DNA of 63,265 bases, counting the filler, from Chrysochromulina tobinii (Eukaryota), in the NCBI GenBank assembly GCA_001275005.1. It is 11 parts of 11 records of this genome, joined end to end, with 100 filler letters (N's around TTAATTAATTAA, not from the genome) between each part and the next. Parts side by side here need not be neighbours in the genome. Positions count along the whole stretch, not along the records: positions 13,269 to 29,961 come from JWZX01000433.1; positions 30,062 to 33,735 come from JWZX01000434.1; positions 33,836 to 38,683 come from JWZX01000435.1; positions 38,784 to 42,145 come from JWZX01000436.1; positions 42,246 to 43,810 come from JWZX01000437.1; positions 43,911 to 46,864 come from JWZX01000438.1; positions 46,965 to 49,313 come from JWZX01000439.1; positions 49,414 to 57,829 come from JWZX01000440.1; 3 more parts are not named here. The stretch is one strand, 5' to 3'. The notes under the pieces are model-generated. The model saw nothing but the letters and a program-made list of their open reading frames with translations, had not been told where the DNA came from and searched no databases. Below are positions 1-63,265 of the stretch, piece by piece. Every line of letters starts with the position of its first letter. Position 1 is the stretch's first letter. Both the position numbers and the translations under genes were made by a program.

Positions 1-220
1 CCACGTGCAAGATACATATATCCTGATGTATCTGATATGTATCCCAAAATGTATCTTGGACTCGTTTGGGATACGTGTAAAATACATGTATTCTCTTGGA
101 AAGTAACAGGGCATTCAAGATACATTCAAGATACATCAGGATACATTAGGGATACATGTATCCTTCAGGATACACGCAGGATACATGTTCACGATACATC
201 AGGATACGTATCCTGATAAC
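1..220. repeat. Array of GATACA/TGTATC motifs in both orientations (possible transposon subterminal repeats)
   Basis: More than ten GATAC/GTATC cores in an AT-richer stretch at the window start. Confidence 0.55.
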
Positions 221-568
221 AAACCCCCCCAAACTCGATAACAACCCCCCCCTAACCCCGCCCGCCCTCGCTAGCGCTCCCGGTCGGACATAAGAGGTTC
301 GTATTCCCAGCGTTCCTCGCACCTTACCGTTTTCTTACCGTACCCCCGACGGCCGCGCGGCCCGCGGGGCCCGAACGCCCGAACGCCCGATCGTGACGCA
401 TGACGTGGGAGTGTGTATGATCGGACCCGGCCCGCGGGGGCCGGGCTCGGAGAACGGAGAGGTCGAGTGTGAGTCGTTTATACTTAGGTCGTGGCGCGTG
501 TGATCCGTATGCGTGTAATGTGATCCGGCCAACTACATTTACTGCGTGAATGGCCAAAACCGGGGAGC

Positions 569-1009
569 TCAGAACAGAACACTCCACACGAACCCATCTG
601 GCGGCGGGCCGAAACGCCCGTCGTCGGCGACGTCTTTCGCCCGAGAAGCGTCGCCTGGCGCCACGGACCTGGCGTCCTCAGCGAGCACGCGCACAAAATA
701 CTCCTTCTTCTTGCGCGCAGCCTTCATCTCTTCGGCCTCCTGGAGGAGGAGGGGCCGCCGCCCCTCCTCCTCCTCCTCCGCCTCGCGCTTCAGTCGTTCC
801 TTATGCTTCCCGTCCTTGGCCTTCTTGTCAGCCTCGAGCCGCTCGTTCTGCGCGTTCTCTTCCACCTGCGCCGCTACCAGCCAGTCGTCAGCTGTCCGCT
901 CAGCCGAGGCGCTTGGTCGTTGGCCATCCCTGGGAGCAGGCGGGGCATACGCAGTTTTAGTAGAGCCTCTTGCAGAACGTCGTGGATACGTTTGAGTTCG
1001 TAGCGCGCG
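569..1009 (-). CDS. Small charged coiled-coil ORF or terminal exon ending GPPPDGFVWSVLF
   Basis: Frame is open from 1009 to the stop at 569; E/K/R-rich helix; no ATG at the 5' end, so the start is uncertain. Confidence 0.35.
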   Translation of the reverse strand, partial: RALRTQTYPRRSARGSTKTAYAPPAPRDGQRPSASAERTADDWLVAAQVEENAQNERLEADKKAKDGKHKERLKREAEEEEEGRRPLLLQEAEEMKAARKKKEYFVRVLAEDARSVAPGDASRAKDVADDGRFGPPPDGFVWSVLF

Positions 1010-1014
1010 TCAGC

Positions 1015-2079
1015 CTACTCGCTGGTCTTCACATCGATGATGGCGTCGGCCGAGCCCGAGCTCGTTGAGATCCGATCTGAAGATGGGAGATCGCCCGAGC
1101 TCGTTGAGGGCGGATACGGTGCACTGCCGATGTCGTCGCTTGTGCGGGACGGAGCCGCACGACGGTACTCCGAATACGAGGAAGACGTCGGCATGCCGCC
1201 AGCTCGCCGGGCCTCGCCGGGCCTACGGACTTTGATGGTCACGTCCCGCGGCGCGCTTTCGGGAGCTGAAGGAGCAGGGGTCGCCTTCGGTTGGATGCCG
1301 CCGCCGCTAAGGGGAGCGCTGCCACCAAACAGGTTGTCGTCCAGGGTCGCTGACCGAGGGGCCCCGCCGAAGAAGTCAGACCCTTGGCCTAACAGACTCT
1401 CGATGCCTCCACCACCATAGGGGTTGGCTCCACCCGCACCCCCAAAGAAATCGGCCAAATTTCCACCCAGCCCGCCCATTCCGGCGCCGGCGGGCCGGCG
1501 ATCGTCGCAGCCCTGTGCCAGGCGCCCGAACATGTCCGCGGCGCCGCTAAAGGAGCTGCCTCGCGTCGAAAAAAACGAGGCGAGGGCTGCAAAAATCCGA
1601 GCCATCGTCCCGAAAAACGAGCTTTGCAGCGCACGTATGGGTCCACCAGCCATGACGATGCCGACGCCCATCCGGAACAGCATGCCCGCCGCGGGCTTGA
1701 GCAGCACGCGCACCACCAGCCCGAAAGCACAGAGCCGCCACGCAAGCTTGAGGGCACCACCCAACAAGTTGAGTGCCAGAACGACTGGGTCAATGCGCGA
1801 TGCAAGCAGCGCGACAAAGAAGGCCAACACCGCAAGGTTGACTCCACCTCGGGCCTTGGAGATCAGCCCCATCTGCACCGGCCGAGCACGAGGCTCCGCA
1901 AAGGCTGAGGGTCCCTGGGCCAACTGCATGGCCGTATGCGGAAGTAGCACGCTGCTAGCAGCAACCGCAGATAGCCCTCGGAAGAATGGTGCGGGGCATT
2001 GCAGCCCAACCGACACCGCGGGGTGCAGCATGCCCAGATGGGCGAGCGACAGCGTGGCTGTGAGCACTGACATCGTCAT
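1015..2079 (-). CDS. Uncharacterised membrane protein, probably plastid-targeted
   Basis: 354-aa ORF with hydrophobic N-terminus, transit-like segment ending RARPVQM, 2-3 hydrophobic helices and a G/S/P-rich tail. Confidence 0.6.
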   Translation of the reverse strand: MTMSVLTATLSLAHLGMLHPAVSVGLQCPAPFFRGLSAVAASSVLLPHTAMQLAQGPSAFAEPRARPVQMGLISKARGGVNLAVLAFFVALLASRIDPVVLALNLLGGALKLAWRLCAFGLVVRVLLKPAAGMLFRMGVGIVMAGGPIRALQSSFFGTMARIFAALASFFSTRGSSFSGAADMFGRLAQGCDDRRPAGAGMGGLGGNLADFFGGAGGANPYGGGGIESLLGQGSDFFGGAPRSATLDDNLFGGSAPLSGGGIQPKATPAPSAPESAPRDVTIKVRRPGEARRAGGMPTSSSYSEYRRAAPSRTSDDIGSAPYPPSTSSGDLPSSDRISTSSGSADAIIDVKTSE

Positions 2080-2259
2080 GCCAAACGAACGTCCACCCGA
2101 CGCTCCGTCGCCGCGCCACTGCGGTGCAGGTGCAGCAGTGTGCAGGTTTGGGTATCGTCAAAATCTAGGACAGGGCGACAACTGAAAACTAAACTGAAAC
2201 AGAGTAGTGCAGAGAAGCCATCATGTGCTGGGAAGCACAGCTCGAATAGGCCCGATCCG

Positions 2260-3549
2260 TCACTTCACCGAGGAGTCGACGGCCGAGGCACGCTTCGCCG
2301 CGGCGATCAGGTCCGCGACGTTGGTGCCGTTGCCCATCTGCAGCTCGTGCGGAAGCCCGTAGTACAGCTGTGCCGAGGGAGCGACGCCGCCGCCATCGGG
2401 CGGCACGAGGCGCAGCTCAGGCTCGAGCGCGACGTCCACACCGGCATCCTCGGCCACCTCGGCGAGCGTGCCCAGCTCGGCCCAGTCGAATAGAAGCGGA
2501 TCGGTCGCCTGGTGGAAGGGAGCCACGTCGATGAGGTGCACGCGGCTGTCGAGGTCGACGTACGCGTCCCACACGAGGCGCCGCGGCAACGCGAGCGCGG
2601 GCCGTCCCTCCGCCGCGCCGACGGTCTCGCCCAGGTGGCGCTCCGCAAACGCGGCGAGCAGCGATAGCAGCCTCGGGCGCTCTGCCTCCAGGAAAGGGTA
2701 GTGTGAGAATCGGTCGCGCTGGCAGACGGCGAGCAGTCGCCGCCCTCCCTCGAGCCCGTAGCAGCGGAACTCGCTCGACGGGCGCAGGTTGCACCACCGT
2801 CGCAGAGCAAGCACCCACTGCGCGCCTGGCAACACTACCCCGTCGGCGCTCACTCCTGGCGTCGTCGGCGCCAGTGGCAGCGGCGCGGGCACCGCTTCTG
2901 CCGCCGCTGTAGCCGGGAGCTCCAGCGATGCGAGCGCAGCGGCGGCGCTTGCAGAGGAGCTCGTCATTGAGTCCACCTCGTGAACCGCCTCGGCCGCCGA
3001 CGGGACCGCCGCCAGCGAGGCTGGCTCGATAGCGTTCGGTGGCGGAGGCGCGGTGGCGGCGCCATCCGTTGGCAGCGACGTGGGGACTGCTGCAGCGTGG
3101 CGCGCATCACACAGGTCGTGTGCGATGTGGTCAGAGCTCTTGAGCAGCAGCAGCACGTCGCGAGGGCTCGTGCACTTGAGACTGCCGCCGAGGACCCACG
3201 CTGCATCCTTTGGGGCGCTCCAGTTGAGCTTCGGCATGACGGCTCCGCCGTGCTTGCGAATGGCCGCCACGATCGCCGACTCGAGTTCAGGAAAGCGTGG
3301 CACCGGCGCGCTGCTATCGCCTTCGTCGTCCGACCAGCGCTCGTCGTCTGACCAGCCATCATCTGGCGCGTCAGAGCCGCTCGGCCGGTCCGTGCAGCCC
3401 TCATCAGCAGGCACGAAGCAGCCGTCGGCGAGCAGATAGCGCACAAAGGCGTCGTCCAGCGGCAGCAGCGTTGTGCGAATGGACACGTGGTGGAGCGCGG
3501 GGTACCAGTTCGAGATGGCGCAGAGAGCGAGGTCTGTCTCGGCAGTCAT
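2260..3549 (-). CDS. CDC123: Cell division cycle protein 123 (D123 family, eIF2 assembly factor)
   Basis: Motifs WYP, YLLADG, PKLNWSAPKDAAW, LLLKSSD, LRRW...EFRC and TDPLLFDW; intronless, 429 aa. Confidence 0.95.
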   Translation of the reverse strand: MTAETDLALCAISNWYPALHHVSIRTTLLPLDDAFVRYLLADGCFVPADEGCTDRPSGSDAPDDGWSDDERWSDDEGDSSAPVPRFPELESAIVAAIRKHGGAVMPKLNWSAPKDAAWVLGGSLKCTSPRDVLLLLKSSDHIAHDLCDARHAAAVPTSLPTDGAATAPPPPNAIEPASLAAVPSAAEAVHEVDSMTSSSASAAAALASLELPATAAAEAVPAPLPLAPTTPGVSADGVVLPGAQWVLALRRWCNLRPSSEFRCYGLEGGRRLLAVCQRDRFSHYPFLEAERPRLLSLLAAFAERHLGETVGAAEGRPALALPRRLVWDAYVDLDSRVHLIDVAPFHQATDPLLFDWAELGTLAEVAEDAGVDVALEPELRLVPPDGGGVAPSAQLYYGLPHELQMGNGTNVADLIAAAKRASAVDSSVK

Positions 3550-4111
3550 ACGACGACACTACAAATGCAGAGTTCCTGTGAATGAAAGTTTCCAGAAAAT
3601 GTGATCCCTGGGCACCCCCACTCGCTCAACCCCCTCGCGGCGTAGGAACCCGATCTGAGATGGATCGATGGCCCTGCTGCGAGGGGCGGGAGGACGTAGG
3701 ACGATAAGCGAGCGGGGCTTAACTCGGTCCGACCGATCCCCTCAGAGGATCAGCGGCCGATCGAGGACTTGACCTCGAAGCCCCGCCCCAACTCCGAACC
3801 TGCCCTTTCTTTTTCTTTTTTGTGCCAACTGGGCACCATCGGCGAGGGACGAGGGATTTGTTGACCTTCGCCGGCACGAGCCACGGCGATGATGAGGTTT
3901 ATTTTTTTCCCTCGAGCCGTCGCGCAAACCTTACTACCCGCCGCGCGGCGCGCGTCCCCTCTCCCACGCCCACTGCGCCTCAACATGTCACTTGCCACGG
4001 AGGGGTATCTGTAACCAGTCTTGACACGCGGGGAGCGCCGGCGGGTGGGCTCAGATTTTTAGGGTTGAAGTTCGTCCTTTTTCCAAGAAAGCCCAACATA
4101 GCGACGTGACC

Positions 4112-7100
4112 ATGGCGGCATTGAGGTCCTCGCATGGGCAAGCCGCGCAATTCGACCGAACGACGCTTGCCTCCCTCGGCATGTCTGCGCTCATTGAACT
4201 CGATGCTGTCGCCGGGTGTGTGGGCGCGCCCGGCTTCTTCTTGTCCTTCGAGCCGCTTGTCGGAAAGGGCCTGGCAGGCACACTTTCGGGCCCTCGCGAT
4301 CTCCTTGTGCCCTCTTCTGTCGCGGAGCTTGATGCAGCTCTTGAGGCTCTTCTCATCACGCTTCGTCCCTACTTATTACACCGGGCTGGCCTTAAGCTAC
4401 TCGACTTCCTTCTGCGCGTGCACTCAGTGCATGTTCACCAACCGCAGCAACTGCTCTTGACGGTGCTGCCATATCACGGAACGTTCATATACGCCAAAAG
4501 TAAGATCATGCCACGCGTTTGAATCTTCATCCCGCTGCCTTCCTCGAGACCACTGCGCATGCATAGATTCACCACGAGTCACAGCGTGCGTGTGCCCTTG
4601 TGCTGCTGTGTGTGTTGCTGCCGTGACCAGTTCTTGTGCTGCTGCGACCATTACTCACGAGCTGCTTGAATCAACTACCTTTGCGGCCCGTTCCACGCCA
4701 TGCGCTAATTGCATCAGCTGGCTCGGCGGCTCCCGGCAGTGTCGCTTCCGTCGCAGGCGGCGATGGCGACACGACCAACTTGCTTGCCCTATGCTGCGCC
4801 GACATCGCCGCAACCGCCAAGGCTTCTTTGAAGAAGACAATTTCCGGGTGCGGCGCCGATTATGTGCGGCGAGCCGCTGCTCGAGCGACATCGCACGTGG
4901 CCCGCACAGTCGACGGCAGTGTGCACGCGTCCTTCGCAACGATGGTGATCGCCGAGGCGCTGCCCAATCTCTTAGTGGCACACCAGAAGCACACGAGACT
5001 GCTACCAATCCTTCAAGTGCGCACTTGAAGCTGTGATTCGCCTTGGCCGCTTTGATCACCCTCAGCTGCCGCATGCCATTCTTCCCCAACCCGCCGTGCC
5101 CTGATCCCCGCCTGCAGCACTTGCGCAGCCCTCATGCATCTCTCCTCACCTCAGCCTCACTCTCCTTCCCTTTGATGCAGCTCGTCCTGGCCCTCCTCGA
5201 GCCTGAGATGCCTCTCGCGTACATCAGCGCTGCCATGGCCCTCCTTACTCAGCTCCTCTCTCACGCACCCCTTTCGGCAGAAGCCTCTGCTGCCCTCACT
5301 AGCCGCCTTGCTGCCCTCACTGCCGCCGCCCCCAGGCCCAGTGCCGTTCTCAAGCCCCTAGCCACCCTCGCCCTCTTGTGGCGTCATGCATTCGTCCATC
5401 TGGTGCCCGCTGCTGCACGCACGCTCCCGACGCTTCTTATCGTTGCCGCTGTCGGGGAGCCGGCAAGCACCGCCACTGCCGCGCTGGCAACCTCTGCCAC
5501 GGTGCTGTCGGCATTGGCGACCGCCGCGGCGCGGCTCGTGACTTCCTTCATCAAGCTGAGTGAGCAGCACGACGCGTCGGTGCTCATGCCGCACGTGCTG
5601 CTGAGCTTGCACACTGCCCTGCCCCTCGCCGATGGCGATGCTGCCAAGATGCTTAGGGCGCCTCGATTGCACAGCCCGGACGGCCTTGCAGCACTCGCCA
5701 ACGCACTCTACACCCTCGCTTGCCACCGGCACGTGCTCATGCACCCGCTTGAAGGCCGGAGGCCACACGAAGGGCGGCGGTTGCAAGACAAAGGCCGTGG
5801 GTGTCGGCGACAGTACCGCCAGCTGGATGGCGTCGCTGCTGTCGTTGGACGTGCAACGAGCGATGCCGGAGGCGTCGTTGCCCTGCATCGCCGCCGCCCC
5901 CGCAGCCACGCGCCTCTTCGCTCTTCAGTCCCTCTTTCTATTCGCAGTTTCGAAGACTACCAAAGCAGAGATTGAACAGTTTGAGAGAACAGAGGCTGCG
6001 AATGAGAGGGCGTCGATTGCGGCTTATCTAGTGGGGGGCAGCCCCACTCTCCGCCGCACTCATGGACTCCCAACAGATAACTCGGCGGCTGCTTCTGCCG
6101 CCCCCCGCAGCCGCCGACGACGATTGCGATGCCTGTGCCGTCGACAGAGCTGTGGCGGCCCTAGCTGCTCAGCTCGCGCGACCGCTTCCGCCCAGCGATT
6201 TGGGTTCGCGTGCGGCATTGGCGGCAGCTCGTCTTCGCGCTCGGGCGCTCGCCGCCGCTGTGGCCCTCCCTGCCGCGACCGCCGCCACCTCTTCCCCCGC
6301 CACCATCGACGCGTCAGGCGTTGCCGCGCCGCCGCCGCCGTGGCGGTTGCTGCTACTTTCGTGGTGGCTTGAAGCGCTTTTTTACCCCCGCCATTGCGAC
6401 ATCACCACGAGCGCAGCCCTTGGCGCCGCCGCTGCCGCATTGCGCCTGCCCTTCCTTCAGGCTGGCCTGCGGCCTATGCGCAGCACTGAGAAAAGCTGCG
6501 AGAGCAAAGTCACGAGCACCTCGCATGGGGCAGCTGTGCTGTCGCTCGCCAAGGCGCTTCGTGCGGGAGTCCACTCGGCGGGCGTGCCGGGGGCGATGGG
6601 CAGCGCGATCGCCGACATCTCCGCCATCACCGCCGCCCCCGCCGCCCCCGCCGCCCTCGTTCTGTGCGCAATCCTCTCGTCGCCAATGTCGCCGCACTCG
6701 CAGATGGCCCCGGCGCTGCTCCTGCTCCAGGGCCATTTGTCCTTCCGGCCGCAACCAGCCTCTGCCGCTGCAGTGGATCCCGAACCAGCGGAGCCAGACG
6801 CGTTGGATCGGCTGGCCACCGCGCTCGCGGCCGCCCTAAGTGCCGCACTCCGCGCTCTCTCCAATGCCCCGCCCCGCTTGCGCGACGCCACCTGCCATAT
6901 AACTCTAACCGCAAGTGCCACTGCGATTGACGCCGGTGCGGTGGCCAAGGCGACAACGGTGCAGGCGGCTTGTGAGGAATCCGAAGAGGTTGATGCCGCA
7001 GAAGGCCGCTGGGCTGAGTATGCGGCTGGGCTGCTCTCTCAAGATGGCAACAGAAGCCGCGGCGCCGATATGGCTGCGGCAGCCTTCTTAGAGAGGGAAG

Positions 7101-10100
7101 CGGCCATGGTGGCGTGGAGGGGTGGACTGAGCACCGTGATTCGCAGCGCCTGTCCGCACTCCGCTGCCACCACCGCACTCGCAGCGCTCGCACTAAGTAC
7201 TCCGGGATCCCTTGCCAACGGTGCCGCTGCCCTAAGTGCCCTGTGCACACGCCACTCGCACGCGGCAGTGCTCGCGGCGCTCACCGAGCAATGGCTTCCG
7301 CCTTCGGTTGCGTGGCCCCTTTCCCCGGCAGCGCGGGGGTACTGCGCGCTCGCGGCGGCGCAAGCAGCAGGCGCAACGGCGGCGGTGACAAACGTGCGGC
7401 GGCGGCGCATTCACGCTTTGCAACTGACCTGTCTCTATTTCGACATCCTCGCCTGCGCCTCAACCCCTCCGCTCAGAGCGACCGCCGCCTCTGCGGCACG
7501 CGTGGCAGTGATTGGGCGCCTGCTGCCGCTATTGATGGCAGTGGCATTTGAGACAGATGCGCTGCTCGCAGGGGCCGCCATTGCCTCGCTCACTACGCTC
7601 ACAGCACTCGCTGGTATCGTGACCTATTTTCCCTCCGTCTTCATCGAAGCGACCAGTGCCGACACTAACTTAGCCCCCTCCTTGTCCTCAGCCGCCGCCG
7701 TTGCCCCTAACGCCAAATCGTCGACTCATCCAGCTGCCCGATCGATGAGTCGCGTTGCTGCCCTCGAAGCGGACGGACTCGGTGCAGCGCTCGTCGTGGG
7801 CCGTAAGGCAGACCTCGCCCTGCAGAAGTGCGCTGTGGGTGCGTCGAGCGGATGGATGAGGAGGGATGATGCACCCACAGCTTCAGCCAAGTGCGAGAGC
7901 GGATTGGCGATGGAGATGGTGACGGCGAAAAGGGCGTTCCTGTGTGGGATGTTGCGCATAGAGCCCACTGGCTTACCCGCATCCGTTACCCTCGCCACCC
8001 TTGCTGCCCTCCCTGTCACCCACGCGTCCGCGCTCGACCCTTCGATGCCGCCTTCGTCACCTCTCGCCCTCTTTCCTGCTCTAATCGCACACCTCGCCGA
8101 GCATGCTGCCGCCGCTCTGGCTGCCCTCAACCCCACCAACCGCGACCCCCACCGCTCCCGTAAGGCTTCGTTGTCATCATCGGCGGCGGCGGCGGCGGCT
8201 GGCTCTTCTTGTGCAGTGCTCCGCGGCGTCCTCTTCCTCCGCCGCCAGAGCCTTGAAACTGCAACCGTGGCAGCCAAGACGGCGCAGGCGGTGATGGTCG
8301 GGGTCGCGTGCGATGCGGCGATGGCGCCGGCAATTGCAGTAGTGCGGGCGTCCATCATGCGATCGGCCTCGTACAAGGCAGATGCTGATCTAAAGCGTGA
8401 GGTTGCCGAGTGCATCGCGTTGATCCTGGAGGCCCTGCTATGGCTCCCTCTCTCAACCGTTCCTGCCGTGCCCGACGCGGCCGCCACTGCCGCGCCGCTC
8501 GTCACGTCACCGCCGTTGCTGGCCGCGTGCCTTTCTGCCCTGTCCCTCTTCGAATCAGCCGAGGCTGCACCAATTGCATGCCTCGCCCTACCGCTCGGTG
8601 CTGCCGCCGCCCTGCGTCCCGCCGTCGTTGCCAAGCTTGCACCCGCCCATCAGCTCGATATTTTTCGCACCTACCTGGCCGCCCTGCGCTGGCGCCCGTA
8701 CATTCTCTTCCCCCGAAGTGCCGCCGCTCACACGGGCGCCACTGCAGTTGCTAAGTACGTTGCTGGTCTGCGCCTCGCCGCAGCTTCGCTGCCGGTGTGC
8801 GCGCGCGATATCGTGCAGAGACTGCTCGACCGTACCAAAGAATTTGATGTGCGAGGTGACGGGGAGCACGAATCCAGGTACAGAGGCGGCGAAAGCGTGG
8901 ACGGCAGCGTATCATCGCCGGCGGCCGTGGTGGGGCTGGCAGAAATGAATGCGAGTGCATGGGTCGATGAGTGCATGCTGACGATTGAGCTCCTTGCCTC
9001 GCGGGCCGCCACAGAGGCCTCTGCTCTGGTGCCGCAGCTTTTGGCGCTACTGGCTTTCGCTGCTAACTACTGGCCCGGTGCTGCCGCTGCGCCTTACGTC
9101 GTGGCTGCCTCTGTCCCAGCAACCACAGCAATCCTCGCCTCTTTGGCGCGCCTGAGCGGCAAATTCGGCGCCCTCGTGTCGCTGACCATGGCGGTCCTGT
9201 GCCAGGCGCTTGCAGATGTGGCAACAGCTGCTGCCGCCGCAGTCGACCAAGGCGCCACCGCTATTGATACGACACCCACCGTCGCTGCCACCGCCACCGC
9301 CACCACTATGTCTACCTCTAGTTCCGTCAGGGCAACGGCGATGGTGGAAGCTCTGAGCGAACGGGCGTCATTGCTAGTGGCGTGCTTGGCGGCGGCCGAC
9401 AGAGAAGGGCGGACACGCCTCGCATCCGACATCTTGTCGCTGGTTCGTCTAATGGGGTTGGTACTTCCTGCCGCCACGCTCACCGCCCTCCTTCCCGCCC
9501 CCAGCGCCAGATTGGCTGAGGCCGCCCCCGCTGCGGAAGCGACAATGACAGCAACGATAGGAATCGCACCTTGCGTGGTGGCGGTCTTGCTGCCGGCACT
9601 GCTGCGAAGACCGTCGGTGCTTCCAGACGCGGTGTTTCAGCGAATCAGTGCTCTTCTCCTCGGCCTGAAAGGTGAGGGCCAAGCGGCTCTGTTGCTGGCA
9701 ACCGTCGATGGCATTTCCGCCGCCCCCGCTGTCTCCCAGTATGCCGTCGCAACTTCGCCTCTTGCATCGCTGCTCAGGCATTTCCTGGTCACCGACAACA
9801 ATGTCGACGGTACGCCTTATGGCACGAACTTTCCTGCCGTCACCTGTGCGCCTCCTGTCACTGCTGTGGCGATGGCATCTTCGCCCTTCAGCACCAACGC
9901 TGCACGCCTTTCGCAAACCGCCACCCGCCCCTCCTTCCACGCCGCTCGGGTGGGGTTGGCGCTCGCCCATGCGACGAAGGTTCTAAAGAATGGAGAATGT
10001 TGCCGAGTCGCCCTCGCTATCCTGACCGCGGCGCCGCCCTCCGCTTGCCTGTACGCGATGGCGGGTCTGCTCGTACCACCATGCACCTCCCCTGCTGCGA

Positions 10101-12854
10101 TGACTTCACCTGGCGGCAAAGCATCCGCCCCTCCCGCCCCCTCTCTCACGGCCGCCTCGCCCCCCTCTCTCACGGCCACTTCGCGTACCCCTACTTGGTG
10201 TGACCCCACCCACTTACTTCGCTATGTATTCGTGTGCGGGTGTCTTGCCCCCGAGGCCCGCCCTCCTCCCCTCCGCCGCCCCCGCCCGAGCTGAAGCTGC
10301 CGCCTCTTCTGGAGCCGCTGCCACCTCGGACGCTGCCATTCCGCGCCGCGCCGCCGCCGCCGCCGCTGCGGTACCAACCGCGACCGCCACCTCGGCCGCG
10401 GCAATTGCCCTATTCGGAACGCTCGCCGCCAGTGCCGAGGCGCTCCTCACGTGCGTCGAAGCCGTACACGCGGACGAGGCTAGAGCCACGGATTGCGCCT
10501 CCACCACTGCCGCGCCTCCCGCAGCCGCCGCCACCATCGCTCCTTCAGCAGCGTATTCGCATTTATTGGGCCGGGCGCAGGCATCGCTCGCAGCGGTTGT
10601 GCAAATGGCGACGGGTGTGGCAGGCGTGGCACTCCTCGAGCCAATCGGCTCCATGCTGCAGCACTCGCATCGGGCGATGAGGAGGATGGCTGTCTCACTG
10701 CTCTTAGTCCAGCTCGGCATGCTACTACCCGACGTCGATAGCGCCGCTCAGCTCACCGACGGCGCCGGTACTGATGACGCGGCCTTGGCACAGCGAACGA
10801 CGGCACCAATGGCTGCCGTGCCTCACCTCCTCTCGCTTGTGGCACTCCTTCGCCCCTTACTCGTCCCCGATGCGGCGAGCGTTAACACGGCGGTTGAGGA
10901 GGAGCTTTCAGTATTGATTGAGTCTGGTCACAGCAGCGCCGCTCCCGCCGCTCCTGCCTTAGTTGATGGGCCCACCTCTAAGGCTGCACTCCTTTCCATG
11001 GACTTACTTGCCAGGACTTTGGGTGCAACCGAGTCTGCCGCCTTCATCGACAGCGTGCCCCCCGCCCTCGCCTCATTGCGTTGCGCGGACGCGAACGTCG
11101 CGCATGCTGCCACCCTTCTCCTGTCCACGCTCATCTCTGCCCTCGGCTCTCGCCTCCTGGCCTTGCTGCCATCCCTTGTCCCCGCTCTGCTCGATTCATT
11201 GGAGAGCTTTTTCGCGCCGTCGCGGTTCCCCTTGGCGACGACCGTGTCGCTTGCCACTAGCATGCTCTCGAGTACATATCCCGCGCTCCTTACCGCGTTC
11301 CCGGAATTGTTAGGGCCCTTTCTTGCCCCGCTTCTCGCCCGCCTCGTCACCATCGGCTCCGCCACAAACGCCTCCGCTGGCGGTTCGGAGACGACCGTCG
11401 CGCGCCTTGCAGCCATCGATGCGCCGGCGCTGCTCGTTGCGCGCACCTCGTTGCTTCGCGCCATCGCTACTGCGGTGCCTTCTCGGGTCCTCCTCAAGGC
11501 CATGGCTGAGGCGCTGCCGCTGTTGACACCGCTGCCTTCGCCGCCCGGAGCGCCGACTGATAGTCGTGGCGGCGGATGCGGCAGTGGGTGGTGTGGTTTC
11601 GGCAGTGTCCCGGCGCCAGCGGCTCTCGTGGCTTTCTTTGACCTCCTGGGTGACCACCTGAGCCTGCAGTCTCCGTCTGATGTCAGCGCTTATCGGGCTG
11701 CCAGCTTCAGCCTGCTGCAGTCCGCTTTGGCATACCGGGAGAAATGGGCCGTTGCAACCACTTCTGATGACGCGGGCGCTATAGCAGGCGCGATGGCAGG
11801 CGCGGCCGCCGTCGAGGCTGCGGCAGGCCGTGCGCTCGTTAATCTCACCACGGCGCTGAACGAGGAACAGCTGCGGCTTCTCTTTCATCGGACCCTTGCA
11901 TGGGCTTTGGAACTCTACCCGACAGCAGCAGGGGCGGCGTGTGATGCCGTGGGCGCGCGTGCGAGCGCGAGCGCAGCTGCTCGTGCGGCTGCCTTCTTTG
12001 GGCTGATCGCGCCATCCCAAGCGCGCTTTGCAGCACTGTACGTGCCATATGTGGCGGACGCCATACCACTCGCCCTCGCCACCCTCGCCGCCCATCACCC
12101 GGTCCACGGAATGCTCGCGACCGCGAGTCCCGCCGCTGCCGCCACTGCTTATGCCGCCACCGCCGCGGCCTCGTCCGCCAAGCGCCGCAAGCTCTTGTCC
12201 ACCGCAGAGACGGCAGCCGCATCGGAGGCTGAGAAGTTGGCCGCGGGGGCATGGCTCGCGATACACCGCGCACTGCATTTCCTCGTGGCATCGCTCCCTT
12301 TCCACCGCCGATTTTCTGCTACCTCAGCTGACCATCTCCTGAAATTGCAGCCCCTTTTGTGCAAAGTCCTTGGGGCTGCGTCCATTGCTGCCGTCTACGC
12401 CGGACCTACTATCACAGTCTCAGCTGCTGTTACTGCTGCCGACACTCTGGCGCACACAGCGGCTGCGGCTGAGGTCGCCAAGGCTGCTGTAGCGGCGATC
12501 GGCTCGCTCGCGAGGGAAATGGGGGCGGACGGCGTCAAGGTCATGCATCACCAACTGTGTACGCGGGCCCAACTCGAGGAGATAACGACCTATACCACTA
12601 AACCGGCTGCAACCACCATCATTGGTGGTGCTGCTGCCGACATCACCGCCGCTGCCGCTGCCACTAACGCGCGCGCACATGCACTCTGTGCACTTGCCGC
12701 CATTTACGATGCGCTGGGCGACAGTGCCTTTCAGCTCAGTGCGGAGGCTTTGCCTGTGGCCTCGGAGGCCATGGAGGATGCAGACACCACAATTCGCCAA
12801 GCCGCGCTTGGGCTCATGCACGCTCTCGAATCGCTGCCGAAGCTCTCTTCTTGA
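4112..12854 (+). CDS. UTP10: U3 snoRNA-associated protein 10 / HEATR1; multi-exon and very Ala-rich
   Basis: N-terminal LRPYLLH..LLDFLLR..VH..LPYH motif. Introns 4500-4630 and 5017-5180 splice in frame. BP28CT-like LNEEQLRLLFHRTLAWA and C-terminal LGD..LSAEALP..SEAMED. Frame changes near 5730, 6050 and 10200-10290 are unresolved. Confidence 0.85.
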
Positions 12855-13268
12855 ATCCTGCACGTTTTATCCGGATATATTTGGCGGCTCGCTTAGTGGC
12901 TCCTTTGAGCAGCTCACACGAGTTTGTTTTTTATTTTAGGTTGCGAGTCGTTCTCGGACGTGACGTGACGTCTCGTTAAGGGATTGAATGTTTAGAATGC
13001 CGCGGGAGCTCGCCATGGCGCGAGTGGGTTCACGGAAAAACCGCCCTTCATGCGAGTCGGTTTAAACCGGGTCCGGGACGCGCAGCATAACTGTGAAAGG
13101 CTTTTCTCGCACTTTTCGTCTCGTGGCGACACCTCGACTGGTGCCACCGCTTTTTTGTTTGAGCGTTCNNNNNNNNNNNNNNNNNNNNNNNNNNNNNNNN
13201 NNNNNNNNNNNNTTAATTAATTAANNNNNNNNNNNNNNNNNNNNNNNNNNNNNNNNNNNNNNNNNNNN

Positions 13269-13597
13269 AGGGAGGGAGGGAGGGGAAGGGAGCACGCGCG
13301 CGGCGCGCGCGTGCGCGCGCGAGAAAGTAAGAGATTCGGGAAGGAAAGGGAGCACGCGCGCGCGAGAGAGAGTGATGCGCGCGCGTCAAGGGGGGGGACA
13401 GGCGCGACCCCTGTGAGTCGGCCGCAGCGCACCGCATGGCAACGCTCGGCATCGGCCCCCGCACTGCCATCCCCATGCCCGATAGGAACTGGTTCTCCGC
13501 GTGCGTATCCACGAGCTTTGAAGGCGTGGCGGGGGCGCTCTGGCCGACGTCAGCGTCTATCGAGGTGCGGTTACGGGGCGTTGGTGGCGGTGGTGGC

Positions 13598-13634
<37 letters not shown>

Positions 13635-14190
13635 CGCCGCCGGGCGAACCCAGAGGGGGTGGTGCGAGGGGCGGCGGCGCGAGGGGAGGCGGCACGAGAG
13701 GCGGAGGTGCGAGGCGTGGTGGTGCGAGGGCAGGCGGCGCGAGGGGAGGCGGAGCTAGCGGCGGCGGCAACAGTGGAGGTGGCACGAGCGGCGGCGGCGC
13801 GAGTGGTGGAGGGGCGAGCTGTGGAGGTGATTGGGGAGCCACCGCGGCCTCTGCACCAGCATCATCATCTTCCGCGGTCGAAAGCTCCGGTCCAGATCTA
13901 AAGAGTTCGGATCGTGTTCCAGTGTACTTGACTCCACCGTGGACTTGCGATACACTGAGGGATGCCCGACGATGGTCGGACGGCTTAACGTTCTCTTCGC
14001 TGGAGACCGACACTGACGGCTGCATGCTCTCAAGCTTCTCGAGCTTCGAGCGCAGCAGCTTGATCTCAGCTCGGGCTAAGTCCAGCTGGACCTGCAGAGA
14101 AGGGCTCGACTTGCGCGACGACAAGCCACCGAAGACTCGGGTGAGGCTGTAGCTGCGCCGTGGCCTTGGGGCACTCTCATCCGTGGGCAT
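13269..14190 (-). CDS. Coiled-coil plus polyproline (FH1-like) protein, 3'-truncated by the contig end
   Basis: ATG at 14190, short coiled coil, (LAPPP)n and poly-P tract; probable GTGCGC donor near 13432; no FH2 domain visible. Confidence 0.5.
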
Positions 14191-14923
14191 CTTCGCGCCT
14201 CGGTCGAAACAAAAAGCGAGTGCGGATCAACGTCTCGGAGCGTGCACCAGCTCGATCGCTGCAAAAGGGTCGCGCCGCCGTCGCAATTCACCAATTAGGC
14301 ATGCAAATTAGGCATCTTTGGCCACGTGGCATGACTGCAAGCAAGCAAGGAAGTAAGGAAGCCCTCTCCGCCCACCCTTTCCTACCCCGTTGGCTATAAG
14401 GGTATTCGTTTGCGCTGGTTTAGGTACTTGTGTGTCTCGACCAAGGAGCTTGCTTGCATGACTGCAGAGGTGCTTCAAGGGTATTCAAAGGGAACTGGCC
14501 GTGTCGATCATTCGACTTCAGCGCACGCTCGAAATGTTTTTTTCACAGACTTTTACACTGTCGACTCAATCGGAGACTATCACTATGTCGTCCGAGAACC
14601 ACACACGTGTGAGGAGACTGGTGGAAGAGACTGACATGAAGAGCGGAGACTCGACTCGCCCGCGCCCCACACGCGGCGGACTGCGCCGCTCACGGGTTGT
14701 CGTCCGCGGTCCCGGGTCACACGCACACACTCACACAGCTCAGCAGGCAGCCAGGCACCCCCGGACGACTCGACTTGGCAGTTGCATGGCATCGCGCCCT
14801 GGCATGGCGCCCGGGGCCCGGCTACCCTCACGTACGCCGCGCCGTTACCACACGCGCTCTCGCGCCCAAACTCGCTCGCACACCCCACCCGCTGCGCCAC
14901 GTGCACCCCCCCTTTTATAGGCA

Positions 14924-16145
14924 TCAGCGGCCCCGCCTGTAGGAGTCTTCAATCTTGCGCTTGCTCACAACCGTCCCAGCCTTGGTGTGCAGCTTGTACG
15001 TGCACTCCTCCATCAGGAATCGGCCGCGCTGGTAGTCTTCAAAGGCCTGCATGAGCAAGCATGGTTGCAGGCATGATTGCATGCATTGGGCCGGTGACGA
15101 TCAAATTCAATCTGACGCAATCAGAGGCACTCAGGGAAGGCATCACGGGAGCCCTCAGCCGTCCTCACCTGCATGATCTGGGCCTTGGTCGACATGACAA
15201 ACGGGCCGTGCTGCACGATGGGCTCCTTGAGTGGAGTGCCCGCAAGGAGCACAAACATGAGGCTGCTGCCACGGTCCGCCCGGATCGCCACGTCGCCGGT
15301 GGCGCCGAAGCGGAGCACCTCGCCCTTCTGTGCCACGACGGCGCTCGAGCCGAAGCTGCCCGCGCCCTCGTACACGTACCTGTGTTTCACAGGCCATCGG
15401 TGTGATTCACAGGCCGTCGGAGCGATTCGAGAGCCACTCAGTAGTACTCCAGAGTCCACCCAGGAGGCAATCAGATGCAATCGGTAGCACTCCAAAGTCG
15501 ATCCAGCGGCAATCTGCGGCAATCAGCGTACACGAAGAGGGTGCTCATGCCGGCCGCACGGGGGTGCACCACCTCAGCGCCCGGCTCGAGCATGTAGTCG
15601 ACATACTGGCAGTGGATGCCCTGCGAGTCCACGGGCGACGTCTGCCCTTGCAGCTCGCCGACCAGCAGCTTGGCTTTCGCCTTCGGTGCCACGTCGATGA
15701 GTGGGAGAGCGTCGGACCTCGCGTTCTGGAACTCGGGCGGGTCGAGTTTGTTCTCGCTCCGCAGGTTGATCCAGAGCTGGAACCCTTGCACGGGGCCATC
15801 ATACGTCGCATCGAACTTCATCCCGTGCTCAATGCCGCTTCCGCACTTGCCCCACTGGAGCTGCCCCTCTGCGAAGACCGCATCCTCGCCCGCAGCCTGC
15901 ATGTTCCACGGATCAGTCGCGAGCCAGCGGCCCTGCTTGAGGTACGGGACTTCGTTGAATCCACGGTGCGGGTGCATGCCAAACTGGGGCATGGACTTCA
16001 TGGGCGCCGGCCCAAAGTGGTGCAGCATGAGGAAGGGGTCTTGCTGCTCGTTCGAAAACTTGTCAAAACAGTCGGTCACGAGGATCTTGCCGGTGCCAAA
16101 AGGGTCCGTCTTGCCAGGACTGGCCTTCTTCTCGACGGTGGCCAT
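14924..16145 (-). CDS. PIR: Pirin-family bicupin, 3 exons (16145-15532, 15379-15169, 15046-14924), about 315 aa
   Basis: DPFLML, HPHRG, LQW...GIEH, GFQLWINL, EPIVQHGPFVM and AFEDYQRG; both GT-AG introns join in frame. Confidence 0.92.
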
Positions 16146-16624
16146 GGCCAAAGGTCGTTGTAAGGGCTGGGGCTGAGCCTTGAGCCTACGGGACAGCTCG
16201 AAGGGGTTGATTTTAAAGAGTGACTCCGCACGCACCCCGACCCGGTGGGGTGGGTGAGCGCCCGGAGGTGTCGGAGGTCTTCGGCAAGGACCTTCACATT
16301 CACGGTCCACGCCCGAGGTTTCGTCACTTGGTCCACGGGGTCATCTATTTAGATCTGGATGGGGGGCTCGCCACCGGGGGCGTGCTTACGTGGTGCGGCC
16401 ATGCGTCGAGCCGTTTCTGCGTGTGGGATCCTTCATACCACGCCACACCATGTTCTTGTGGTTACGTTGTGCTCGCGCAAGTCGTACGCAATTGGTCGTA
16501 CGGCCGCGGGCGCCACAGAGCGTCACATAGTGCAATGTAGATACTTTTCCGTGCTTATCCATACAAACAAAGCACTTTGCACACTTACTGGCACACACTG
16601 AATATGCCCCGGAGCCGGACGCTC

Positions 16625-16701
16625 GGAGCGGAGCCGTCCCTTGAGACGGTGGTGTGGTGAGCGCGGGGGGACCGCGACGAAACTGACTGACTGACTGGAG
16701 C
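16625..16701 (+). repeat. About 75-bp dispersed repeat with short ACTG(A) tail; second copy at 43928-44002
   Basis: GGAGCGGAGCCGTCC..GAGACGGTGGTG..GTGAGCG..GGGGACCGCGACGAAACTGA..CTGGAGC is present on two different contigs. Confidence 0.8.
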
Positions 16702-16715
16702 TTACGCATGGGCCA

Positions 16716-18597
16716 CTAGGATACATGTAGTTGCCCGGTCGAATCATCCCCTTCCTTGCGAAGCTCATAGTCGTTCAGCTGGTGCTTGCCTGCGTCGATG
16801 TGGTGGTCATGAAAGTCGGCAGCGACGGAGAGGTTGGGAGCGGAGCTTGCAGAGGAGCACCTCCACGGCTGCTCATGCACGATCGTACCGTCTGGGCGGG
16901 AAGAGCGTTCCGTTTCGGAGGAATGATGGACGAAACGACCGCTCATCTCGACGCTCACGGTAACGCCGCCACCGCCGCCACCGCCGCCGCCGCTGCCGCT
17001 GGGTATGGAGGTCGCGGCCGCAGCGACGCTGCCGCCCGCGTGTGGCTCGTCTGCGGAGACCGTGCTCACGGACATGTTGCGGAGCCAGTTGTTGACGTCT
17101 TTGCGCCGCAGCTCGACTTCTCTGCGCCTGCGCCTCGTCCACCAGCAGACCAGCGCTAGGCAGCACAGCAGCCCAACAATTGCCGAGAGCACGCCGATGA
17201 TGAGGATGGTGATGTTGTCGCCATCGGCGCTGTTCAGCGCGCACGGCGGCCGTTGCGGGTGCGGCGATGGCGAGCAAGTTGAGACTGGGCCTGAGACGTC
17301 GGTCAGGGTCGTTGAGGAGCAGACAGTACCTCCTGGGGAGCAGACAGTGACTCTGGGGGGGCACTGTCTGTCGACATATAAATTGCCCCCAGAGGAAGCT
17401 TGGTTGGAATACACTTGGGAGTCGATGATTGAGACTGTGCCTCCATTGACACAAACACCGCCGCCAACGGAAGCTCCATTTTCACGTATGGTGCACGATG
17501 AGATTGCCAATGTGCCTCCCGAGATGAAGACGCCGCCGCCAGAGGAAGCTCCATTTCCATAGATCGAGGAACACGTGATCGTGACTGCGCCAGAGGAGAC
17601 ATAGACACCGCCGCCCGAATATGGAGCTGTGTTCCCACTGATGGAGCACGATGAGATGGCCACGGTGCCACCCTGGACGAAGACACCGCCGCCACTCGCA
17701 TAGGTAGCTGCATTTCCATAGATCGATGACGACGAAATGGTGACTGTGCCTCCCCAGACAGCAATACCACCGCCACCCACTCCATCCGTAGTGCATCCTG
17801 CAGCATTACAACTAAATCCAGAGACGTAGCCTCCCGTGATGCTGAGCCCGATCACTTGCACGACGCCCAAAGGACCCGGGTTGATGTTCACTACACGACG
17901 CTGACTCGAATAGCTCGCCTGTGCGTTCAGGACGACCGAGCCTGCCACCGCCGCCTCGAGGACGACGCTCCTGGTGATGTTGAGCTCAGCGCTGAGGGCG
18001 TAACGGCCGGGGGCAAGGACAATGTGGCCGACGGCTGTGTTAGCGAGTGCACTGGTCAGGTCGACGGTGTTGCTCACCGACGCAGTCCCCGCCGTAAGAG
18101 GATACGGCAGTAGCGACGGCGGCGGCAATGGTGAAGGCGGAGGCGGTGGTGGGACGTCCGCAACGGTGGGTGGCGTCACGATTGCAAGTACGGCGATCGG
18201 GATGCCGGTGACACTTGCGAGCATGGCGGTCGCGCTGCTCGGGCTGCTCGTCGCGCTGGCCATCGCCGACCGCACCGAGGCCGCCGCTGCTGTGGTCGTC
18301 TGGATGCTCACGCCGACGATGACGCTGCCCGGCGATATGGTCAACCCCACCGCCGATGGGTCAACCCTTGCCTGAGCCGCGATCGCGCTACTGATCTCGG
18401 CTTGCACGCTCGGGGTGAACGAGGTGACGTCGCCGGCGAGCTCGAGGGTGAATCCGACGACGCTCATCGCCGGCGGCGAGGGCGGCGGCGGCGAGGGCGA
18501 GGGTGGCGGCGAGGGCGAGGGCGGCGGCGAGGGCGAGGGCGGCGGCGGCGGCGAGGGCGAGGGCGGCGGCGGTGAGGGCGAGGGTGGCGGCGGCGAG

Positions 18598-18628
<31 letters not shown>

Positions 18629-21620
18629 ACGGTGGCGACGGCGGCGACGGCGGCGGGGGGCAGGTGAAGCTGGCGTTGACAAAGCCTCGACGGTTGGGCA
18701 GGTTGAAGAACGACCAGCCATCGAGCCAGTTGACGCTGCCGAACGCGCCCTTGTACGTGGTCGCGCTGAAGAAGGCGTCACCGTTCGGCACCGGGTCGAC
18801 GTTCGAGTACGCGGCCGAGCCGCATGCGGGGCGCGGGTCGATCGGAACCATGCTGGTCTCGGTGAACGTGCCTCCTGAGATGAGCGGATCCGCGTTGACG
18901 AAGGCCGGCGCCGTGCCAGTGCATGGCGGCACAATTTGGAAGCCGGCGGTGGGGCTCTGGATGATGTTGTTCGACGAGAAGAACAGGTACGTACCCAGCG
19001 ACGTCGTCGACGCCGGCAGCACCGACTCAATAGTGGGCGCGGTGCTGCCGCCGCTGCTGCAGGTATCGATGCGGATGCCAGGGTGCGTCGCGACATTGGC
19101 GAGGATCATGTTGCCGAACTTGCCGCCCGTGCCCTCGCGCAGGCGCATCATCGCGTTGCCCGGGCGCGTCGAGAGGGCGCCGGCGCCCACGATGGTCATG
19201 CCGTAAAAGGCCGGGTGCGAGCGTGGCAAGCTCCCGTACCTCGAGTCCATCTCCGCGCCGTGGTTGCCCACAGCGCCGAGCAGTGCGAACAGGAACTGGC
19301 CCTTGCCCACGTAGCCATCGTCCGTGTCGAAGGCGTCGTCGCCCGCGAAGAGCACCGACAGGTACTTGACGTTCACCGTGCCGCCGAAGAACTCGAAGCC
19401 GTCGTCCGCATTGTACGCCACCTCGCAGTACGCGACGGTCGTGTTGGAGCCGACGCCGCCGAAGGTGATGCCGTTGATCTCGTTGTTCGCGCCCACGATC
19501 GCGCCGCCGTGCCACACGCGCACGTACTGCAGAGAGCCCGAGTTGTCGGTCGGGTTGATGCCGCCGTACGTGTAGCCGCTGATGCCCTCGATTTCGGTGG
19601 TGGTCGGCATGTTGGTCGGCGCGTTGCCGAGCAGGATGAGGCCGCCCCACTTGCCGCGCTCGCCGAGCGTGATGGCGTTCTCATTCGAGTCCGTGGAGGC
19701 GGTAGCCGAGCTCACGAGCGCCGACTCTGCAAGCACGGACGTGAACGTGATCGGCATCGTCGCCGTGCCCGTCGCAACGAGCGCGCCGCCCTTCAAGACC
19801 ACGAGCGCCGGAGCGGCGACGCCGGTGGGCACGGGCAGCGCAAAGATGGAGGTTCCAGGCGCGATCGTGAGCGTGACACCCGAGGGCACGAAGAGCTGCG
19901 TGGCCATCAGGTACGAAGTGCTCGAAACGAGGCCCGTGCTGGTAGAAAGGGTGCCGCCGAGCATGGTCGTATTCGATGCAAGCGTCGCGAACGGCGAGGG
20001 CGGAATGGCGGTGCACGTGCGGCCAGCCATGTTGCCGCTGCACGCGAGCCACGAGTAGCCGGCGAGCCAGTTGTCCGTCGCGGAGCCGAACGCGCCCTTG
20101 CAGCTCACCGCCGAGAAGAAGGTGTCGCCGTTGGGGGGTGCGTCCTTGGTGCCCGAGCACGCGAGGCCGGTGGCGGACGGCAGAGGGTTGAAGGTGGCGG
20201 AGCCCTCCGCGAGGTCAGTGGGGGCGACCGCAGCGAAGCCGGGGGCGCCAGAAACCGCCGTCCATGTGTTCGCGGGATTGCAGGCGGAAGTGGTGCCGGT
20301 GTGCAGAGCGAACTGCGACGCAGGCTCCGTTGTGTCGATGATGTTGTTGGTCGAGAAGTAGAAGTAGCCGGGGTTCGAAATGCTGACCGAGGCCGCCGGC
20401 AGCGTCTGCGTGTAGCTCAGCGTCGAGCCGCAGTCCTCGAAGAGGAGGCCGTTGCCGTGCGGGTAGGCGAGGATGCCGTTGCCAAACTTGCCACCCGTGC
20501 CGTCGTTGACGTGGATCAGCTCGCCCGTGCGCGCGCCCGCTCCGGTGCCTCCGCCGATCAAGGTGAACGAGTAGAAGGCCGGGTGCGAGCGCGGGGATAC
20601 GTCCTGAGTCACGTTGTTGCCCGAGTCCATCTCCATCGCGTGGTCGCCACTCAGGCCCTCCATGACGAACAGGAACTGGCCCTTGCCAATGTAGCCCTGG
20701 TCCGTGTCGAGGGCGTCGTCGCCCACGAAGAGCACCGACAGGTACTTGACGTTCACCGTGCCGCCGAAGAACTCGAAGCCGTCGTCGAGGTTGAAGGCCA
20801 CCTCGCAGTGGTCGACGACGGTGCCGGAGCCGACGCCGCCGAAGGTGATGCCGTTGATCTCATTGTTCGCGCCCACGACCGCGCCGCCGTGCCACACGCG
20901 CACGTACTGCAGGGAGCCCGACGAGTCGGTCGGGTTGGTGCCGCCGTACGTCTTCGCGGTGATGCCCTCGATCTGCGTGGTGGTCGCCACGTTGGTCGGC
21001 GCGCTGCCGAGGAGGATGAGCCCGCCCCACTTGCCGCGCGTCTCGAGCACGGTATCCGCGCTGGTAGAGTCAGTCGACACCGAAGACGACGACGACACGG
21101 TGGGGTTGAAGGCAGTGAAGGTGATCGGTGAAATAGAAGTGCCAGGTGCGGAGATCCGTCCACCCTTCTCGACGATGAGCGCTGGAGCGCCACCGCTCAG
21201 TGAGGCGGGTGAAGCGAAGATGGTGGTGCCTGGCTCGATGGTGAGCGTCTTGCCAGACGCGACGAATACCTGGTCCGTCAGAACGTATTTGTATGCTGCG
21301 AACTGCGGATCGAGGTCGGCGAATGGCAGCACAAATCAGCACGGTGGCAGTGTCCTTTTGGAAACGTGTTTGAAGGATCCGGTGCGTGCGTACCCAGGTT
21401 TGCGAGTTGATGTTGCCACTGACGTGGATCATGTCCTCGAAGGCTTGTGCGTGAGCCGTCGCCACGGACAACTGCGCGTAGCAATGGGGGCACAGAAAGG
21501 GAGGGTCCCATCAAGACATCACACGGCGCTTGACCAGCCAGGGTTTTCAGGGCTTCAGGATGTCGGGGCTCCCGTTGATCTCCGCAAGAGGCACACCGCG
21601 AGGAGCGTTGTGCGCAGCAT
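16716..21620 (-). CDS. Large type-I membrane surface protein (about 1560 aa): signal peptide, two bacterial-lipoprotein-like beta-helix domains, SPPP linker, GG-rich beta-helix, TM helix
   Basis: Introns 21472-21596 and 21303-21393 give MLRTTLLA|LSVATAHAQA..QTW|FAAYKY. Duplicated motifs GKWGGLILLG, NEINGITFGGVG and DDGFEFFGGTVNVKYL. TM ITILIIGVLSAIVGLLCCLALVCWW followed by RRRRR. Confidence 0.85.
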
Positions 21621-22402
21621 GCTGCGCATCCGAAACGCTTTCGGCTCGACTGTGCTCCCTGTGCTCCTGCGACGCGTCGAGGAGGCAAGCGAAAGCGAAG
21701 AGAGCGCGACCGCGGAGACCCGCCGAAAAGACAAACGCCGACGGCACCGCGTAACTTCAAGTTCTGCCGCGTAATAGTTTCGTTACAGATTTCGTCACTT
21801 ACTGGGAATCTGCGGCCGTCGGCGCCTCAAACGGAGCGTCACCGAACTCCTTCCCCACAAGATTTCACATGATTTCAACGGCATTCAAGTCTAACTACAA
21901 AAGTAAGCGTTCCTGGGTGCCTGCGTGGCTCCGAAGGACGAAGGACCGAAGAGGCGTCAGCCGCCGACCGCGCGCGCGTACCGACCGCGCGCGCGGCATC
22001 GGTGCCCGCGAAGCCCCTCGGCGCCTTACGCCGCCTCGGCCGGGTGTAGGTCAAGTGTAGGTAGACTAGGGGTGCCGGGGCGGGCCGGGCCGGGGGCGGA
22101 ACCGCCAACCGGGGGCGGGGCGGGTTTTTGCGTGATTGCGTCACCGTCCGCGCGCGCGCTCCGACCTCGGGGGGAAACGGGGGGATTGGAGGGGCCGGGA
22201 CCGATTACAATGTAATTGGGGGTTAATGTTATGTAATTGGGGGTTACTTAACTATGGTATACGCAAGATGTTATACGCGTAACGCTATAACAGCCTTAAC
22301 GGCGCGAGTCCCGAGGCGCGGCGGGTACTCCCATGTGCCACCTCAATGCGTCGGGTGAGAGGCTCTTGACCTCTTGTTCGACTGCGGGCACGCCCTGCAC
22401 CA

Positions 22403-23212
22403 TCATTCGTCAAACCTGCCATCCATGCCGCCCACGGCCGTCTCCTTGCGAGGCGAACAGAGGCTCGTCGCTGCCACCGACGCTGCGAGCACGCCCGCGA
22501 CCAGCACGACACCTCCGACGCATGGCAGCGCGACGATGCATGCACCACTGACGCCGCCGAGGCCGTCGACGCGGTGGAGGAGCGTGGCGGCCGAGGCGAG
22601 CCAATGGAGGACGAGCATCGTACAAAGCAGGCCAGTCGCGCGGCGCGGGTACGCGGCCGTCCATCCGATCAGCCCGAGCAGCACGTGCAGCAATCCGAAT
22701 CCGAGGCACTGCAGCGCGTCGACCGCAAACGTCGAGAGCACTGAGCAGCTGGGCGTGTAGAGGGTGCCAGGCAAGAGCGCGCCGCCGAGCACGTCGCCGT
22801 ACATGACGAGCGTCTGCATCAGGCCGGTGCCGATCGCGCTCGCGATGGCCGCCGGGACAAGCGATGCACCGAGCGGCCGGCCCGCGGGCGGCGTCGGCTG
22901 CAGCCCGATGGCACGCAGGCCGTGAATGAGCCGCGCGTAGAGCACGTACGTGGCCCAACGGCTAAGTTCCTGCAAAATGCCACCATAAAGCACGAGCAGC
23001 CACAGCTCGTCGCGAAATGGCACGAGCGCCCACCAGATGATTGCGATGACGAGGATGGCACACAGCCACACGAAGGCGGCGCCGATGGTGAGGATGACGA
23101 GCTCAGGCTGCTTGGCGACGACGGTGACGATGAGCACTGCATACGGCGCGAACGCAGCCGCGAGCACGCCCGAGAAGGAGAGCACGGAGGCGGAAGACGC
23201 CCGAGAGGGCAT
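22403..23212 (-). CDS. APH1: Gamma-secretase subunit Aph-1
   Basis: About 7 TM segments; AFAP..P..VIL.I.AAF.WL, LQE.SRW, PGT, and the two conserved His (LLHV, VLHW). Confidence 0.85.
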   Translation of the reverse strand: MPSRASSASVLSFSGVLAAAFAPYAVLIVTVVAKQPELVILTIGAAFVWLCAILVIAIIWWALVPFRDELWLLVLYGGILQELSRWATYVLYARLIHGLRAIGLQPTPPAGRPLGASLVPAAIASAIGTGLMQTLVMYGDVLGGALLPGTLYTPSCSVLSTFAVDALQCLGFGLLHVLLGLIGWTAAYPRRATGLLCTMLVLHWLASAATLLHRVDGLGGVSGACIVALPCVGGVVLVAGVLAASVAATSLCSPRKETAVGGMDGRFDE

Positions 23213-23588
23213 TGCACCTCGGCTGCGGAAAACCACAACAAGTCAAGTCAAGTCAAGGTCAAGTCAACTTGCCTGTTTTCCCGGGATTATTGGCGCACTG
23301 CGGAGTCTCTGCGGTTCAAAAACACCAACCGGTAAGATAGTGACCACGCAATTTGTGACCACCCCACGGAAAAGGAACTCCCAAGCAGGACACACACCAT
23401 CGCTGTCACGCTGTGGTGATCTTCTGCTCGTCGAGGAGACATCGGAAGACGCTGTCAGGCCCTGGCGTCACACTGTCGCATGGGCCGCCGTGGTCAGTCA
23501 CGACCTCTTCGAGGCTCTTCGAGGATGGATCGGAAGACCGGATCATCGCCGCCGTTGCTCCCTGCGCGGCATGCCGGCACACGTATAC

Positions 23589-24709
23589 TCACTTCTTGAG
23601 GACGTCTATCATGTCCTGGAAGCTAAGCACGAACCAGTCGGCGCCAGCCTTCACCTTTTCGCGCACGGCGATGCCGCCGAAGCCGATGAACGCATCTGCA
23701 CCACCCTCAATGTCGCGCGCCTCCATGTCTGTCGCGCCGTCCCCGATCATGACGACCGTCTTGTACCCGCGCTGTGCCTTCAGATCGGCGACCACCTGCA
23801 AACAAGACGCCATCGGGGCACCATGGCACACACTCAGACGGCACTCGGACAGCACTCGGACAGCACTCGGACAGCACTCGGACAGCACTCGGACAGATCT
23901 CGGACAGATCTCGGACAGCACTCGGACAGATCTCGGACAGATCTCGGACAGCGCACACACTCAGACGGCACTCGGACAGCACTCGGACATCGTCGCGCGG
24001 CCATACAAGGCACCAGCACCAGCAGCGGCACCGGCACCGATCGGGTCGGCGACCCACCTTTGCCTTGCCACCCGCACGCGAAGTCGGTTCGGAATCAAGG
24101 TGGCCTTTGAAGCTGCCGTCGGCGTTGAAGAGGAGCGTATTTGCGTAGATGTCCGTCTTCGCCACGTTGACCTGCGCCGCGATGGGCTCAATGAACTGAC
24201 GGAAGCCTGCGAGGGAAGCCGCGCCGTGGAAGCCTCTTGAGAATTGCGAGGCACGGGAAACATAGATATAGGGAGTTTTGCGTTTGCCGCCGCGGGCGAT
24301 TCGCGCACGCACCGCCCGACACAAAGTAGACGTGCTGGCCGCGTGAGTGCAACACCGCGATCAGGTCCGCAACGCCATCTGTGAGCTTCAGCGGCTCCTC
24401 GGCAAGCATACTCGTCACCTGCTGCTGCGAGGGCTTCATTGCGCTGAGGCGGAGCGCGAGGGCCTCGTGGAACGGCATCGAACCGCCCATCGCTTGCGCG
24501 GTCAGCGCCGCAACCTTGTCACCGCAGCCGAGGTAGGCGGCGAGGTCGTCGATGCCCTCGGACGTGACAACGGTGCTGTCGACGTCGAAGCAGACAGCCT
24601 GAGCAGTGCGTAGCGCGGTCTGCGCGTGCGCGACGCGCAGCCCGACGCTCGTGCTCATCGCGAGCGCGCCGCAGCGGAAGGCCGACGCTCTTTGGAACAA
24701 AACCTGCAT
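23589..24709 (-). CDS. PSPH: Phosphoserine phosphatase (HAD), 3 exons (24709-24313, 24206-24058, 23795-23589), about 250 aa
   Basis: CFDVDST, EGIDDLA, AMGG..F.EAL..RL, VSGG|FR, GGK and IGDGATD; introns splice in frame. Confidence 0.95.
23830..23990. repeat. Intronic minisatellite of CACTCGGACAG/GATCTCGGACA units
   Basis: Tandem 11-mers inside PSP intron 23796-24057. Confidence 0.9.
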
Positions 24710-25410
24710 TTCCTCACGTTCACGTTCTCGCGTCAACTCGAGTCAAGTCAAGTCAAGCTTCCGGAGCACATTCGATAGGCTTCCGTCTGGTTGTTTGTAG
24801 TTTATGTATAGACTTGACTTGATCTCGCAAGACGCACGACCACAGACAGGTCGTCAGGTCCCGTGGAGACACAACGTTGAGGGCACGGTGTGCGGCGCAC
24901 ACGCACACGCAGACACCAACACGCCGCACACAAACACAGATACCAGGAGATACCGGGAAGAACAGACACAAAAGAGGGCCCGGGCGAGAGACCGGGAGTG
25001 TCAACTAGGTGCATTTCCTCGGAGGCGCGCGACCCTGTGAAAGGGCAAAATGGGGAAGGGGGGAGGGCCTCCGTCGCGAGATGATTGTGAACGAGCTGAG
25101 TTCCGTGAAGGCCCGGCGGTGAGTATGTATTTATGTCGAAGTACGAAGACCGTCAATTTGTCTACAATGCACGCGACAAGGCGACATCGGACATGGGACA
25201 TCGGACACCGCACTCCGCTCGAGACCTACACCTCACACACGCAAGATGATGCGAGATGATAGCGAGATGATGATGCGTGCAAAGTTTCCCATGATTCATG
25301 AAGTTTACCGACCATCCACACACCGTGAGACTCCACGCACACTAACAATAAAGCTCTGTACACCTCAGCACTATATGCACCCACAAATCGTCTCCACCCC
25401 GGCGCTCTTT

Positions 25411-26646
25411 CTACCAGAACAGCGGGATCTCGAAGCCAGCGTTCTTCAGCACGGTGTCCGCCTCGTAGGCCACTTGGACCATCTGGGAATCGTAGACCTT
25501 CTCAGGACCTCCGCGCGGTCGTGCCCGGATGTCCTGCCCAAGCAGCGGCTGCAGCTGCCCGTAGAGCAGCACGTCGTGGAGCGCCGCCAGATGCTGCACC
25601 GCTGGGTTGTACGCCTTGAAGCCATGGCGAGAGGCCTGGCAGTAGGTGCAGCCCAACCGGCGGACGAGGGCGAGCGCCGCCTCGGGCTCGGCCTCGAGCT
25701 CGGCGAGCAGACGACGCGCCGTCTCGGGCGGCTCGTTGCCCATCGCCGGATTAGGCAACTCGAGGAGAGCTGCCAGCGCGGTGATGCCGCTGTCCGCTGC
25801 AAACGGCGCGGACTCGATCGCGGCTCGTACAGCCGCGAGCTCGCGCAGCTTGTTCTGCGCCTGGTCCGCCACGGCCGCGACGTTGAGCTTGGCTTTCCAC
25901 GCCGACATCGCGGCGATCGTCACAAACCAGAACGCAAAGGCTGCCATCGGGGTGTCGCCACTCGCCTCGAGGACTGCCGAAGGCGCGGGCGGCCTGCCCT
26001 GCACGTACTGCGCCAGCACGCCGCCAAGCCGACCCTCAGCAGCCCCCACCTCCTTGAATAATGGCGTGTCAAACAGCTGCGCCGACTTGACGGCGCGCGC
26101 TCGCGCGTCCCGCAGGGTGGCCGCGCGGCGCGTGTCGCCAGTGTTGTCGGCGCGGAGCATGTCGGCAGTGAGGCGGTAGAAGAAGCGGTAGTCGAGCAGG
26201 TCGCGATTGGCCTGAACAAACATCTCCAACGCGTCGCCTTCCGTCCCACCAGCTGCGGCAAGCAGGGCGGCGAGGACGCTCTCGTAGGTTGGCGACGCAG
26301 CCAGGGAGCCCACGCGTTGGTTTGCGAGCACCTCCCGCGAGGCGAGCTGGAAGACGGGCTCGCACCCCGCGAGGACCGTCATCACAGTGCTCCCGACGGC
26401 TGTCATTGTGCCCCCGACGGTCTCATCGTCACCCTGAGAGACTGCATCGTCGGCGCCCCTGTCATCGCTGCCCTTTCGCTTCGTCTTTCCTTTTGCAGCA
26501 ACCTCCTTCTTCTTCTTGATGGCCATCAGGCACGGTAACGCACGAGAGGCGGCTGGCCTCTTCAGCAACTCAATGGCATTCGTCGGGGCGAATGCGGCCG
26601 CATGCTCGAGGAGCAGGAACACGACCACGAACTGACGCGCACTCAT
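25411..26646 (-). CDS. Plastid-targeted protein of unknown function (about 411 aa)
   Basis: MSARQFVVVFLLLEHAAA-FAP signal with an ASAFAP-type cleavage motif and transit peptide; helical body ending EIPLFW. Confidence 0.75.
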   Translation of the reverse strand: MSARQFVVVFLLLEHAAAFAPTNAIELLKRPAASRALPCLMAIKKKKEVAAKGKTKRKGSDDRGADDAVSQGDDETVGGTMTAVGSTVMTVLAGCEPVFQLASREVLANQRVGSLAASPTYESVLAALLAAAGGTEGDALEMFVQANRDLLDYRFFYRLTADMLRADNTGDTRRAATLRDARARAVKSAQLFDTPLFKEVGAAEGRLGGVLAQYVQGRPPAPSAVLEASGDTPMAAFAFWFVTIAAMSAWKAKLNVAAVADQAQNKLRELAAVRAAIESAPFAADSGITALAALLELPNPAMGNEPPETARRLLAELEAEPEAALALVRRLGCTYCQASRHGFKAYNPAVQHLAALHDVLLYGQLQPLLGQDIRARPRGGPEKVYDSQMVQVAYEADTVLKNAGFEIPLFW

Positions 26647-26845
26647 CACGAGGGCACACAATCGTATCTCGCGGCTTGAGATGCGCTGCCCCGTGTCGGC
26701 GTCTAGGTGCACAGGATGATCTAAGGTCTCACCGGAACGTACCAAACGTGGTGACGTCCAGGGCGGGGCGTCTTGCTTCGGTTTCAGTGTAGGGAACAGA
26801 CGCGATCTCGCGGAGGGAGCTCTCCGCCTCGCAGGCCGGCGTGCT

Positions 26846-29198
26846 ATGCTTCTTGTCCTCGCGATGTGCACGCTGCTCGGGAGCGTGAGTGGCGCACGCA
26901 ACGCTGCGTCGCGCATCATGCAGCAGCGGGGGTTTGGTCTTTCCACCTCGCTGGCGATGGAGGATCGTGCGGCCGTCGTGCGAGCCGTTGGCCGCAGCCG
27001 CAGCCGCTTCCTCGCAAATGCTCGTGGCATGATCGTGCCAACCGTGGCGGAGGGCGTCTCCGCCGCAAAGATGACGGCGACGATGCCACTGTCCAATGCA
27101 CCTGGCCCGTCGCTCGCCGAGCTCGAGGCGGCGGCCATCGAGGCCGAGGCGGCCGCGGCGGAGGCGGAGGCGGCCGCGGATGCCGCGGAGGCCGAGGCAA
27201 AGGCCGCCGCGCAGGCGCTGGCCCAGATGGAGGCGGCGGCGGGCGCGAGTGCCGGCGGCGCATCCGCGCTGGCGCTTGATGCGGCCGCGCTCGCCGATCT
27301 CGAGGCGCAGATTGCTGCGCAGGGCAACGTGGTGCGCGAGCTCAAGACGGCGCTCAAGGATGGTAAGGCGGAGAAGGCGGCGGTGGACGCGGCGGTTGGG
27401 GTTCTAGTCGCGCTGAAGGCGAAGCTGCCGGCCGAGGCGGCGGTGGCCGCGCCCAAGAGCAAGAAGGAGACCAAAGCCGCCGCCCCGGCCGCCGCCCCGA
27501 CCGCCGCCCCGACCGCCGCCCCGGCCGCCCCGACCGCGAGCGCGCCGGCGACGGTTGGCGGCGATGGCGGACTCGCGGTCTCGATTGACGACGTCATTAA
27601 CGTGTGCAAGCGGCGCGGGATCATCTTCCAGTCCAGCGAGGTGTACGGCGGGTACGCGGGCTTCTGGGACTACGGCCCCCTGGGCGTCGAGCTGCGCGCC
27701 AACATCAAGCAGGCATGGTGGCGCGACATGGTCCATCGGAGAGATGACGTGGTTGGCCTCGACTCCTCCATCATCGGCTCGCCCAAGATTTGGAAGGCCT
27801 CAGGGCATATCGACGGCTTCTCGGACCCGATGGTAGACTGCCGGACGTCCAAGCTGCGCTTCCGTGCCGATCAACTCTTTTGGTCACGCGCCGAAGTCGA
27901 TGGGCAGCTCCTCGGGTACGTTTCGCTGCTCGAGACGGATGACATGGATGAGCTCGTGCTCGAGGCGGCGACCAAGCTGCAGCGCAAGGCGGGGCTGCGT
28001 GGCACTCTGAGCTGCACGCCGGTCAAGGACTTTACCGAGGCCAGCGACGAGGAGCAGTCCCTCGTCCCCTCGCCCGCTACGGGCGAAGCAGGCTCCCTCA
28101 CGCCGCCGCGCGCCTTCAACTTGATGTTCCAAACGAACGTTGGAGCCATGGTCGACCAATCGTCGGTCGCGTACCTCCGGCCGGAGACTGCGCAGGGCAT
28201 CTTCACGAACTTCAAGAACGTGGTCGCGACGGGGCGCGTCAAGGTGCTCCCATCGAATGATCTCCGATGACCTCGGATGACCTCGGATGACCTCGGATGA
28301 CCTTCGATGACCTCCGATGACCTCTGATGACCTCTGATGACCTCGGCTGACCTCTGATGACGGCGGGCGCGTGCAGGTGCCCTTTGGGATCGCGCAGATC
28401 GGGAAGGCCTTCCGCAACGAGATCACACCTCGTAACTTCATCTTCCGCTCGCGAGAGTTCGAGCAGATGGAGATTGAGTACTTCATCGACGACCAGGACG
28501 CCACCTGGCCCGTCGAGCACGAGCGCTGGCTGCAGACTATGTGGAACTGGCTCAAGTCGATCGGGCTGCGCGAGGACCTGATGGCGCGCGACGTGCACGA
28601 GAGTCACAAGCTCGCCCACTACGCGCGCGCTTGCACCGACATCATGTTCACATTCCCATTCGGGACCCAGGAGCTCATGGGCTGTGCGGCGCGCGGCAAC
28701 TTCGACCTGACGCAGCACGCGGCCGCCTCCGGCAAGTCGATGGAGTACTTCGATGACGAAACCAAGGCCAAATACGTGCCCCACGTCATCGAACCCTCGA
28801 TTGGCGTCGACCGTCTCATGCTGGCCGTCCTGTGCTCAGCCTACGCGGAAGATGAGGTGGGCGGGGAGAAGCGCTCTGTGCTCAAGCTCCATCCCCGCCT
28901 CGCGCCGATCAAGGCAGCGGTGCTCCCGCTGGTCAAGAACAAGCCCGAGCTCGTCGAGAAGGCGCAGGCGATCTACAAGCGTCTCCAGCGGCGCTACTAC
29001 GTGACGTACGATGACTCCGGCCAGATTGGTCGGCGCTACCGGCGCATGGACGAGGTGGGGACGCCGTATTGCATCACGGTCGACTTCGAGACCCTAGAGG
29101 ACGACAGCGTCACCATCCGCGAGCGTGACTCGACGCTGCAGCGCCGTATCAAGCTGCCCGAGCTCCTCGAGTTCCTCGAGGAGCAGATCGATGCCTAG
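26846..29198 (+). CDS. GARS: Glycyl-tRNA synthetase (alpha2 type, bacterial-like core), organelle-targeted, with WHEP domain; intron 28244-28376
   Basis: [69 protein letters not shown] and IGRRYRR.DE.GTP. Confidence 0.96.
28255..28361 (+). repeat. Intronic (GATGACCTCN)n decamer array
   Basis: About 10 tandem units filling the GlyRS intron. Confidence 0.9.
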
Positions 29199-30153
29199 TG
29201 AGGCAGCTCCTCGGACCTGGCACGATCTCGAATCCGAGCTGCTCGAGGCACTGGAAATGCCCCTCTGAGATCTGCTGAGTCTGCTGCGATCTGCTGCGAT
29301 CTGCTGCGATCTGCGGCGCACGCCGTGCACTTTGAGTGAGGTCTGACGGCGAGAAAGCCGCGGCTGCCCGCCCTCGTCGCGTGTAGCGTGCAAGGTGCAT
29401 GCCACATGGCGCTTCATACTACGTACACGTCGAAACACGTGCAAGGCCGAACACGCAACAGGCCAACACCAGCACCGGATCCGGAACAGGGCGGACACGC
29501 GGTGTGCCGTGTCGTGTGCTGCGTCGGTATGCGGTGAACGGTCGGTGTACGGCGAGCGAGACCGCTGAGACCGCGAGACGCAGAGACGGCAACCTAGAAC
29601 CGTTGACGCTCATGCGAGCTGCGAGACGCGCCACGCGACGTCGCTCGTCGGGACGCCGAGACCGGCGCCGGCGCGGTGTGATCACGGTGGCTGTGCGGGG
29701 CCGCTGCGCGCACACCGGTCTCGGTCCAACCTCCGGACGGGACGCCACCGCGGACTCGATCTCGGAGCGCGAGGAGCCGGACCGGACGGACGGCGGTCTG
29801 ACTGCTCTGTCCTCCGGACGTCCGGAGCCGAGCGCGCGTGTGGAGGTCGATAGTAGATGCGGCATGCGCGCGATTCATCAGTGTAAGGTACGCCATACGC
29901 AGCGTATTTTGTTTTTGCGTATTTTCAGCATTTTGCGTATTGCGTATTTTTGACCCGCATTNNNNNNNNNNNNNNNNNNNNNNNNNNNNNNNNNNNNNNN
30001 NNNNNTTAATTAATTAANNNNNNNNNNNNNNNNNNNNNNNNNNNNNNNNNNNNNNNNNNNNCATCTGGGCGAAATCCAGGAAATCTCACCTCCTTAGCGG
30101 CGCCCCGCTTGCTGGCCTGTTGCCAGTAGTCATGTAAGCGCGCCCCCCCCGGG

Positions 30154-30275
30154 ACGCGCCTGCATGAGCGCCGCTGTACTGTGTGGTCCTGTTTCTAATT
30201 CACACACACACACGCGCCTGCATGAGCGCCGCTGTACTGTGTGGTCCTGTTTCTAATTCACAGACACACACACAC
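30154..30275. repeat. 58-bp tandem duplication ending in (CA)n
   Basis: ACGCGCCTGCATGAGCGCCGCTGTACTGTGTGGTCCTGTTTCTAATTCACA at 30154 and 30212. Confidence 0.9.
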
Positions 30276-30520
30276 GCGCAAAAAAATGGGTTCGTCGGCC
30301 AAAACTATCGGGTCGCGCGCGCGCTATTTTCACGCGGGCGGTTAATCTCAGAGGCTTCCCTCCCGGTGTTCCAACGGGGGTGGGGAAGAACTTATTATCC
30401 AATAGCTCGTGCTTGACTTTTGGAAATTTATTTCCCAAAGTAAGGGAGTGACTGTGAATTAGACCATTTCCCTCGCTTTGTGACCATCGGAAAAAATCCA
30501 GTGGCACCCGCGCGTCCGTC

Positions 30521-33292
30521 ATGCCGCCGCGGAGCGTGACGAAGTGGTTGGAGATCGCCACGGCGCAGAAGTTGAGGCCGCTTTGGGCGAACGAGTTCAA
30601 GGATGTCCTCGTGCGCGCGAAGGTGAATGACATCGTGGCCGCGCGCGATCGTGATTCTTTTTCCGAACCGTGGCGTCGTGTCTTGCTGAAGAAGGTGAGC
30701 AAGACCACCTGGCTGCTGCTCGACGAGAACGGCAAGGCGCTTGATGAACCCGACTGCCCGTGCAGCGGTTTCACCGAGAAATCACTGCTCGAGGAGGCGG
30801 GCATGGACTACTACGACTTTCCATTCGATGATGTACCTCCTTGCGCGACCTCGCCGAGTGCGACTAACGACGACAAAGATGAGGACGACGCTCTGTGTGC
30901 TGCGGTCGACGCTTTCGTAAGCGCCAACGGCGCCAAAGCCGCCGCCGCCGCCATCACCACCGCCGCCGCCGCCACCAGCACCACCACCGCCGCTGTTGAT
31001 GTTCATGGCACCACCGTCGCCCAACCGGCAAACACCGCCGCCTCCCCTGGTGGTGATCATGCTGATGCTGCTGATGGTGCTGCTGCTGATGGTGTTGCTG
31101 CTGGTGATGCTGATGGTGCTGCTGCTGGTGGTGCTGGTGGTGGTGCTGGTGGTGGTGCTCATGGTACGGCTCCCGACAAGAATGACAATGACAGTGGCAA
31201 CGGCGGTGAAGGTGGCCACGAGAATGATGGTGGCGGCGGTGTCGACGGTGTCGGCGCGGGCGGCGCGGGCGGCGCGGTCGGCGCGGTCGGCGACGGTGGC
31301 GACGGTGTCGACGGTGGCGACGGTGTCGACAGTGGCGACGGTGTCGACAGTGTCGACGGTGGCGACGGCGGCGACGGTGGCGACGGCGGCGACAGTGTCG
31401 ACGGTGTCGACGGCGGCGGCGCGGGCGGCCCGGGCGGCGCGGGCGGCGGGGACGGCGGGGACGGCGGTGGTAATTTGGACACCTTGCGTGTGCGCCGGAA
31501 ATCGACAGGCGACACGGGCACCGTGCGCACTCGGGATGGGTGCAAGGATGCTTCCATACCGGCGCACAAGGCAGTCTTCCTCAAGGATGGTCGTGATGCC
31601 TTCATCTACAGCTTCAAACGGGATGAGTTCAGCAACGAGTTCGAAGTGCTGCTCGAGAACGACGACCCTACAACACCCCGTAGACGACCGATGCAGTTCA
31701 TCGGACAGTACCGAAGCACAGAGGGCAAGGTCCAAGGGGTGCTGATGGGCCAGTTTTCCAACTTCTCTGGTACAGCTCCCCTAAATATCCAGGATCTCGA
31801 GTTCTACTCTGGTACGATGTTCGAGGGCACCATGTTGCAGATCGGCCACAAGGTGATGGTGCATGCAGGAATAGCTGCTCATCGGCCTGCGAACGACTTC
31901 TACCTGGCGTTGATCTTCAAGTGCACGCACCAGAAGCAATGCCGTTACAATGCCCTGATCTATTGCGCCGAGGACAAGACCATGGTGCAGGTAGGCATGG
32001 CAAGCGTGCTGAAGGTTGAGCCGGAGGAGACTGCACCTTCGCACGTGATGGTGGAGATGAAGGACGTGCTTCTTGGCTCAGGTGGTTCAGGCGTGAAACT
32101 TTCTGACCCCAAAGTTGCCCAGCAAAAGAGCTTGCGTGCGACGAAGGCCTTTGTGAAGGCAGCGCAGGATAAGGCAGCGCAGTCAAAGGCAGCGGCGAAA
32201 GCCAAAGCGGCGGCAGACAAAGCGGCGGCAGACAAAGCGGCTGCAGCCAAAGCGCAGGAGGATGCTAGGAAGAGGGCAGAGAAGAAGAAGAAGAAGGAGG
32301 AGGGAGACGAGGAGGAGGAGGAGGCCAAGAAGGGCAAGGCAGGAGACGTCCGTCGCCTCGGCGCTACAGGCCGGACCGGTGCTGGTGGTGACGGGGGTGG
32401 CGGTGGTGGCTATGACGGCGTTGACGGCGACGGCCATGGTGGCTTCGGAACCCGTGGCCGAGCTGGAGATGGAACAGGCGGCGGCGGTCGTGGAACTGGT
32501 GGCGGCGGCGGTCGTGGAACTGGTGGCGGCGGCGGTCGTGGAACAGGCGGCAGCGGTGGTCGTGGAACTGGTGGCAGCGGTCGTCGTGGCGGTGCCTGCG
32601 GAACACACGATGAAGCTGGCACCTGCGACGGAGCTGGAGATGCTGCAACTGGCAGCGGCGGTCGTGGCGGTGGTGGTGGATGCGTAACCCGCGGGGGAGC
32701 TGAAGACGGAGGTGGTGGCAGACCTGGCGGCAGAGCTGGAAACAAAGATGGCAATCCCCTGGTGGAGCTCGCAGAGATGCGCCACGTCATTGAGATGCAA
32801 AGTAAGCAGATGCAGGAGATGCAGAGGCTCATCATGGCCAATGCAACGGCTGGTGGCAGTGGAAGTGGCAACCGCGGTGGTGGCTGGGGAGAATACGGCG
32901 TTGCGCAGCATGCCAACTTTGGGCCTAGCGGTGGCGGTGGCCGTGGCAACCGCGGTGATGATGGCTGGGGAGAATACGGCGTTGCGCAGCTTGCCAACTT
33001 AGGGCCTCGCAGTGGTGGTGGCGGTGTCAACCGCGGTGGTGGCTGGGGAGAATATGGCGTTGCGCAGCATGCCAACTTTGGGCCTAGCGTCAATTATGGC
33101 AACGGAAGCTCTACTGAACTGTTTGGCTCATCGTCGCGGGTTTGGCCTGGCAGAGGCTCGAAGCGAGATCATGAGACGTCGTACGAATATGCAAAGCTTG
33201 TCGCAGAGGCTTCAGAAGACGAAAGGAGTCGACGTGTGCGGATTGAAACGTTGCGGGCGCTTCAGGGGGGGTCGCAGCTCCCGTGGCTATGA
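30521..33292 (+). CDS. Intronless 923-aa protein of unknown function with Gly/Asp-rich linkers and a central globular region
   Basis: Long ATG-initiated ORF; complex segments at about aa 1-105 and 320-530; C-terminal triple repeat WGEYGVAQxANxGP. Confidence 0.7.
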   Translation: MPPRSVTKWLEIATAQKLRPLWANEFKDVLVRAKVNDIVAARDRDSFSEPWRRVLLKKVSKTTWLLLDENGKALDEPDCPCSGFTEKSLLEEAGMDYYDFPFDDVPPCATSPSATNDDKDEDDALCAAVDAFVSANGAKAAAAAITTAAAATSTTTAAVDVHGTTVAQPANTAASPGGDHADAADGAAADGVAAGDADGAAAGGAGGGAGGGAHGTAPDKNDNDSGNGGEGGHENDGGGGVDGVGAGGAGGAVGAVGDGGDGVDGGDGVDSGDGVDSVDGGDGGDGGDGGDSVDGVDGGGAGGPGGAGGGDGGDGGGNLDTLRVRRKSTGDTGTVRTRDGCKDASIPAHKAVFLKDGRDAFIYSFKRDEFSNEFEVLLENDDPTTPRRRPMQFIGQYRSTEGKVQGVLMGQFSNFSGTAPLNIQDLEFYSGTMFEGTMLQIGHKVMVHAGIAAHRPANDFYLALIFKCTHQKQCRYNALIYCAEDKTMVQVGMASVLKVEPEETAPSHVMVEMKDVLLGSGGSGVKLSDPKVAQQKSLRATKAFVKAAQDKAAQSKAAAKAKAAADKAAADKAAAAKAQEDARKRAEKKKKKEEGDEEEEEAKKGKAGDVRRLGATGRTGAGGDGGGGGGYDGVDGDGHGGFGTRGRAGDGTGGGGRGTGGGGGRGTGGGGGRGTGGSGGRGTGGSGRRGGACGTHDEAGTCDGAGDAATGSGGRGGGGGCVTRGGAEDGGGGRPGGRAGNKDGNPLVELAEMRHVIEMQSKQMQEMQRLIMANATAGGSGSGNRGGGWGEYGVAQHANFGPSGGGGRGNRGDDGWGEYGVAQLANLGPRSGGGGVNRGGGWGEYGVAQHANFGPSVNYGNGSSTELFGSSSRVWPGRGSKRDHETSYEYAKLVAEASEDERSRRVRIETLRALQGGSQLPWL

Positions 33293-33835
33293 ATCTCCAG
33301 TATGTCACACTAGTTCTCGATGCCGTCTCTCAGCAACTTGATACAAGGCTCTCCTCCTTAACTGGGGTTGGACCTGCGTCTGTCTGGAGCCGCGGCCTCT
33401 CGTGGACGAAGGGTGCGATCAATACTGTTGATGATTGACCTTGGGTTCAGCAGCCCCCTTGTCGCATCCTCATCGGTTCTATCCGCACCCCTACGATGAT
33501 GATAGGATTTTCACTCGGAGGGGTCAAAACATTTTTTCTGCGGGCCAAGTGGTACGACTAGGACATCGTCGCCGGAGCCAGGAGAGAGCGCGGGGGGCTG
33601 TATGGGCATCAAGGGGGGGGGATCATGATCAGAGCCAGAGCGCGGTGCTTATGGGCCACGCAACATGGGAATCATCGCGAAAGACATCTGTGTGGGCATG
33701 GTGCAACGAGGGCATCGTGATCGGAGCCAGAGCGCNNNNNNNNNNNNNNNNNNNNNNNNNNNNNNNNNNNNNNNNNNNNTTAATTAATTAANNNNNNNNN
33801 NNNNNNNNNNNNNNNNNNNNNNNNNNNNNNNNNNN

Positions 33836-36800
33836 CCGGGACAATGGAGTCGTCGGCGTACCATTCTTGGATGACTGCTCGGACAAGTTCGTCTCGACCT
33901 GGCAGCGGCGTGCCGGCCAGACAGCGTTCGAGCGCCCGCATCACGAGGCCAGCGCAGGGTAAGGACAAGAGGGGAGCTTCGACGCCGCCGATTGGTTCGC
34001 CTCTAAGCATCTTCGCGAGCCTCGTAGGTCCGCGTGCAGTCTTGAAGCACCGCGCATGGCGGCGCGAGTTTGAAGCAGTGCTCATGCGGCATGAGTCGGA
34101 CGAGCACCGGCGCGAAGTTGTCGAGAAGTACTGGACGGAGGCTTACCCGATCATCTACGACGAGGACGACGACGTCTGCATGGACGAGCGCGTGCACGAC
34201 TTGCTTATCAGGCGTCTCACGCCGGGGCGTCTCACGGAGCTGTCCAAAAAGATGAAGGAGAAGTTGGCAACGGGACTCGATGAGTTCACGGGCATGCTCG
34301 TCGACAAGGGCGGCGAGCAGCTGGCGGAGCTCTTCGCCAAGACTCTCATCGAGGAGCTCAAAGGCCTTTGCTTCGCTGAGTCTTGGATCACGGTGCACGC
34401 CACGCTCATTCCGAAACCTGGAAAGGACCGCTGCAAGCTGTCGGGCTGGCGAGAAATCTGGGTGCAGTCGCACCTATGGAAGATGGTCGTGGGCGCCATC
34501 CTACCGGAGTTGAGCGAGCTGATCAACAAGACCAGGCCATGGTGCAACGCGGGCTTCACGGAGCACCGCGGGTGCCCAGAGATGTCCCTCGCGCTCCGAT
34601 GCAGGATCGAGCTCGCGATGCTCTCACGCAAGGAGCTGCATCTATACTTCCAGGACTATTCTGTCTTCTTTCCCAGCCTGTCAAGACAGCTGGTCTCTTT
34701 CATACTCCACGAGATCGGTGTACCAACGGAAGCCATGCAGATCCTTCGCGAGTTCCAGGACACGGTCATGGGCTCGCGCGCCTTGCCGTGAAGACCGGAG
34801 CGTGCGCCCTCATCAATCTGCCCGTCGTCTGCGCCGCATGGCTTTTCCTCCGTGTTGGCGGCGGTTGAAGTTGGCGGCGCATCGGCCGCGCCCTTTGTGT
34901 CTGAGGCCTCCTCCGTGCCTTCTGCTGAGGTTCCCACTACTGCGCCCTTGGCACTGCCAACCGTGGCAGCTGGCCGTAGGCTCTGGGAGTCGGCCTCGAC
35001 ATCTGAAGGAGCCGCGCGTCGGGCGTGCTTGCCCTTGAGCATCCGCTCCTCGAGCACGGCCGCGATCTTCAGGTTGCAGATTCCAGCGATGTGGTCCAGA
35101 TGGCATTTCGCAGGTGCGCAGCAGCATTGAAGAAGCACGCGCTCGTCGCAATTCGTTACCATCTCAACAATGGCGTCGATCTCACCTGCGATGTCACCGG
35201 GCAACAGCCGGCCTGGCCCAGCGACCACATAGGCGAGTGGCAGTCTGTTCCGCTCGGCAACCTCGTAGGCATCTCTTTCGCCCTCGTACCACTCCGCATA
35301 GCAGCGGATGACCGTGTCGCGCAGGGACTCGTCCCTGCCATATCTGCGCCCATGCGGAAAGGGTTGCAGAGAAGGCTGCCTTCGCCGCGCGTGCAGCGCA
35401 GGTGCACCCGGCCCTTGTGCCTCGTTTCAGGCCAGAGATAGTTTCCGACCTCCACGTACGCGCCTGGCGGCGGCTCGTTGAGGGCGAGTAGCCTGACTCG
35501 CCTTCGCTCGCTACGTAGCTGCAGTCGCTCGCTGGCCGCGCGCTCAACAATGGAGAAGAGCGCGCCGCTCGCCTGAGCGCTGCGCCCTCCCAGCTCGCAT
35601 CCTCTGGGTTCTTTGAGAAGGTCGCGCACTTTGCCGGCGGCCTCCAGGTCAACGTTGCTCGCTCGGTTGGCCTCTTCAACGAGATTTGCGACAGCCTCGT
35701 CGCACGCCAGCCCCGTGAGGAGCCTGTCGCCTTCGCCTGAGCGCAGCGCGACCAAGGTGTTGCCCGGCCCCTTGTCCTTGCGTGAGAGAGCGCCCGGCCG
35801 CTCTCTCCTAATGATCGCCTCCGCCTGGCGTCCGAAGCCTATTTCTTGCTCCGACGCCTTTTCCAGTTGAGCGATGGCGTAGTCGAGCCTCGTAGTCGCT
35901 CGAATCTCATTGTACGCTGCCTCGGTGCGCTCAATAAGGACGGCCGCAATGGCCAGCTCCTTGGCCTTGATCAGATCTGGCGGTATATCTGTGGAGCCCG
36001 CCCCGTACAGATCTCGAACCTCTCGAATATCCACGTCACCCAGAATCTCCCAGCGCGTAGGCGGCCCCTTGCCGCCCTCGAAGTTGATGCTCGTGGCCCT
36101 GAGCTCGCTGGCAGACTGTAGGACCTGCTGCAGCGCCGTGATGCGTCGTCGCAGTCGCTCTCCGTCTGACTGTTTGCGCGCGTTTGTCGCCGCCGGTGCG
36201 CCAATCTCCTCGCGGGCGACGCGCTTGCAGGTTTCCATGAGAATTTCCGTTCTCGTTCCGTGCTTTAGCCTGAAGTCCATGCTTGCAGAGCGCAGTGCGG
36301 CTGCCGACTCCTCCTCGGTCAGGCCTCTCTTCTGTTTCCGGAGCTCGTCGAGCGCGCCCGTCTGCGCGAGTTCCCTTTTCATGTCGTAATCCCTAAGGCT
36401 CTCGATGGCCTCGGCCGTCACCCGATCTTGATATGCCGCCCAGCCTACCGGCTCCGCGTCCATCTCGTCGTTGAGCGGCCTCCTCTCGAAGAGCTCGTCG
36501 TCGCTCACCATCACGTCCGCGTCGTCCACAAGACTGCCCGCGCCAGTGTAGTCGCGCTCTGGGAGAGCATCCGCCCGCTCGGACGCCCTCTTTGCCAGTG
36601 CCTTTGCGCGCACCCTCGGTGCCATGGGCTGCTGCGGCATTCGACCCAGCTTGGGCTTCATGGATGAGCACGTCTGTACAAGCTCTGGAGCCACTGTGAC
36701 AATCTCGATCTCGACGGACAGGTGATACTGCTTCGAGCCGTGCACAAAGTGCGTGCCCGCGGCCAGGGCCTTGTCCATGCCTGGCCCTTGGAGAACGTGA

Positions 36801-38683
36801 TCGATGACGTGGTACGAGTACTGGTCCGAGCCCTCGCCGTCCGCCACCTTCTCCACGCACTGGAAGGTGGTCTTCTCCGAGCCTAACCTTGTCCAAATCG
36901 AGCCGTCCTCGGAGTAATTGCCGCTCATGAGCTTGTGCAAGTACGCCTCGCCTGGCCTCTTGCCCGCCTTTTTGTTGATGTCGATGCCGTAGGTCTTCTT
37001 CAGCCTGGCGGCTGTCTCAGCATTCAGGTCCCCGATGATGAGGCTCGCGCTCATCGCCGCCGATGCCGCCTCGATCAGAGCAGTCCAGACCAACTTGTGG
37101 AACTCGGCACTTCTGCTTGAGACGGGCATGTAGCACACAAAGAGATCGAAGCTGAAGTCGTCGTGCAGCATGCGAAGACGAACTCGAAGAACGCGGCCTC
37201 GAAGAACGTGATCCTCCTCCAGCTTCTCCATGATGTTCGGGTCCCAGGCAAAGAGCACGCCCCCGTGATCGTCCTTGGCCGGCGCCGAGAAAACGACGCT
37301 CGGATCGTACTCCGGCAGGACGCCCTTCCACTTGGCCGCCGGGCGTTGCGATCGCCAGTTGAGACGCATCCCGAGATAGTCCGCGATCGCCCGGCCTCCG
37401 TCGTGCTGCGCGTGCACCTCGGAGATGCCGATGGCCGCGATCTTGTGCGACTGGATGTACTCAATGAGCGCCTCGAATTTGTCGTCGCCGTGGTACTTGA
37501 GCGCAGAGCCGTCGCCCTCGTCGCCCGCGGCGTCGTCTCTTTCTAGTTGATCTGCGAGAGCCCCGGCGAGTCGCTGTTGCAACGGTCCCGCCATCCGAGC
37601 CGAGCGCGCCTGGACGGACCGACCAGGGCGCGCATCGATGAGCGTGAGCCCATTCGCGTTCCAGCCCATGATGCGGTGCTTTCTCTCGCGCTCGATCGAG
37701 ATCGTCGGTCGTGTGAGCAATGGCCTTCCTTCGAGCTGTGTGCGCTCCTTGAGCTTGTCAAGCTCATGTCGTGCTCGCCGCACGCCCCACGTGGTCAGAT
37801 TAGCTAGACCAGGCGGCGCAGCTGCCTTGTTGCGGCCGAGCGCGTGAACTCGCTTGGGCCCGCCGGTATCTGCTCGTTCGTCGTCAGCAGCTGCTTGATC
37901 GCCATCAGACGGCCCAGCCCGTACTTGGGATCGCTCGACGCCCACCTTGTCGCGCGCACGTGCTGTCGCGTGCTGGTGCGAGGCGAGCGCGTCGGCCACG
38001 CTGAGTAGAAGGCAGTGCACGTCCATAATAGACCACATTCCTCCCTTGGAGCAGTCAGTCAACTCGACAGGCAGACCTGACGCCTCTCCTCTTAGTAGCG
38101 TCGCTTCGTCGATGCGTAGTGCTCCGCCAAGGGTGATTGGCGGCATCAGTTGCGAGAGCGGATCACGGTCACACAGTCGTCCCAGCGACCGGAAGAGCAG
38201 TTCCGCTGGAAGCGCGCGTATCCAGATCGTGCCTCCGCCCGCCGGATTCTTGAGCCGCTCGATGCTGCCCTTGTCACCCAGACGGGCGAGCAGCCATGTG
38301 ACCAGCCAGGCCGCGCGAGCCAGCTCCGAGGCGACGCTGGACTCCTGCGTGCTCTCTTCGATCGCAGCGATGGCCGCATTGTCCATGGCTCCCTCGCGTT
38401 TAGCCCAGTGATGAGCGAGAGCTTGGTCGCTGCCCAATCCCAGATCGCCTTCCACTGCGGCTCCCACGCTCAAACCCGCGGCGCGAGCCGCATAGGAGCC
38501 AAGGACTCTCAGTGTTGTCTGAGCGCAGTCTTCGAGCAGCGCCTGCGCCGCGGTAGCCGCCGCTACGCTCGCGCCATCAGGTGCGCCGGTGCCTGCTGTG
38601 CCTGCGGTTGCCGTTCCGTGCGCTGCGGCGCGCGCAGCATCGTCGCGCGTGCCTGCCGGTTGCAGGTAAATGTCCGTGGGCAA
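33836..38683 (-). mobile_element. Non-LTR retrotransposon (APE endonuclease, DUF4326-like domain, RT); partial, with one frameshift and an internal inversion
   Basis: EN motifs IMGWNANGL, ISEVH, CYMP, IIGDLNA and IDHVL (about 37670-36710, minus). RT motifs LIPKPGKD, NAGF..RG and LYFQDY (plus, 34051-34778). GEPIG..EAPLL and WYADD (minus; YADD at 33849-33860). Confidence 0.9.
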
Positions 38684-38783
38684 NNNNNNNNNNNNNNNNN
38701 NNNNNNNNNNNNNNNNNNNNNNNNNNNTTAATTAATTAANNNNNNNNNNNNNNNNNNNNNNNNNNNNNNNNNNNNNNNNNNNN

Positions 38784-40398
38784 CATGCTGTCGCAGGTCT
38801 GTGCCGCGCTTTGCCTCGGACAGCGCACTTTCCCCGCCACGCAGCCGCCTATGTTAACACCCCGCCCTTGCTCTCCCCCGTTCACTTGCGCACAGGTGAA
38901 CATGCTCTACCTCGGCACGACGGTCCTCATCCTCTACGACCTCTCGTACGTCTCTCGCTTCTGGACGCAGTTCGAGGCGTGGCTGAGCATGCAGTTTGCG
39001 ACGCCCAACGGCCTCAAGTCGGCGGTGGACACGAAAAACGCGCGCTACCACATCGTGTGCATCCAGGGCGCCGCCGCCCAGGATGAGCTGTACAGAAAGG
39101 CGCTCGTCGACACTTGGGCCACCAAGACGCCTCAGCAGGCCTTCGACTTCCTCTCTCAGCCGGACGTGACGGTGACCAATGCGAGCGACAAGCGGAACCA
39201 GCTGCCCAAGATCAAGGCGCTCGACGCCACGGTGCAAGGCGCGTTTCAAGCGATCGAGGCGCAGCTGCTGCAGCGGGTTGCGGCGAGCGCCGGGGCCGTG
39301 GAGCGTGCAAAGGCCGAGCTCCAGAAGGGCGAGCGTGAGTGCCAGGAGGCCAAGGCGCGAGAGGACGCCAAAGTGGTGCCCTTAGCAGAGGCGATGGCAA
39401 GGGCCGAGGGCGAGGCGGCGGCCGCGCGCGCGGCCAAGGAGATGCATGCGCTGGCGATCAAGCGCGGCGTGATGCCGATGCTCATGGAGCGGCAGGCGGC
39501 GCAGAAGGCGTGGGAGGCGACGTGGCCGCCCGGACTCAAGATCGAGGGTGGCTCGCTGCGTGGTAAAGCGACCGAGTACGTGGGCCTCTACATGCTCGAT
39601 GGTAGGCTTGTAAACGGCCGGCCCGCGTGGAAGCACACAAACGGAAGCTGCTGGATTGCGTTCAGTGGAACTAGCTGGATCGCGCAGCCTGAGGCCAACC
39701 TTGGTCAGAAGTTAGGCTTTCTGATGCTCACGGACGCAGCTGCTGCCAGCCCGGATGCGAGCTCCGCGACGTGGCAAGCGAGCGCCGGTTCGGGCTCTGC
39801 GTGGGCTTCACAGCCAGCACTCAAGTGCACCATTGCAACCGCCGCTGAATTATCGGCCGCGCAGGCGGCCGCAGTACTTCGCGCTAAAGAGGAGCGTCGC
39901 GCTCGGGCAGCCGCCGCTCGAGAGGCATCAGTCAAGAACTTTCGCGGCCCCTGCGCCGACCGTTGCAAGCCTCTGGCGCCGTGCTTCTGCGTCTCAGCGG
40001 ACGGCGAGGCGATCTTTGGCTGTGTGCCCACAGAGCGTAGCTACTTTCTGCCGGCGTGCCTCCACATGGCCTTGTGCCCGCAGCTGGGGTGCGATCCACT
40101 TGGTAGCGTCGAGAAACTGGGAGGGGAAGGTCCTCGCCAGGGTCTGTACGTCACCACTTTGATGACTACTCTCGGTCTTTGCTGCATTCAAGGAAATTCA
40201 GCGGCGACCAGCGAAGACTCCAACGAGGCTGTTTGCTGCGTGCAAGTTGAATCTTTCGCCTTTCAACAAGAAAACGACTTACGTTGGTACCAACTCAAAG
40301 ATTCGAACCAGCATGCGATTGTACCCGGGGAGAGGGACTCGACCCCCCAACCTTTCGCACCGCTCGGCTCGGCCTCCGCCCCGCGCTCCCTCGTGTGA
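38784..40398 (+). CDS. HET-domain protein, 3' part (intron 38797-38895): coiled coil, small beta domain, Cys-rich tail
   Basis: VNMLYL..VLIL.D..Y.SRFWTQFEAWL continues the HET-like motifs found at 41639-42070; the 3' end is uncertain. Confidence 0.75.
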
Positions 40399-40560
40399 TC
40401 CCACCGCTGAGCGCCCCCCTTGCCCCTCACGCCTGCTCCACCCTGCTCGCTGCACTCAGGGTCTGGTTCTGGGAGTGGAGAAGAGGCGACTCGACGCGAG
40501 AGGCTGCGGGTTCGAATCCTTCGGGGAGCTACCAATTTGTGTAAAAATTAAAAAAAAACA
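40277..40560. repeat. Cluster of degenerate tRNA-3'-half-like segments (SINE-like)
   Basis: Plus: GGGTTCGAATCC..GCTACCA then an A-rich tail. Minus: GGTTCGAATC..GGTACCA and GGGTCGAGTCCC..GTACAA. No full cloverleaf. Confidence 0.45.
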
Positions 40561-41638
40561 TGTTTAAACATTAGGCCTCTTCTCATGCGCGCCTCCATGG
40601 CAGACTTGTACGCAGTCGCAATAGGCGTCACCGACGGCATGTCTGACGCGACGCACACCGGGGAAGCGTAGAGTGCGCCGCTTGACCCCAACATATAAGC
40701 GGCTGTGAACCACCGTGTGAAGAGACAGTTGGCGGAGCCATCATTAGCCCGGCCAGGGGGAAGGGATATGAGGGGAGATGTCTCCCGGCTGCGTTTGGTA
40801 CCATGGGGATACATATCGGGAGATCTGCTGCTCAGGTTTCGAGGCCCAAGGGGGATTCTCGAAATTAGTCGATGCGCATCCTGATCAATCCCAACGGGAG
40901 ATACACGTGGCAGATTGTGTACTACTCGGCACCTCTGCAGACTGCACCTCGCTCCTCGGGGGAGAGTTTCGAAGCGTTAGAAGCGCAATGGTGCGCATGG
41001 TGTCTTTTGAGAGCTCTCCGAACATGAGAGCTAAGTGGTCCCGCCCACCCACCGCGATGAAAGCCCTGGTCTAGCTTTAGCAGGGACCGGGTTGTCGAGC
41101 TCACCAGGCTGCCTTTGTGTAGCATTGATGAACCGCAATTCAAGTTTCAACACGCGACCAGGTTTACATGTACTGCCGCGTGTCGCCCAAAGTTACGCGA
41201 CTGTGAACTCAACGTGAAGGTGTCGATCACATGTTACGGTATCAATCATGGAACCAGATCGGGGGATAGGGCTGGATCGTTGATCTTGGGATGTCGCGCT
41301 CACATAGCGCTCACCACAGGCTGCCTTTGTGTAGTTATTGATGAACCGCAAGATCACCAACCTACGCGACTACAATTAACCACAAGTTTGCTGACTCGTT
41401 GGTGTGAACCCCTTTTTTTCTTCACTGCATCGAAGTCGCTCTTCGCAAGCGGCCTTTGGTAAATTCATTTTCCCGTCGGCTCACGACGTGTCAAAAAGAC
41501 CGTTGAAGTGCTTTTTTTGGCAACTTTGGCTTTTGGACTCGTGTCGACGTCTCTGCGCGATACTCCCGGTGGAGGCGAACTCCTCGCCCCTCGCAGCCTC
41601 AGCGCGGCAACGCGTTACGGGTCCAAACACGTGGCGTC

Positions 41639-42145
41639 TTGGACGCGACCAGCGCTACGGTACTCATGGAATTGGTACTTCGAGCGCTGGCGAGCCCTGT
41701 CTCGTGTAGGTTCTGGATGATCAAGGCGGACTTCCTGCGCACCTTCTCCGGCAAGAACCTGCCCTTTTTCCAGGAGCTGCGCGCGAAGCACCCGAGTGCT
41801 TTCGTGGAGGTCACCATGAACTATGAAGAGGTGGTCCGTGGGACACATGTCGAGAAGATTCTGTCCATCTCCCATCGCTGGATGGAGCCTACACAGCCCG
41901 ACCCTGACGGCGAACAGCTCAAGGCCATCAAGGCCTTTCTCGTTTCGTCGGCTGGCAAGCGGATTGAGCTCGTGTGGATCGACGGCGGCTCCATGCCACA
42001 GCACCAGCCTACCGTCGGCCTCATTCGCAGCGAACAGGACACGGCCGATTTCAAGAACATGCTGTCGCAGGTCTGTGCCGCGCTTTGCCTCGGACAGCGC
42101 ACTTTCCCCGCCACGCAGCCGCCTATGTTAACACCCCGCCCTTGC
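41639..42145 (+). CDS. HET-domain protein, 5' part
   Basis: LSISHRW...PDPDGEQL, VWIDGGSMPQ, FKNMLSQ; the last 88 nt (42058-42145) are identical to the contig start (38784-38871); start uncertain. Confidence 0.75.
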
Positions 42146-42245
42146 NNNNNNNNNNNNNNNNNNNNNNNNNNNNNNNNNNNNNNNNNNNNTTAATTAATTA
42201 ANNNNNNNNNNNNNNNNNNNNNNNNNNNNNNNNNNNNNNNNNNNN

Positions 42246-43810
42246 ACGCATTCACGTGCAACGCACCTGCCCGCACGGCGCCGGTGCCCTGCACACGCAT
42301 CGTGCCGGCCACCACCTCGAGCACACCCACAGATGTCGACGACGTCGTCAGGATGGCGCCGGTCTCGACCAACAACGTGCCGGCCTCGATCCGACCGACG
42401 GATGCGTTGATCGTGAGCGTGGTCGATCCGTTGATCTTGAGCGTGCTCGACGCGCCGATCGGCTCCGCGCTCGTCCACACTGTACTCAGGAGCTGCATCG
42501 TCACCGTCGCGACGCGCGAGTGCGCCAGCCATGTGCACAAGCTTGTCGACAGCGACGTGGCCTCGAGCAAGCGCGTGGTCACGTCAGACGACAAGCCGAT
42601 CACGTGCGTCGCATTCACGCTGTAGTGCACATCGACCTTGCTGTTCACGAGCCTGAGTGTGTGCAGCGCAAGGCTGCCGTTGCCGCTCGCAGGCAGTCGC
42701 ACGTAGCCGCCGACCAGCGACGAGCTCGTCGCCGCGTTGTCCACCACAAGCGTGCGAACGCCGCTCACAGACGTGAAGATGGTCCCAGGCGCACCCACAC
42801 CCTCATTTCCCGCGTCGTTCAAACCCCTCTGGCCGCCGACTGCACTCATCGCAATGCTACTCGCGAGCTGCGATGCGCAGTGCACGGCGATACGACCGCC
42901 AGCCCCGCCGCCTCCAGCGTTCTGCCGTTGGCCAACAAACGAGCCCGATGAGCCTCCGGCCCCGCCAGTGGCCTGAAGAGAGCCGGTGCCGAGCATGCTC
43001 TCGGCGGTGATCCATATCGAGCCCGCCGCGGCACCGCCGCCTCCGTTGTACGGGTTGTCGCCGCACCCGGACTGGCAGTTGATGCCTGAGTCGGCGCCCT
43101 GGGCGCCGTTGGCACGAATCGAAGCCGAAGGCGCCATCGTCAGCGAGCCGCTCACGTCGATGCGCACGGTGCCTCCGCCTGCGCCGCCGTCGCGGAAGTG
43201 GGCGGCAGCACCAGCAGACCTCCGGCACACGGCGCCACGGGTATTCGAACAGTGCCAATCGTTCCATAGCTCGGAGTCCTCCCAAATGGCGACACAATCC
43301 TCGTCGCCCCAGTTGTCTGGGTGACCAGGCCACCAGTTGGAGTAGTCCCACGGAGTGCCGTCGGACCACCTCCAGGTGCCCTCGCTTGCCACGTCATTTG
43401 CACCGATCCACGCGATGGATCGAGGGACGATGGCTCGCACAGCGGCGTTCTCCGCGGCGCTGTGGATGCTTGCGTAATCGCCGCCGAGAGACTGGCACGC
43501 TGCGCGCCCAGCCGCCCACGTGCCGAAGAATGGCACGTAGGTCAAGTAGTAGCTCGGATACCGTCCACGCCCGCCGCCACTGCCGGCACTGACCGGCTGC
43601 TCGATCACGCCGTACGCGATGCCACCGGCGTCTCCGCCGTGGCCGGCGCCGCCGGTGCCGCCATGCCCGCCGCCGCTGCCGCCGCCAGTCCCATCCGACG
43701 GCTCGGCGCCGGCCCCAGTGCCGTTGAGCTGAGCGAAGCCTTTCGCCGAGGCATCGAGCCTGCTGCTGCCCTGCATGTTCAGGCTGACTGCAGCGACGGT
43801 GATCGAGGCT
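42246..43810 (-). CDS. Internal fragment of a large extracellular Gly-rich beta-repeat protein containing a C-type lectin domain
   Basis: W..ACQSLGG.YASIHS..EN, WIGAND..EG.W.WSDG, DCV, WND..C..VC; flanking GGGAGGRI-type motifs; open at both contig ends. Confidence 0.8.
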
Positions 43811-44010
43811 NNNNNNNNNNNNNNNNNNNNNNNNNNNNNNNNNNNNNNNNNNNNTTAATTAATTAANNNNNNNNNNNNNNNNNNNNNNNNNNNNNNNNNN
43901 NNNNNNNNNNACTTGTGTTGACCGAGGGGAGCGGAGCCGTCCGGCGAGACGGTGGTGGAGTGAGCGTGGGGGGACCGCGACGAAACTGAACTGAACTGGA
44001 GCGGAGCGGC

Positions 44011-45474
44011 GTGAACACAAACATGACACTTCGTGCAACGGCCAGGCTTGGAGACCCACGCGTGTTGGAAACCCGCGCGCCGGCATCAGGGATGCAGGTC
44101 ACCGACGGCATTTCGAAACCAGATCGGCGATCTGCATCCGCTTGCGTTGCCTGTCGTCTGTCCAAGGTGAAGTGCGACCTGCCCGAAACGGGCGTGTGCA
44201 GCCGCTGTGCTCGGCTCGGGCTTTCGTGCGTGGTCTCAACATCCAGAAGGGGGCAGCCCAACGTGAAGCGTGACGTGGCCAGGCTGGGGCCAGCGGTGCG
44301 CGCGATGCTCACCCAAGGCTCCGAAACGACAACTCTGACGCCAGATATGGAGATGAGCTTGGCCGCTGTCCCCGACGACAAATCGCTATGCTGGTCCGGC
44401 AGCAAGTGCCAGCGCATGGTCGTGGAGAGCATCGACAACGACGAGGGCAAGCTTGCGCTGCTCAAGCATTGGCTGCTGATTGGCATGCGCTCGCAGAACT
44501 GCGGCCTGCTCGGCAACGTGCTCATGCTCGCGCACTCGTACGGCTTTGCGGATCTGAACCTCTTCCAGAAGCAGCTCACGGAGCCTGCGTCCCCGCAGTG
44601 GTTGCTGCCGCCGTATCTGCGCGAGTGGTTCGACGAGCCCCAGCGTGCGTGCAACCTGCGCTTGCAGCACGAGGGGGGGCTCCGCTTTGAGGCCAACCAA
44701 CCTTTCTGCCATCTGGTCGCCGACCCCACGACTCTCGAAGGGCAGCTGCTCGAAGAGGTGCCCGATCTGCTCTCCAAGATTGATTGGCAGATCTGCAAGG
44801 CAGAGATCTTTCTAGCGTCGGCGCTGCACCCAGACGATCGCATGAACCTGATGATGCTGGCGGCCACGCTTTGGGCCCAGGTTGCCGTGGCGCCGGTGGA
44901 CGCCAGCGGCGTGCGGCGGACGCAGGCGGCCGCGCCGTCGACAGTACGATGCTCGGTGATCTGCACGGATGCCACCACCCGCGAGTATGTGCCTTGTAGG
45001 CTCGAGGGGCGGTGCGAGATGCATCGGGACTCGCAGCTGGTGGGCACCATCTTCAGCATCTCCGCGGTTGGGGTGCCGTGCCCTTTCTCAGCACACAGGC
45101 CTGTTGGGCTGCACCCTCACCGTTTCTCTGCCACGGCGCCGACGCTGCGCCTCGACCTCGGATGCATCAGCAGCATGCATCCGATGATTTCATCACCACC
45201 TCGCGAGCCTGATGCTCACGAAGGCGTGGATTTGTCGCAGATGATGCTCGAGAGTGATCTCCAGGACCTGGGCCTCATACTCACGGAGAGTGGTAGTCTG
45301 GAAGTGGAAGGGCTCGGAGGCCTGATGCTTCATGATCACGAACGCGGAAGCATGTCCTGCTGTGCTCACGGCAACTGTGCGATCCATGACGCGGAGGCAG
45401 TCGTGCATGATCACGTGCACGCCCACAGCTGTGGCCACGACCACAGCCACGGCCAGGACCACGGCCTGCTCTGA
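44011..45474 (+). CDS. Zn(II)2Cys6 transcription factor with PAS-like middle region and His-rich tail
   Basis: CVACRLSKVKCDLPETGVCSRCARLGLSC (C-x2-C-x6-C-x7-C-x2-C-x6-C); true start may be ATG 44023 or 44092. Confidence 0.85.
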   Translation: MNTNMTLRATARLGDPRVLETRAPASGMQVTDGISKPDRRSASACVACRLSKVKCDLPETGVCSRCARLGLSCVVSTSRRGQPNVKRDVARLGPAVRAMLTQGSETTTLTPDMEMSLAAVPDDKSLCWSGSKCQRMVVESIDNDEGKLALLKHWLLIGMRSQNCGLLGNVLMLAHSYGFADLNLFQKQLTEPASPQWLLPPYLREWFDEPQRACNLRLQHEGGLRFEANQPFCHLVADPTTLEGQLLEEVPDLLSKIDWQICKAEIFLASALHPDDRMNLMMLAATLWAQVAVAPVDASGVRRTQAAAPSTVRCSVICTDATTREYVPCRLEGRCEMHRDSQLVGTIFSISAVGVPCPFSAHRPVGLHPHRFSATAPTLRLDLGCISSMHPMISSPPREPDAHEGVDLSQMMLESDLQDLGLILTESGSLEVEGLGGLMLHDHERGSMSCCAHGNCAIHDAEAVVHDHVHAHSCGHDHSHGQDHGLL

Positions 45475-45477
45475 ACG

Positions 45478-45654
45478 AAGGAGATACGAGGGAGATACGA
45501 GGGAGAACCAGGGAGATAGCCACGGCCAGGACCACGGCCTGCCCTGAACGAAGCAGCATCGGCGAGGAAACGGAAGAGGGGGACCAGGGAGATACGAGGG
45601 AGATACCAGGGAGAACCAGGGAGATACCAGGGAGATACCAGGGAGATACCAGGG
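45478..45654. repeat. (GGGAGATACCA)-like tandem units plus a duplicated GCCACGGCCAGGACCACGGCCTGC block
   Basis: Directly visible downstream of the TF stop codon. Confidence 0.75.
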
Positions 45655-46415
45655 GTGTGAATGGCATCTGCATGGTCTCAGTACCCGAGAGACTGCATGA
45701 GTGCTCGAAGCGGAGGTCATTTGATGGATCAGGTAAGGTTCAGGGGAGCTCGGGGCGCGACCAGGGAGCACCTACGCACCCTTCCTGCACCCTGCATATG
45801 GACGCGTGCACTTTCCGTCCGCGGCATTGAGCTGCCGCACGGCATCGGCTGGGGTGATTCTCGTCTGGCCGTCGTGTTGACTCGTGACATGTGAGCGTGT
45901 GAGTGACTCGTAGCAACCTAGCGAAGTACCAAGTAGTAGGTCGGGTCGTGAGGTGTGACTCCCGTCAGACAGTGATGAGTCCGGTCCGTTATCCGCGTCG
46001 CGTGTATCTCGCTCGTAATACAAGACTCTGTAGTCGGTAGACCGCCGCCGCGCGACGTCCAACCCGATTTACGTATCGTGATTCCCCCCCGGAAATGCCG
46101 TCCTCACGCACGCTCACAGTCCCACACGTCACGAAGAGCAGAGCACACAATGTGACACCACAGCCGATATTCGACTTCTGACAGCCGGCAGCGGGAGAAG
46201 TACCCCGGGCCGTCCGCACAACACCCACGACACAAAACCCCATGCTGGCCCCATCATCCACACGGCCAGCGTACTATTGCGTGTGGATGTGCAGCGCAGC
46301 GACCGGACCTCCCACCCTCGGCACGCCCGGATCCAGCGTACGATAGGAATATCTGGATCGCCCGGATCCAGCGTACGATAGGAAACAGAAAATCTGGCAA
46401 GACCGACGCATTGTT

Positions 46416-46770
46416 TCACTGCAGCTGTGCGCTGTCGTGCTCACTGCCACCGTCGCCATCGCCGCCCTCGCCCTCGACATCATCGTCGTCGCCGTCGCCT
46501 TCGTCGTCGCTGTCGTCGACGGCCATGTCGTCGTCGCCGCCTTCCTCGTCGTCGTGGTTGCTGCCCGCGGCACCTTGCAGTTGCATCAGCATCATGAGTG
46601 GCACCAGCTGCCCATTGAGCTGGACCAGAGGTCCAAAGGTTGGGTGATGAGCCACCACCTGCAGCCCATGGCTGCCTGCAAACCCTGCGCCGTCTTCGAC
46701 TTCGACTTCCTCGTCCTCCTCCTCGTCCTCCTCGACGTCCCCCATGTGCTCGGACGTGGTGCCATTCGCC
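46416..46770 (-). CDS. Acidic low-complexity terminal exon of an unidentified gene
   Basis: D/E-rich frame downstream of a C-rich intron-like tract at the contig end. Confidence 0.35.
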
Positions 46771-46964
46771 TGCAAGCACGGGGCGGAGCGTGGGGGGAGC
46801 ATGGGGGGGAGCGTGGGGTGAGCGTGGGGGGCTGGAGCGGTGGGGGGGGTGAGCGTGGGGTGAGNNNNNNNNNNNNNNNNNNNNNNNNNNNNNNNNNNNN
46901 NNNNNNNNTTAATTAATTAANNNNNNNNNNNNNNNNNNNNNNNNNNNNNNNNNNNNNNNNNNNN

Positions 46965-48149
46965 ACGGACGTGGAGCTCATCGGGGCGTCTGAGGACGCG
47001 TGGATCCTGGAGGATCCCGAGTGGGTGGCGGGGGTGGAGGGCGGCCGGGACGTGCTGAGCAAGGGGGTGCTCACGGTGGACAAGGTGGAGGGGCGCGTGC
47101 GCGGGCTGAATCTGCGCGGGAAGTGGAAGGGGGAGGCGCTGCCGGCGTCTGTGGCGAGGCTGACGGCGCTGCGAGAGCTCACGATGACAGAGTGCAGGTC
47201 GCTCAAGTCGGTCGCGGACCTCCCCGCGTCGGTGACGCAGATTCTTGGGTACGCCTTTTACGGCTGCAACTCGCTCGCGTCGATCACGCTCCCCGCGTCG
47301 GTGACGCAGATTGGTAGGCACGCCTTTATCAGCTGCTCGCCGCTCGCGTCGATCACGCTCCCCGAGTCGGTGACGCAGATAGATGAGTACGCCTTTTCCG
47401 GCTGCACCTCGCTCGCGTCGATCACGATCCCCAAGTCGGTGACGCAGATTGGTGAGAAAGCCTTTGAAGGCTGCACCTCGCTTTTGTCGATCACGATCCC
47501 ATCGGCGACCCTCGTCGACCCATCGGCCTTCGGCGAGCACACTCAAGTCACCTTCATGGCTCTGGAGCTCATCGGGGCGTCTGAGGACGCGTGGATCCTG
47601 GAGGATCCCGAGTGGGTGGCGGGGGTGGAGGGCGGCCGGGACGGGCTCTGCTGGGTGCTCACGGCGGACAAGGAGGGGCGCGTGTGCGGGCTGAATCTGA
47701 GCTGGGGGAAGTGGAAGGGGGAGGCGCTGCCGGCGTCTGTGGCGAGGCTGACGGCGCTGCGAGAGCTCACGATGAAAGCCTGCAAGTCGCTCAAGTCGGT
47801 GGCGGTCCTCCCCGCGTCGGTGACGCAGATTGGTAAGGACGCCTTTCAGGGCTGCAAATCGCTCGCGTCGATCACGATCCCCGCGTCGGTGACGCAGATT
47901 GGTAAGGGCGCCTTTGACGGCTGCAAATCGCTCGCGTCGATCACGCTCCCCGAGTCGGTGACGCAGATTGGTATATTCGCCTTTAACGACTGCACCTCGC
48001 TCGCGTCGATCACGCTCCCCGCGTCGGTGACGCAGATTGGTGAGCGCGCCTTTTACAACTGCACCTCGCTTTTGTCTATTACGATCCCATCATCGACCGT
48101 CGTCGACCCATCGGCCTTCAGCGCGTACACTCAAGTCACCCGCGCATAG
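46965..48149 (+). CDS. BspA-type (LRR_5) leucine-rich repeat protein, 5'-partial
   Basis: Repeats SITLPASVTQIGxxAFxGCxSL; whole module duplicated with 591-nt period. Confidence 0.92.
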   Translation, partial: TDVELIGASEDAWILEDPEWVAGVEGGRDVLSKGVLTVDKVEGRVRGLNLRGKWKGEALPASVARLTALRELTMTECRSLKSVADLPASVTQILGYAFYGCNSLASITLPASVTQIGRHAFISCSPLASITLPESVTQIDEYAFSGCTSLASITIPKSVTQIGEKAFEGCTSLLSITIPSATLVDPSAFGEHTQVTFMALELIGASEDAWILEDPEWVAGVEGGRDGLCWVLTADKEGRVCGLNLSWGKWKGEALPASVARLTALRELTMKACKSLKSVAVLPASVTQIGKDAFQGCKSLASITIPASVTQIGKGAFDGCKSLASITLPESVTQIGIFAFNDCTSLASITLPASVTQIGERAFYNCTSLLSITIPSSTVVDPSAFSAYTQVTRA

Positions 48150-48388
48150 GCCGGCTCTGGAGCGCGCTGCGCGGAAGACCAGCAGGCCCCACATCTCTCT
48201 CTGGCGTGTGCCCGCCGCGCGCCGTGCGATGCCCCAGAGGCATCAGCCGCGACCGACTCATCGGGGTTGCCCCGCGCGGCGGCGTGGGCTCGGTCACTCC
48301 AACGGACGGCGGGACACAGGCGTCGCGAGCACGCGCTCCCCGGTGGCGCCACACACGGCCACACGGCCTCGCACGAGAGCGCGCCCGC

Positions 48389-48846
48389 CGCACGCACATG
48401 CATGTGGGGCCGCGTTCGGCATGCGTGGCGTTTCCGGAATGCCTCGCGTGAGCGGCCGCGCGCATGGTTGAGAGGAGAAGGGGCATGCGGCTTGAGAGGG
48501 GGAGGCACGCGTTCTGAGTGGTGCGGGGCGGGGCGCTGCACTCCCGACCCCCTGGCCGCCTCCCGAAGCGACCACGTCCACAGGTCCATGAAAAGGGGCT
48601 CGTCCCTAGGCGCAAGGGCTTTTGCATCCAGGCCTCGATCTCGGCTGGTCTAGTCGAGCTGCAGCTTGGCTCCTCCCAGAAGCGCGATCGGGATTCCTAT
48701 GGCCATGCGCAGCGTTCTGTCGGTACATCGCATGCATGTTCGCACGATAGGGCTCCCGTCGCACGCACATACATGTGGGGCCGCGTTCGGCATGCGCGGC
48801 GTTTCCGGAATGCCTCGTGTGAACGGCCGCGCATGCCGCATGGTTG
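48389..48846. repeat. About 80-bp direct repeat (48389-48470 and 48760-48846)
   Basis: CGCACGCACAT.CATGTGGGGCCGCGTTCGGCATGCG.GGCGTTTCCGGAATGCCTCG.GTGA occurs twice. Confidence 0.8.
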
Positions 48847-49413
48847 TGCTGGAGGGAGTGGAAAAAAGAGGGTGGACTTGCATTCGAGGTGTACTAAGGA
48901 AGACTTGTCCTCTTCGTCGAAAGTTACAGGAACGCACACGTCACTCAGTCGGTTTCGTTCTACCATGGTAGGTCCAGACCAAAAATGGGGCCCCCCGATG
49001 GCCCGAAGCGCTCCGGCCGCTTCAAAAGAGGGCGGCCGAGGCGCTGGGCCCCATCAAGCCGGCGGCGGCCACGGAAGGCGACGACGAGCACGCGGCCAAG
49101 CTGCCCGAGGCGCTCAAGACATTCAAGACACTGGCCAAGACCGAAGCCATCGAGGCAGCGTGCGGCCGGCTGCACGAGCTCGAGCTGAACGTGGCGCGCG
49201 CCCCAGACTCCGAGGAGGCCGTCGGCGCGCTGGGTGCGCAGCTCGTCGTGGTGGATCAGGTGATGGCCACCGAGATTAAAAAGCGCACCGAGGGCGTGAG
49301 CGAGGAGGCGGCGNNNNNNNNNNNNNNNNNNNNNNNNNNNNNNNNNNNNNNNNNNNNTTAATTAATTAANNNNNNNNNNNNNNNNNNNNNNNNNNNNNNN
49401 NNNNNNNNNNNNN

Positions 49414-49726
49414 CGGCTCCGGTTGCGTGTACGAGGTCGACCCTCGCGCCGCCGCCCCGGGCGCCTATCTGCTGCGCGCCGAGCCCAACACGACGCTGGT
49501 TGAGCTGCTCGCCCAACAGCTCGATCCCGCCATATTTGGCGAGGTGGTCTCCTTTAGTAGCTTCGCCGAGACGCTTCTGACCATCGACCCCGACGGACGC
49601 CCGACTGCGGCGGAGGCGCTGCAGCACCCGTGGATGGCCTTGTATGGTCGTCTTTCCCCGATCGATCCCCCGATCGTGCGTGTGACGCCCGCGTCTTCGG
49701 ACGAGGTCCCTCTGACGGCGAGATAG
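49414..49726 (+). CDS. C-terminal fragment of a Ser/Thr protein kinase
   Basis: Subdomain XI motif FAETLLTIDPDGRPTAAEALQHPW. Confidence 0.7.
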
Positions 49727-50833
49727 CCACGAGGCGATGGAGGTGGCGGTGATGGCGGTGGCGGCGATGGCTGTGGGGGCGACGGCGAAGGCGGCCAGGG
49801 CGGTGGTGGAAAAGGTGGGGGAGGCACGGACGTCGCGCGCATCGAACTGGCGACGAGTGTCTCTGACGAATCTCAGCCCCGAGATAGCCCCGAGATTCGC
49901 GCGCATCGAACTGGCGACGAGTGAGTGCCGTCGCGGCATGGTGGCATGGACCTCTCATTGAAAGTGGCGCTGAGTGAGTGCCATCGCGACAGGGTGGCAC
50001 GGAGTTGAAAGTGGCGCACACCGTGCAGGTGTACAACTCGGTGCAGTTGTACAGTCTCGGTGCCGTGCAGGTGTACAACAGTGCGGACTGCGGTGTGCCC
50101 GATCGGAGCGACCTCGGTACACTTAGGTCCCGAGCGGTATGTAAAAGGTGTACAACAGTGCGGTGTGTCAGTAGAGCGACCTCGTGGACTGTGAGGTCCT
50201 GACATAGTCCCTAAGAGGTGCTGCTACCGTCGACTGTGCAGGCCGAGCGTCTTCTCGTGCATGCATCGATGGGTTTTTCTCGTTCAAAGGTAGCGTTGGG
50301 TTGGAGGAGGCCGTTGATGAACCATGCGTTGAACAGCGCCAGCCGCCACGCGCTCGCCCACCACTCGGTCCCGGTTTGGCCACCGTTCCAGGCGCGAGGT
50401 GTAGCGTTCCACCGAGATCTGAGTCCGACGGGGCCGCGGCATTGTTTCCGCATTCCGGCACCTGGCCTGTTTGGGTTCGATGTCGTGGCGCCGGGTAGCG
50501 GGTTGATCCTTCCGGGAGCGGGACTCGAGAACCGCGTGTGCAGACTGCAGTGCGGTTACCTGTGGCCGTCATGTAGCTTGTAGGGCTTACATGTTATTGC
50601 TCCCAAGAAATTACCCTAAGAGTGCGAGCGGACGACTACCTTAAGCCACGACGCAGTATAGCTTCAGTAAACCCCTGGTATACTGCGGAAGCGCCGTCCA
50701 ACATACACCCGACGTTTGCTGCGAAAGTACGAGGTAGCCCGGTACGTACTCGCGCGAGTGCCGCGAGAGCACAGGGGAGACTCTCTCAACTTTGAGCGTT
50801 CAAAGGCACAGAGACTGAGACAGAGGACGCGTC

Positions 50834-52700
50834 TCAAATTTTGAGCTCGCGTGCGCTACCGCCGCCATGACTGAGTCGGTTGAACCAGCTGGTGGGGGGC
50901 TTGCGCTCCTCGCCCTCTGGCCGTCCGGGTGTCTCTCGGATGCTGTCGATGATGTCCGTGCCGTCCTCCTCAATGGTCGGCTCACTCAGCTCCTGCGCGG
51001 CCATCACCTGTGCAAGCAGCAGAGACGGTCGGGTCGACACGCTGATGAGAGAGGATTGCCATTCCGGTCGGACTCAGCGGCTCATTAGGAGCTCATAAGT
51101 AGCTCATAAGTAGCTCATCAGTAGCTCATCAGTAGCTCATCAGTAGCTCATCAGTGGCGCTCGCACCTGTAGCCGGCTGAGGAGGTAGATGAGATTGCCA
51201 CCCAGGGCGAGGATCAGCCCCAGCAGACACGCGGGTCGCGTCGTATCCCCCATGCAAAGCGCCGCGAAGATGACGATCGCCACCTGGGATCACGGAGCGT
51301 CGTACCGAGCACGCGACTCAGTGGGTAACTTGTGAGAGTTCATCATCATGCAATCAACATCGCCATGCAATCAGCATGCAATCAGCATGCGATCTGCATA
51401 CAAGCACGCCCTCAGCATGCAAGCACGCACCTTGGAGAGGAACGTCGTCCCGAGCACAAACGAGGCCGAGACGGCCTTCGCGAGTTGCAAGCCCATGTAG
51501 TGGTACAAAGAGTTGAGGAAGGCGGTGCACAGCGTATACACGATCTCGGCGCGCCGGATATGCGGAATCGCGTGGTATCCGAAGAGCCAGAGCTCGTACC
51601 TGTCGAATGCGTGATCATGGTGCTTAAAAGTCTGTGTGGCATTCCGTGGTCATCTGTGGCCATCAGTGGCAGTCCGTGGCATTCCGTGGTCATCAGTGGC
51701 AATCAGCGCGCACGAGAGGACGAGCACCATCGCCGCGACTGATGAGGGAGGTCATCAGAGTGTCATCAGTGGCAATCAGCGCGCACGAGAGGACGAGCAC
51801 CATCGCCGCGACGAAGCCGACCGCGTTGTTGACGAAGACCATCGCTTGCAATGAAAGCACGATCGGCTCCTTGGGATTCGTCAATAGATGCCGCTTGAGG
51901 ACCCCTTCCCACACCATCAGCAGCATCGAGAGGATCGTCAATAAGGTGCCTAGCCAGTCGTACAGGTAGTCGGCCGCCGCGTAGATCATCACGCCGAGAA
52001 CAAGGAAGATGAGCCCGATGATACTCAGGCAGGAGGTGCGATAGAGGACGTCGGGCAGCACGAACTGGCAGACCATACCACAACGTGGTCAAATGCATTG
52101 CACTCGGATGTATCGGACCGCAATCAGATGCAATCAGATGCAATCAGGTGCAATCAGGTGCAATCAGGTGCAATCGGGTGCAATCGGGTGCAATCGGATG
52201 CAATCAGGTGCAAACAATCACATCCCCCGCACCTGCTCGACAACCATCGTGAACATCGGCGTGAGCTGTCGCCACACGATGACGTTCGTCACTGAGGTCC
52301 GGTGCAGGGCCTCCAGCAGCAACAGGTACGCTCCCGAGTGCAGCATAGCTGCGGGGAGCCATCGCCTCACATCATCGCTCGAGCCGACTCGGATGCCTAA
52401 TTAGGCAAGATTGGAGGGTGATATTAGGCGAGATTGGAGGCGAGATTGGTGTGATGAGGTGAGCGACGCGGGAAAGGCATTCGATCAAACGCAAGCAATC
52501 GCAATCAATCGCAATCAAAGGCCCATCGGAGTCGAGCGCCAAGACGGGCGCTTACCCTTCCAGCTGCGTACTCCGCAGCATGCGAGACCACACGAAGCCT
52601 CTGGCGAACAGCAGCCTCCCCTGTTGCCGCTCTCCTCGAGCTTTTCGTACGCGTCGACGCCGGCGTCGCCGCCGCCGCCGCCGCCACTGCCGCCGCCACT

Positions 52701-52736
<36 letters not shown>

Positions 52737-54563
52737 TCCGCCACCTCCGCTGCGGCTACCACTGGCGCCGCTCCGGCCGTCGCGGGGTGCCCTTGCCTTC
52801 TTGGCGTCCTTCACCCTCTCCTCTTCGCCTTTCGAACCGTTCAAGCACGAGCATGGGTTGCGACAGCACTCGTAGAGGGCCGACGTGATGGCAACACTTG
52901 CCTGGGAGTGGCAACAGGCGGCGAGCGCGCCGTTGACGATGAGCAACGTGATGCACGAGGCGCCCATCTGAACAACGCGGAGCGATGGCGGGAAGGCGGC
53001 TCAGCGGTGGCGGGAAGGCGGGAGCACGGGATTAGTGTTGCCATCCGTCGTGTTCACTTTAGTATCAGATCAGAGGAGACCCTCAGAGGCCATCAAGGGA
53101 TCCACGCGAGATCGCACCTCGCTCAATCAGAGGTCATCAGAGACTCTCGCGGGCGGCAACCGCGGCCAATCAAATAAAATCCGAAGCCATCAAGAGCAAG
53201 CCCCAGCAATCACATGCAATCAGAGGCCCTCGCACAGCACCTGGACGGCTGCAACGAAGGCGGGCAGCGGGATCGCACGCAGGATGAGCTTATTGAACAC
53301 GATGGTCGTGAACGAGCATAGCATGTACGCCGCCGCGGTGGAGAGAACATTGGAGGCATGGCGCATGTTCTCTGAGATGCAACCTCCCGCCTTGAGCTCC
53401 TTGAGATTGAGCATCCAATTATGGATGAAGAAGAGGAGGAGGGCGATGCCCGCCAAAAGGATGGGTAGCCAGTACTCGTGGATCAAATGAACCTGAGAGC
53501 CATCAGAGGCCATCAGAGCCATCAGAGGGGCGATCGAAGGCCATCAGAGGGGTCAGAGGCCATCAGAGGGGTCATCAGAGGCCATCAGAGGGGTCATCAG
53601 AGCCCATCGTGGCGGCTCACCTGAGCTACTAGTGCACAGTTACGGGAATCTACCCATGCATCCCCAACCTTACGCACCGTCAAGGTGCCGAAGGTGCAGT
53701 ATTCATACGGAGCGGGCGGCGGCGACGCCACTGGCGTCGGGGGGGGCGAGAAGTTGGAAACGAGCTCCATATGGTAATCACCCTCGATACCTGATGAGGC
53801 AGGCAATCAGAGGTCATCAGAGGTCATCAGAGGTCATCAGAGCTCCATATGGTAATCACCATCGATACCTGGGTCGGTGTCGATGAGAGGAGCGAAGTCG
53901 GGATCGGCGGCGGGAGTGGCGGCCGGAGCGGCGGCGGGGTCGGCGTCCGGGTCTGTGGCGGGAGTCGTGGCGAGAGTGGCGGCGGCGGCGGCGGGCGGGG
54001 GCGGAGAAGATGAAGTGTGGGGAAGTCTGTGTAGTGCCCACCCTATGCTGCCGTGCGGCCGAAGCGACACGCACGGGCACGTGGCAGGGTGCGGGGCATG
54101 ATGCAGGGCAGCTCGACCGCATGAACTCTGGATTGCGTTCACACTCGCCCTGCGTGGCCCACAGGACGCACGGTACCTGCGGGTCATCTTCCCCAGCCTC
54201 GCAGTCGGGCACCTTGCGGAGCGTCTCGCAATCCGGACACTGCTTGCACGGCCTGTAGGTGCACGTTTCCTGCAGCGGCACCCCGGTCTCTGCGCACCAC
54301 GACTTACACTCGACTGTCGGTCCTAGTAGCTGCTGCTGCTTCACGTCATGTGCGGACTCCTGTTGCTGCTGCAATAACCGTCGCTCGGGCGAATGCGGAC
54401 GCTCCTCTTCCTCCTCCTGGAGGAGTAAGAGGCGGGCCTCCTTGCGGCCGACACGTGCCGTGTCCAGTTGCAGCGCCGAGGATGCGTCCGGCGAAAGTTG
54501 CCAGTGCGCCACAGCTCGGACAGACGAGGCCGCCAATAATAAAGTCACGGGCGGAATCCGCAT
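50834..54563 (-). CDS. Nucleotide-sugar transporter (TPT/GONST-like) with N-terminal signal peptide and ShKT domain, about 10 exons
   Basis: Introns 53791-53868, 53493-53620, 52968-53240, 52397-52555, 52065-52232, 51600-51786, 51284-51430 and 51008-51166 join in frame. Motifs YMLCSF..IVFNKLIL..P.P..VAAVQ, RWLP, IVWRQLTP..TM.VE and MVFVNN. ShKT-like C..WA..GECERNPEFM..SCPASC. The splice near 54030-54080 is unresolved. Confidence 0.75.
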
Positions 54564-54766
54564 CGTGACGACCATGGGCGGCGCACACATACGGAAGAGG
54601 GCAAAGGAGGCAACCCTTTCGCAGCCCTCGATACAAATATGGTAATTCTGACAAAATGGCAACTTTTTTGACGGTGTAGGACACGCTGCAGCGCGATGGA
54701 CTGCTTTCCCACATCCGAATAACAACTTCAAATAAAACGCTGTTCACGCAGGATCGGCGCGGCCCC

Positions 54767-55402
54767 ATGGCGGCCATCCTCTGCGTGGCTCTCGGCCTGA
54801 TGCCTTCGGCCACGACAAGGCAGATCTCGAGCAGACCGGTGCGGTTGGCAATGATGCCCCTTTTTCACCGGCAGGATTCGCTGCCGCCTTTGCAGGCGGC
54901 CACTCTCTCTGCCTCATCCAAACAGGGCCGAGCATTACCAGCACAGATGATAGCGGAGGTTGCGGCTGAGGCTCCTGCGTGGTACGCTGCCGGTCTGTTT
55001 GTCGATCCGAGAGTGGAGGGTATCCTGAGCTTCCCATTGGTCGCCAAGGACTTGGTCCTCTTGTACATGTATGGCCACGTTCCGATCGTCATGTACCTGC
55101 TCTGGTACCATGCGAAGAACGGCAGCTTGCAAAACGCGTGGCAGTTCGGGAGCAACGCGCCACGTGCGGCAGCAGGCGTCCCGAGCTCCAAGCCGAGCGC
55201 CTCGCGTCGGTCGCGGTCGCTGCGCATGATGGCGAAGCCGAAGAAAGAGAAACCAAATCAGGTATCTCCGGGCACACCTGGTTTCACACCCGGTTTCGTC
55301 TCCGAGCAAGGCTCGGCGTCGTACTACTTTACGTGGACCGTCGCTCTTGGCATCTACGCGCTCATGTTTGCTGGGATCGCGAAGCACGCCGCTGGTAACT
55401 GA
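54767..55402 (+). CDS. Small putative plastid-targeted membrane protein
   Basis: Hydrophobic start, transit-like RQISSRPVRLAMM, two hydrophobic segments. Confidence 0.55.
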   Translation: MAAILCVALGLMPSATTRQISSRPVRLAMMPLFHRQDSLPPLQAATLSASSKQGRALPAQMIAEVAAEAPAWYAAGLFVDPRVEGILSFPLVAKDLVLLYMYGHVPIVMYLLWYHAKNGSLQNAWQFGSNAPRAAAGVPSSKPSASRRSRSLRMMAKPKKEKPNQVSPGTPGFTPGFVSEQGSASYYFTWTVALGIYALMFAGIAKHAAGN

Positions 55403-55918
55403 TCTCCCCCACCACGCCTTCTGCGGATGGTCGAGTGGGCAGCACTCCACATGCTCATGCCTCGCCGCCAGCATCTTGGCTTTACACCTGTCACCTGTAC
55501 CTTCAACGCCGCGGCCCAGCGCCGGGGCCACCGACAGCTGTACTAGTATGTGCCCGGGTCGTGACCCACTCGACTGGCGGTGCTGGACAGTGCAGAGCGT
55601 TTGCTTGAGTATTCCGGCGTTAAATAACCGTTATCCGTTCGTAAACGCCCCGGGAGAAAAAAACAAAGAAGAACTTAACGGTCAACGCTGAAATCGGCCC
55701 ACTGGCTCTGGCTACTGCTCGTAGTCTCGTACAAGCTACATGTAGATTGTGTAGGGTCACAACCACAGACATACCGACCTTACGACATATAGGTCAACGA
55801 CCTGCGCAGCGCACATTTCCATTCGCGTCACATTGTTCAAGGCCGTAACAGCTAACAGCCTACCTGTGAAGACCTTTGGTACACATGCTCTGGAACCGCG
55901 GCTGCTGCTCCTCGAAAG

Positions 55919-56069
55919 GAGTGTAGCTATAGAGTAGATGAGGTCTTCTGGCATGCAGCGTGATCCGGAATTACTGACACTAAAATGGACTCTGCGGTGA
56001 GTGTAGCTATAGAGTAGATGAGGTCTTCTGGCATGCAGCGTGATCCGGAATTACTGACACTAAAATGGA
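55919..56069. repeat. 71-bp direct repeat with 80-nt period
   Basis: GAGTGTAGCTATAGAGTAGATGAGGTCTTCTGGCATGCAGCGTGATCCGGAATTACTGACACTAAAATGGA occurs twice. Confidence 0.92.
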
Positions 56070-56246
56070 ACATGCGGTTTGCGGAATCAGCTGGACTCCG
56101 GCATTTACACTTTCGGTAATCTCCGCGTGGATCTTTTAATCCCTTGGTACCCGGTAATCTCCGCGTTGGAATCAAATTAATCCCTGTCCTGTTTCACTGT
56201 TAACAAGAAAGTCCATTATAATCCCTTGGAAATCACCACAATCTCA

Positions 56247-57829
56247 ATGGGAGCCGAATGGGCAGACCAAACGCGCGGCGCGTCCGGCTCCCAAGGCTCC
56301 GGCATCGCGTACACGGGCGCGGGAGGTGCTCTCGTGACGGGCTACTTCAGCGGCGAGGCATCGTTCGGTTCGACATCCCTCACAAGCCGCGGCCGTTACG
56401 ACGCGTTCGTGATGCACGTGACGGCATCGGGCGCCATCGACTGGGCCATCCAAGCGGGCGGCACGTCTGATGATCGCGGCTTCGGCATTGCACACGATGG
56501 CGCGGGAGGTGCTTTCGTGACGGGCGACTTCAGCGGCGAGGCGTCGTTCGGTTCGACGTCCCTCACAAGCCGCGGCGTGCAGGACGCGTTCGTGATGCAC
56601 GTGACGGCATCGGGCGCCATCGACTGGGCCATCCAGGCGGGCGGCACGTCTTATGACGGCGGCTACGGCATCGCGCACGATGGCGCGGGAGGTGCTCTCG
56701 TGACGGGCTACTTCTACAGCGAGGCGTCGTTCGGCTCGACGTCCCTCACAAGCCGCGGCATGCAGGACGCGTTCGTGATGCACGTGACGGCGTCGGGCGC
56801 CATCGACTGGGTCGTCCAAGCGGGCGGCACGTCTTATGACGGCGGCTTCGGCATCGCGCACGATGGCGCGGGAGGTGCTCTCGTGACGGGCTACTTCAGC
56901 GGCGAGGCGTCGTTCGGCTCGACATCCCTCACAAGCCGCGGGGAGTACGACGCGTTCGTGATGCACGTGGCGGCGTCGGGCGCCATCGACTGGGCCGTCC
57001 AAGCAGGCGGCACGTCTTATGATCGCGGCTACGGCATCGCGCACGATGGCGCGGGCAGTGCTCTCGTGACGGGCTACTTCACCGGCGAGGCATCGTTCGG
57101 TTCGACGTCCCTCACAAGTTTCAAGGGATCAGCAACTTGCTTCGTTGCATCTCTCATTCCGCCGCCCCCCCTTCCACCCCTGCTTCCACGCCCGCCGCCA
57201 GCGCGTGATGCTAAGGCACCGCCACCAGGCTCTCCATCTCTCACTCCGCCGCCCCCCCTTCCACCCCTGCTTCCACGCCCGCCGCCAGCGCGTGATGCTA
57301 AGGCACCGCCACCAGGCTCTTCATGGACACCACCCTCGACAACAGCTACGCCTGACATGGTGGCGCCTCGCTTCGACGCGACGGCAGCCCTCACCTCCGC
57401 GATTGCACTTGCTCTTGCGCTGCTTTTGGCGTGCGGCTATCGCCGCTATCGCCGCCTGGCCGACAATTTTCGAGTGTCGCGTGACCGCGCCCAGCTCGAC
57501 CTGCACATACTCGAGCACCGCTTCATGCAGCACACATATCCGCAATGCGAGGACTTGCATGGAGCTCCGCGCCCGTCTGTATCGCCACCCAACTCGATCC
57601 CGCCCGGCCCTCCCTCCTCTAGTGGCAATAGTCATCGCGGCAGCAACGGCAGCGGTGCTGGGAGCGTGATCGACGAGGGGACACTCGCTGCCATCTTCAT
57701 GGCGCCCTCTCGGGAAGTGGGGCTGGCCAAGCTGCGCCCTTATCTCGACAGGGCTATGCCCAAGCAGAGCGCTGACAGCTTCGAGGTGTGCTGTGGGAAG
57801 CTGTACGTGCTCTCACGCGTGAGCAGCAA
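56247..57829 (+). CDS. Beta-propeller-repeat (SBBP-like) membrane protein, partial
   Basis: About five 60-aa repeats (GIAHDGAGGALVTGYFSGEASFGSTSLTSRG..DAFV), Pro-rich stalk, TM helix; runs into the gap. Confidence 0.8.
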
Positions 57830-58387
57830 NNNNNNNNNNNNNNNNNNNNNNNNNNNNNNNNNNNNNNNNNNNNTTAATTAATTAANNNNNNNNNNNNNNN
57901 NNNNNNNNNNNNNNNNNNNNNNNNNNNNNCCTCGCGGGGGCGGAAGCTGTGGCCGCGGTGTCCAATGCCGCTATGTACCTCGATCAATGTCGAGTCATAG
58001 CGGCAATAGGGCTCCGCATTGTGTGCTTGTGTGCAGCGGCCGGCCTTTGTTGGGCTGGCAGGCGCCGCCCGCGCTCGGTATGAAACCCATTATCTTCTCG
58101 TACATGATGGCTTAGCCCGGCCGAGCTGCCCGGCCCTTAGCGATGGCGCGATCGTTGGCAAACCTATCACTGTAGTACCTTTGAGTGTTTTCTCCACGCC
58201 ATAGGTATATACCTCCGTGCGTACCGGTTACTACGGTCTACGCCGTCAACACGGCGCGCGCCGACGCGGCTCGCGCGTGGGGACGGTGTGTCGGTGTCGC
58301 GAGCTCAGTTAACATGTCAGTTAAGGAAACCGCAAACCGGCTTTAAAAACCGCAGCCTCCACCTGGAGCATGGTCTCTCATGAGCTA

Positions 58388-58533
58388 GATAAGTAAGTAC
58401 GCGAAGTAAAACACGCCTGACGGCAGCGCACACGTGGCGAGGGGGGGTATCCACAGGCATACAAAGCGTGGCCGGGAGCCCGGGAGCGGGACGTGGTAAC
58501 CGAATACTGGGGCTGATGAAAGTCATCAGTCAA
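58388..58533 (-). mobile_element. Retroelement 3' end (truncated LINE or SINE tail) related to 61255-61384
   Basis: Shared TTGACTG.TG.CTTTCATCAG, CACGCTTTGTATGCCTG..CCCCTCGCCACGTGT.CGCTGCC and TTAC repeats. Confidence 0.75.
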
Positions 58534-59547
58534 TACTGTATACTCAGTGAAGGACTTATGGGGACCGGAGGACCGTTAAGGACCATATTTGACCCCGTCC
58601 TAAGAGGGCAGACCACCGCTATGGAGGACGTCTGAGTTGCAATCTGTTCTCGGCGATTTAGATCGCGCGCGCCGGCTTAAAAGTCTTGAAGAGGGGTACA
58701 GACTGTAAGTCGACAAGCGTCAAGCCCGCGCAAGGTTACACTACTTGCGGCTAACTCGCGGCGCTTCGCACACGAGACCACCCCGAAGGGCACGTTCCAC
58801 GGAAGATCCCACAGGGAAAGGAGACACGCGCGCCGGTACAACGCGACACACAGATGAAACGACAAGCGGAACGGCGGGGGGGATAGAGAAACGGTAAAAT
58901 AACGACGATTGGCTGTCTGGGTGGACTGTCGGCTCAGTCACTGTCGACCTGCTCGACACTGTGAGTCAGTCCCGAGAAGACCACCCTTTAAATCACAGCG
59001 ACCGACTTAGGTCATCGCCCACCTCGCACCTCCTACAACAGGTTTATAAGTTTATGGCATATCCAAAAACGTCACCCCCTTCGCGACGAAACATCGACCG
59101 ACGAAACGACCCCCAAACCCGACCGACCTCGGCCGCATCTCGGACGAAACCGCGTGCTTGCATATGGATCAGTATGTTTCCCGCACTTTGGAGTGTCAGG
59201 TGCGTCTGCCAGTGTCAGACTTATGATTCAGCGTCACAGTGCGCGACGGGCTTCGTCAAAGATTCGTCAGGGGTTCGTCAGTGTCATCAAAAATCTCGCG
59301 AAGCATATAGAGACCTGCCAAAGTGCCAATCCCAGTCGTGTCTGAATCGCCTCTCCAATCCAGACGGACTAGTGTGCACAGATGTAGCACAGATGGAGCG
59401 CAAAATATATGTTCTAATAGAAATGGGCAAATGGCTCGTCCCTTACTTGGCTGGTTCAGACCACATTTGCTGGTCTGTTCCATCCCAAAGTGGTTTGATC
59501 CAGTCCGCTGGTTCGGACCGCTTTGAGCTGGAACGGACCAGGAAAAG

Positions 59548-59617
59548 TGGTCTGAACCACCCCAAAGTGGTGTGAACCAGCCGCATGGTTCATACCACTT
59601 TGGGGTGGTTCAGACCA
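59548..59617. repeat. 32-bp inverted repeat with 6-nt loop
   Basis: TGGTCTGAACCACCCCAAAGTGGTGTGAACCA and its reverse complement with one mismatch; further TGGTTC.GACC motifs at 59452-59637. Confidence 0.9.
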
Positions 59618-59738
59618 AAATTTCTGGTTCGTACCAGGNNNNNNNNNNNNNNNNNNNNNNNNNNNNNNNNNNNNNNNNNNNNTTAATTAATTAANNNNNN
59701 NNNNNNNNNNNNNNNNNNNNNNNNNNNNNNNNNNNNNN

Positions 59739-61384
59739 CAGCGGCCCAACAACAGAGCCTCAGGAATCGGATTCAAAGGGGAATCACTGAGGCTTGGGAG
59801 ACCGAGTGGCTGCGAGCAGGTGCCGCAGGCGCCGTGCGTCTCTCCGGTTCGGGGGCGGACACCAACGTTCGGTGGAGATTAGCGCTGACGGAGATGGTGC
59901 TGAGTGGGTGTCGGCTGCAGAAGCTAGGCAAGGAGAACTGTGCAGAGGGGAGGAGGGCGTTATGGGGGCGCCTTGGCGATCTTCGCCTCCTCAGCAAGAT
60001 CTTCACAGCCTGGAGCCGGGCGCTTGTGCTCACCACAGCACGCAGGGCGACGGCACTGCGCGATCTGCGGAGTGCAAGAGAGTTCGTCACGCAGGTTACG
60101 ACTGGCGAGAGACGACGTCTTCGCAAGGAAGTTGAGAGGAGGCTTGCTATGGTCGATGACGAGCAGGCGGACGATGCTCCTGGCGAGTGGCTGCGGCTAC
60201 GGGCGTGGTTGGCGTGGCGAATGGTGCTGGCGCAGGGGCTAGGCAGAAGCGGCAGGCGCATCGTCCATGGGCCGGCGCGCGACTCTTTGCGCGAGCAATT
60301 GCTGGAGGGTTCTACTGGGCGACAGCAGGAAGTTCCGAGAGCTCGTGCAGGCGTCGCGACGTTGCGAGCACGGCAACGGCTGGTGTGGCGGCGTTGGCTA
60401 CGTACGGGCGGGTGGGCCGCGTTTGACCTTTGCCTCTTTAAGAGAGAGACAATCAAAAGGAATCGGGCGCTCGCGGCACAAAGAGAGGGCATGCGGCGCT
60501 GGGCGTGCATGGCTGACGGCACCAGGTGGCTCATTCTGACAGAAGTCGAAACGGAAGAGCGGTTCGAGTTTTGTCACGAGGGGCTGCGGGCCCTCCTCGA
60601 ACTCAAGCAGGTCTTGAGTGCTGGTGAGTGGAAGGCGCTGGGCATTCGCAACCTACGCCTCGGTCATTTCATTCGAGTCGGTCAGTTGTTCTACGGGCCG
60701 GAGCAGGTCCCTTCCTGTCACACGTTGAGTGGACAGGAGGCGAGTGAAGTGGGCGACACTGTGATGATTGAGATCGAACCCAGATGGGATCCTCAACGTG
60801 TGAAGCGGCGTCGACAGGAAGTGCAACGAGCCAGGCGAGCAGTTCGGCAACGCGTGGCAATGGGCCCCGTCATTGCTGGTCAGGAGGCGGACGATGGAGG
60901 GCGGTGGGCGGTGCGTCGCATTGTGGCGGTGCGCCGTCACGAGGGGCGGCGGGGTCGTCCCCTGGACGTACTCGTGGAATGGGAAGGTGAGGACTCCGAC
61001 GGGGATCTCTGGGAGGACTCTTGGGTCAGCGTCACATACCTCTCGAAGGACCTACGCGACGAGGCGAGAAAGCTCGAAGGCGAGCTGCTTGGGGCGCGCG
61101 GTGCGCAGGCGCCCAGTCGGCGGGCCATGCGGCGAGACGAGGTGCGGCAGAGACAGGAGAGAGAGAGAGAGCGCATGCAATGGAGCTCACGACTACGAGA
61201 TCGGGCGAGAGGGGCGCTTGCGTAACCCCGCAGCTCTCGAGCCGCAACCGAGGGTTGACTGGTGGCTTTCATCAGTTTCAACTCCCGCGTTGCTGAACAC
61301 CGTACACGCTTTGTATGCCTGGGGGAGACCCCCTCGCCACGTGTACGCTGCCTGTTGGCGTTGTTTACTTACTTACTTACTTAC
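59739..61384 (+). mobile_element. 3' part of a probable non-LTR retrotransposon: Arg/Trp-rich ORF ending in a chromodomain (stop 61225), 3' UTR and (TTAC)n tail
   Basis: WAVRRIVAVRR..DVLVEWEG..WEDSWV chromodomain pattern; tail at 61365-61384; RT is not on this contig. Confidence 0.65.
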
Positions 61385-61603
61385 GGCCCACCAACGTCCC
61401 CACAGCCGTCACAGCAGCGACCTCAACAGCACGAACGACGGCCGGACAGGCGCGTGCTGCTCGAGCGGCGCGAAGAGCCGCCGCGCCACATGTCGGCCTG
61501 TGTCATGAGCGCGAAGAGACGCCGCGCCCACATGCCGACGTGCGCGGCGGCGGAGGAAAAACCTGGTTCTCGAGCGGTCGCCCATGGCAAGGTGGCTTGA
61601 GGG

Positions 61604-63265
61604 TTAGCAACCCGCCTGCGCGATCAAGACCTTGTTCTCGGCGTTGTTGTCCGCGAGGTTCCCCAGCGCCCCCGCCGCCTGCTCCTTTTGGCCATCCGTG
61701 CCGCTCTGCACCAGCGTCACGAGCGGCGCGATCGCGCCAGCCTGCACAATCAAGACCTGGTTCTCGGCGTTTTTGAACGCGAGGTTCCGCAGCGCCCCCG
61801 CCGCGTGCTCCTTTTGGCCAGCCGTGCCGCTCTGCACCAGTGTCACGAGCGGCGCGATCGCGCCAGCCTGCGCGATCAAGACCTGGTTCTCGGCGTTGAT
61901 CGCGAGGTTCCGCAGCGCCCCCGCCGCGTTCTCCTTTTGGCCATCCGTGCCGCTCCGCACCAGCGTCACGAGCGGCGCGATCGCGCCAGCCTGCACAATC
62001 AAGACTTCGTTCTCGGCGTTGATCGCGAGGTTCGCCAGCGCATCCGCCGCGTTCTCCTTTTGGCCATCCGTGCCGCTCTGCACCAGTGTCACGAGCGGCG
62101 CGATCGCGCCTGCCTGCGCGATCAAGACCTCGTTCTCGGCGTGGTCCGCGAGGTTCCGCAGCGCCCCCGCCGCCTGCTCCTTTTGGCCGGCCGTGCCGCT
62201 CTGCACCAGCGTCACGAGCGGCGCGATCGCGCCAGCCTGCGCGATCAAGACATTGTTCTCGGCGTTGATCGCGAGGTTCAACAGCGCCCCTGCCGCGTTC
62301 TCCTTTTGGCCAGCCGTGTCGCTCTGCACCAGCGTCACGAGCGGCGCGATCGCGCCAGCCTGCGCGATCAAGACATTGTTCTCGGCGTTGATCGCGAGGC
62401 TCCACAGCGCCCCCGCCGCCTGCTCCTTTTGGCCATCCGTGCCGCTCTGCACCAGTGTCACGAGTGGCGCGATCGCGCCAGCCTGCGCGATCAAGACCTG
62501 GTTCTCGGCGTTTGTCGCGAGATTCCGCAGCGCCGCCGCCGCCTGCTCCCTTTGGCCATCCGTGCCGCTCTGCACCAGCGTCACGAGCGGCGCGATCGCG
62601 CCAGCCTGCACAATCAAGACCTCGTTCTCGGCGTTTGTCGCGAGGTTCGCCAGCGCATCCGCCGCGTTCTCCTTTTGGCCATCCGTGCCGCTCTGCACCA
62701 GTGTCACGAGCGGCGCGATCGCGCCAGCCTGCACAATCAAGACCTCGTTCTCGGCGTGGAGCACGAGGTTCGCCAGCGCCCCCGCCGCCTGCTCCTTTTG
62801 GCCATCCGTGCCGCTCTGCACCAGTGTCACGAGCGGCGCGATCGCGCCTGCCTGCGCGATCAAGACCTGGTTCTCGGCGTTGATCGCGAGGTTCCGCAGC
62901 GCCCCCGCCGCCTGCTCCTTTTGGTCGGCCGTGCCGCTCTGCACCAGCGTCACGAGCGGCGCGATCGCGCCAGCCTGCACAATCAAGACATTGTTCTCGG
63001 CGTTGATCGCGAGGCTCCGCAGCGCGCGCGCCGCCTCCGCCCTGGCCGCTGGGTCTTGGGCCGTGAGCAGCGCCACTAACGGCACGATTCCGCCCGCCCT
63101 CGCAATCGCCACCCGCGACTCATTGTCGCGCATGTCAGCCAGCGCTCCGGCCGCATCCGCGCTGCTGCTGCGCACCCGCTGGACCAGCCGCTGCAGCCGC
63201 TCGTCCTTCGAGAGCGCCGGCGCATCTGCGCCCGTGCCCACGCCCGCACCACCACGCGATGGCAT
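61604..63265 (-). CDS. Armadillo-repeat protein (Vac8/PUB-like repeats)
   Basis: About 12 41-aa repeats, most near-identical (IAQAGAIAPLVTLVQSGT.GQKE.AAGAL.NLA); ATG lies at the window edge, so it may be 5'-incomplete. Confidence 0.93.
   Translation of the reverse strand: MPSRGGAGVGTGADAPALSKDERLQRLVQRVRSSSADAAGALADMRDNESRVAIARAGGIVPLVALLTAQDPAARAEAARALRSLAINAENNVLIVQAGAIAPLVTLVQSGTADQKEQAAGALRNLAINAENQVLIAQAGAIAPLVTLVQSGTDGQKEQAAGALANLVLHAENEVLIVQAGAIAPLVTLVQSGTDGQKENAADALANLATNAENEVLIVQAGAIAPLVTLVQSGTDGQREQAAAALRNLATNAENQVLIAQAGAIAPLVTLVQSGTDGQKEQAAGALWSLAINAENNVLIAQAGAIAPLVTLVQSDTAGQKENAAGALLNLAINAENNVLIAQAGAIAPLVTLVQSGTAGQKEQAAGALRNLADHAENEVLIAQAGAIAPLVTLVQSGTDGQKENAADALANLAINAENEVLIVQAGAIAPLVTLVRSGTDGQKENAAGALRNLAINAENQVLIAQAGAIAPLVTLVQSGTAGQKEHAAGALRNLAFKNAENQVLIVQAGAIAPLVTLVQSGTDGQKEQAAGALGNLADNNAENKVLIAQAGC

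Follow-up and report, generated by a model that had tools for sequence, protein, structure and literature searches.

Introns of several unrelated genes in Chrysochromulina tobinii, a GC-rich freshwater alga, are filled with tandem 10-11-mers that share a CTGAT core. Did these arrays grow in place as ordinary minisatellites, or do they stem from a shared process that generates or expands introns, as the initial annotation had proposed?

Array-bearing introns in C. tobinii

The window, i.e. the whole analysed stretch of 63,265 nt, consists of 11 contigs separated by N spacers. Of the three genes, which the initial annotation placed on different contigs, only the transporter is on a separate one (49414-57829); GlyRS and pirin share a contig (13269-29961). 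Pfam confirms GlyRS, with WHEP-TRS, tRNA-synt_2b and HGTP_anticodon in the ORFs flanking intron 28244-28376, and pirin, with Pirin and Pirin_C in those flanking 15380-15531. The name transporter derives from a single EamA match at exon level, which is weak (E 1.3e-4) and falls short of the Pfam cut-off. Transcript evidence comes from RNA contigs of four runs (X12, X13, X14 and X17). The features are as follows, with arrays and repeats as detected by Tandem Repeats Finder (TRF).

15047..15168, minus strand: second pirin intron, 122 nt, one CTGATTG and two more GATTG/GATCG copies; 8-9 nt of the upstream exon end are repeated at the intron end (RNA joint X12, X14)
15380..15531, minus strand: pirin intron, 152 nt, four irregular GATTGC copies (two CTGAT) and a 20-mer repeat (RNA joint X12)
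15381-15428, minus strand: repeat in this pirin intron, period 20, 2.4 copies
15504-15528, minus strand: repeat in the same intron, period 10, 2.5 copies
23796..24057, minus strand: intron of a HAD-hydrolase-like gene (Pfam Hydrolase on 24191-24742), 262 nt, period-11 CTGTCCGAGTG array lacking the GAT core (23831-23989, 14.9 copies); its first 13 nt reappear where the next exon starts, with a gap of 1 nt (RNA joint X13, X14, X17)
28244..28376, plus strand: GlyRS intron, 133 nt, GT..AG, filled by a GATGACCT-type array of period 10; skipped in RNA contigs of X12 and X17 (joint 28241/28375, cut +2)
28253-28361, plus strand: the array in this GlyRS intron, period 10, 10.9 copies
29265..29318, plus strand: period-10 array CTGCGATCTG in the GlyRS 3' untranslated region, after the stop codon, 5.5 copies
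51008..51166, minus strand: last transporter intron, 159 nt, CTGATGAGCTA array (51080-51155, period 11, 6.9 copies; RNA joint X12, X14, X17)
51284..51430, minus strand: predicted transporter intron, CTGATTGCATG array (51364-51403, period 11, 3.6 copies); the codon model backs the flanking exons
51600..51786, minus strand: transporter intron, 187 nt; the canonical end CCTCCCTCATCAG occurs inside it and is flanked by a duplicate, 35-50 nt long, of exon end, donor and first units (RNA contig X17 record 25, 51597 to 51785)
52065..52232, minus strand: transporter intron, 168 nt, CTGATTGCAC array (52120-52213, period 10, 9.4 copies; RNA joint X13, X14)
52397..52555, minus strand: transporter intron, 159 nt, short GATTGC repeats and an unrelated 12-mer repeat (TRF 52484-52518 and 52403-52449; RNA joint X12, X13)
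52968..53240, minus strand: predicted transporter intron, about 273 nt, GT..AG, scattered degenerate CTGAT/TTGAT copies
53493..53620, minus strand: second transporter intron, 128 nt, CTGATGGCCT/CTGATGACCC array with eight CTGAT (53499-53608, period 10, 10.6 copies; RNA joint X12, X13, X14)
53791..53868, minus strand: first transporter intron, 78 nt, a single canonical module (RNA contig X12 record 6, 53783 to 53862)

Altogether the RNA contigs leave out 14 introns, all of them GT..AG (CT..AC on the plus strand for minus-strand genes), which fixes the transcribed strand. For 51600-51786 and 53791-53868 the RNA support consists of paired contig pieces. Arrays of 10-11-mers are present in nine of the 14 introns. 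The core was said to read always on the transcribed strand, and indeed CTGAT occurs there 35 times versus three times for ATCAG in these introns, far beyond chance; all three ATCAG copies belong to the CATCAG end motif described below.

At every place cited by the initial annotation TRF reports arrays, and seven of its eight introns agree exactly with RNA joints within the stated cut ambiguity. The eighth, 51284-51430, has GT..AG ends in the sequence but is absent among the RNA joints listed. Pirin does carry GATTGC copies, but being irregularly spaced and accompanied by the 20-mer repeat they do not form a clean array. The predicted intron 52968-53240 was not part of the initial list; a piece of RNA contig (record 5) stops exactly at 52967, and the intron is not among the joints listed.

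The GlyRS intron also informs on age. Orthologues had been suggested as a place to look for missing introns. In relatives with 93-99% identical GlyRS proteins the intron is present, as prokaryote-style gene calls end inside it, and this copy is therefore not very recent. The array in the 3' UTR of the same gene is transcribed and sense-strand but non-intronic, and one RNA contig holds it at a lower copy number (a skip of 52).

Strand bias at metagenome loci

A metagenome scan with four CTGATK at period 10 as query matched at least 145 stretches, loci which were thereby chosen by motif, possibly stem from several related species and were partially de-duplicated. Among the matches listed, GC content is 58-70% in most of 143 loci. 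In 61 non-redundant loci (210,567 nt, among the matches listed) TRF arrays most often have period 10 (142), ahead of period 12 (59) and of periods 3 and 15 (25 each). Copy number ranges from 3 to more than 14, the unit sequence outside the core differs freely among loci, and the same units are found in unrelated genes.

The coding strand was called using a codon model trained on window genes without arrays, which was right for 13 of 15 held-out exon segments. Among the matches listed, 140 arrays are sense and 10 antisense, and 81 are uncallable (77, plus 4 that are too short). Pfam searches on flanking ORFs of 22 loci gave matches in 14, 13 on the array strand and one on the opposite strand, and reversed two antisense calls of the codon model (L001 and L039). 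At three loci (L006, L034 and L038) the array exactly interrupts a Pfam profile. The strand bias, well above chance here too, extends to the 56 strand-called arrays outside the scan trigger, where CTRAY is sense in 27, antisense in one and absent in 28.

A common 3' end and duplicated host sequence

Of 212 arrays, 47 have a pyrimidine-rich stretch with CATCAG no more than 45 nt downstream, compared to 14 with CATCAG upstream. In 33 of the 47, which are unrelated arrays, the 13-nt end is identical and CATCAG sits at one and the same offset; GT directly follows it in 28 of the 47. The canonical inserts differ in length by steps of about 10 nt, from 30 up to 100 nt, and their end is always identical. 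The inverted match between CATCAG and the first unit shows no covariation, and CATCAG is unchanged where the last unit is CTGATT. It is therefore a sequence motif rather than a proven terminal inverted repeat. No such end lies near the remaining 165 of 212 arrays.

Many arrays are moreover bracketed by duplicated host sequence. Exact flanking repeats of at least 12 nt accompany 102 of 210 arrays versus 55 of 1000 control sites; 108 of 210 arrays show none. Repeat-rich loci inflate the control rates for repeats. Many of the flanking repeats are clearly higher-order tandem copies of spacer plus array in multi-array introns (for example L001, L010, L019) and require no insertion. More specific are repeats of at least 10 nt that start directly after CATCAG, found in 16 of 39 canonical modules versus 205 of 2996 controls, with 23 of the 39 lacking a duplication. 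These 16 duplications are 11-43 nt long, begin with GT in 11 cases and are preceded by AG in eight; in five, CTG is common to duplication and first unit.

The first transporter intron illustrates the arrangement, as a single canonical module makes up an entire RNA-verified intron (53791-53868). Its array, three CTGATGACCT units plus a CTGATT unit (TRF 53806-53842, period 10, 3.7 copies, 100% matches), is followed by the pyrimidine-rich stretch and CATCAG. A host duplication of 29-32 nt with one mismatch flanks the module; the GT donor stands at the start of its upstream copy, and precise removal of the module leaves an open frame. Removal restores the frame in the single-array cases L017, L060 and L043 as well. 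In general, removal yields a coding-like ORF in only seven of the 16 canonical modules with duplication. Among 84 repeat-flanked arrays a sense-strand ORF results in only nine, no better than at random sites on a random strand (399 of 2000), and an antisense ORF in five. A filled/empty pair was not found among the fetched metagenome loci, and in the only diverged pair (L113/L140, 96% identity) the arrays are identical.

Origin of the arrays

In its general form the module consists of n tandem 10-11 nt CTGAT(G/T) units on the transcribed strand of a spliced GT..AG intron. The best-preserved modules end in a pyrimidine-rich stretch and CATCAG, in which CAG acts as 3' splice site, so that the A of the last CTGA sits 16 nt upstream of the junction. 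They are often bracketed by the 11-43 nt host duplication, whose upstream copy usually begins with GT. CTRAY is the general spliceosomal branch-point consensus, and by this likeness CTGAT may be the branch point in use.

On balance, the arrays probably make up the body of short intron modules that belong to one family and were likely added to genes by insertion or copying and not grown in place. The duplicated target would bring the GT donor, while one or more branch points, the pyrimidine tract and the acceptor would come with the module. An insertion within a gene would then be spliced out, and so survive, only on the sense strand, which would account for the strand bias. By later slippage or unequal exchange arrays could grow, shrink or duplicate together with neighbouring sequence, which would give rise to the multi-array introns. 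We infer the insertion, since no empty site was found and the footprint is missing in most arrays. For the shared process put forward by the initial annotation speak the spliced introns, the strand bias, the host duplications and the common 3' end of the CCTCCCTCATCAG type; the missing filled/empty pair, the rarely restored frame and the GlyRS intron shared by relatives speak against it.

Ordinary minisatellites would explain the arrays by replication slippage within introns already in place, with expansion starting from the branch-point region. Selection alone would then have produced the strand bias, sense copies being harmless extra branch sites with TGA in all three frames, and the flanking repeats would result from later unequal exchange between arrays. 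Such a history suits the variation in copy number including the shorter 3'-UTR array in an RNA contig, the sense array in that UTR (29265-29318) as such, the many arrays without CATCAG end or flanking repeat, the common higher-order repeats of spacer plus array and the ORF restored in just 9/84. The stability of arrays across 96% identical alleles and the GlyRS relatives fits as well. We nevertheless consider it unlikely. A common 3' end and host duplications at unrelated loci are predicted by a shared intron-making or intron-expanding process, not by independent minisatellites, and here an identical 13-nt end recurs at a fixed offset in 33 unrelated arrays, with duplications that start exactly past CATCAG, with GT in 11 of 16. 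In addition, unrelated genes carry the same units, and in single-array cases a second upstream array that could drive unequal exchange is missing and removal restores the frame.

Two further readings seem far less probable. Classical introner DNA transposons of the cut-and-paste kind, MITE-like, moved by a transposase and with CTGATGA...TCATCAG as terminal inverted repeats, have a slim chance, as the seven-base inverted termini appear in canonical modules with CTGATG units, yet the termini do not covary and the 5' end varies by whole units. Least probable are selected functional RNA elements of the pre-mRNA or excised intron that are sense because they act as RNA, be it as protein-binding arrays (splicing enhancers, kink-turn or C/D-box-like UGAUGA plus CUGA) or as sources of small RNAs. 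UGAUGA is a C-box-like and CUGA a D-box-like motif, and CTGATGA might offer both. The strict sense orientation agrees with a function in RNA, as does, weakly, the abundance of array-bearing RNA contigs including poly(A) libraries, because contig depth sums many loci. In opposition to this, units of the common CTGATTGCC type have no UGAUGA box and only CTGAT is shared, the sequence outside the core varies freely, the copy number ranges from 3 to more than 14, and Rfam yields no family match in the whole window at gathering score.

As for the mode of addition, target-primed or microhomology-primed copying of the module fits better than cut-and-paste transposition because of the constant 3' end, the 5' end in whole units, the long variable duplications and the CTG at the 5' junction.

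Comparison with known systems

New introns in Daphnia are reportedly flanked by short direct repeats and attributed to double-strand-break repair (Li et al. 2009), and non-LTR retroposons have tandem-repeat 3' tails and variable target duplications. The C. tobinii modules resemble both in the host direct repeats around the insert, the constant 3' and variable 5' end, the variable duplication length and the microhomology at the junction. They differ in that the insert is a specific recurring module, not random filler, and neither a reverse transcriptase partner nor a tail, poly(A) or otherwise, is known for it.

For haptophytes, the Emiliania huxleyi genome report (Read et al. 2013) is said to mention 10-11 nt tandem repeats in introns; to our knowledge these have no strand, end-motif or duplication analysis. 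Introners of Aureococcus and Micromonas, reportedly the subject of Huff, Zilberman and Roy 2016, are cited by the dinoflagellate study considered below. Full-text searches of the available literature for repeats in haptophyte or Emiliania introns found no description. One source, in its accessible part, counts E. huxleyi among species whose intron content is 25-50% repetitive (bioRxiv 10.1101/283549). A survey of 8,716 genomes lists, in its available tables and passages, three introner families of 5-45 copies for E. huxleyi, nine families for Pavlovales sp. CCMP2436 and zero for Chrysochromulina tobinii, with the listed families mostly of unknown mechanism (PMC12130899). The host lineage is the same as that of the surveyed haptophyte introners. 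One E. huxleyi family of ~70-nt introns is recorded there with 'co-opt 5' carry 3'' and '10bp terminal direct repeats'. Neither 'tandem repeat' nor any haptophyte name occurs in the available main text, and the main-text passages and supplementary tables covered describe neither arrays of decamers nor a CATCAG end nor long duplications (PMC12130899).

Introner-like elements of dinoflagellates (Symbiodinium, Polarella glacialis), as given in the available text of that study (bioRxiv 10.1101/2020.10.14.339549), are alike in that many unrelated genes have introns formed by similar short sequences, with a strong orientation bias. The body in C. tobinii, however, consists of a variable number of tandem 10-11 nt branch-point-like units instead of unique sequence, its inverted termini have only 7 nt without covariation, and most copies are without recognisable footprint. 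Fixed duplications of 3-8 nt in the dinoflagellate elements contrast with variable ones of 11-43 nt here, a difference that also argues against cut-and-paste movement (bioRxiv 10.1101/2020.10.14.339549). The modules of C. tobinii follow the logic of introners, but with unusually long and variable duplications.

Tandem decamer arrays reside in spliced introns

The window joins 11 contigs at 13169-13268 and nine further places, each spacer being a 12-base AT-only linker between two runs of N44. Since it is not one molecule, any feature spanning a contig joint is an artefact. The G+C content is about 62%. The initial annotation had described introns filled with tandem 10-11-mers in unrelated genes on different contigs. 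At all places cited, arrays were recovered by Tandem Repeats Finder (TRF) and the named units are visible in the sequence. GlyRS and pirin lie on the same contig, leaving three genes on two contigs. Pfam matches (WHEP-TRS, tRNA-synt_2b, HGTP_anticodon) confirm GlyRS, a bacterial-type enzyme with named matches in stramenopiles, a pavlovophyte and Opitutales, and Pfam likewise confirms pirin. For the third gene, the support for the transporter label consists of one sub-threshold EamA match on one exon in an exon-wise Pfam search. The transporter stretch is almost fully covered by DNA runs labelled mixed-culture metagenome and partly by freshwater RNA runs.

Splicing was evaluated using contigs of four RNA runs, each from a different study, aligned to two contigs of the window. 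Twelve segments with GT..AG ends (CT..AC for minus-strand genes) are skipped by RNA contigs, and two further introns emerge from paired pieces of single RNA contigs. Seven of the eight introns cited in the initial annotation are thereby confirmed with GT..AG borders, while the eighth is predicted only. RNA depth over the arrays is a sum of contigs from many loci and thus no gauge of expression or intron retention. Arrays of 10-11-mers occupy 9 of the 14 RNA-supported introns of the window. The introns referred to individually are:

15047-15168 (-), pirin intron with a single CTGAT and two further GATTG/GATCG copies only
21303-21393 (-), RNA-supported intron without array
21472-21596 (-), RNA-supported intron without array
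23796-24057, RNA-supported intron, one of the nine, with a different 11-mer that lacks the GAT core
24207-24312, RNA-supported intron without array
51284-51430 (-), cited transporter intron, predicted
51600-51786 (-), transporter intron from paired pieces of a single RNA contig
53791-53868 (-), first transporter intron, from paired pieces of a single RNA contig
54048-54176, RNA-supported intron without array

As to the statement that the GAT core always reads on the transcribed strand, the 14 introns contain CTGAT 35 times on that strand and ATCAG 3 times, and each ATCAG is part of the CATCAG end motif. A further period-10 array was detected by TRF in the GlyRS 3' UTR, where an RNA contig has fewer copies. 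Hence the arrays are not strictly confined to introns. Two period-11 arrays with ACGAGGGAGAT and ACCAGGGAGAT units follow closely behind a Zn(2)-Cys(6) cluster ORF at 45475-45654; neither strand contains a CTGAT core.

The arrays are widespread and read in sense orientation

At least 145 stretches with four period-10 CTGATK cores were recovered from metagenomes searched on both strands, and 143 loci were analysed, most of them with 58-70% G+C. The loci listed hold 238 unique arrays, the window's arrays counted in. Among the 61 non-redundant loci of at least 1 kb (210,567 nt), the commonest TRF period is 10 (142 arrays); other periods are 12 (59 arrays), 3 and 15 (25 each) as well as 11, 20, 21 and 30 (19 each). 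The same units and the same end recur in GlyRS, transporter, ALAD, NDUFS1-like, CDPK, XPG, Thoc5, PP2C, sulfatase and other genes. As in introners, similar sequence thus forms introns in many unrelated genes.

The coding strand around the arrays was predicted using a codon log-odds model trained on ten array-free ORFs of the window and independent of the motif, which assigned the strand correctly for 13 of 15 held-out exon segments (GlyRS, pirin, transporter and others). Based on their flanks, 140 metagenome arrays are sense and 10 antisense, with 77 uncallable and 4 too short. Counted by locus, the window being one, 69 are all sense, 6 all antisense and 2 mixed. Since sense arrays carry TGA in all frames, leftover array in the flanks shifts the model towards antisense, so that the sense bias is conservative.

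A second assessment relied on Pfam and comprised 300 ORFs from 22 loci, including all antisense-called loci with ORFs of at least 110 aa. Matches were obtained at 14 of the 22 loci, and in 13 of these 14 the domain-bearing ORF is on the strand of the array. In L006 (ALAD), L034 (NDUFS1-like) and L038 (AAA) the array coincides exactly with the point where the Pfam profile is divided. The antisense calls of the codon model at L001 and L039 were overturned by Pfam and are wrong; at L039 the domain-bearing ORF is 1.2 kb away from the array. One of the 14 is truly antisense, namely L057:1211-1247, a 36-nt array within a long TIR-domain ORF. Its length is a multiple of three and the antisense reading of the decamer is free of stop codons, hence such a copy could survive as coding sequence.

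The bias extends to arrays outside the scan pattern. TRF yielded 159 arrays of period 9-12 with at least 3 copies, of which 68 had triggered the scan and 56 of the rest were strand-called. In these 56, CTRAY is sense in 27, antisense in 1 and absent in 28. Among these 28 are GC-rich 9- and 12-mers of coding type, along with CTGAGTGC-type units that are likewise in sense orientation. The strand check proposed in the initial annotation hence favours sense in the metagenome loci (140 vs 10, 13 vs 1 and 27 vs 1). Selection presumably causes this bias and CTGAT probably serves as branch point; as every CTRA contains a stop codon (TGA/TAA), selection for branch points and for stop codons are inseparable by sequence.

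Canonical modules share a 3' end and, in a subset, adjoin duplicated host sequence

Among the 212 arrays with adequate flanks, CATCAG is found within 45 nt downstream in 47 but within the same distance upstream in 14. In 33 arrays it is located at an identical offset, giving the ending CTGATK-(A/G)CCTCCCTCATCAG with a 13-nt end common to these arrays, and in 28 of the 47 it is directly followed by GT. The module-free RNA-supported introns of the window end with GCAG, ACAG, CCAG, TCAG or TTAG and without such a tract, indicating that the CATCAG end is module-specific and not the general 3' splice-site consensus of the organism. The end is unchanged whether the last unit is CTGATG or CTGATT. A 7-nt inverted match (CTGATGA / TCATCAG) is present with CTGATG units only; as CATCAG stays constant, the inverted match to the unit does not covary.

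For each array, the longest exact repeat shared by the preceding 90 nt and the following 110 nt was determined. It measures at least 12 nt in 102 of 210 arrays; of 1000 control sites taken from these loci, 55 reach this length. These flanking repeats are mostly unique host sequence, and many contain CAG|GT. We then considered canonical modules, i.e. at least two tandem CTGATK-core units followed by a pyrimidine-rich stretch and CATCAG, the CAG being the 3' splice site. In 16 of 39 unique canonical modules CATCAG is directly followed by a sequence of at least 10 nt of which a second copy lies no more than 110 nt upstream (controls 205/2996). The repeats of these 16 are 11-43 nt long with no preferred length. 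They start with GT in 11 cases, are preceded by AG in 8 and extend into the CTG of the first unit in 5. The inserts measure 30, 31, 40, 41, 50, 60 or 100 nt, sharing one end motif and differing in steps of about 10. Excising one repeat copy together with the insert leaves a coding-like open frame in 7 of the 16. One of these frame-restoring modules is the RNA-verified first transporter intron, 53791-53868; another duplicated module resides inside intron 51600-51786. In a subset, one splice site is therefore carried and the other recruited from the target duplication, as described for introners (16/39 modules, 11 of them GT-starting, with 53791-53868 spliced in this manner).

In L001:2370-2700, L010:2470-2650 and L019:2500-2830, blocks of exon end, donor and array are tandemly repeated 2-4 times, giving several identical candidate donor sites in a row per gene.

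Possible origin of the arrays

The arrays are probably a variant of the introner kind. We infer insertion as follows. A module comprising at least one branch-point-like unit, a pyrimidine stretch and CAG would land in sense orientation downstream of a GT, whereby the stretch from GT to the landing point would be duplicated. Removal of the GT-to-CAG segment by splicing would then restore the message. The shared intron-generating or intron-expanding process suggested in the initial annotation is partly supported, being favoured by the sense bias, the common end and the host duplications. Insertion is weakened by the outcome of the search for empty sites and by the majority of arrays, which show neither end motif nor flanking repeat. 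An all-against-all BLAST of the fetched loci gave 9 pairs sharing at least 300 nt of unique sequence and no empty site: 7 arise from overlapping pieces of one contig or from a copy with 100% identity in a different assembly, and in the one diverged pair the arrays are identical. Public prokaryote-style gene calls of this GlyRS and of close relatives with 93-99% identical proteins (window 26720-28267, proteins P0001-P0006) all end a few codons into the intron with tails VLPSNDLR or VLPSDDL. The same stop place and the same first read-through codons imply that the GlyRS intron is common to close populations. P0007 reads across this junction and may be a transcript. Over all repeat-flanked arrays, removal restores the sense frame in 9 of 84, below random sites (399/2000), because neighbouring stop-bearing arrays fall in the test window; the frame-restoration result is kept for canonical single modules only.

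A minisatellite origin would account for head-to-tail units with changing copy number, as seen in the TRF arrays and the shorter 3' UTR array of an RNA contig, but a plain intronic minisatellite, expected to have neither strand preference nor sequence in common across loci beyond chance, is at odds with the sense bias and the 13-nt end common to 33 arrays. At many loci the spacer together with its array is present in several tandem copies, a pattern that unequal exchange can generate in the absence of insertion. As to the mode of insertion, the modules do not show the short target duplication of constant length expected from a single transposase. Judged from the general properties of these processes, target-primed or microhomology-primed copying fits better than transposase action: the 3' end is constant, the 5' end varies by whole units, the duplications are long and of variable length, and CTG is shared. 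Traits of target-primed (non-LTR-like) copying are seen in inserts of 30-100 nt with one end motif, in the duplications of 11-43 nt and in the CTG shared at the 5' junction in 5/16 modules.

A more specific and in our estimation rather improbable variant is that spliceosomal introns copy themselves via their own RNA. The module (branch-point units, pyrimidine tract, CAG-3') would correspond to the 3' portion of an intron after its excision. Its reverse transcription would take place at a nick within a gene undergoing transcription, the end of the cDNA would rejoin through microhomology at CTG, and slippage of the polymerase on the branch-point unit would create the decamer arrays. Such self-copying would explain the constant 3' end, the variable unit number and the long, variable duplications and, if true, would represent intron gain by retroposition, independent of a dedicated transposon.

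Relation to known introners

The origin of new spliceosomal introns is a long-standing question. The best-understood route of intron gain is that of introner transposons: one splice site arrives with the element, and the duplicated target provides the other. Introner-like elements follow the same logic as the arrays reported here but differ in array body and duplication length. The module is very small, is confined to the requirements of an intron's 3' half (repeated branch-point-like units, pyrimidine stretch, CAG) and works with weak, arbitrary GT donors from coding sequence. If the insertion reading is true, the known mechanisms of intron gain would be widened to a non-transposase-like process and the repeat-rich introns of GC-rich haptophytes explained. 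Moreover, modules of 1 to more than 14 branch-site units would offer a natural series for testing how number and spacing of branch sites affect splicing.

Full-text searches on haptophyte or Emiliania intron repeats and on haptophyte introners gave no account of these arrays. The E. huxleyi genome paper of Read and co-workers from 2013 reportedly mentions 10-11 nt repeats in introns. The accessible parts of the genome papers of C. tobin, Diacronema, Isochrysis and Chrysotila make no mention of intron repeats. For E. huxleyi, the available portion of one study gives 25-50% repetitive intron content (bioRxiv 10.1101/283549). In a survey of 8,716 genomes (PMC12130899) the main text, as far as available, names no haptophyte and never uses 'tandem repeat'. 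In its supplementary tables, to the same extent, E. huxleyi appears with 3 small families, Pavlovales sp. with 9 and Chrysochromulina tobinii with none. The annotation of one family from E. huxleyi reads '10bp terminal direct repeats' and 'co-opt 5' carry 3''. Dinoflagellate introner-like classes show duplications of 3-8 nt in the part available (bioRxiv 10.1101/2020.10.14.339549), a range that the 11-43 nt found here exceed by far in both length and variability.

Introner surveys that apply repeat masking or low-complexity filters would miss the array family. Prokaryote-style gene callers cut such genes at every array, systematically truncating predictions in such bins.

Further features of the window

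A search of the complete window against the curated RNA families of Rfam (snoRNA, ribozymes) gave no match at gathering score. Among named organisms, Emiliania huxleyi and Prymnesium parvum are closest by the CDC123 protein, each with 49% identity, and matches from animals and fungi follow far behind. The organism is therefore haptophyte-related; the bacterial-type GlyRS is uninformative in this respect. At 59471-59617 a 77-nt unit is repeated 1.9 times, and its consensus exhibits internal inverted symmetry.

The ORF at 16719-21335 (-) spans 1,539 codons, is associated with introns 21303-21393 and 21472-21596 and has no Pfam match. RNA contigs of two runs reach summed depths in the thousands over it, greatly exceeding its neighbours. 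Either its expression is very high or it is common to many organisms in those samples.

Long coding tandem repeats are found at three places:

61614-63036 (-), 123-nt unit x 11.5, Armadillo
56295-57118 (+), 183-nt unit, SBBP beta-propeller
47220-48053 (+), 69-nt unit, BspA-type leucine-rich

Follow-up and report, generated by a model that had tools for sequence, protein, structure and literature searches.

The window, that is the whole stretch of DNA which was analysed (63,265 nucleotides), is a chain of separate unplaced contigs with ten identical linkers of 100 nt between them. Each linker has the form N44-TTAATTAATTAA-N44 and provides stops in all six frames. The first five are located at 13169–13268, 29962–30061, 33736–33835, 38684–38783 and 42146–42245, and the remaining five at 43811–43910, 46865–46964, 49314–49413, 57830–57929 and 59639–59738. 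As the contigs are joined by linkers, neighbours across a linker are not truly adjacent. The contig of interest extends from 33836 to 38683 (4848 nt, about 62% G+C) and holds on its minus strand a truncated, degenerate copy of a LINE-like element with a giant open reading frame, which is cut by both contig ends. Except for an inversion, this contig is collinear with an intact paralogue, L002. No further copy of the element was detected elsewhere in the window by blastn and tblastn, and a search of the window against Rfam gave no match. Elsewhere the window contains a BP28CT domain, known from a nucleolar protein, which together with the retroelement indicates eukaryotic DNA, and the adjoining contig carries at 30458–33292 an open frame of 944 codons which is rich in G/D/A repeats and has no Pfam match.

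Followed in the direction of the element, the contig begins with an upstream open frame of 1175 codons (35159–38683, minus strand) with a weak match to an APE-type endonuclease at about 37019–37480. A surplus of 2 nt relative to the paralogues (35340–35343, minus strand) shifts the frame between this upstream reading frame and the one which encodes DUF4326 and the reverse transcriptase (RT). The region upstream of the RT, composed of a linker and a DUF4326-like domain, occupies 34774–35343 on the minus strand and ends with GLHGKAR and two nucleotides of a D codon. The next segment, from 34050 to 34773, is open over 241 codons on the plus strand and comprises the end of the linker and the N-terminal half of the RT. 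The RT then continues on the minus strand at 33836–34049, reading CFKTARGPT..GEPIGG..WYADD, a part which in three collinear relatives abuts the plus-strand segment exactly. A sequence-only reading of the locus had located YADD on the minus strand at 33849–33860 and the motifs LIPKPGKD, NAGF and LYFQDY on the plus strand. Translation agrees on both counts, the minus strand giving WYADDSIVP and the plus-strand motifs sharing one stop-free frame which runs from RAWRREF to QDTVMGS over 34051–34778. The minus-strand translation of 34779–35426 closes with GLHGKA. The flip separates RT motifs 0–3/A from motifs B–C, and for this reason the copy cannot make reverse transcriptase.

The exact extent of the rearrangement was obtained by comparison with related elements. 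A scan of metagenome contigs yielded two useful loci, L001 and L002, and with the plus-strand piece as query three relatives of greater length, P0001, P0002 and P0003, came to light. L002 is an un-inverted paralogue with a single open frame of 2902 codons at positions 2–8710. In the alignment to it, window positions 34774–38682 correspond to 3999–96 in minus orientation, 34049–34774 (726 nt) to 3999–4724 in plus orientation, and 33836–34049 to 4937–4724 again in minus orientation. Letter-by-letter comparison sets the breakpoints at 34049|34050 and 34773|34774 and hence the inverted segment at 34050–34773, a length of 724 nt, with no nucleotide lost and none gained at the junctions and an ambiguity of 1 nt in the placement of the cuts. 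With A, B and C denoting the part upstream of the inverted segment, the inverted segment itself and the RT continuation, L002 reads GGCAAGGCGCGCGA|CCGTGCATGG at the ancestral A|B site (GLHGKARD|RAWRREF) and GTCATGGGC|TGCTTCAAG at the B|C site (VMG|CFK). In the window, the ancestral start of B is joined to the start of C at the left junction (34049–34050, with the 1-nt ambiguity), and the ancestral end of B is joined to the end of A at the right junction (34773–34774). The close paralogue P0003 reads GLHGKARDRAWRREF through the A|B site. P0001 (60% identical) and P0002 (46%) pass from QD.VMG/KG directly into.FKTA.GPT..YADD/FADD. All three are collinear over both sites, consistent with the breakpoints deduced from L002, and in many more distant relatives phmmer matched the region as a single stretch through the B|C boundary. 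The inversion in the RT of this one LINE-like copy is real. The sequence-only reading had described a clean inversion without loss or gain of bases which splits the RT, and in this respect the alignment to L002 confirms it; its length of 728 bp, from 34051 to 34778, has to be corrected to 724 nt, the two edges having been off by 1 and 5 nt.

Another part of that reading, according to which the inversion is bounded by CGCG palindromes and was mediated by microhomology, does not hold. Both motifs are present, at 34051–34054 and 34775–34778, but they stem from the single ancestral A|B site, a CG-rich site which was split by the first break. The ancestral B|C site lacks CGCG, and L002 has CGTG at the place of the left motif. 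In this contig CGCG occurs once per 71 nt, and 12% of all positions lie within 5 nt of one. The bases shared at the junctions amount to 1 nt. Flipping 34051–34778 had been said to restore the frame at both junctions (GLHGKA|RAWRREF and VMGS|RCFKTARGPT), and translation reproduces this; the operation nevertheless puts 6 nt on the wrong side, so that RD is dropped at one junction and SR added at the other, and the frame survives solely because both strands of CGCG read alike. A restriction-like cut and flip at two CGCG sites was considered and rejected, as the predicted combination of GLHGKA|RAWRREF with VMGS|RCFK is shown by no relative.

Judged from its sequence, the element belongs to a divergent, probably APE-type LINE-like family with one giant frame and with DUF4326 between a putative endonuclease (EN) and the RT. 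In L002, DUF4326 is situated between the EN-like and the RT regions, and an RNase H-like motif is found near the end. The RVT_1 profile of Pfam, which had been proposed as a check on the flipped sequence, matched neither the pieces of the window (E ≤ 1) nor the intact paralogue P0004 or P0001 (E ≤ 0.1). DUF4326 was detected with E = 0.049 in the window and with 3.7e-5 in the intact paralogue, where it is the sole Pfam domain found, and Exo_endo_phos gave a weak match in the window (E = 0.024; 14.9 bits, below the cut-off of 24.5). Identification of the RT therefore depends not on Pfam RVT_1 but on PDB, on the ESM Atlas, on the relatives collected by phmmer and on the order of the motifs. When the RT region of the paralogue was compared to PDB by phmmer, the best 8 of 17 matches (E = 0.0015–0.27) were to LINE-1 ORF2p, R2 or related RTs. 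In the ESM Atlas, RVT_1 was assigned to 27 of 30 named look-alike clusters with a score of 0.96. A phmmer search of the protein library yielded 605 relatives at E ≤ 0.001; among the 25 relatives scanned, RVT_1 was present at E ≤ 1e-5 in 14 (12 exceed the gathering score), Exo_endo_phos or Exo_endo_phos_2 in eight, and several carry RNase_H. The RT motifs follow each other in canonical order, from IPKxGK to YADD. In sequence searches of PDB, the EN region had no hit and the C-terminal region no informative one, and an AlphaFold model of the RT region of the paralogue, based on an alignment of five rows, had a mean pLDDT of 34.4 and was unusable. A literature search found no paper which couples DUF4326 with a retrotransposon.

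Eleven DNA runs labelled mixed culture contain about 0.9 of the sampled words of the contig, and five of these (X1, X2, X4, X8 and X11) were compared by way of contigs assembled for each run from its own reads, a procedure in which rare variants are dropped. The right junction is spanned by a contig of 732 nt (34287–35018) with 0 differences in all five runs, at a depth of 36–79. Over the left junction a contig of 169 nt (34005–34173), likewise with 0 differences, was obtained from X1 at a depth of 45.4, which means that this junction is bridged in at least one DNA run among the pieces listed. X2, X4 and X8 show reference-type depth of 35–43 at 34079–34143, and X11 has a hole over 34051–34136, which proves nothing. 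The depth of the junction contigs matches that of neighbouring copy-specific contigs (40–54 in X1), and shared parts of the family reach 120–150. L001 belongs to a second public assembly and agrees letter for letter with the window from 33836 to 35533, both junctions included. The junction contigs without differences, together with L001, establish that the inverted order is present in the DNA of the culture. Junction reads had been named beforehand as the means to expose an assembly artefact; with the inverted junctions bridged by run contigs, such an artefact is not supported. All these runs and assemblies may come from one culture, perhaps including the source of the window, and would then be repeat observations rather than independent populations. 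Two contigs from RNA libraries also match with 0 differences, one from X13 (33836–34066, depth 4.5), which passes the left junction by 16 nt, and one from X12 (34941–35100, depth 2.5). As these contigs are scant and carry-over of DNA is possible, they are too little for a claim of transcription.

The same run contigs were inspected for the opposite orientation. At 90% likeness, 4/4 runs contain a contig (depth 73–84) in which a position near 34050 is linked to one near 34774 on the opposite strand and in which about 6% of the letters to either side of the joint differ from the window. In each of the four runs a short contig departs from the window at 34049, its next 19 letters being identical to L002. 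Both un-inverted junctions hence belong to diverged paralogues only. At 97% likeness or above, no joint was seen in 4/4 runs, by contigs which can miss rare forms, and nothing in the run contigs suggests a minor flipped form of the copy itself. An inverted-repeat search gave no pair of repeats linking the two breakpoints, and Pfam gave no match to a recombinase in the contig.

In point changes the copy appears young, and its structure is damaged. None of its 2507 codons that align to L002 is a stop, and its dN/dS against L002 is 0.09–0.22 across all blocks, with 0.11 for the inverted segment. The 2-nt surplus at 35340–35343 breaks the frame; it corresponds to a gap in L002, both P0003 and L002 read CNPFRMGADGRDESLRD unbroken there, and a paralogue contig without the 2 nt at 35340/35341 occurs in 4/4 runs. 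Downstream of the RT there is a deletion of 551 nt, not a multiple of 3 (L001:2178–2179 against L002:6542–7092), and compared with L002 the locus L001 further shows a 23-nt indel at 696–718 and a 3-nt indel. Owing to the 2-nt frameshift and the 551-nt deletion, flipping the segment back would not restore a working gene. A paralogue contig found in 4/4 runs at a depth of 36–40 skips 135 nt (45 codons, in frame) at 35210–35346.

Divergence from L002 is not uniform along the contig. It is about 12% (10–20%) over 34049–35400, which covers the inverted segment plus roughly 600 nt next to it on the A side, about 2–3% on the C side and 1–5% outside 34049–35400 altogether. The step falls exactly on the B|C breakpoint, where dS drops from 0.50 to 0.09. 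Gene conversion that ended where homology ceases could account for it, as could an older mosaic.

At the 5′ end the two assemblies disagree. In L001 (8095–8368) the body of the element ends at paralogue position 631 and is followed by the first 177 nt or so of the element in inverted orientation, a piece which contains the likely start codon region. This may be a 5′ inversion by twin priming or a neighbouring copy arranged head to head. Loose ends of run contigs at 38147 and 38601 match this 5′ structure. From 35534 on, 46 clustered differences separate the window from L001, and at 38147 the two diverge altogether, the window staying collinear; probably a different paralogue is followed in one of the assemblies. 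Because of this disagreement, the link between the inverted copy and the 5′ structure of L001 is uncertain.

Concerning the origin of the rearrangement, the base-perfect inversion of 724 bp in this one, already degenerate copy likely arose, although by no means assuredly, from two double-strand breaks and end joining. The two breaks would have cut out the middle fragment of the RT, and end joining would have put it back in reverse, at the insertion of the copy or at some time after it. The absence of any lost nucleotide, the single shared nucleotide and the lack of repeats fit two-break end joining, and the junctions are conservative, share few nucleotides and are free of repeats in the manner of a two-break simple inversion. 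Several observations speak against a simple cut and flip. Spontaneous breaks seldom leave all four ends unprocessed. The copy looks young and yet bears a number of structural lesions, a state also compatible with damage at birth during reverse transcription; L001 has a possible inverted 5′ end, a hallmark of twin priming; the step in divergence at the B|C breakpoint is not predicted by such an event; and the bridged left junction was seen in one DNA run at least, among the pieces listed, and not in all.

Such damage at birth is the basis of an alternative which we regard as rather unlikely yet as the main rival, namely that the inversion was made when the copy was born, in target-primed reverse transcription with template switches of the RT, in a modified form of twin priming. 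A cDNA fragment primed internally would have been copied in reverse, the RT then jumping back to the RNA. This would accommodate a copy which is free of stops over 2507 codons and at the same time has 724 nt inverted and 551 nt deleted, and the inversion of at least the first 177 nt or so beside position 631 in L001, matched by the loose ends at 38147 and 38601, points the same way, as far as that structure belongs to the inverted copy. Junctions of twin priming usually carry small deletions or duplications, and two successive jumps would have had to land to the base with no nucleotide lost. The flip described here lies about 3.4 kb from the possible 5′ inversion and has the element in sense orientation on both sides. 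For human L1, the part of a recent study drawn on here reports 20 instances of internal inversions by 'twin priming and switching', and there these coincide with the 5′-inversion breakpoint (10.1101/2024.08.27.596794), which argues against the same origin for an inversion so far away from it.

A more particular version, which we consider doubtful, also places the flip in retrotransposition and supposes that the ends of the cDNA were set by the RNase H of the element, that the RT copied this cDNA backwards by jumping end to end between templates and that synthesis resumed at the next base of the RNA. If true, this would add a new way in which LINE-type elements acquire internal inversions exact to the base, and it would explain how a nonsense-free copy came to combine an inversion with a 551-nt deletion and, perhaps, with an inverted 5′ end.

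A template switch during chromosomal replication, by fork stalling or break-induced replication, is improbable. Such switches typically leave a microhomology of at least 2 nt plus duplicated or deleted sequence, whereas the present junctions are free of gains and losses and have a single nucleotide in common. In favour of a stalled fork, the first break falls within a near-palindromic, CG-rich run (GGCGCGCGACCGCGC) which could conceivably bring replication to a halt. Still less credence is due to an artefact of assembly or library with the inverted order absent from the genome: the copy does stand on a short unplaced contig of a repeat family within a concatenated pseudo-molecule, and the upstream part of this contig resembles a mosaic of paralogues, but the junction contigs without differences have copy-specific depth, the right one in 5/5 DNA runs and the left one in one, and the second assembly, L001, shows identical junctions. 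The last proposal, put forward in the sequence-only reading, of a programmed invertible segment which switches the RT on and off can practically be dismissed, since against an exactly conservative segment whose frame is still open when flipped there stand shared ends limited to a 4-nt motif found once per 71 nt and no terminal inverted repeats, the lack of a recombinase match in the contig, a single orientation of the copy at 97% likeness or above in contigs that can miss rare forms, other disabling lesions in the copy, and paralogues which are fixed un-inverted.

The inversion is thus a fixed, ordinary, one-off rearrangement of a dead copy and has no regulatory role. Its importance beyond annotation is small: what caught the eye as an inversion bounded by palindromes is a fixed rearrangement in one dead copy, and the case illustrates how palindromic motifs close to a break can lead one to misplace the actual junction. 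Of more use, perhaps, are two by-products. One is what appears to be a divergent LINE-like family with a giant reading frame (EN, DUF4326 and RT in at least 2902 codons) which is missed by Pfam RVT_1, and the other is the copy itself as a clean example for work on the origin of conservative inversions in young retrotransposon copies.

Among known systems, the APE-type non-LTR elements with an EN-RT-RNase H arrangement (L1/I-like) come close to the element as a whole. The first matches of the RT (LINE-1 ORF2p, R2) and the order of its motifs are the same, and relatives carry Exo_endo_phos and RVT_1, some also RNase_H. In contrast to L1/I-like elements, a single frame of at least 2902 codons is used here, DUF4326 is inserted between EN and RT, and the RT is beyond the reach of Pfam RVT_1. 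With invertase switches the locus has in common a defined segment in opposite orientation, but its ends lack inverted repeats, the contig has no recombinase match, and one orientation alone is seen. The 5′ and internal inversions of L1 by twin priming offer the same picture of an inverted stretch that inactivates a LINE-type element, as described in the part of the L1 study used here (10.1101/2024.08.27.596794). The present flip differs from them in lying off the 5′ end and away from a 5′-inversion breakpoint, with sense element on both sides, and in that nothing was lost or duplicated. The inverted segment is not the 5′ end of the insertion, and instead of a deletion, a duplication or microhomology the junctions have neither lost nor gained a nucleotide and share 1 nt. 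A close counterpart is provided by the two-break micro-inversions of neutral DNA, which are likewise conservative flips of less than a kilobase with 0–1 nt shared, in repeat-free, non-functional sequence; with two base-perfect junctions, the inversion described here is probably cleaner than most spontaneous micro-inversions.

Follow-up and report, generated by a model that had tools for sequence, protein, structure and literature searches.

A DUF4326 domain between the endonuclease and the reverse transcriptase of a giant LINE polyprotein from the haptophyte Chrysochromulina tobinii

The window analysed here, a stretch of 63,265 nucleotides from Chrysochromulina tobinii, is made up of individual contigs with N44-TTAATTAATTAA-N44 spacers between them. 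The contig at 33836-38683 carries the copy under study, a damaged member of a LINE family with a giant polyprotein. From the upstream end of the element, its features are:

37688..38683, minus strand: conserved region upstream of the endonuclease, matching residues 1632 to ~1995 of the intact relative P0018
36683..37687, minus strand: APE-like (EEP-fold) endonuclease with motifs WN, SE.H, GDLNAE, IDHVL and QYH
35471..36682, minus strand: conserved linker of ~400 aa from endonuclease to DUF4326, aligned across lineages
35060..35470, minus strand: DUF4326 with a 2-nt insertion (extra AT in ATAT 35340-35343), supported by Pfam, PHROG, hhalign and a fold model
34775..35059, minus strand: fast-evolving low-complexity spacer from DUF4326 to the reverse transcriptase (RT), ending ...GLHGKAR at the right inversion breakpoint
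34052..34774, plus strand: N-terminal part of the RT with motifs 0-3 (TLIPKPGKD, WREIWV, QDYSVFFP), inverted in place
33836..34051, minus strand: RT motifs 4-5 (GEPIGG, YADD), truncated where the contig ends

When the window was searched with P0018 by tblastn, residues 1632-2744 aligned to 38683-35342 (95.7%), 2716-2933 to 35423-34773 (74.9%), 2932-3174 to 34045-34773 on the plus strand, and 3175-3245 to 34049-33837 (100%). The contig end cuts the upstream region, which also aligns with P0002, P0003 and P0016; this copy lacks the initial 1,600 aa of the complete ORF. On the minus strand, frame A (38683 to 35156) ends its in-frame reading with ...GEGSLLCNPFRMGAD and is out of frame afterwards, while frame B (35426 to 34656) reads GRDESLRDTVIRCYAEWYEGERDAY...VLLQCCCAPAKCHLDHIAGICNL. 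The shift between the two lies at ATAT 35340-35343, where dropping one AT joins both readings. An earlier note on this DNA had proposed this repair, and intact sister copies have the repaired reading; LLCNPFRMGADGRDESLRDTVIRCYAEW is found letter for letter in the intact relatives P0001 (98% identical) and P0018. Contigs lacking exactly the 2 nt at 35340/35341 account for the majority of depth there in each of the four DNA sequencing runs examined (90.6 of 141 in run X1), and the DUF4326 reading is also seen in independent assemblies.

A second lesion had gone unnoticed. The stretch with RT motifs 0-3 (34052-34774, 723 bp) has been flipped in place with clean junctions; WREIWV and QDYSVFFP are read there on the plus strand, and the endonuclease, DUF4326, GEPIG and YADD on the minus strand. 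The right junction is spanned without a single difference by a 732-nt contig from a DNA run, and the un-inverted form is present in the same runs, with opposite-strand joints of 34049/50 to 34774/5. The window copy, with its 2-nt frameshift and its 723-bp inversion, is dead. The single endonuclease-DUF4326-RT ORF described earlier is real in intact relatives, but in the window copy itself it is split.

Copies gathered from protein and metagenome collections define the intact layout, which is one ORF of 3,900-4,800 aa in which an APE-like endonuclease is followed by a 400-aa linker, then by DUF4326, a spacer and finally an L1-like RT. Continuous ORFs with the domain order proposed earlier were found in L002 (4535 codons), L004 (3933) and L006 (4772), where the endonuclease motif, NPF/CxCxPxxCH, IPKPGK and YADD follow one another. 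DUF4326 lies at 8287-8754 in L002 and at 7187-7654 in L006, and a 23-nt indel at L002 13549 may join the downstream ORF to the giant one. Related copies without the segment, which the earlier note had named as evidence against its reading, were not encountered among these, since all three ORFs retain DUF4326. Its position is constant in the three families with continuous ORFs and in additional lineages that are 36-51% identical, and the endonuclease and DUF4326 occur together in lineages P0003, P0004, P0027 (Exo_endo_phos 909-1147, DUF4326 1634-1733), P0029 and P0057. The independent observations are fewer than the loci, because many loci may share few related sources.

The broken half of the domain in the window scores 14.8 bits on its own (E 0.046) against Pfam DUF4326 (PF14216), under the gathering cutoff of 25 bits. 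Values above the cutoff were obtained for P0001 (25.7 bits), P0003 (35.7 bits) and the isolated L002 domain (29.4 bits), and whole giant ORFs fell slightly below it in four of five cases (19-24 bits). The isolated domains of all six lineages match PF14216 at E<=0.1 (best E 1.9e-10), and all six match phrog_464 of the PHROG collection (best E 3.3e-13). An hhalign comparison with a 103-aa phage DUF4326 protein gave a probability of 97.6 and an E-value of 4.3e-12; the phage protein at L017:4932-5243 and the LINE domains both carry LGNPFRMG and C.CAPKRCH, and the NPF...Y..W...C.C.P..CH columns are invariant in an alignment of six LINE domains. An AF2 model of the domain (pLDDT 84.3) was compared with BFVD, where 14 of the 50 matches listed are named DUF4326, the best of these with a probability of 1.00; the model from Vibrio phage JSF7 matches with a probability of 1.00 and TM scores of 0.53/0.71. 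The DUF4326 assignment of the earlier note is thus borne out by Pfam, PHROG, the alignment to the phage protein and the fold model, and the blank profile search that it had named as contrary evidence did not occur. We have very little doubt about the identity of the segment together with its place between endonuclease and RT.

Other searches returned less. Word-indexed protein searches retrieved close relatives only, three for the RT and three for the DUF4326 domain; ESM Atlas gave the domain merely sub-threshold viral DUF4326 clusters (0.83-0.84), and PADLOC gave it no match. A scan of viral_contigs for DUF4326 turned up a single relative from a phage and no donor among giant viruses.

Pfam Exo_endo_phos matches the endonuclease stretch of the window with 17.7 bits (E 0.0031) and five of the six lineage sequences (best E 5.3e-6), and for P0057 the score of 27.0 bits exceeds the cutoff of 24.5. 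The AF2 model of the endonuclease is of low confidence (pLDDT 50.5), so that its Foldseek matches are supportive only; 81 of the 500 counted lie at E<=0.001, L1 endonuclease structures come first (E 3.5e-5), and those listed include LINE-1 endonuclease, TDP2, APE1, EEPD1 and exonuclease III homologues. The QYH that the earlier note had read in place of SDH is Q[YF]H, invariant in all six endonuclease sequences and at the expected place of SDH, an equivalence that we take from the motif order of the L1 endonuclease and not from a residue-level structural alignment. A profile of five RT sequences matched L1 ORF2p in the PDB (E 8.8e-8, residues 446-705) and R2 (E 0.002), the rest being noise. The RT motif equivalences given earlier all recur when the HMM is aligned with human L1 ORF2p, where YREIWV corresponds to FRPISL, QDYSVFFP to DAEKAFD and GEPIGG to GTRQGC. 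"Divergent RT" is a fair description, because Pfam RVT_1 matches no copy. "L1-like" here means that L1 ORF2p is the best PDB match and, as a statement about sequence similarity, does not place the element in a phylogenetic clade.

The linker (35471..36682) has no Pfam or PDB sequence match and belongs to no known family. Profiles of the endonuclease-linker-DUF4326 part and of the C-terminal 1,400 aa gave only noise against PDB sequences, and the N-terminal 1,635 aa had no match in ESM Atlas. A stretch of L002 (12154-12843) looked RNase H-like by eye (TDGS..AEHMAL..MDSENV..SAHVG); we make no such claim, because Pfam is blank for it at E<=10. Contigs from RNA libraries match L002 without differences over much of the element, DUF4326 being among the parts covered, and expression is not claimed either, because DNA carry-over is possible in such libraries.

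Substitution rates indicate purifying selection on the domain, which six lineages or more have kept. Its dN/dS is 0.078 at a dS of 0.43 and 0.196 at a dS of 0.21, resembling the endonuclease (0.18-0.49; linker 0.17-0.40) and differing from the adjoining spacer to the RT (0.4-0.6). A branch with SH-aLRT 97 sets 15 LINE rows apart in a quick DUF4326 tree, which points to a single origin of the LINE-borne domain. The LINE clade lies among short, phage-like members and outside the clade with the Tpt1 and NADAR-PARG fusions, the deep forks being unresolved. This single clade fits the capture that the earlier note had suggested, whatever its donor.

What the domain does may be read from its model, its loop and its relatives. 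DSSP assigns a strand to residues 116-120 of the AF2 model and a helix to 128-155, with the CxCxPxxCH loop between them. The invariant C-x-C-x-P-x-x-C-H loop between a β-strand and a long helix resembles the PTP layout, and from the model we infer that DUF4326 is probably catalytic. A Foldseek search with the model against the PDB gave nothing at E<=0.001. VIA listed PTP/DUSP-fold phosphatases for 26 of its 50 matches, at Z-scores of merely 3.0-3.8. With these cysteine phosphatases the domain shares the predicted order of strand, Cys loop and helix; it differs in showing no match to them at the sequence level and in its loop. Classical cysteine phosphatases carry C-x5-R. In all six lineages the loop is C-x-P-x-x-C-H, that is C-x5-H, with the C-x5-R signature absent, and for this reason we do not file DUF4326 as a classical PTP.

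A possible substrate is suggested by fusions in relatives outside the LINEs. We scanned with Pfam 39 of the 150 profile matches listed, selected by length. Six proteins among these 39 join DUF4326 to enzymes of NAD or ADP-ribose metabolism: NADAR and PARG (P0049, with a Pterosperma cluster member), Tpt1 (P0066, Cymbomonas), NUDIX (P0063, P0088), SLOG (P0037) and a cytidylyltransferase-like domain (P0050). Two of the 39 have nucleic-acid enzymes (RNase_T in P0042, an AlkB-type 2OG-Fe(II) oxygenase in P0072), and others have CCCH zinc fingers (P0051, P0070) or a GDSL hydrolase. Because of the fusions to NADAR, PARG, Tpt1, NUDIX and SLOG, the substrate may by analogy be a phosphate carried by ADP-ribose or by a ribose end; catalysis directed at such a phosphate is a tentative prediction, which we think has perhaps one chance in three of being right. 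Burroughs and Aravind reportedly gave a fuller analysis of the superfamily in 2023, which may cover DUF4326 contexts, retroelements included. Two studies (PMC9503650, PMC7824862), by Iyer, Burroughs, Aravind and colleagues, place the DUF4326 of phages, giant viruses and algae in the rhodanese-phosphatase superfamily, as a clade predicted to process terminal phosphates on the ribose of ADP-ribose. The literature, so far as its text was accessible, held no biochemical test of any DUF4326 protein.

The explanation that we prefer as a whole, at a little under an even chance, is that the DUF4326 of the giant LINE is a predicted cysteine phosphoesterase acting on ADP-ribose-linked or terminal ribose phosphates. 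The element would make and use nucleic-acid ends during target-primed reverse transcription, and the domain would act on such phosphates at those ends, so that the nicked target or the RNA template stays fit for use. Alternatively, it might free either of these from an ADP-ribose mark set by the host. APE-type (EEP) nucleases leave 3'-OH ends, and an end-cleaning phosphatase is therefore not obviously required. The LINE polyprotein has no Macro, NADAR, PARG or NUDIX domain of its own detectable by Pfam. The LINE might have made an enzyme of NAD/ADP-ribose conflict part of its integration machinery and carry its own eraser, which would imply that ADP-ribose marks on the nicked DNA or the RNA template restrict or license retrotransposition in these algae; we consider this unlikely, although, if true, it would be the first retroelement-borne counter-measure of its kind and a handle on DUF4326 function anywhere.

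The domain might instead be a non-catalytic binding module for the element's RNA or for a phosphorylated small ligand, serving the assembly or regulation of the RNP in an element that has no separate ORF1. The best solved-structure match in VIA is in fact not a phosphatase but the C-terminal domain of RapZ (Z = 6.3, 98-100 residues aligned), an adaptor that binds RNA and has a pocket for a phosphate or sugar phosphate; the CCCH fingers of P0051 and P0070 are RNA-binding, and the element consists of one ORF in which no ORF1 is recognisable. The Z-score of RapZ, however, is under the tool's telling level, and in most of the informative fusions the partner is an enzyme of ADP-ribose metabolism. 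Moreover, CxCxPxxCH is invariant in the six LINE domains, recurs in the aligned phage protein and sits in the AF2 model at a strand-to-helix turn, as an active site would. We judge a binding role improbable, but worth keeping in view.

About the same weight goes to a nucleic-acid end phosphatase with no link to ADP-ribose. Such an enzyme could remove a 3'-phosphate or a 2',3'-cyclic phosphate, which would let the nick prime reverse transcription, or it could trim the RNA 5' triphosphate. Among the PTP-fold matches is the baculovirus RNA 5'-phosphatase (1yn9), whose Z-score of 3.2 is no better than that of other VIA matches, and the RNase_T exonuclease and AlkB-type oxygenase fusions of P0042 and P0072 are set against the six of the NAD/ADP-ribose kind among the 39 proteins scanned. 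The Q[YF]H in place of the SDH of L1 means that the cut chemistry of the endonuclease might differ, but EEP nucleases leave 3'-OH ends. The phosphoesterase linked to ADP-ribose or terminal ribose phosphates remains our preferred reading.

Whichever activity the domain has, the element that carries it is a LINE, as shown by its L1-like RT and EEP-type endonuclease, its ends of simple repeats and the differing flanks of its copies. That the giant ORF could be a non-mobile cellular or giant-virus gene with RT-like and nuclease-like parts is hardly credible, even though Pfam does not recognise the RT and the length of the ORF is several times that of any LINE protein known to us. The RT profile finds L1 ORF2p and R2 and otherwise noise. 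The 3' tails consist of (ACTTG)n or (AACTTG)n and the 5' ends carry repeats; 3' flanks differ between L004 and L005/L015; and L006-type copies at 99.98% identity lie in two distinct 5' flanks (L007, L008), with a third for the L009 subfamily. A 5'-truncated copy is present in two of three assemblies (L015, L016; contradicted by L005), several copies are decayed, and depth in the DNA runs is several-fold above that of single-variant contigs. Target-site duplications were not found, in full-length copies without both flanks and at 5' junctions whose microsatellites would mask any. The idea that the DUF4326 stretch got into this one decayed contig by a single insertion or a chimeric assembly, or that its motif matches by chance, to which the sub-cutoff score and the rearranged state of the window copy lend some colour, has next to no probability given the constant position of the domain across families and lineages, the purifying selection on it, and the confirmation of its reading in independent assemblies and sequencing-run contigs.

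LINEs are usually presented as an endonuclease and an RT with few extras. With APE-type LINEs such as human LINE-1 (ORF2p 8sxt, 8c8j, 9hdo; endonuclease 1vyb, 2v0r), the giant element shares an EEP endonuclease upstream of an RT whose motifs 0-5 align to ORF2p residues 446-705, the lack of LTRs, a simple-repeat 3' tail, a 5'-truncated copy and, as in LINE-1, a Cys-His motif near the C-terminus. In contrast to the ORF1 and 1,275-aa ORF2 of LINE-1, it has one ORF of 3,900-4,800 aa or more, with ~870 aa including DUF4326 between endonuclease and RT; it further differs in Q[YF]H for SDH, in an RT that escapes RVT_1, and in 5' microsatellites complementary to the 3' tail unit, a feature that merits study.

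Compared with viral and algal DUF4326 proteins, the LINE domain has in common LGNPFRMG, C-x-C-x-P-x-x-C-H, phrog_464 and the fold of the viral models, and it is set apart by an insert of ~28 aa that separates helix 1 from the last strand (hhalign against the phage member) and by its place in a retrotransposon polyprotein with no ADP-ribose partner domain. The members described in the accessible parts of PMC9503650 and PMC7824862 are small and stand-alone, or fused to Macro, SLOG, NADAR, replication or restriction-modification parts. Foreign domains built into a LINE protein and retained as the family diversified have precedents, as far as the available text of the respective papers goes, in the RNA-virus helicase captured by lepidopteran TRAS elements (PMC5563155) and the esterase or PHD modules of CR1/Jockey ORF1 (PMC4120745); unlike these, DUF4326 lies between endonuclease and RT and not in ORF1 or at an end, its predicted chemistry is another, and the host is a haptophyte. 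A search confined to papers found no description of DUF4326 in LINEs, in agreement with the earlier suggestion of an undescribed element. We thus describe a haptophyte LINE family whose polyprotein is three to four times the usual size and which retains, under selection, a domain otherwise of phages, giant viruses and algal ADP-ribose metabolism proteins. If the domain is active, it would tie retrotransposition to the chemistry of ADP-ribose at the ends of DNA or RNA, and would provide a selectable eukaryotic setting for identifying the substrate of a viral domain that is widespread and uncharacterised.

In-place inversions of ~727 bp recur in dead copies and likewise merit study. An ambiguity of the de Bruijn graph was rejected as their source, because four pairs of junctions have neither long inverted repeats nor a common motif, and run contigs hold both forms. 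Block identities between L006 and L009 are 83.8, 90.2, 95.3 (the inverted block) and 74.8%, and substitution spectra show no editing-like bias. We had considered that the inverted patch came from another copy by a jump of the RT onto antisense RNA, and dropped the idea, as region-specific constraint explains the block identities equally well.

The window consists of at least 11 separate contigs divided by spacers of the form N44-TTAATTAATTAA-N44, so that any feature that seems to cross a spacer is an artefact. The features needed here are as follows.

13169-13268, 29962-30061, 33736-33835, 38684-38783 and six further places: spacers between contigs
33836-38683: contig of 4,848 bp carrying the dead LINE
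36683-36760: QYH motif of the endonuclease (EN)

The product of this contig belongs to a protein cluster whose members include KOO52974.1 (Chrysochromulina tobinii, hypothetical protein) and a protein of Chrysochromulina parva. One minus-strand frame, open over 38683-35156, has the reading ...GEGSLLCNPFRMGAD and then goes out of frame; a second minus-strand frame, starting at 35426, reads GRDESLRDTVIRCYAEWYEGERDAY...VLLQCCCAPAKCHLDHIAGICNL. Taking a single AT out of the ATAT at 35340-35343, the repair put forward in the earlier note, joins both frames. The joined reading LLCNPFRMGADGRDESLRDTVIRCYAEW is unbroken in two relatives, P0001 (976 aa, 98% identical) and P0018 (4,502 aa), the latter serving as the intact reference for the window copy. 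In all four DNA runs mapped, most of the local depth belongs to contigs that are exactly 2 nt shorter at 35340/35341 (90.6 of 141 in run X1, 146.3 of 230 in run X11). The intact relatives and these contigs together indicate that the 2-nt insertion is private to the window copy.

The assignment of the domain to DUF4326, made earlier from sequence motifs, is now settled by Pfam, by the phage family phrog_464, by hhalign and by fold-model matches. The broken C-terminal half of the window domain reaches 14.8 bits against a Pfam cutoff of 25 bits; the intact relatives score 25.7 (P0001), 35.7 (P0003) and 35.5-36 (P0019-21). As excised, isolated domains, all six lineages are matched by PF14216 (best E 1.9e-10) and by phrog_464, whose function is unknown (best E 3.3e-13). 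A stand-alone phage protein of 103 aa (L017:4932-5243) aligns with the LINE-domain profile at an hhalign probability of 97.6 (E 4.3e-12), and LGNPFRMG and C.CAPKRCH are common to both. AlphaFold2, given the alignment of the six sequences, yields a confident model (pLDDT 84.3, pTM 0.79). Compared with predicted structures of viral proteins, this model best matches DUF4326 proteins from phages and giant viruses, and 14 of the 50 matches listed carry that name.

Scanning metagenome contigs yielded 16 loci, and three families have a single continuous frame: the window's own subfamily (L002; 4,535 codons) and two further families, L004 (3,933 codons, truncated where its contig starts) and L006 (4,772 codons). 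In all three ORFs the motifs run in the order EN GDLN, NPF with CxCxPxxCH, IPKPGK and YADD, and Pfam finds DUF4326 in each of the five ORFs that span the region. The EN-DUF4326-RT order within one ORF, proposed earlier for the window copy, is therefore that of intact relatives; the protein P0027 (2,310 aa) likewise carries Exo_endo_phos at 909-1147 and DUF4326 at 1634-1733. The giant ORF of L002 ends at 13704, and the next ORF (13442-15688) runs off the contig. Contigs from two RNA libraries have 23 extra nt behind L002 13549, with which the 4,535-codon frame would fuse with the downstream open frame, and the intact protein of this subfamily may thus exceed 5,200 aa.

In the polyprotein of the window subfamily, the N-terminal third includes ankyrin repeats at P0018 residues 606-823 (L002 about 2000-2700), which score 29.4 bits with Pfam Ank_2 and match DARPins at E 1e-13. 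Pfam finds none in the L004 or L006 families, and no recognisable family was found elsewhere in the first 1,600-2,000 aa. Downstream of the reverse transcriptase (RT), a motif series resembling RNase H, picked out by eye at L002 12154-12843, was supported by neither Pfam nor a PDB profile. The Cys-His motif C..C....RCD.FHF.EC is kept in the three families (ORF residues 4432 in L002, 3289 in L004 and 4126 in L006); many LINE proteins carry such a motif C-terminally.

Pfam RVT_1 matches no copy, which marks the RT as unusually divergent, as the earlier note had held. A profile of five RT sequences nevertheless matches human LINE-1 ORF2p (residues 446-705, E 8.8e-8) and R2 proteins at E 0.002, and the alignment to ORF2p shows the proposed motif equivalences. 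The EN of five of the six lineages matches Pfam Exo_endo_phos (best E 5.3e-6), and the EN of P0057 passes the cutoff (27.0 vs 24.5 bits). The EN fold model is poor (pLDDT 50.5); the best Foldseek matches are LINE-1 EN structures (E 3.5e-5), with TDP2 and APE1 next. At the position where the L1 endonuclease has SDH, the QYH already remarked on in the window copy proves to be an invariant Q[YF]H in all six EN sequences (alignment A5 columns about 343-346), and the motifs WN, SE.H, GD.NAE and IDH are retained despite it. Judged from these sequences, the whole family seems to have replaced the Asp that partners the catalytic His.

The RT motifs listed in the earlier note are real. They do not, however, lie on one strand: WREIWV and QDYSVFFP are on the plus strand within 34052-34774, and GEPIG and YADD on the minus strand within 34051-33836. 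The mapping of P0018 onto the window accounts for this.

P0018 residues 1632-2744 and 2716-2933: minus strand
P0018 residues 2932-3174: plus strand
P0018 residues 3175-3245: minus strand

The segment 34052-34774 (723 bp) has been inverted in place, cleanly and without the loss of a base at either junction. In each of four DNA runs, a contig of 732 nt spans the right junction without differing from the window, and these runs also contain contigs that link 34049/50 with 34774/5, the two sides lying on opposite strands; both the inverted and the un-inverted (sister-copy) form therefore exist as DNA. In all, four independent in-place inversions were observed, each at a different site of the element and all close in length (726, 729, 723 and 731 bp).

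L001 5505-6230 against L002 8996-9721: inversion common to L001 and the window
L003 2262-2990 against L002 4364-5092: inversion; either L002 or L003 may be the derived form
L011 1134-1856 (same in L012-L014) against L004 3396-4112: inversion
L009 13307-14037 (same in L010) against L006 9241-9971: inversion

Three of the four are confined to decayed copies. The junctions are clean, with no common motif or inverted repeat found at them, and we know of no process that makes fixed-length inversions at arbitrary sequence. L001 also carries a 274-bp inverted piece (1861-2134) adjoining a deletion.

Differing flanks, simple-repeat tails, truncation and several decayed copies identify the element as a LINE. 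The sequence common to L004 and L005/L015 ends with an (AACTTG)n tail, beyond which they diverge. L007 and L008, both of the L006 type and 99.98% identical, differ in their upstream flanks, and yet another flank precedes the L009 subfamily. Full-length copies open with a 5' microsatellite and a start codon within 5-7 nt. Such repeats at the 5' junctions mask any target-site duplication.

L006 1-35 and 14800-14826, L007 4730-4775, L009 4734-4780: end microsatellites of L006-type copies, 5' start (TCAAG)5-8 and 3' end (ACTTG)n
L002 160-198: 5' microsatellite (AAGC)8, followed by ATG
L015 9900-9947: (TTAAG)n at the 5' junction
L015 18890-18910: (AACTTG)n tail

One copy is 5'-truncated inside EN in L015 and L016; L005, with the same 3' flank, extends 5' into element sequence, so that the truncation rests on two of three assemblies. 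In L006-type copies, reverse-complementing the (ACTTG)n unit of the 3' tail gives the 5' unit. Two explanations are considered: pairing of the RNA ends, or a second copying of the tail at the 5' junction during integration.

Related copies keep the DUF4326 segment, both in the long ORFs and in further lineages. Among lineages sharing 42-51% identity in the domain, 48 of its columns are invariant, including NPF/SPF, DG.DE, CY..W, DAY and R..L.C.C.P..CHL. Its dN/dS is 0.078 (L006/L009, dS 0.43) and 0.196 (L011/L004, dS 0.21), akin to EN (0.18-0.49) and somewhat above RT (0.08-0.20), with 0.4-0.6 in the spacer after the domain; deeper pairs, saturated in dS, were given less weight. A full HMMER search of 1.84 billion representatives with the profile of the domain gave 286 proteins at E<=0.001; six proteins, P0027 and P0029 (1,633 aa) among them, reached E<=1e-30. 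From 173 proteins with matches, 13 were dropped as incomplete, and in a quick maximum-likelihood tree of the 160 near-complete domains, its deep forks unresolved, the 15 LINE-borne rows lie on one side of a branch (SH-aLRT 97), which supports a single capture by the LINE lineage.

By its titles, the literature on DUF4326, the fuller 2023 superfamily analysis aside, holds no retroelement-borne case; PF14216 is not mentioned in the papers searched, and no paper joining a rhodanese-phosphatase with a retrotransposon was found. Nor does the family appear in titles or abstracts on haptophyte or Chrysochromulina LINEs, Repbase aside. LINEs with captured domains are known, one example being the viral helicase of TRAS elements (PMC5563155).

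In the domain model the C-x-C-x-P-x-x-C-H loop lies between a strand (116-120) and a long helix (128-155), as it does in cysteine phosphatases. Foldseek gave no match to solved structures at E<=0.001. The best VIA-align match was the RapZ C-terminal domain (Z 6.3), and 26 PTP/DUSP-fold proteins stood among the 50 matches listed (Z 3.0-3.8), all under the level that the tool treats as telling. A plain end phosphatase and a non-catalytic binding module are the main rivals to the reading of the LINE domain given below; they are about equally likely, and each is less likely than that reading.

Passages of PMC9503650 and PMC7824862 predict that DUF4326 is a rhodanese-phosphatase clade whose substrates are terminal phosphates carried by the ribose of ADP-ribose. 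The fusion partners, from a Pfam scan of 39 proteins chosen for length from 150 matches listed, agree with this. They comprise NADAR and microbial PARG, with DUF4326 between the two (P0049, with cluster member P0175 from the green alga Pterosperma sp.), Tpt1/KptA (P0066/P0183 from the green alga Cymbomonas tetramitiformis, named 2'-phosphotransferase at source), NUDIX (P0063, P0088), SLOG (P0037), a cytidylyltransferase-like domain (P0050), RNase_T, 2OG-Fe(II) oxygenase, CCCH fingers and GDSL hydrolase. Tpt1 yields ADP-ribose 1''-2'' cyclic phosphate and is able to cap 5'-phosphate ends with ADP-ribose, and PARPs mark DNA nicks. From these partners and this chemistry we tentatively infer that the LINE domain may act on an ADP-ribose-linked or terminal ribose phosphate. 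It would do so on the nicked target or the template RNA, and would either finish integration or strip a host mark. The Tpt1 and NADAR-PARG fusions of green algae offer natural entries to the substrate of DUF4326.
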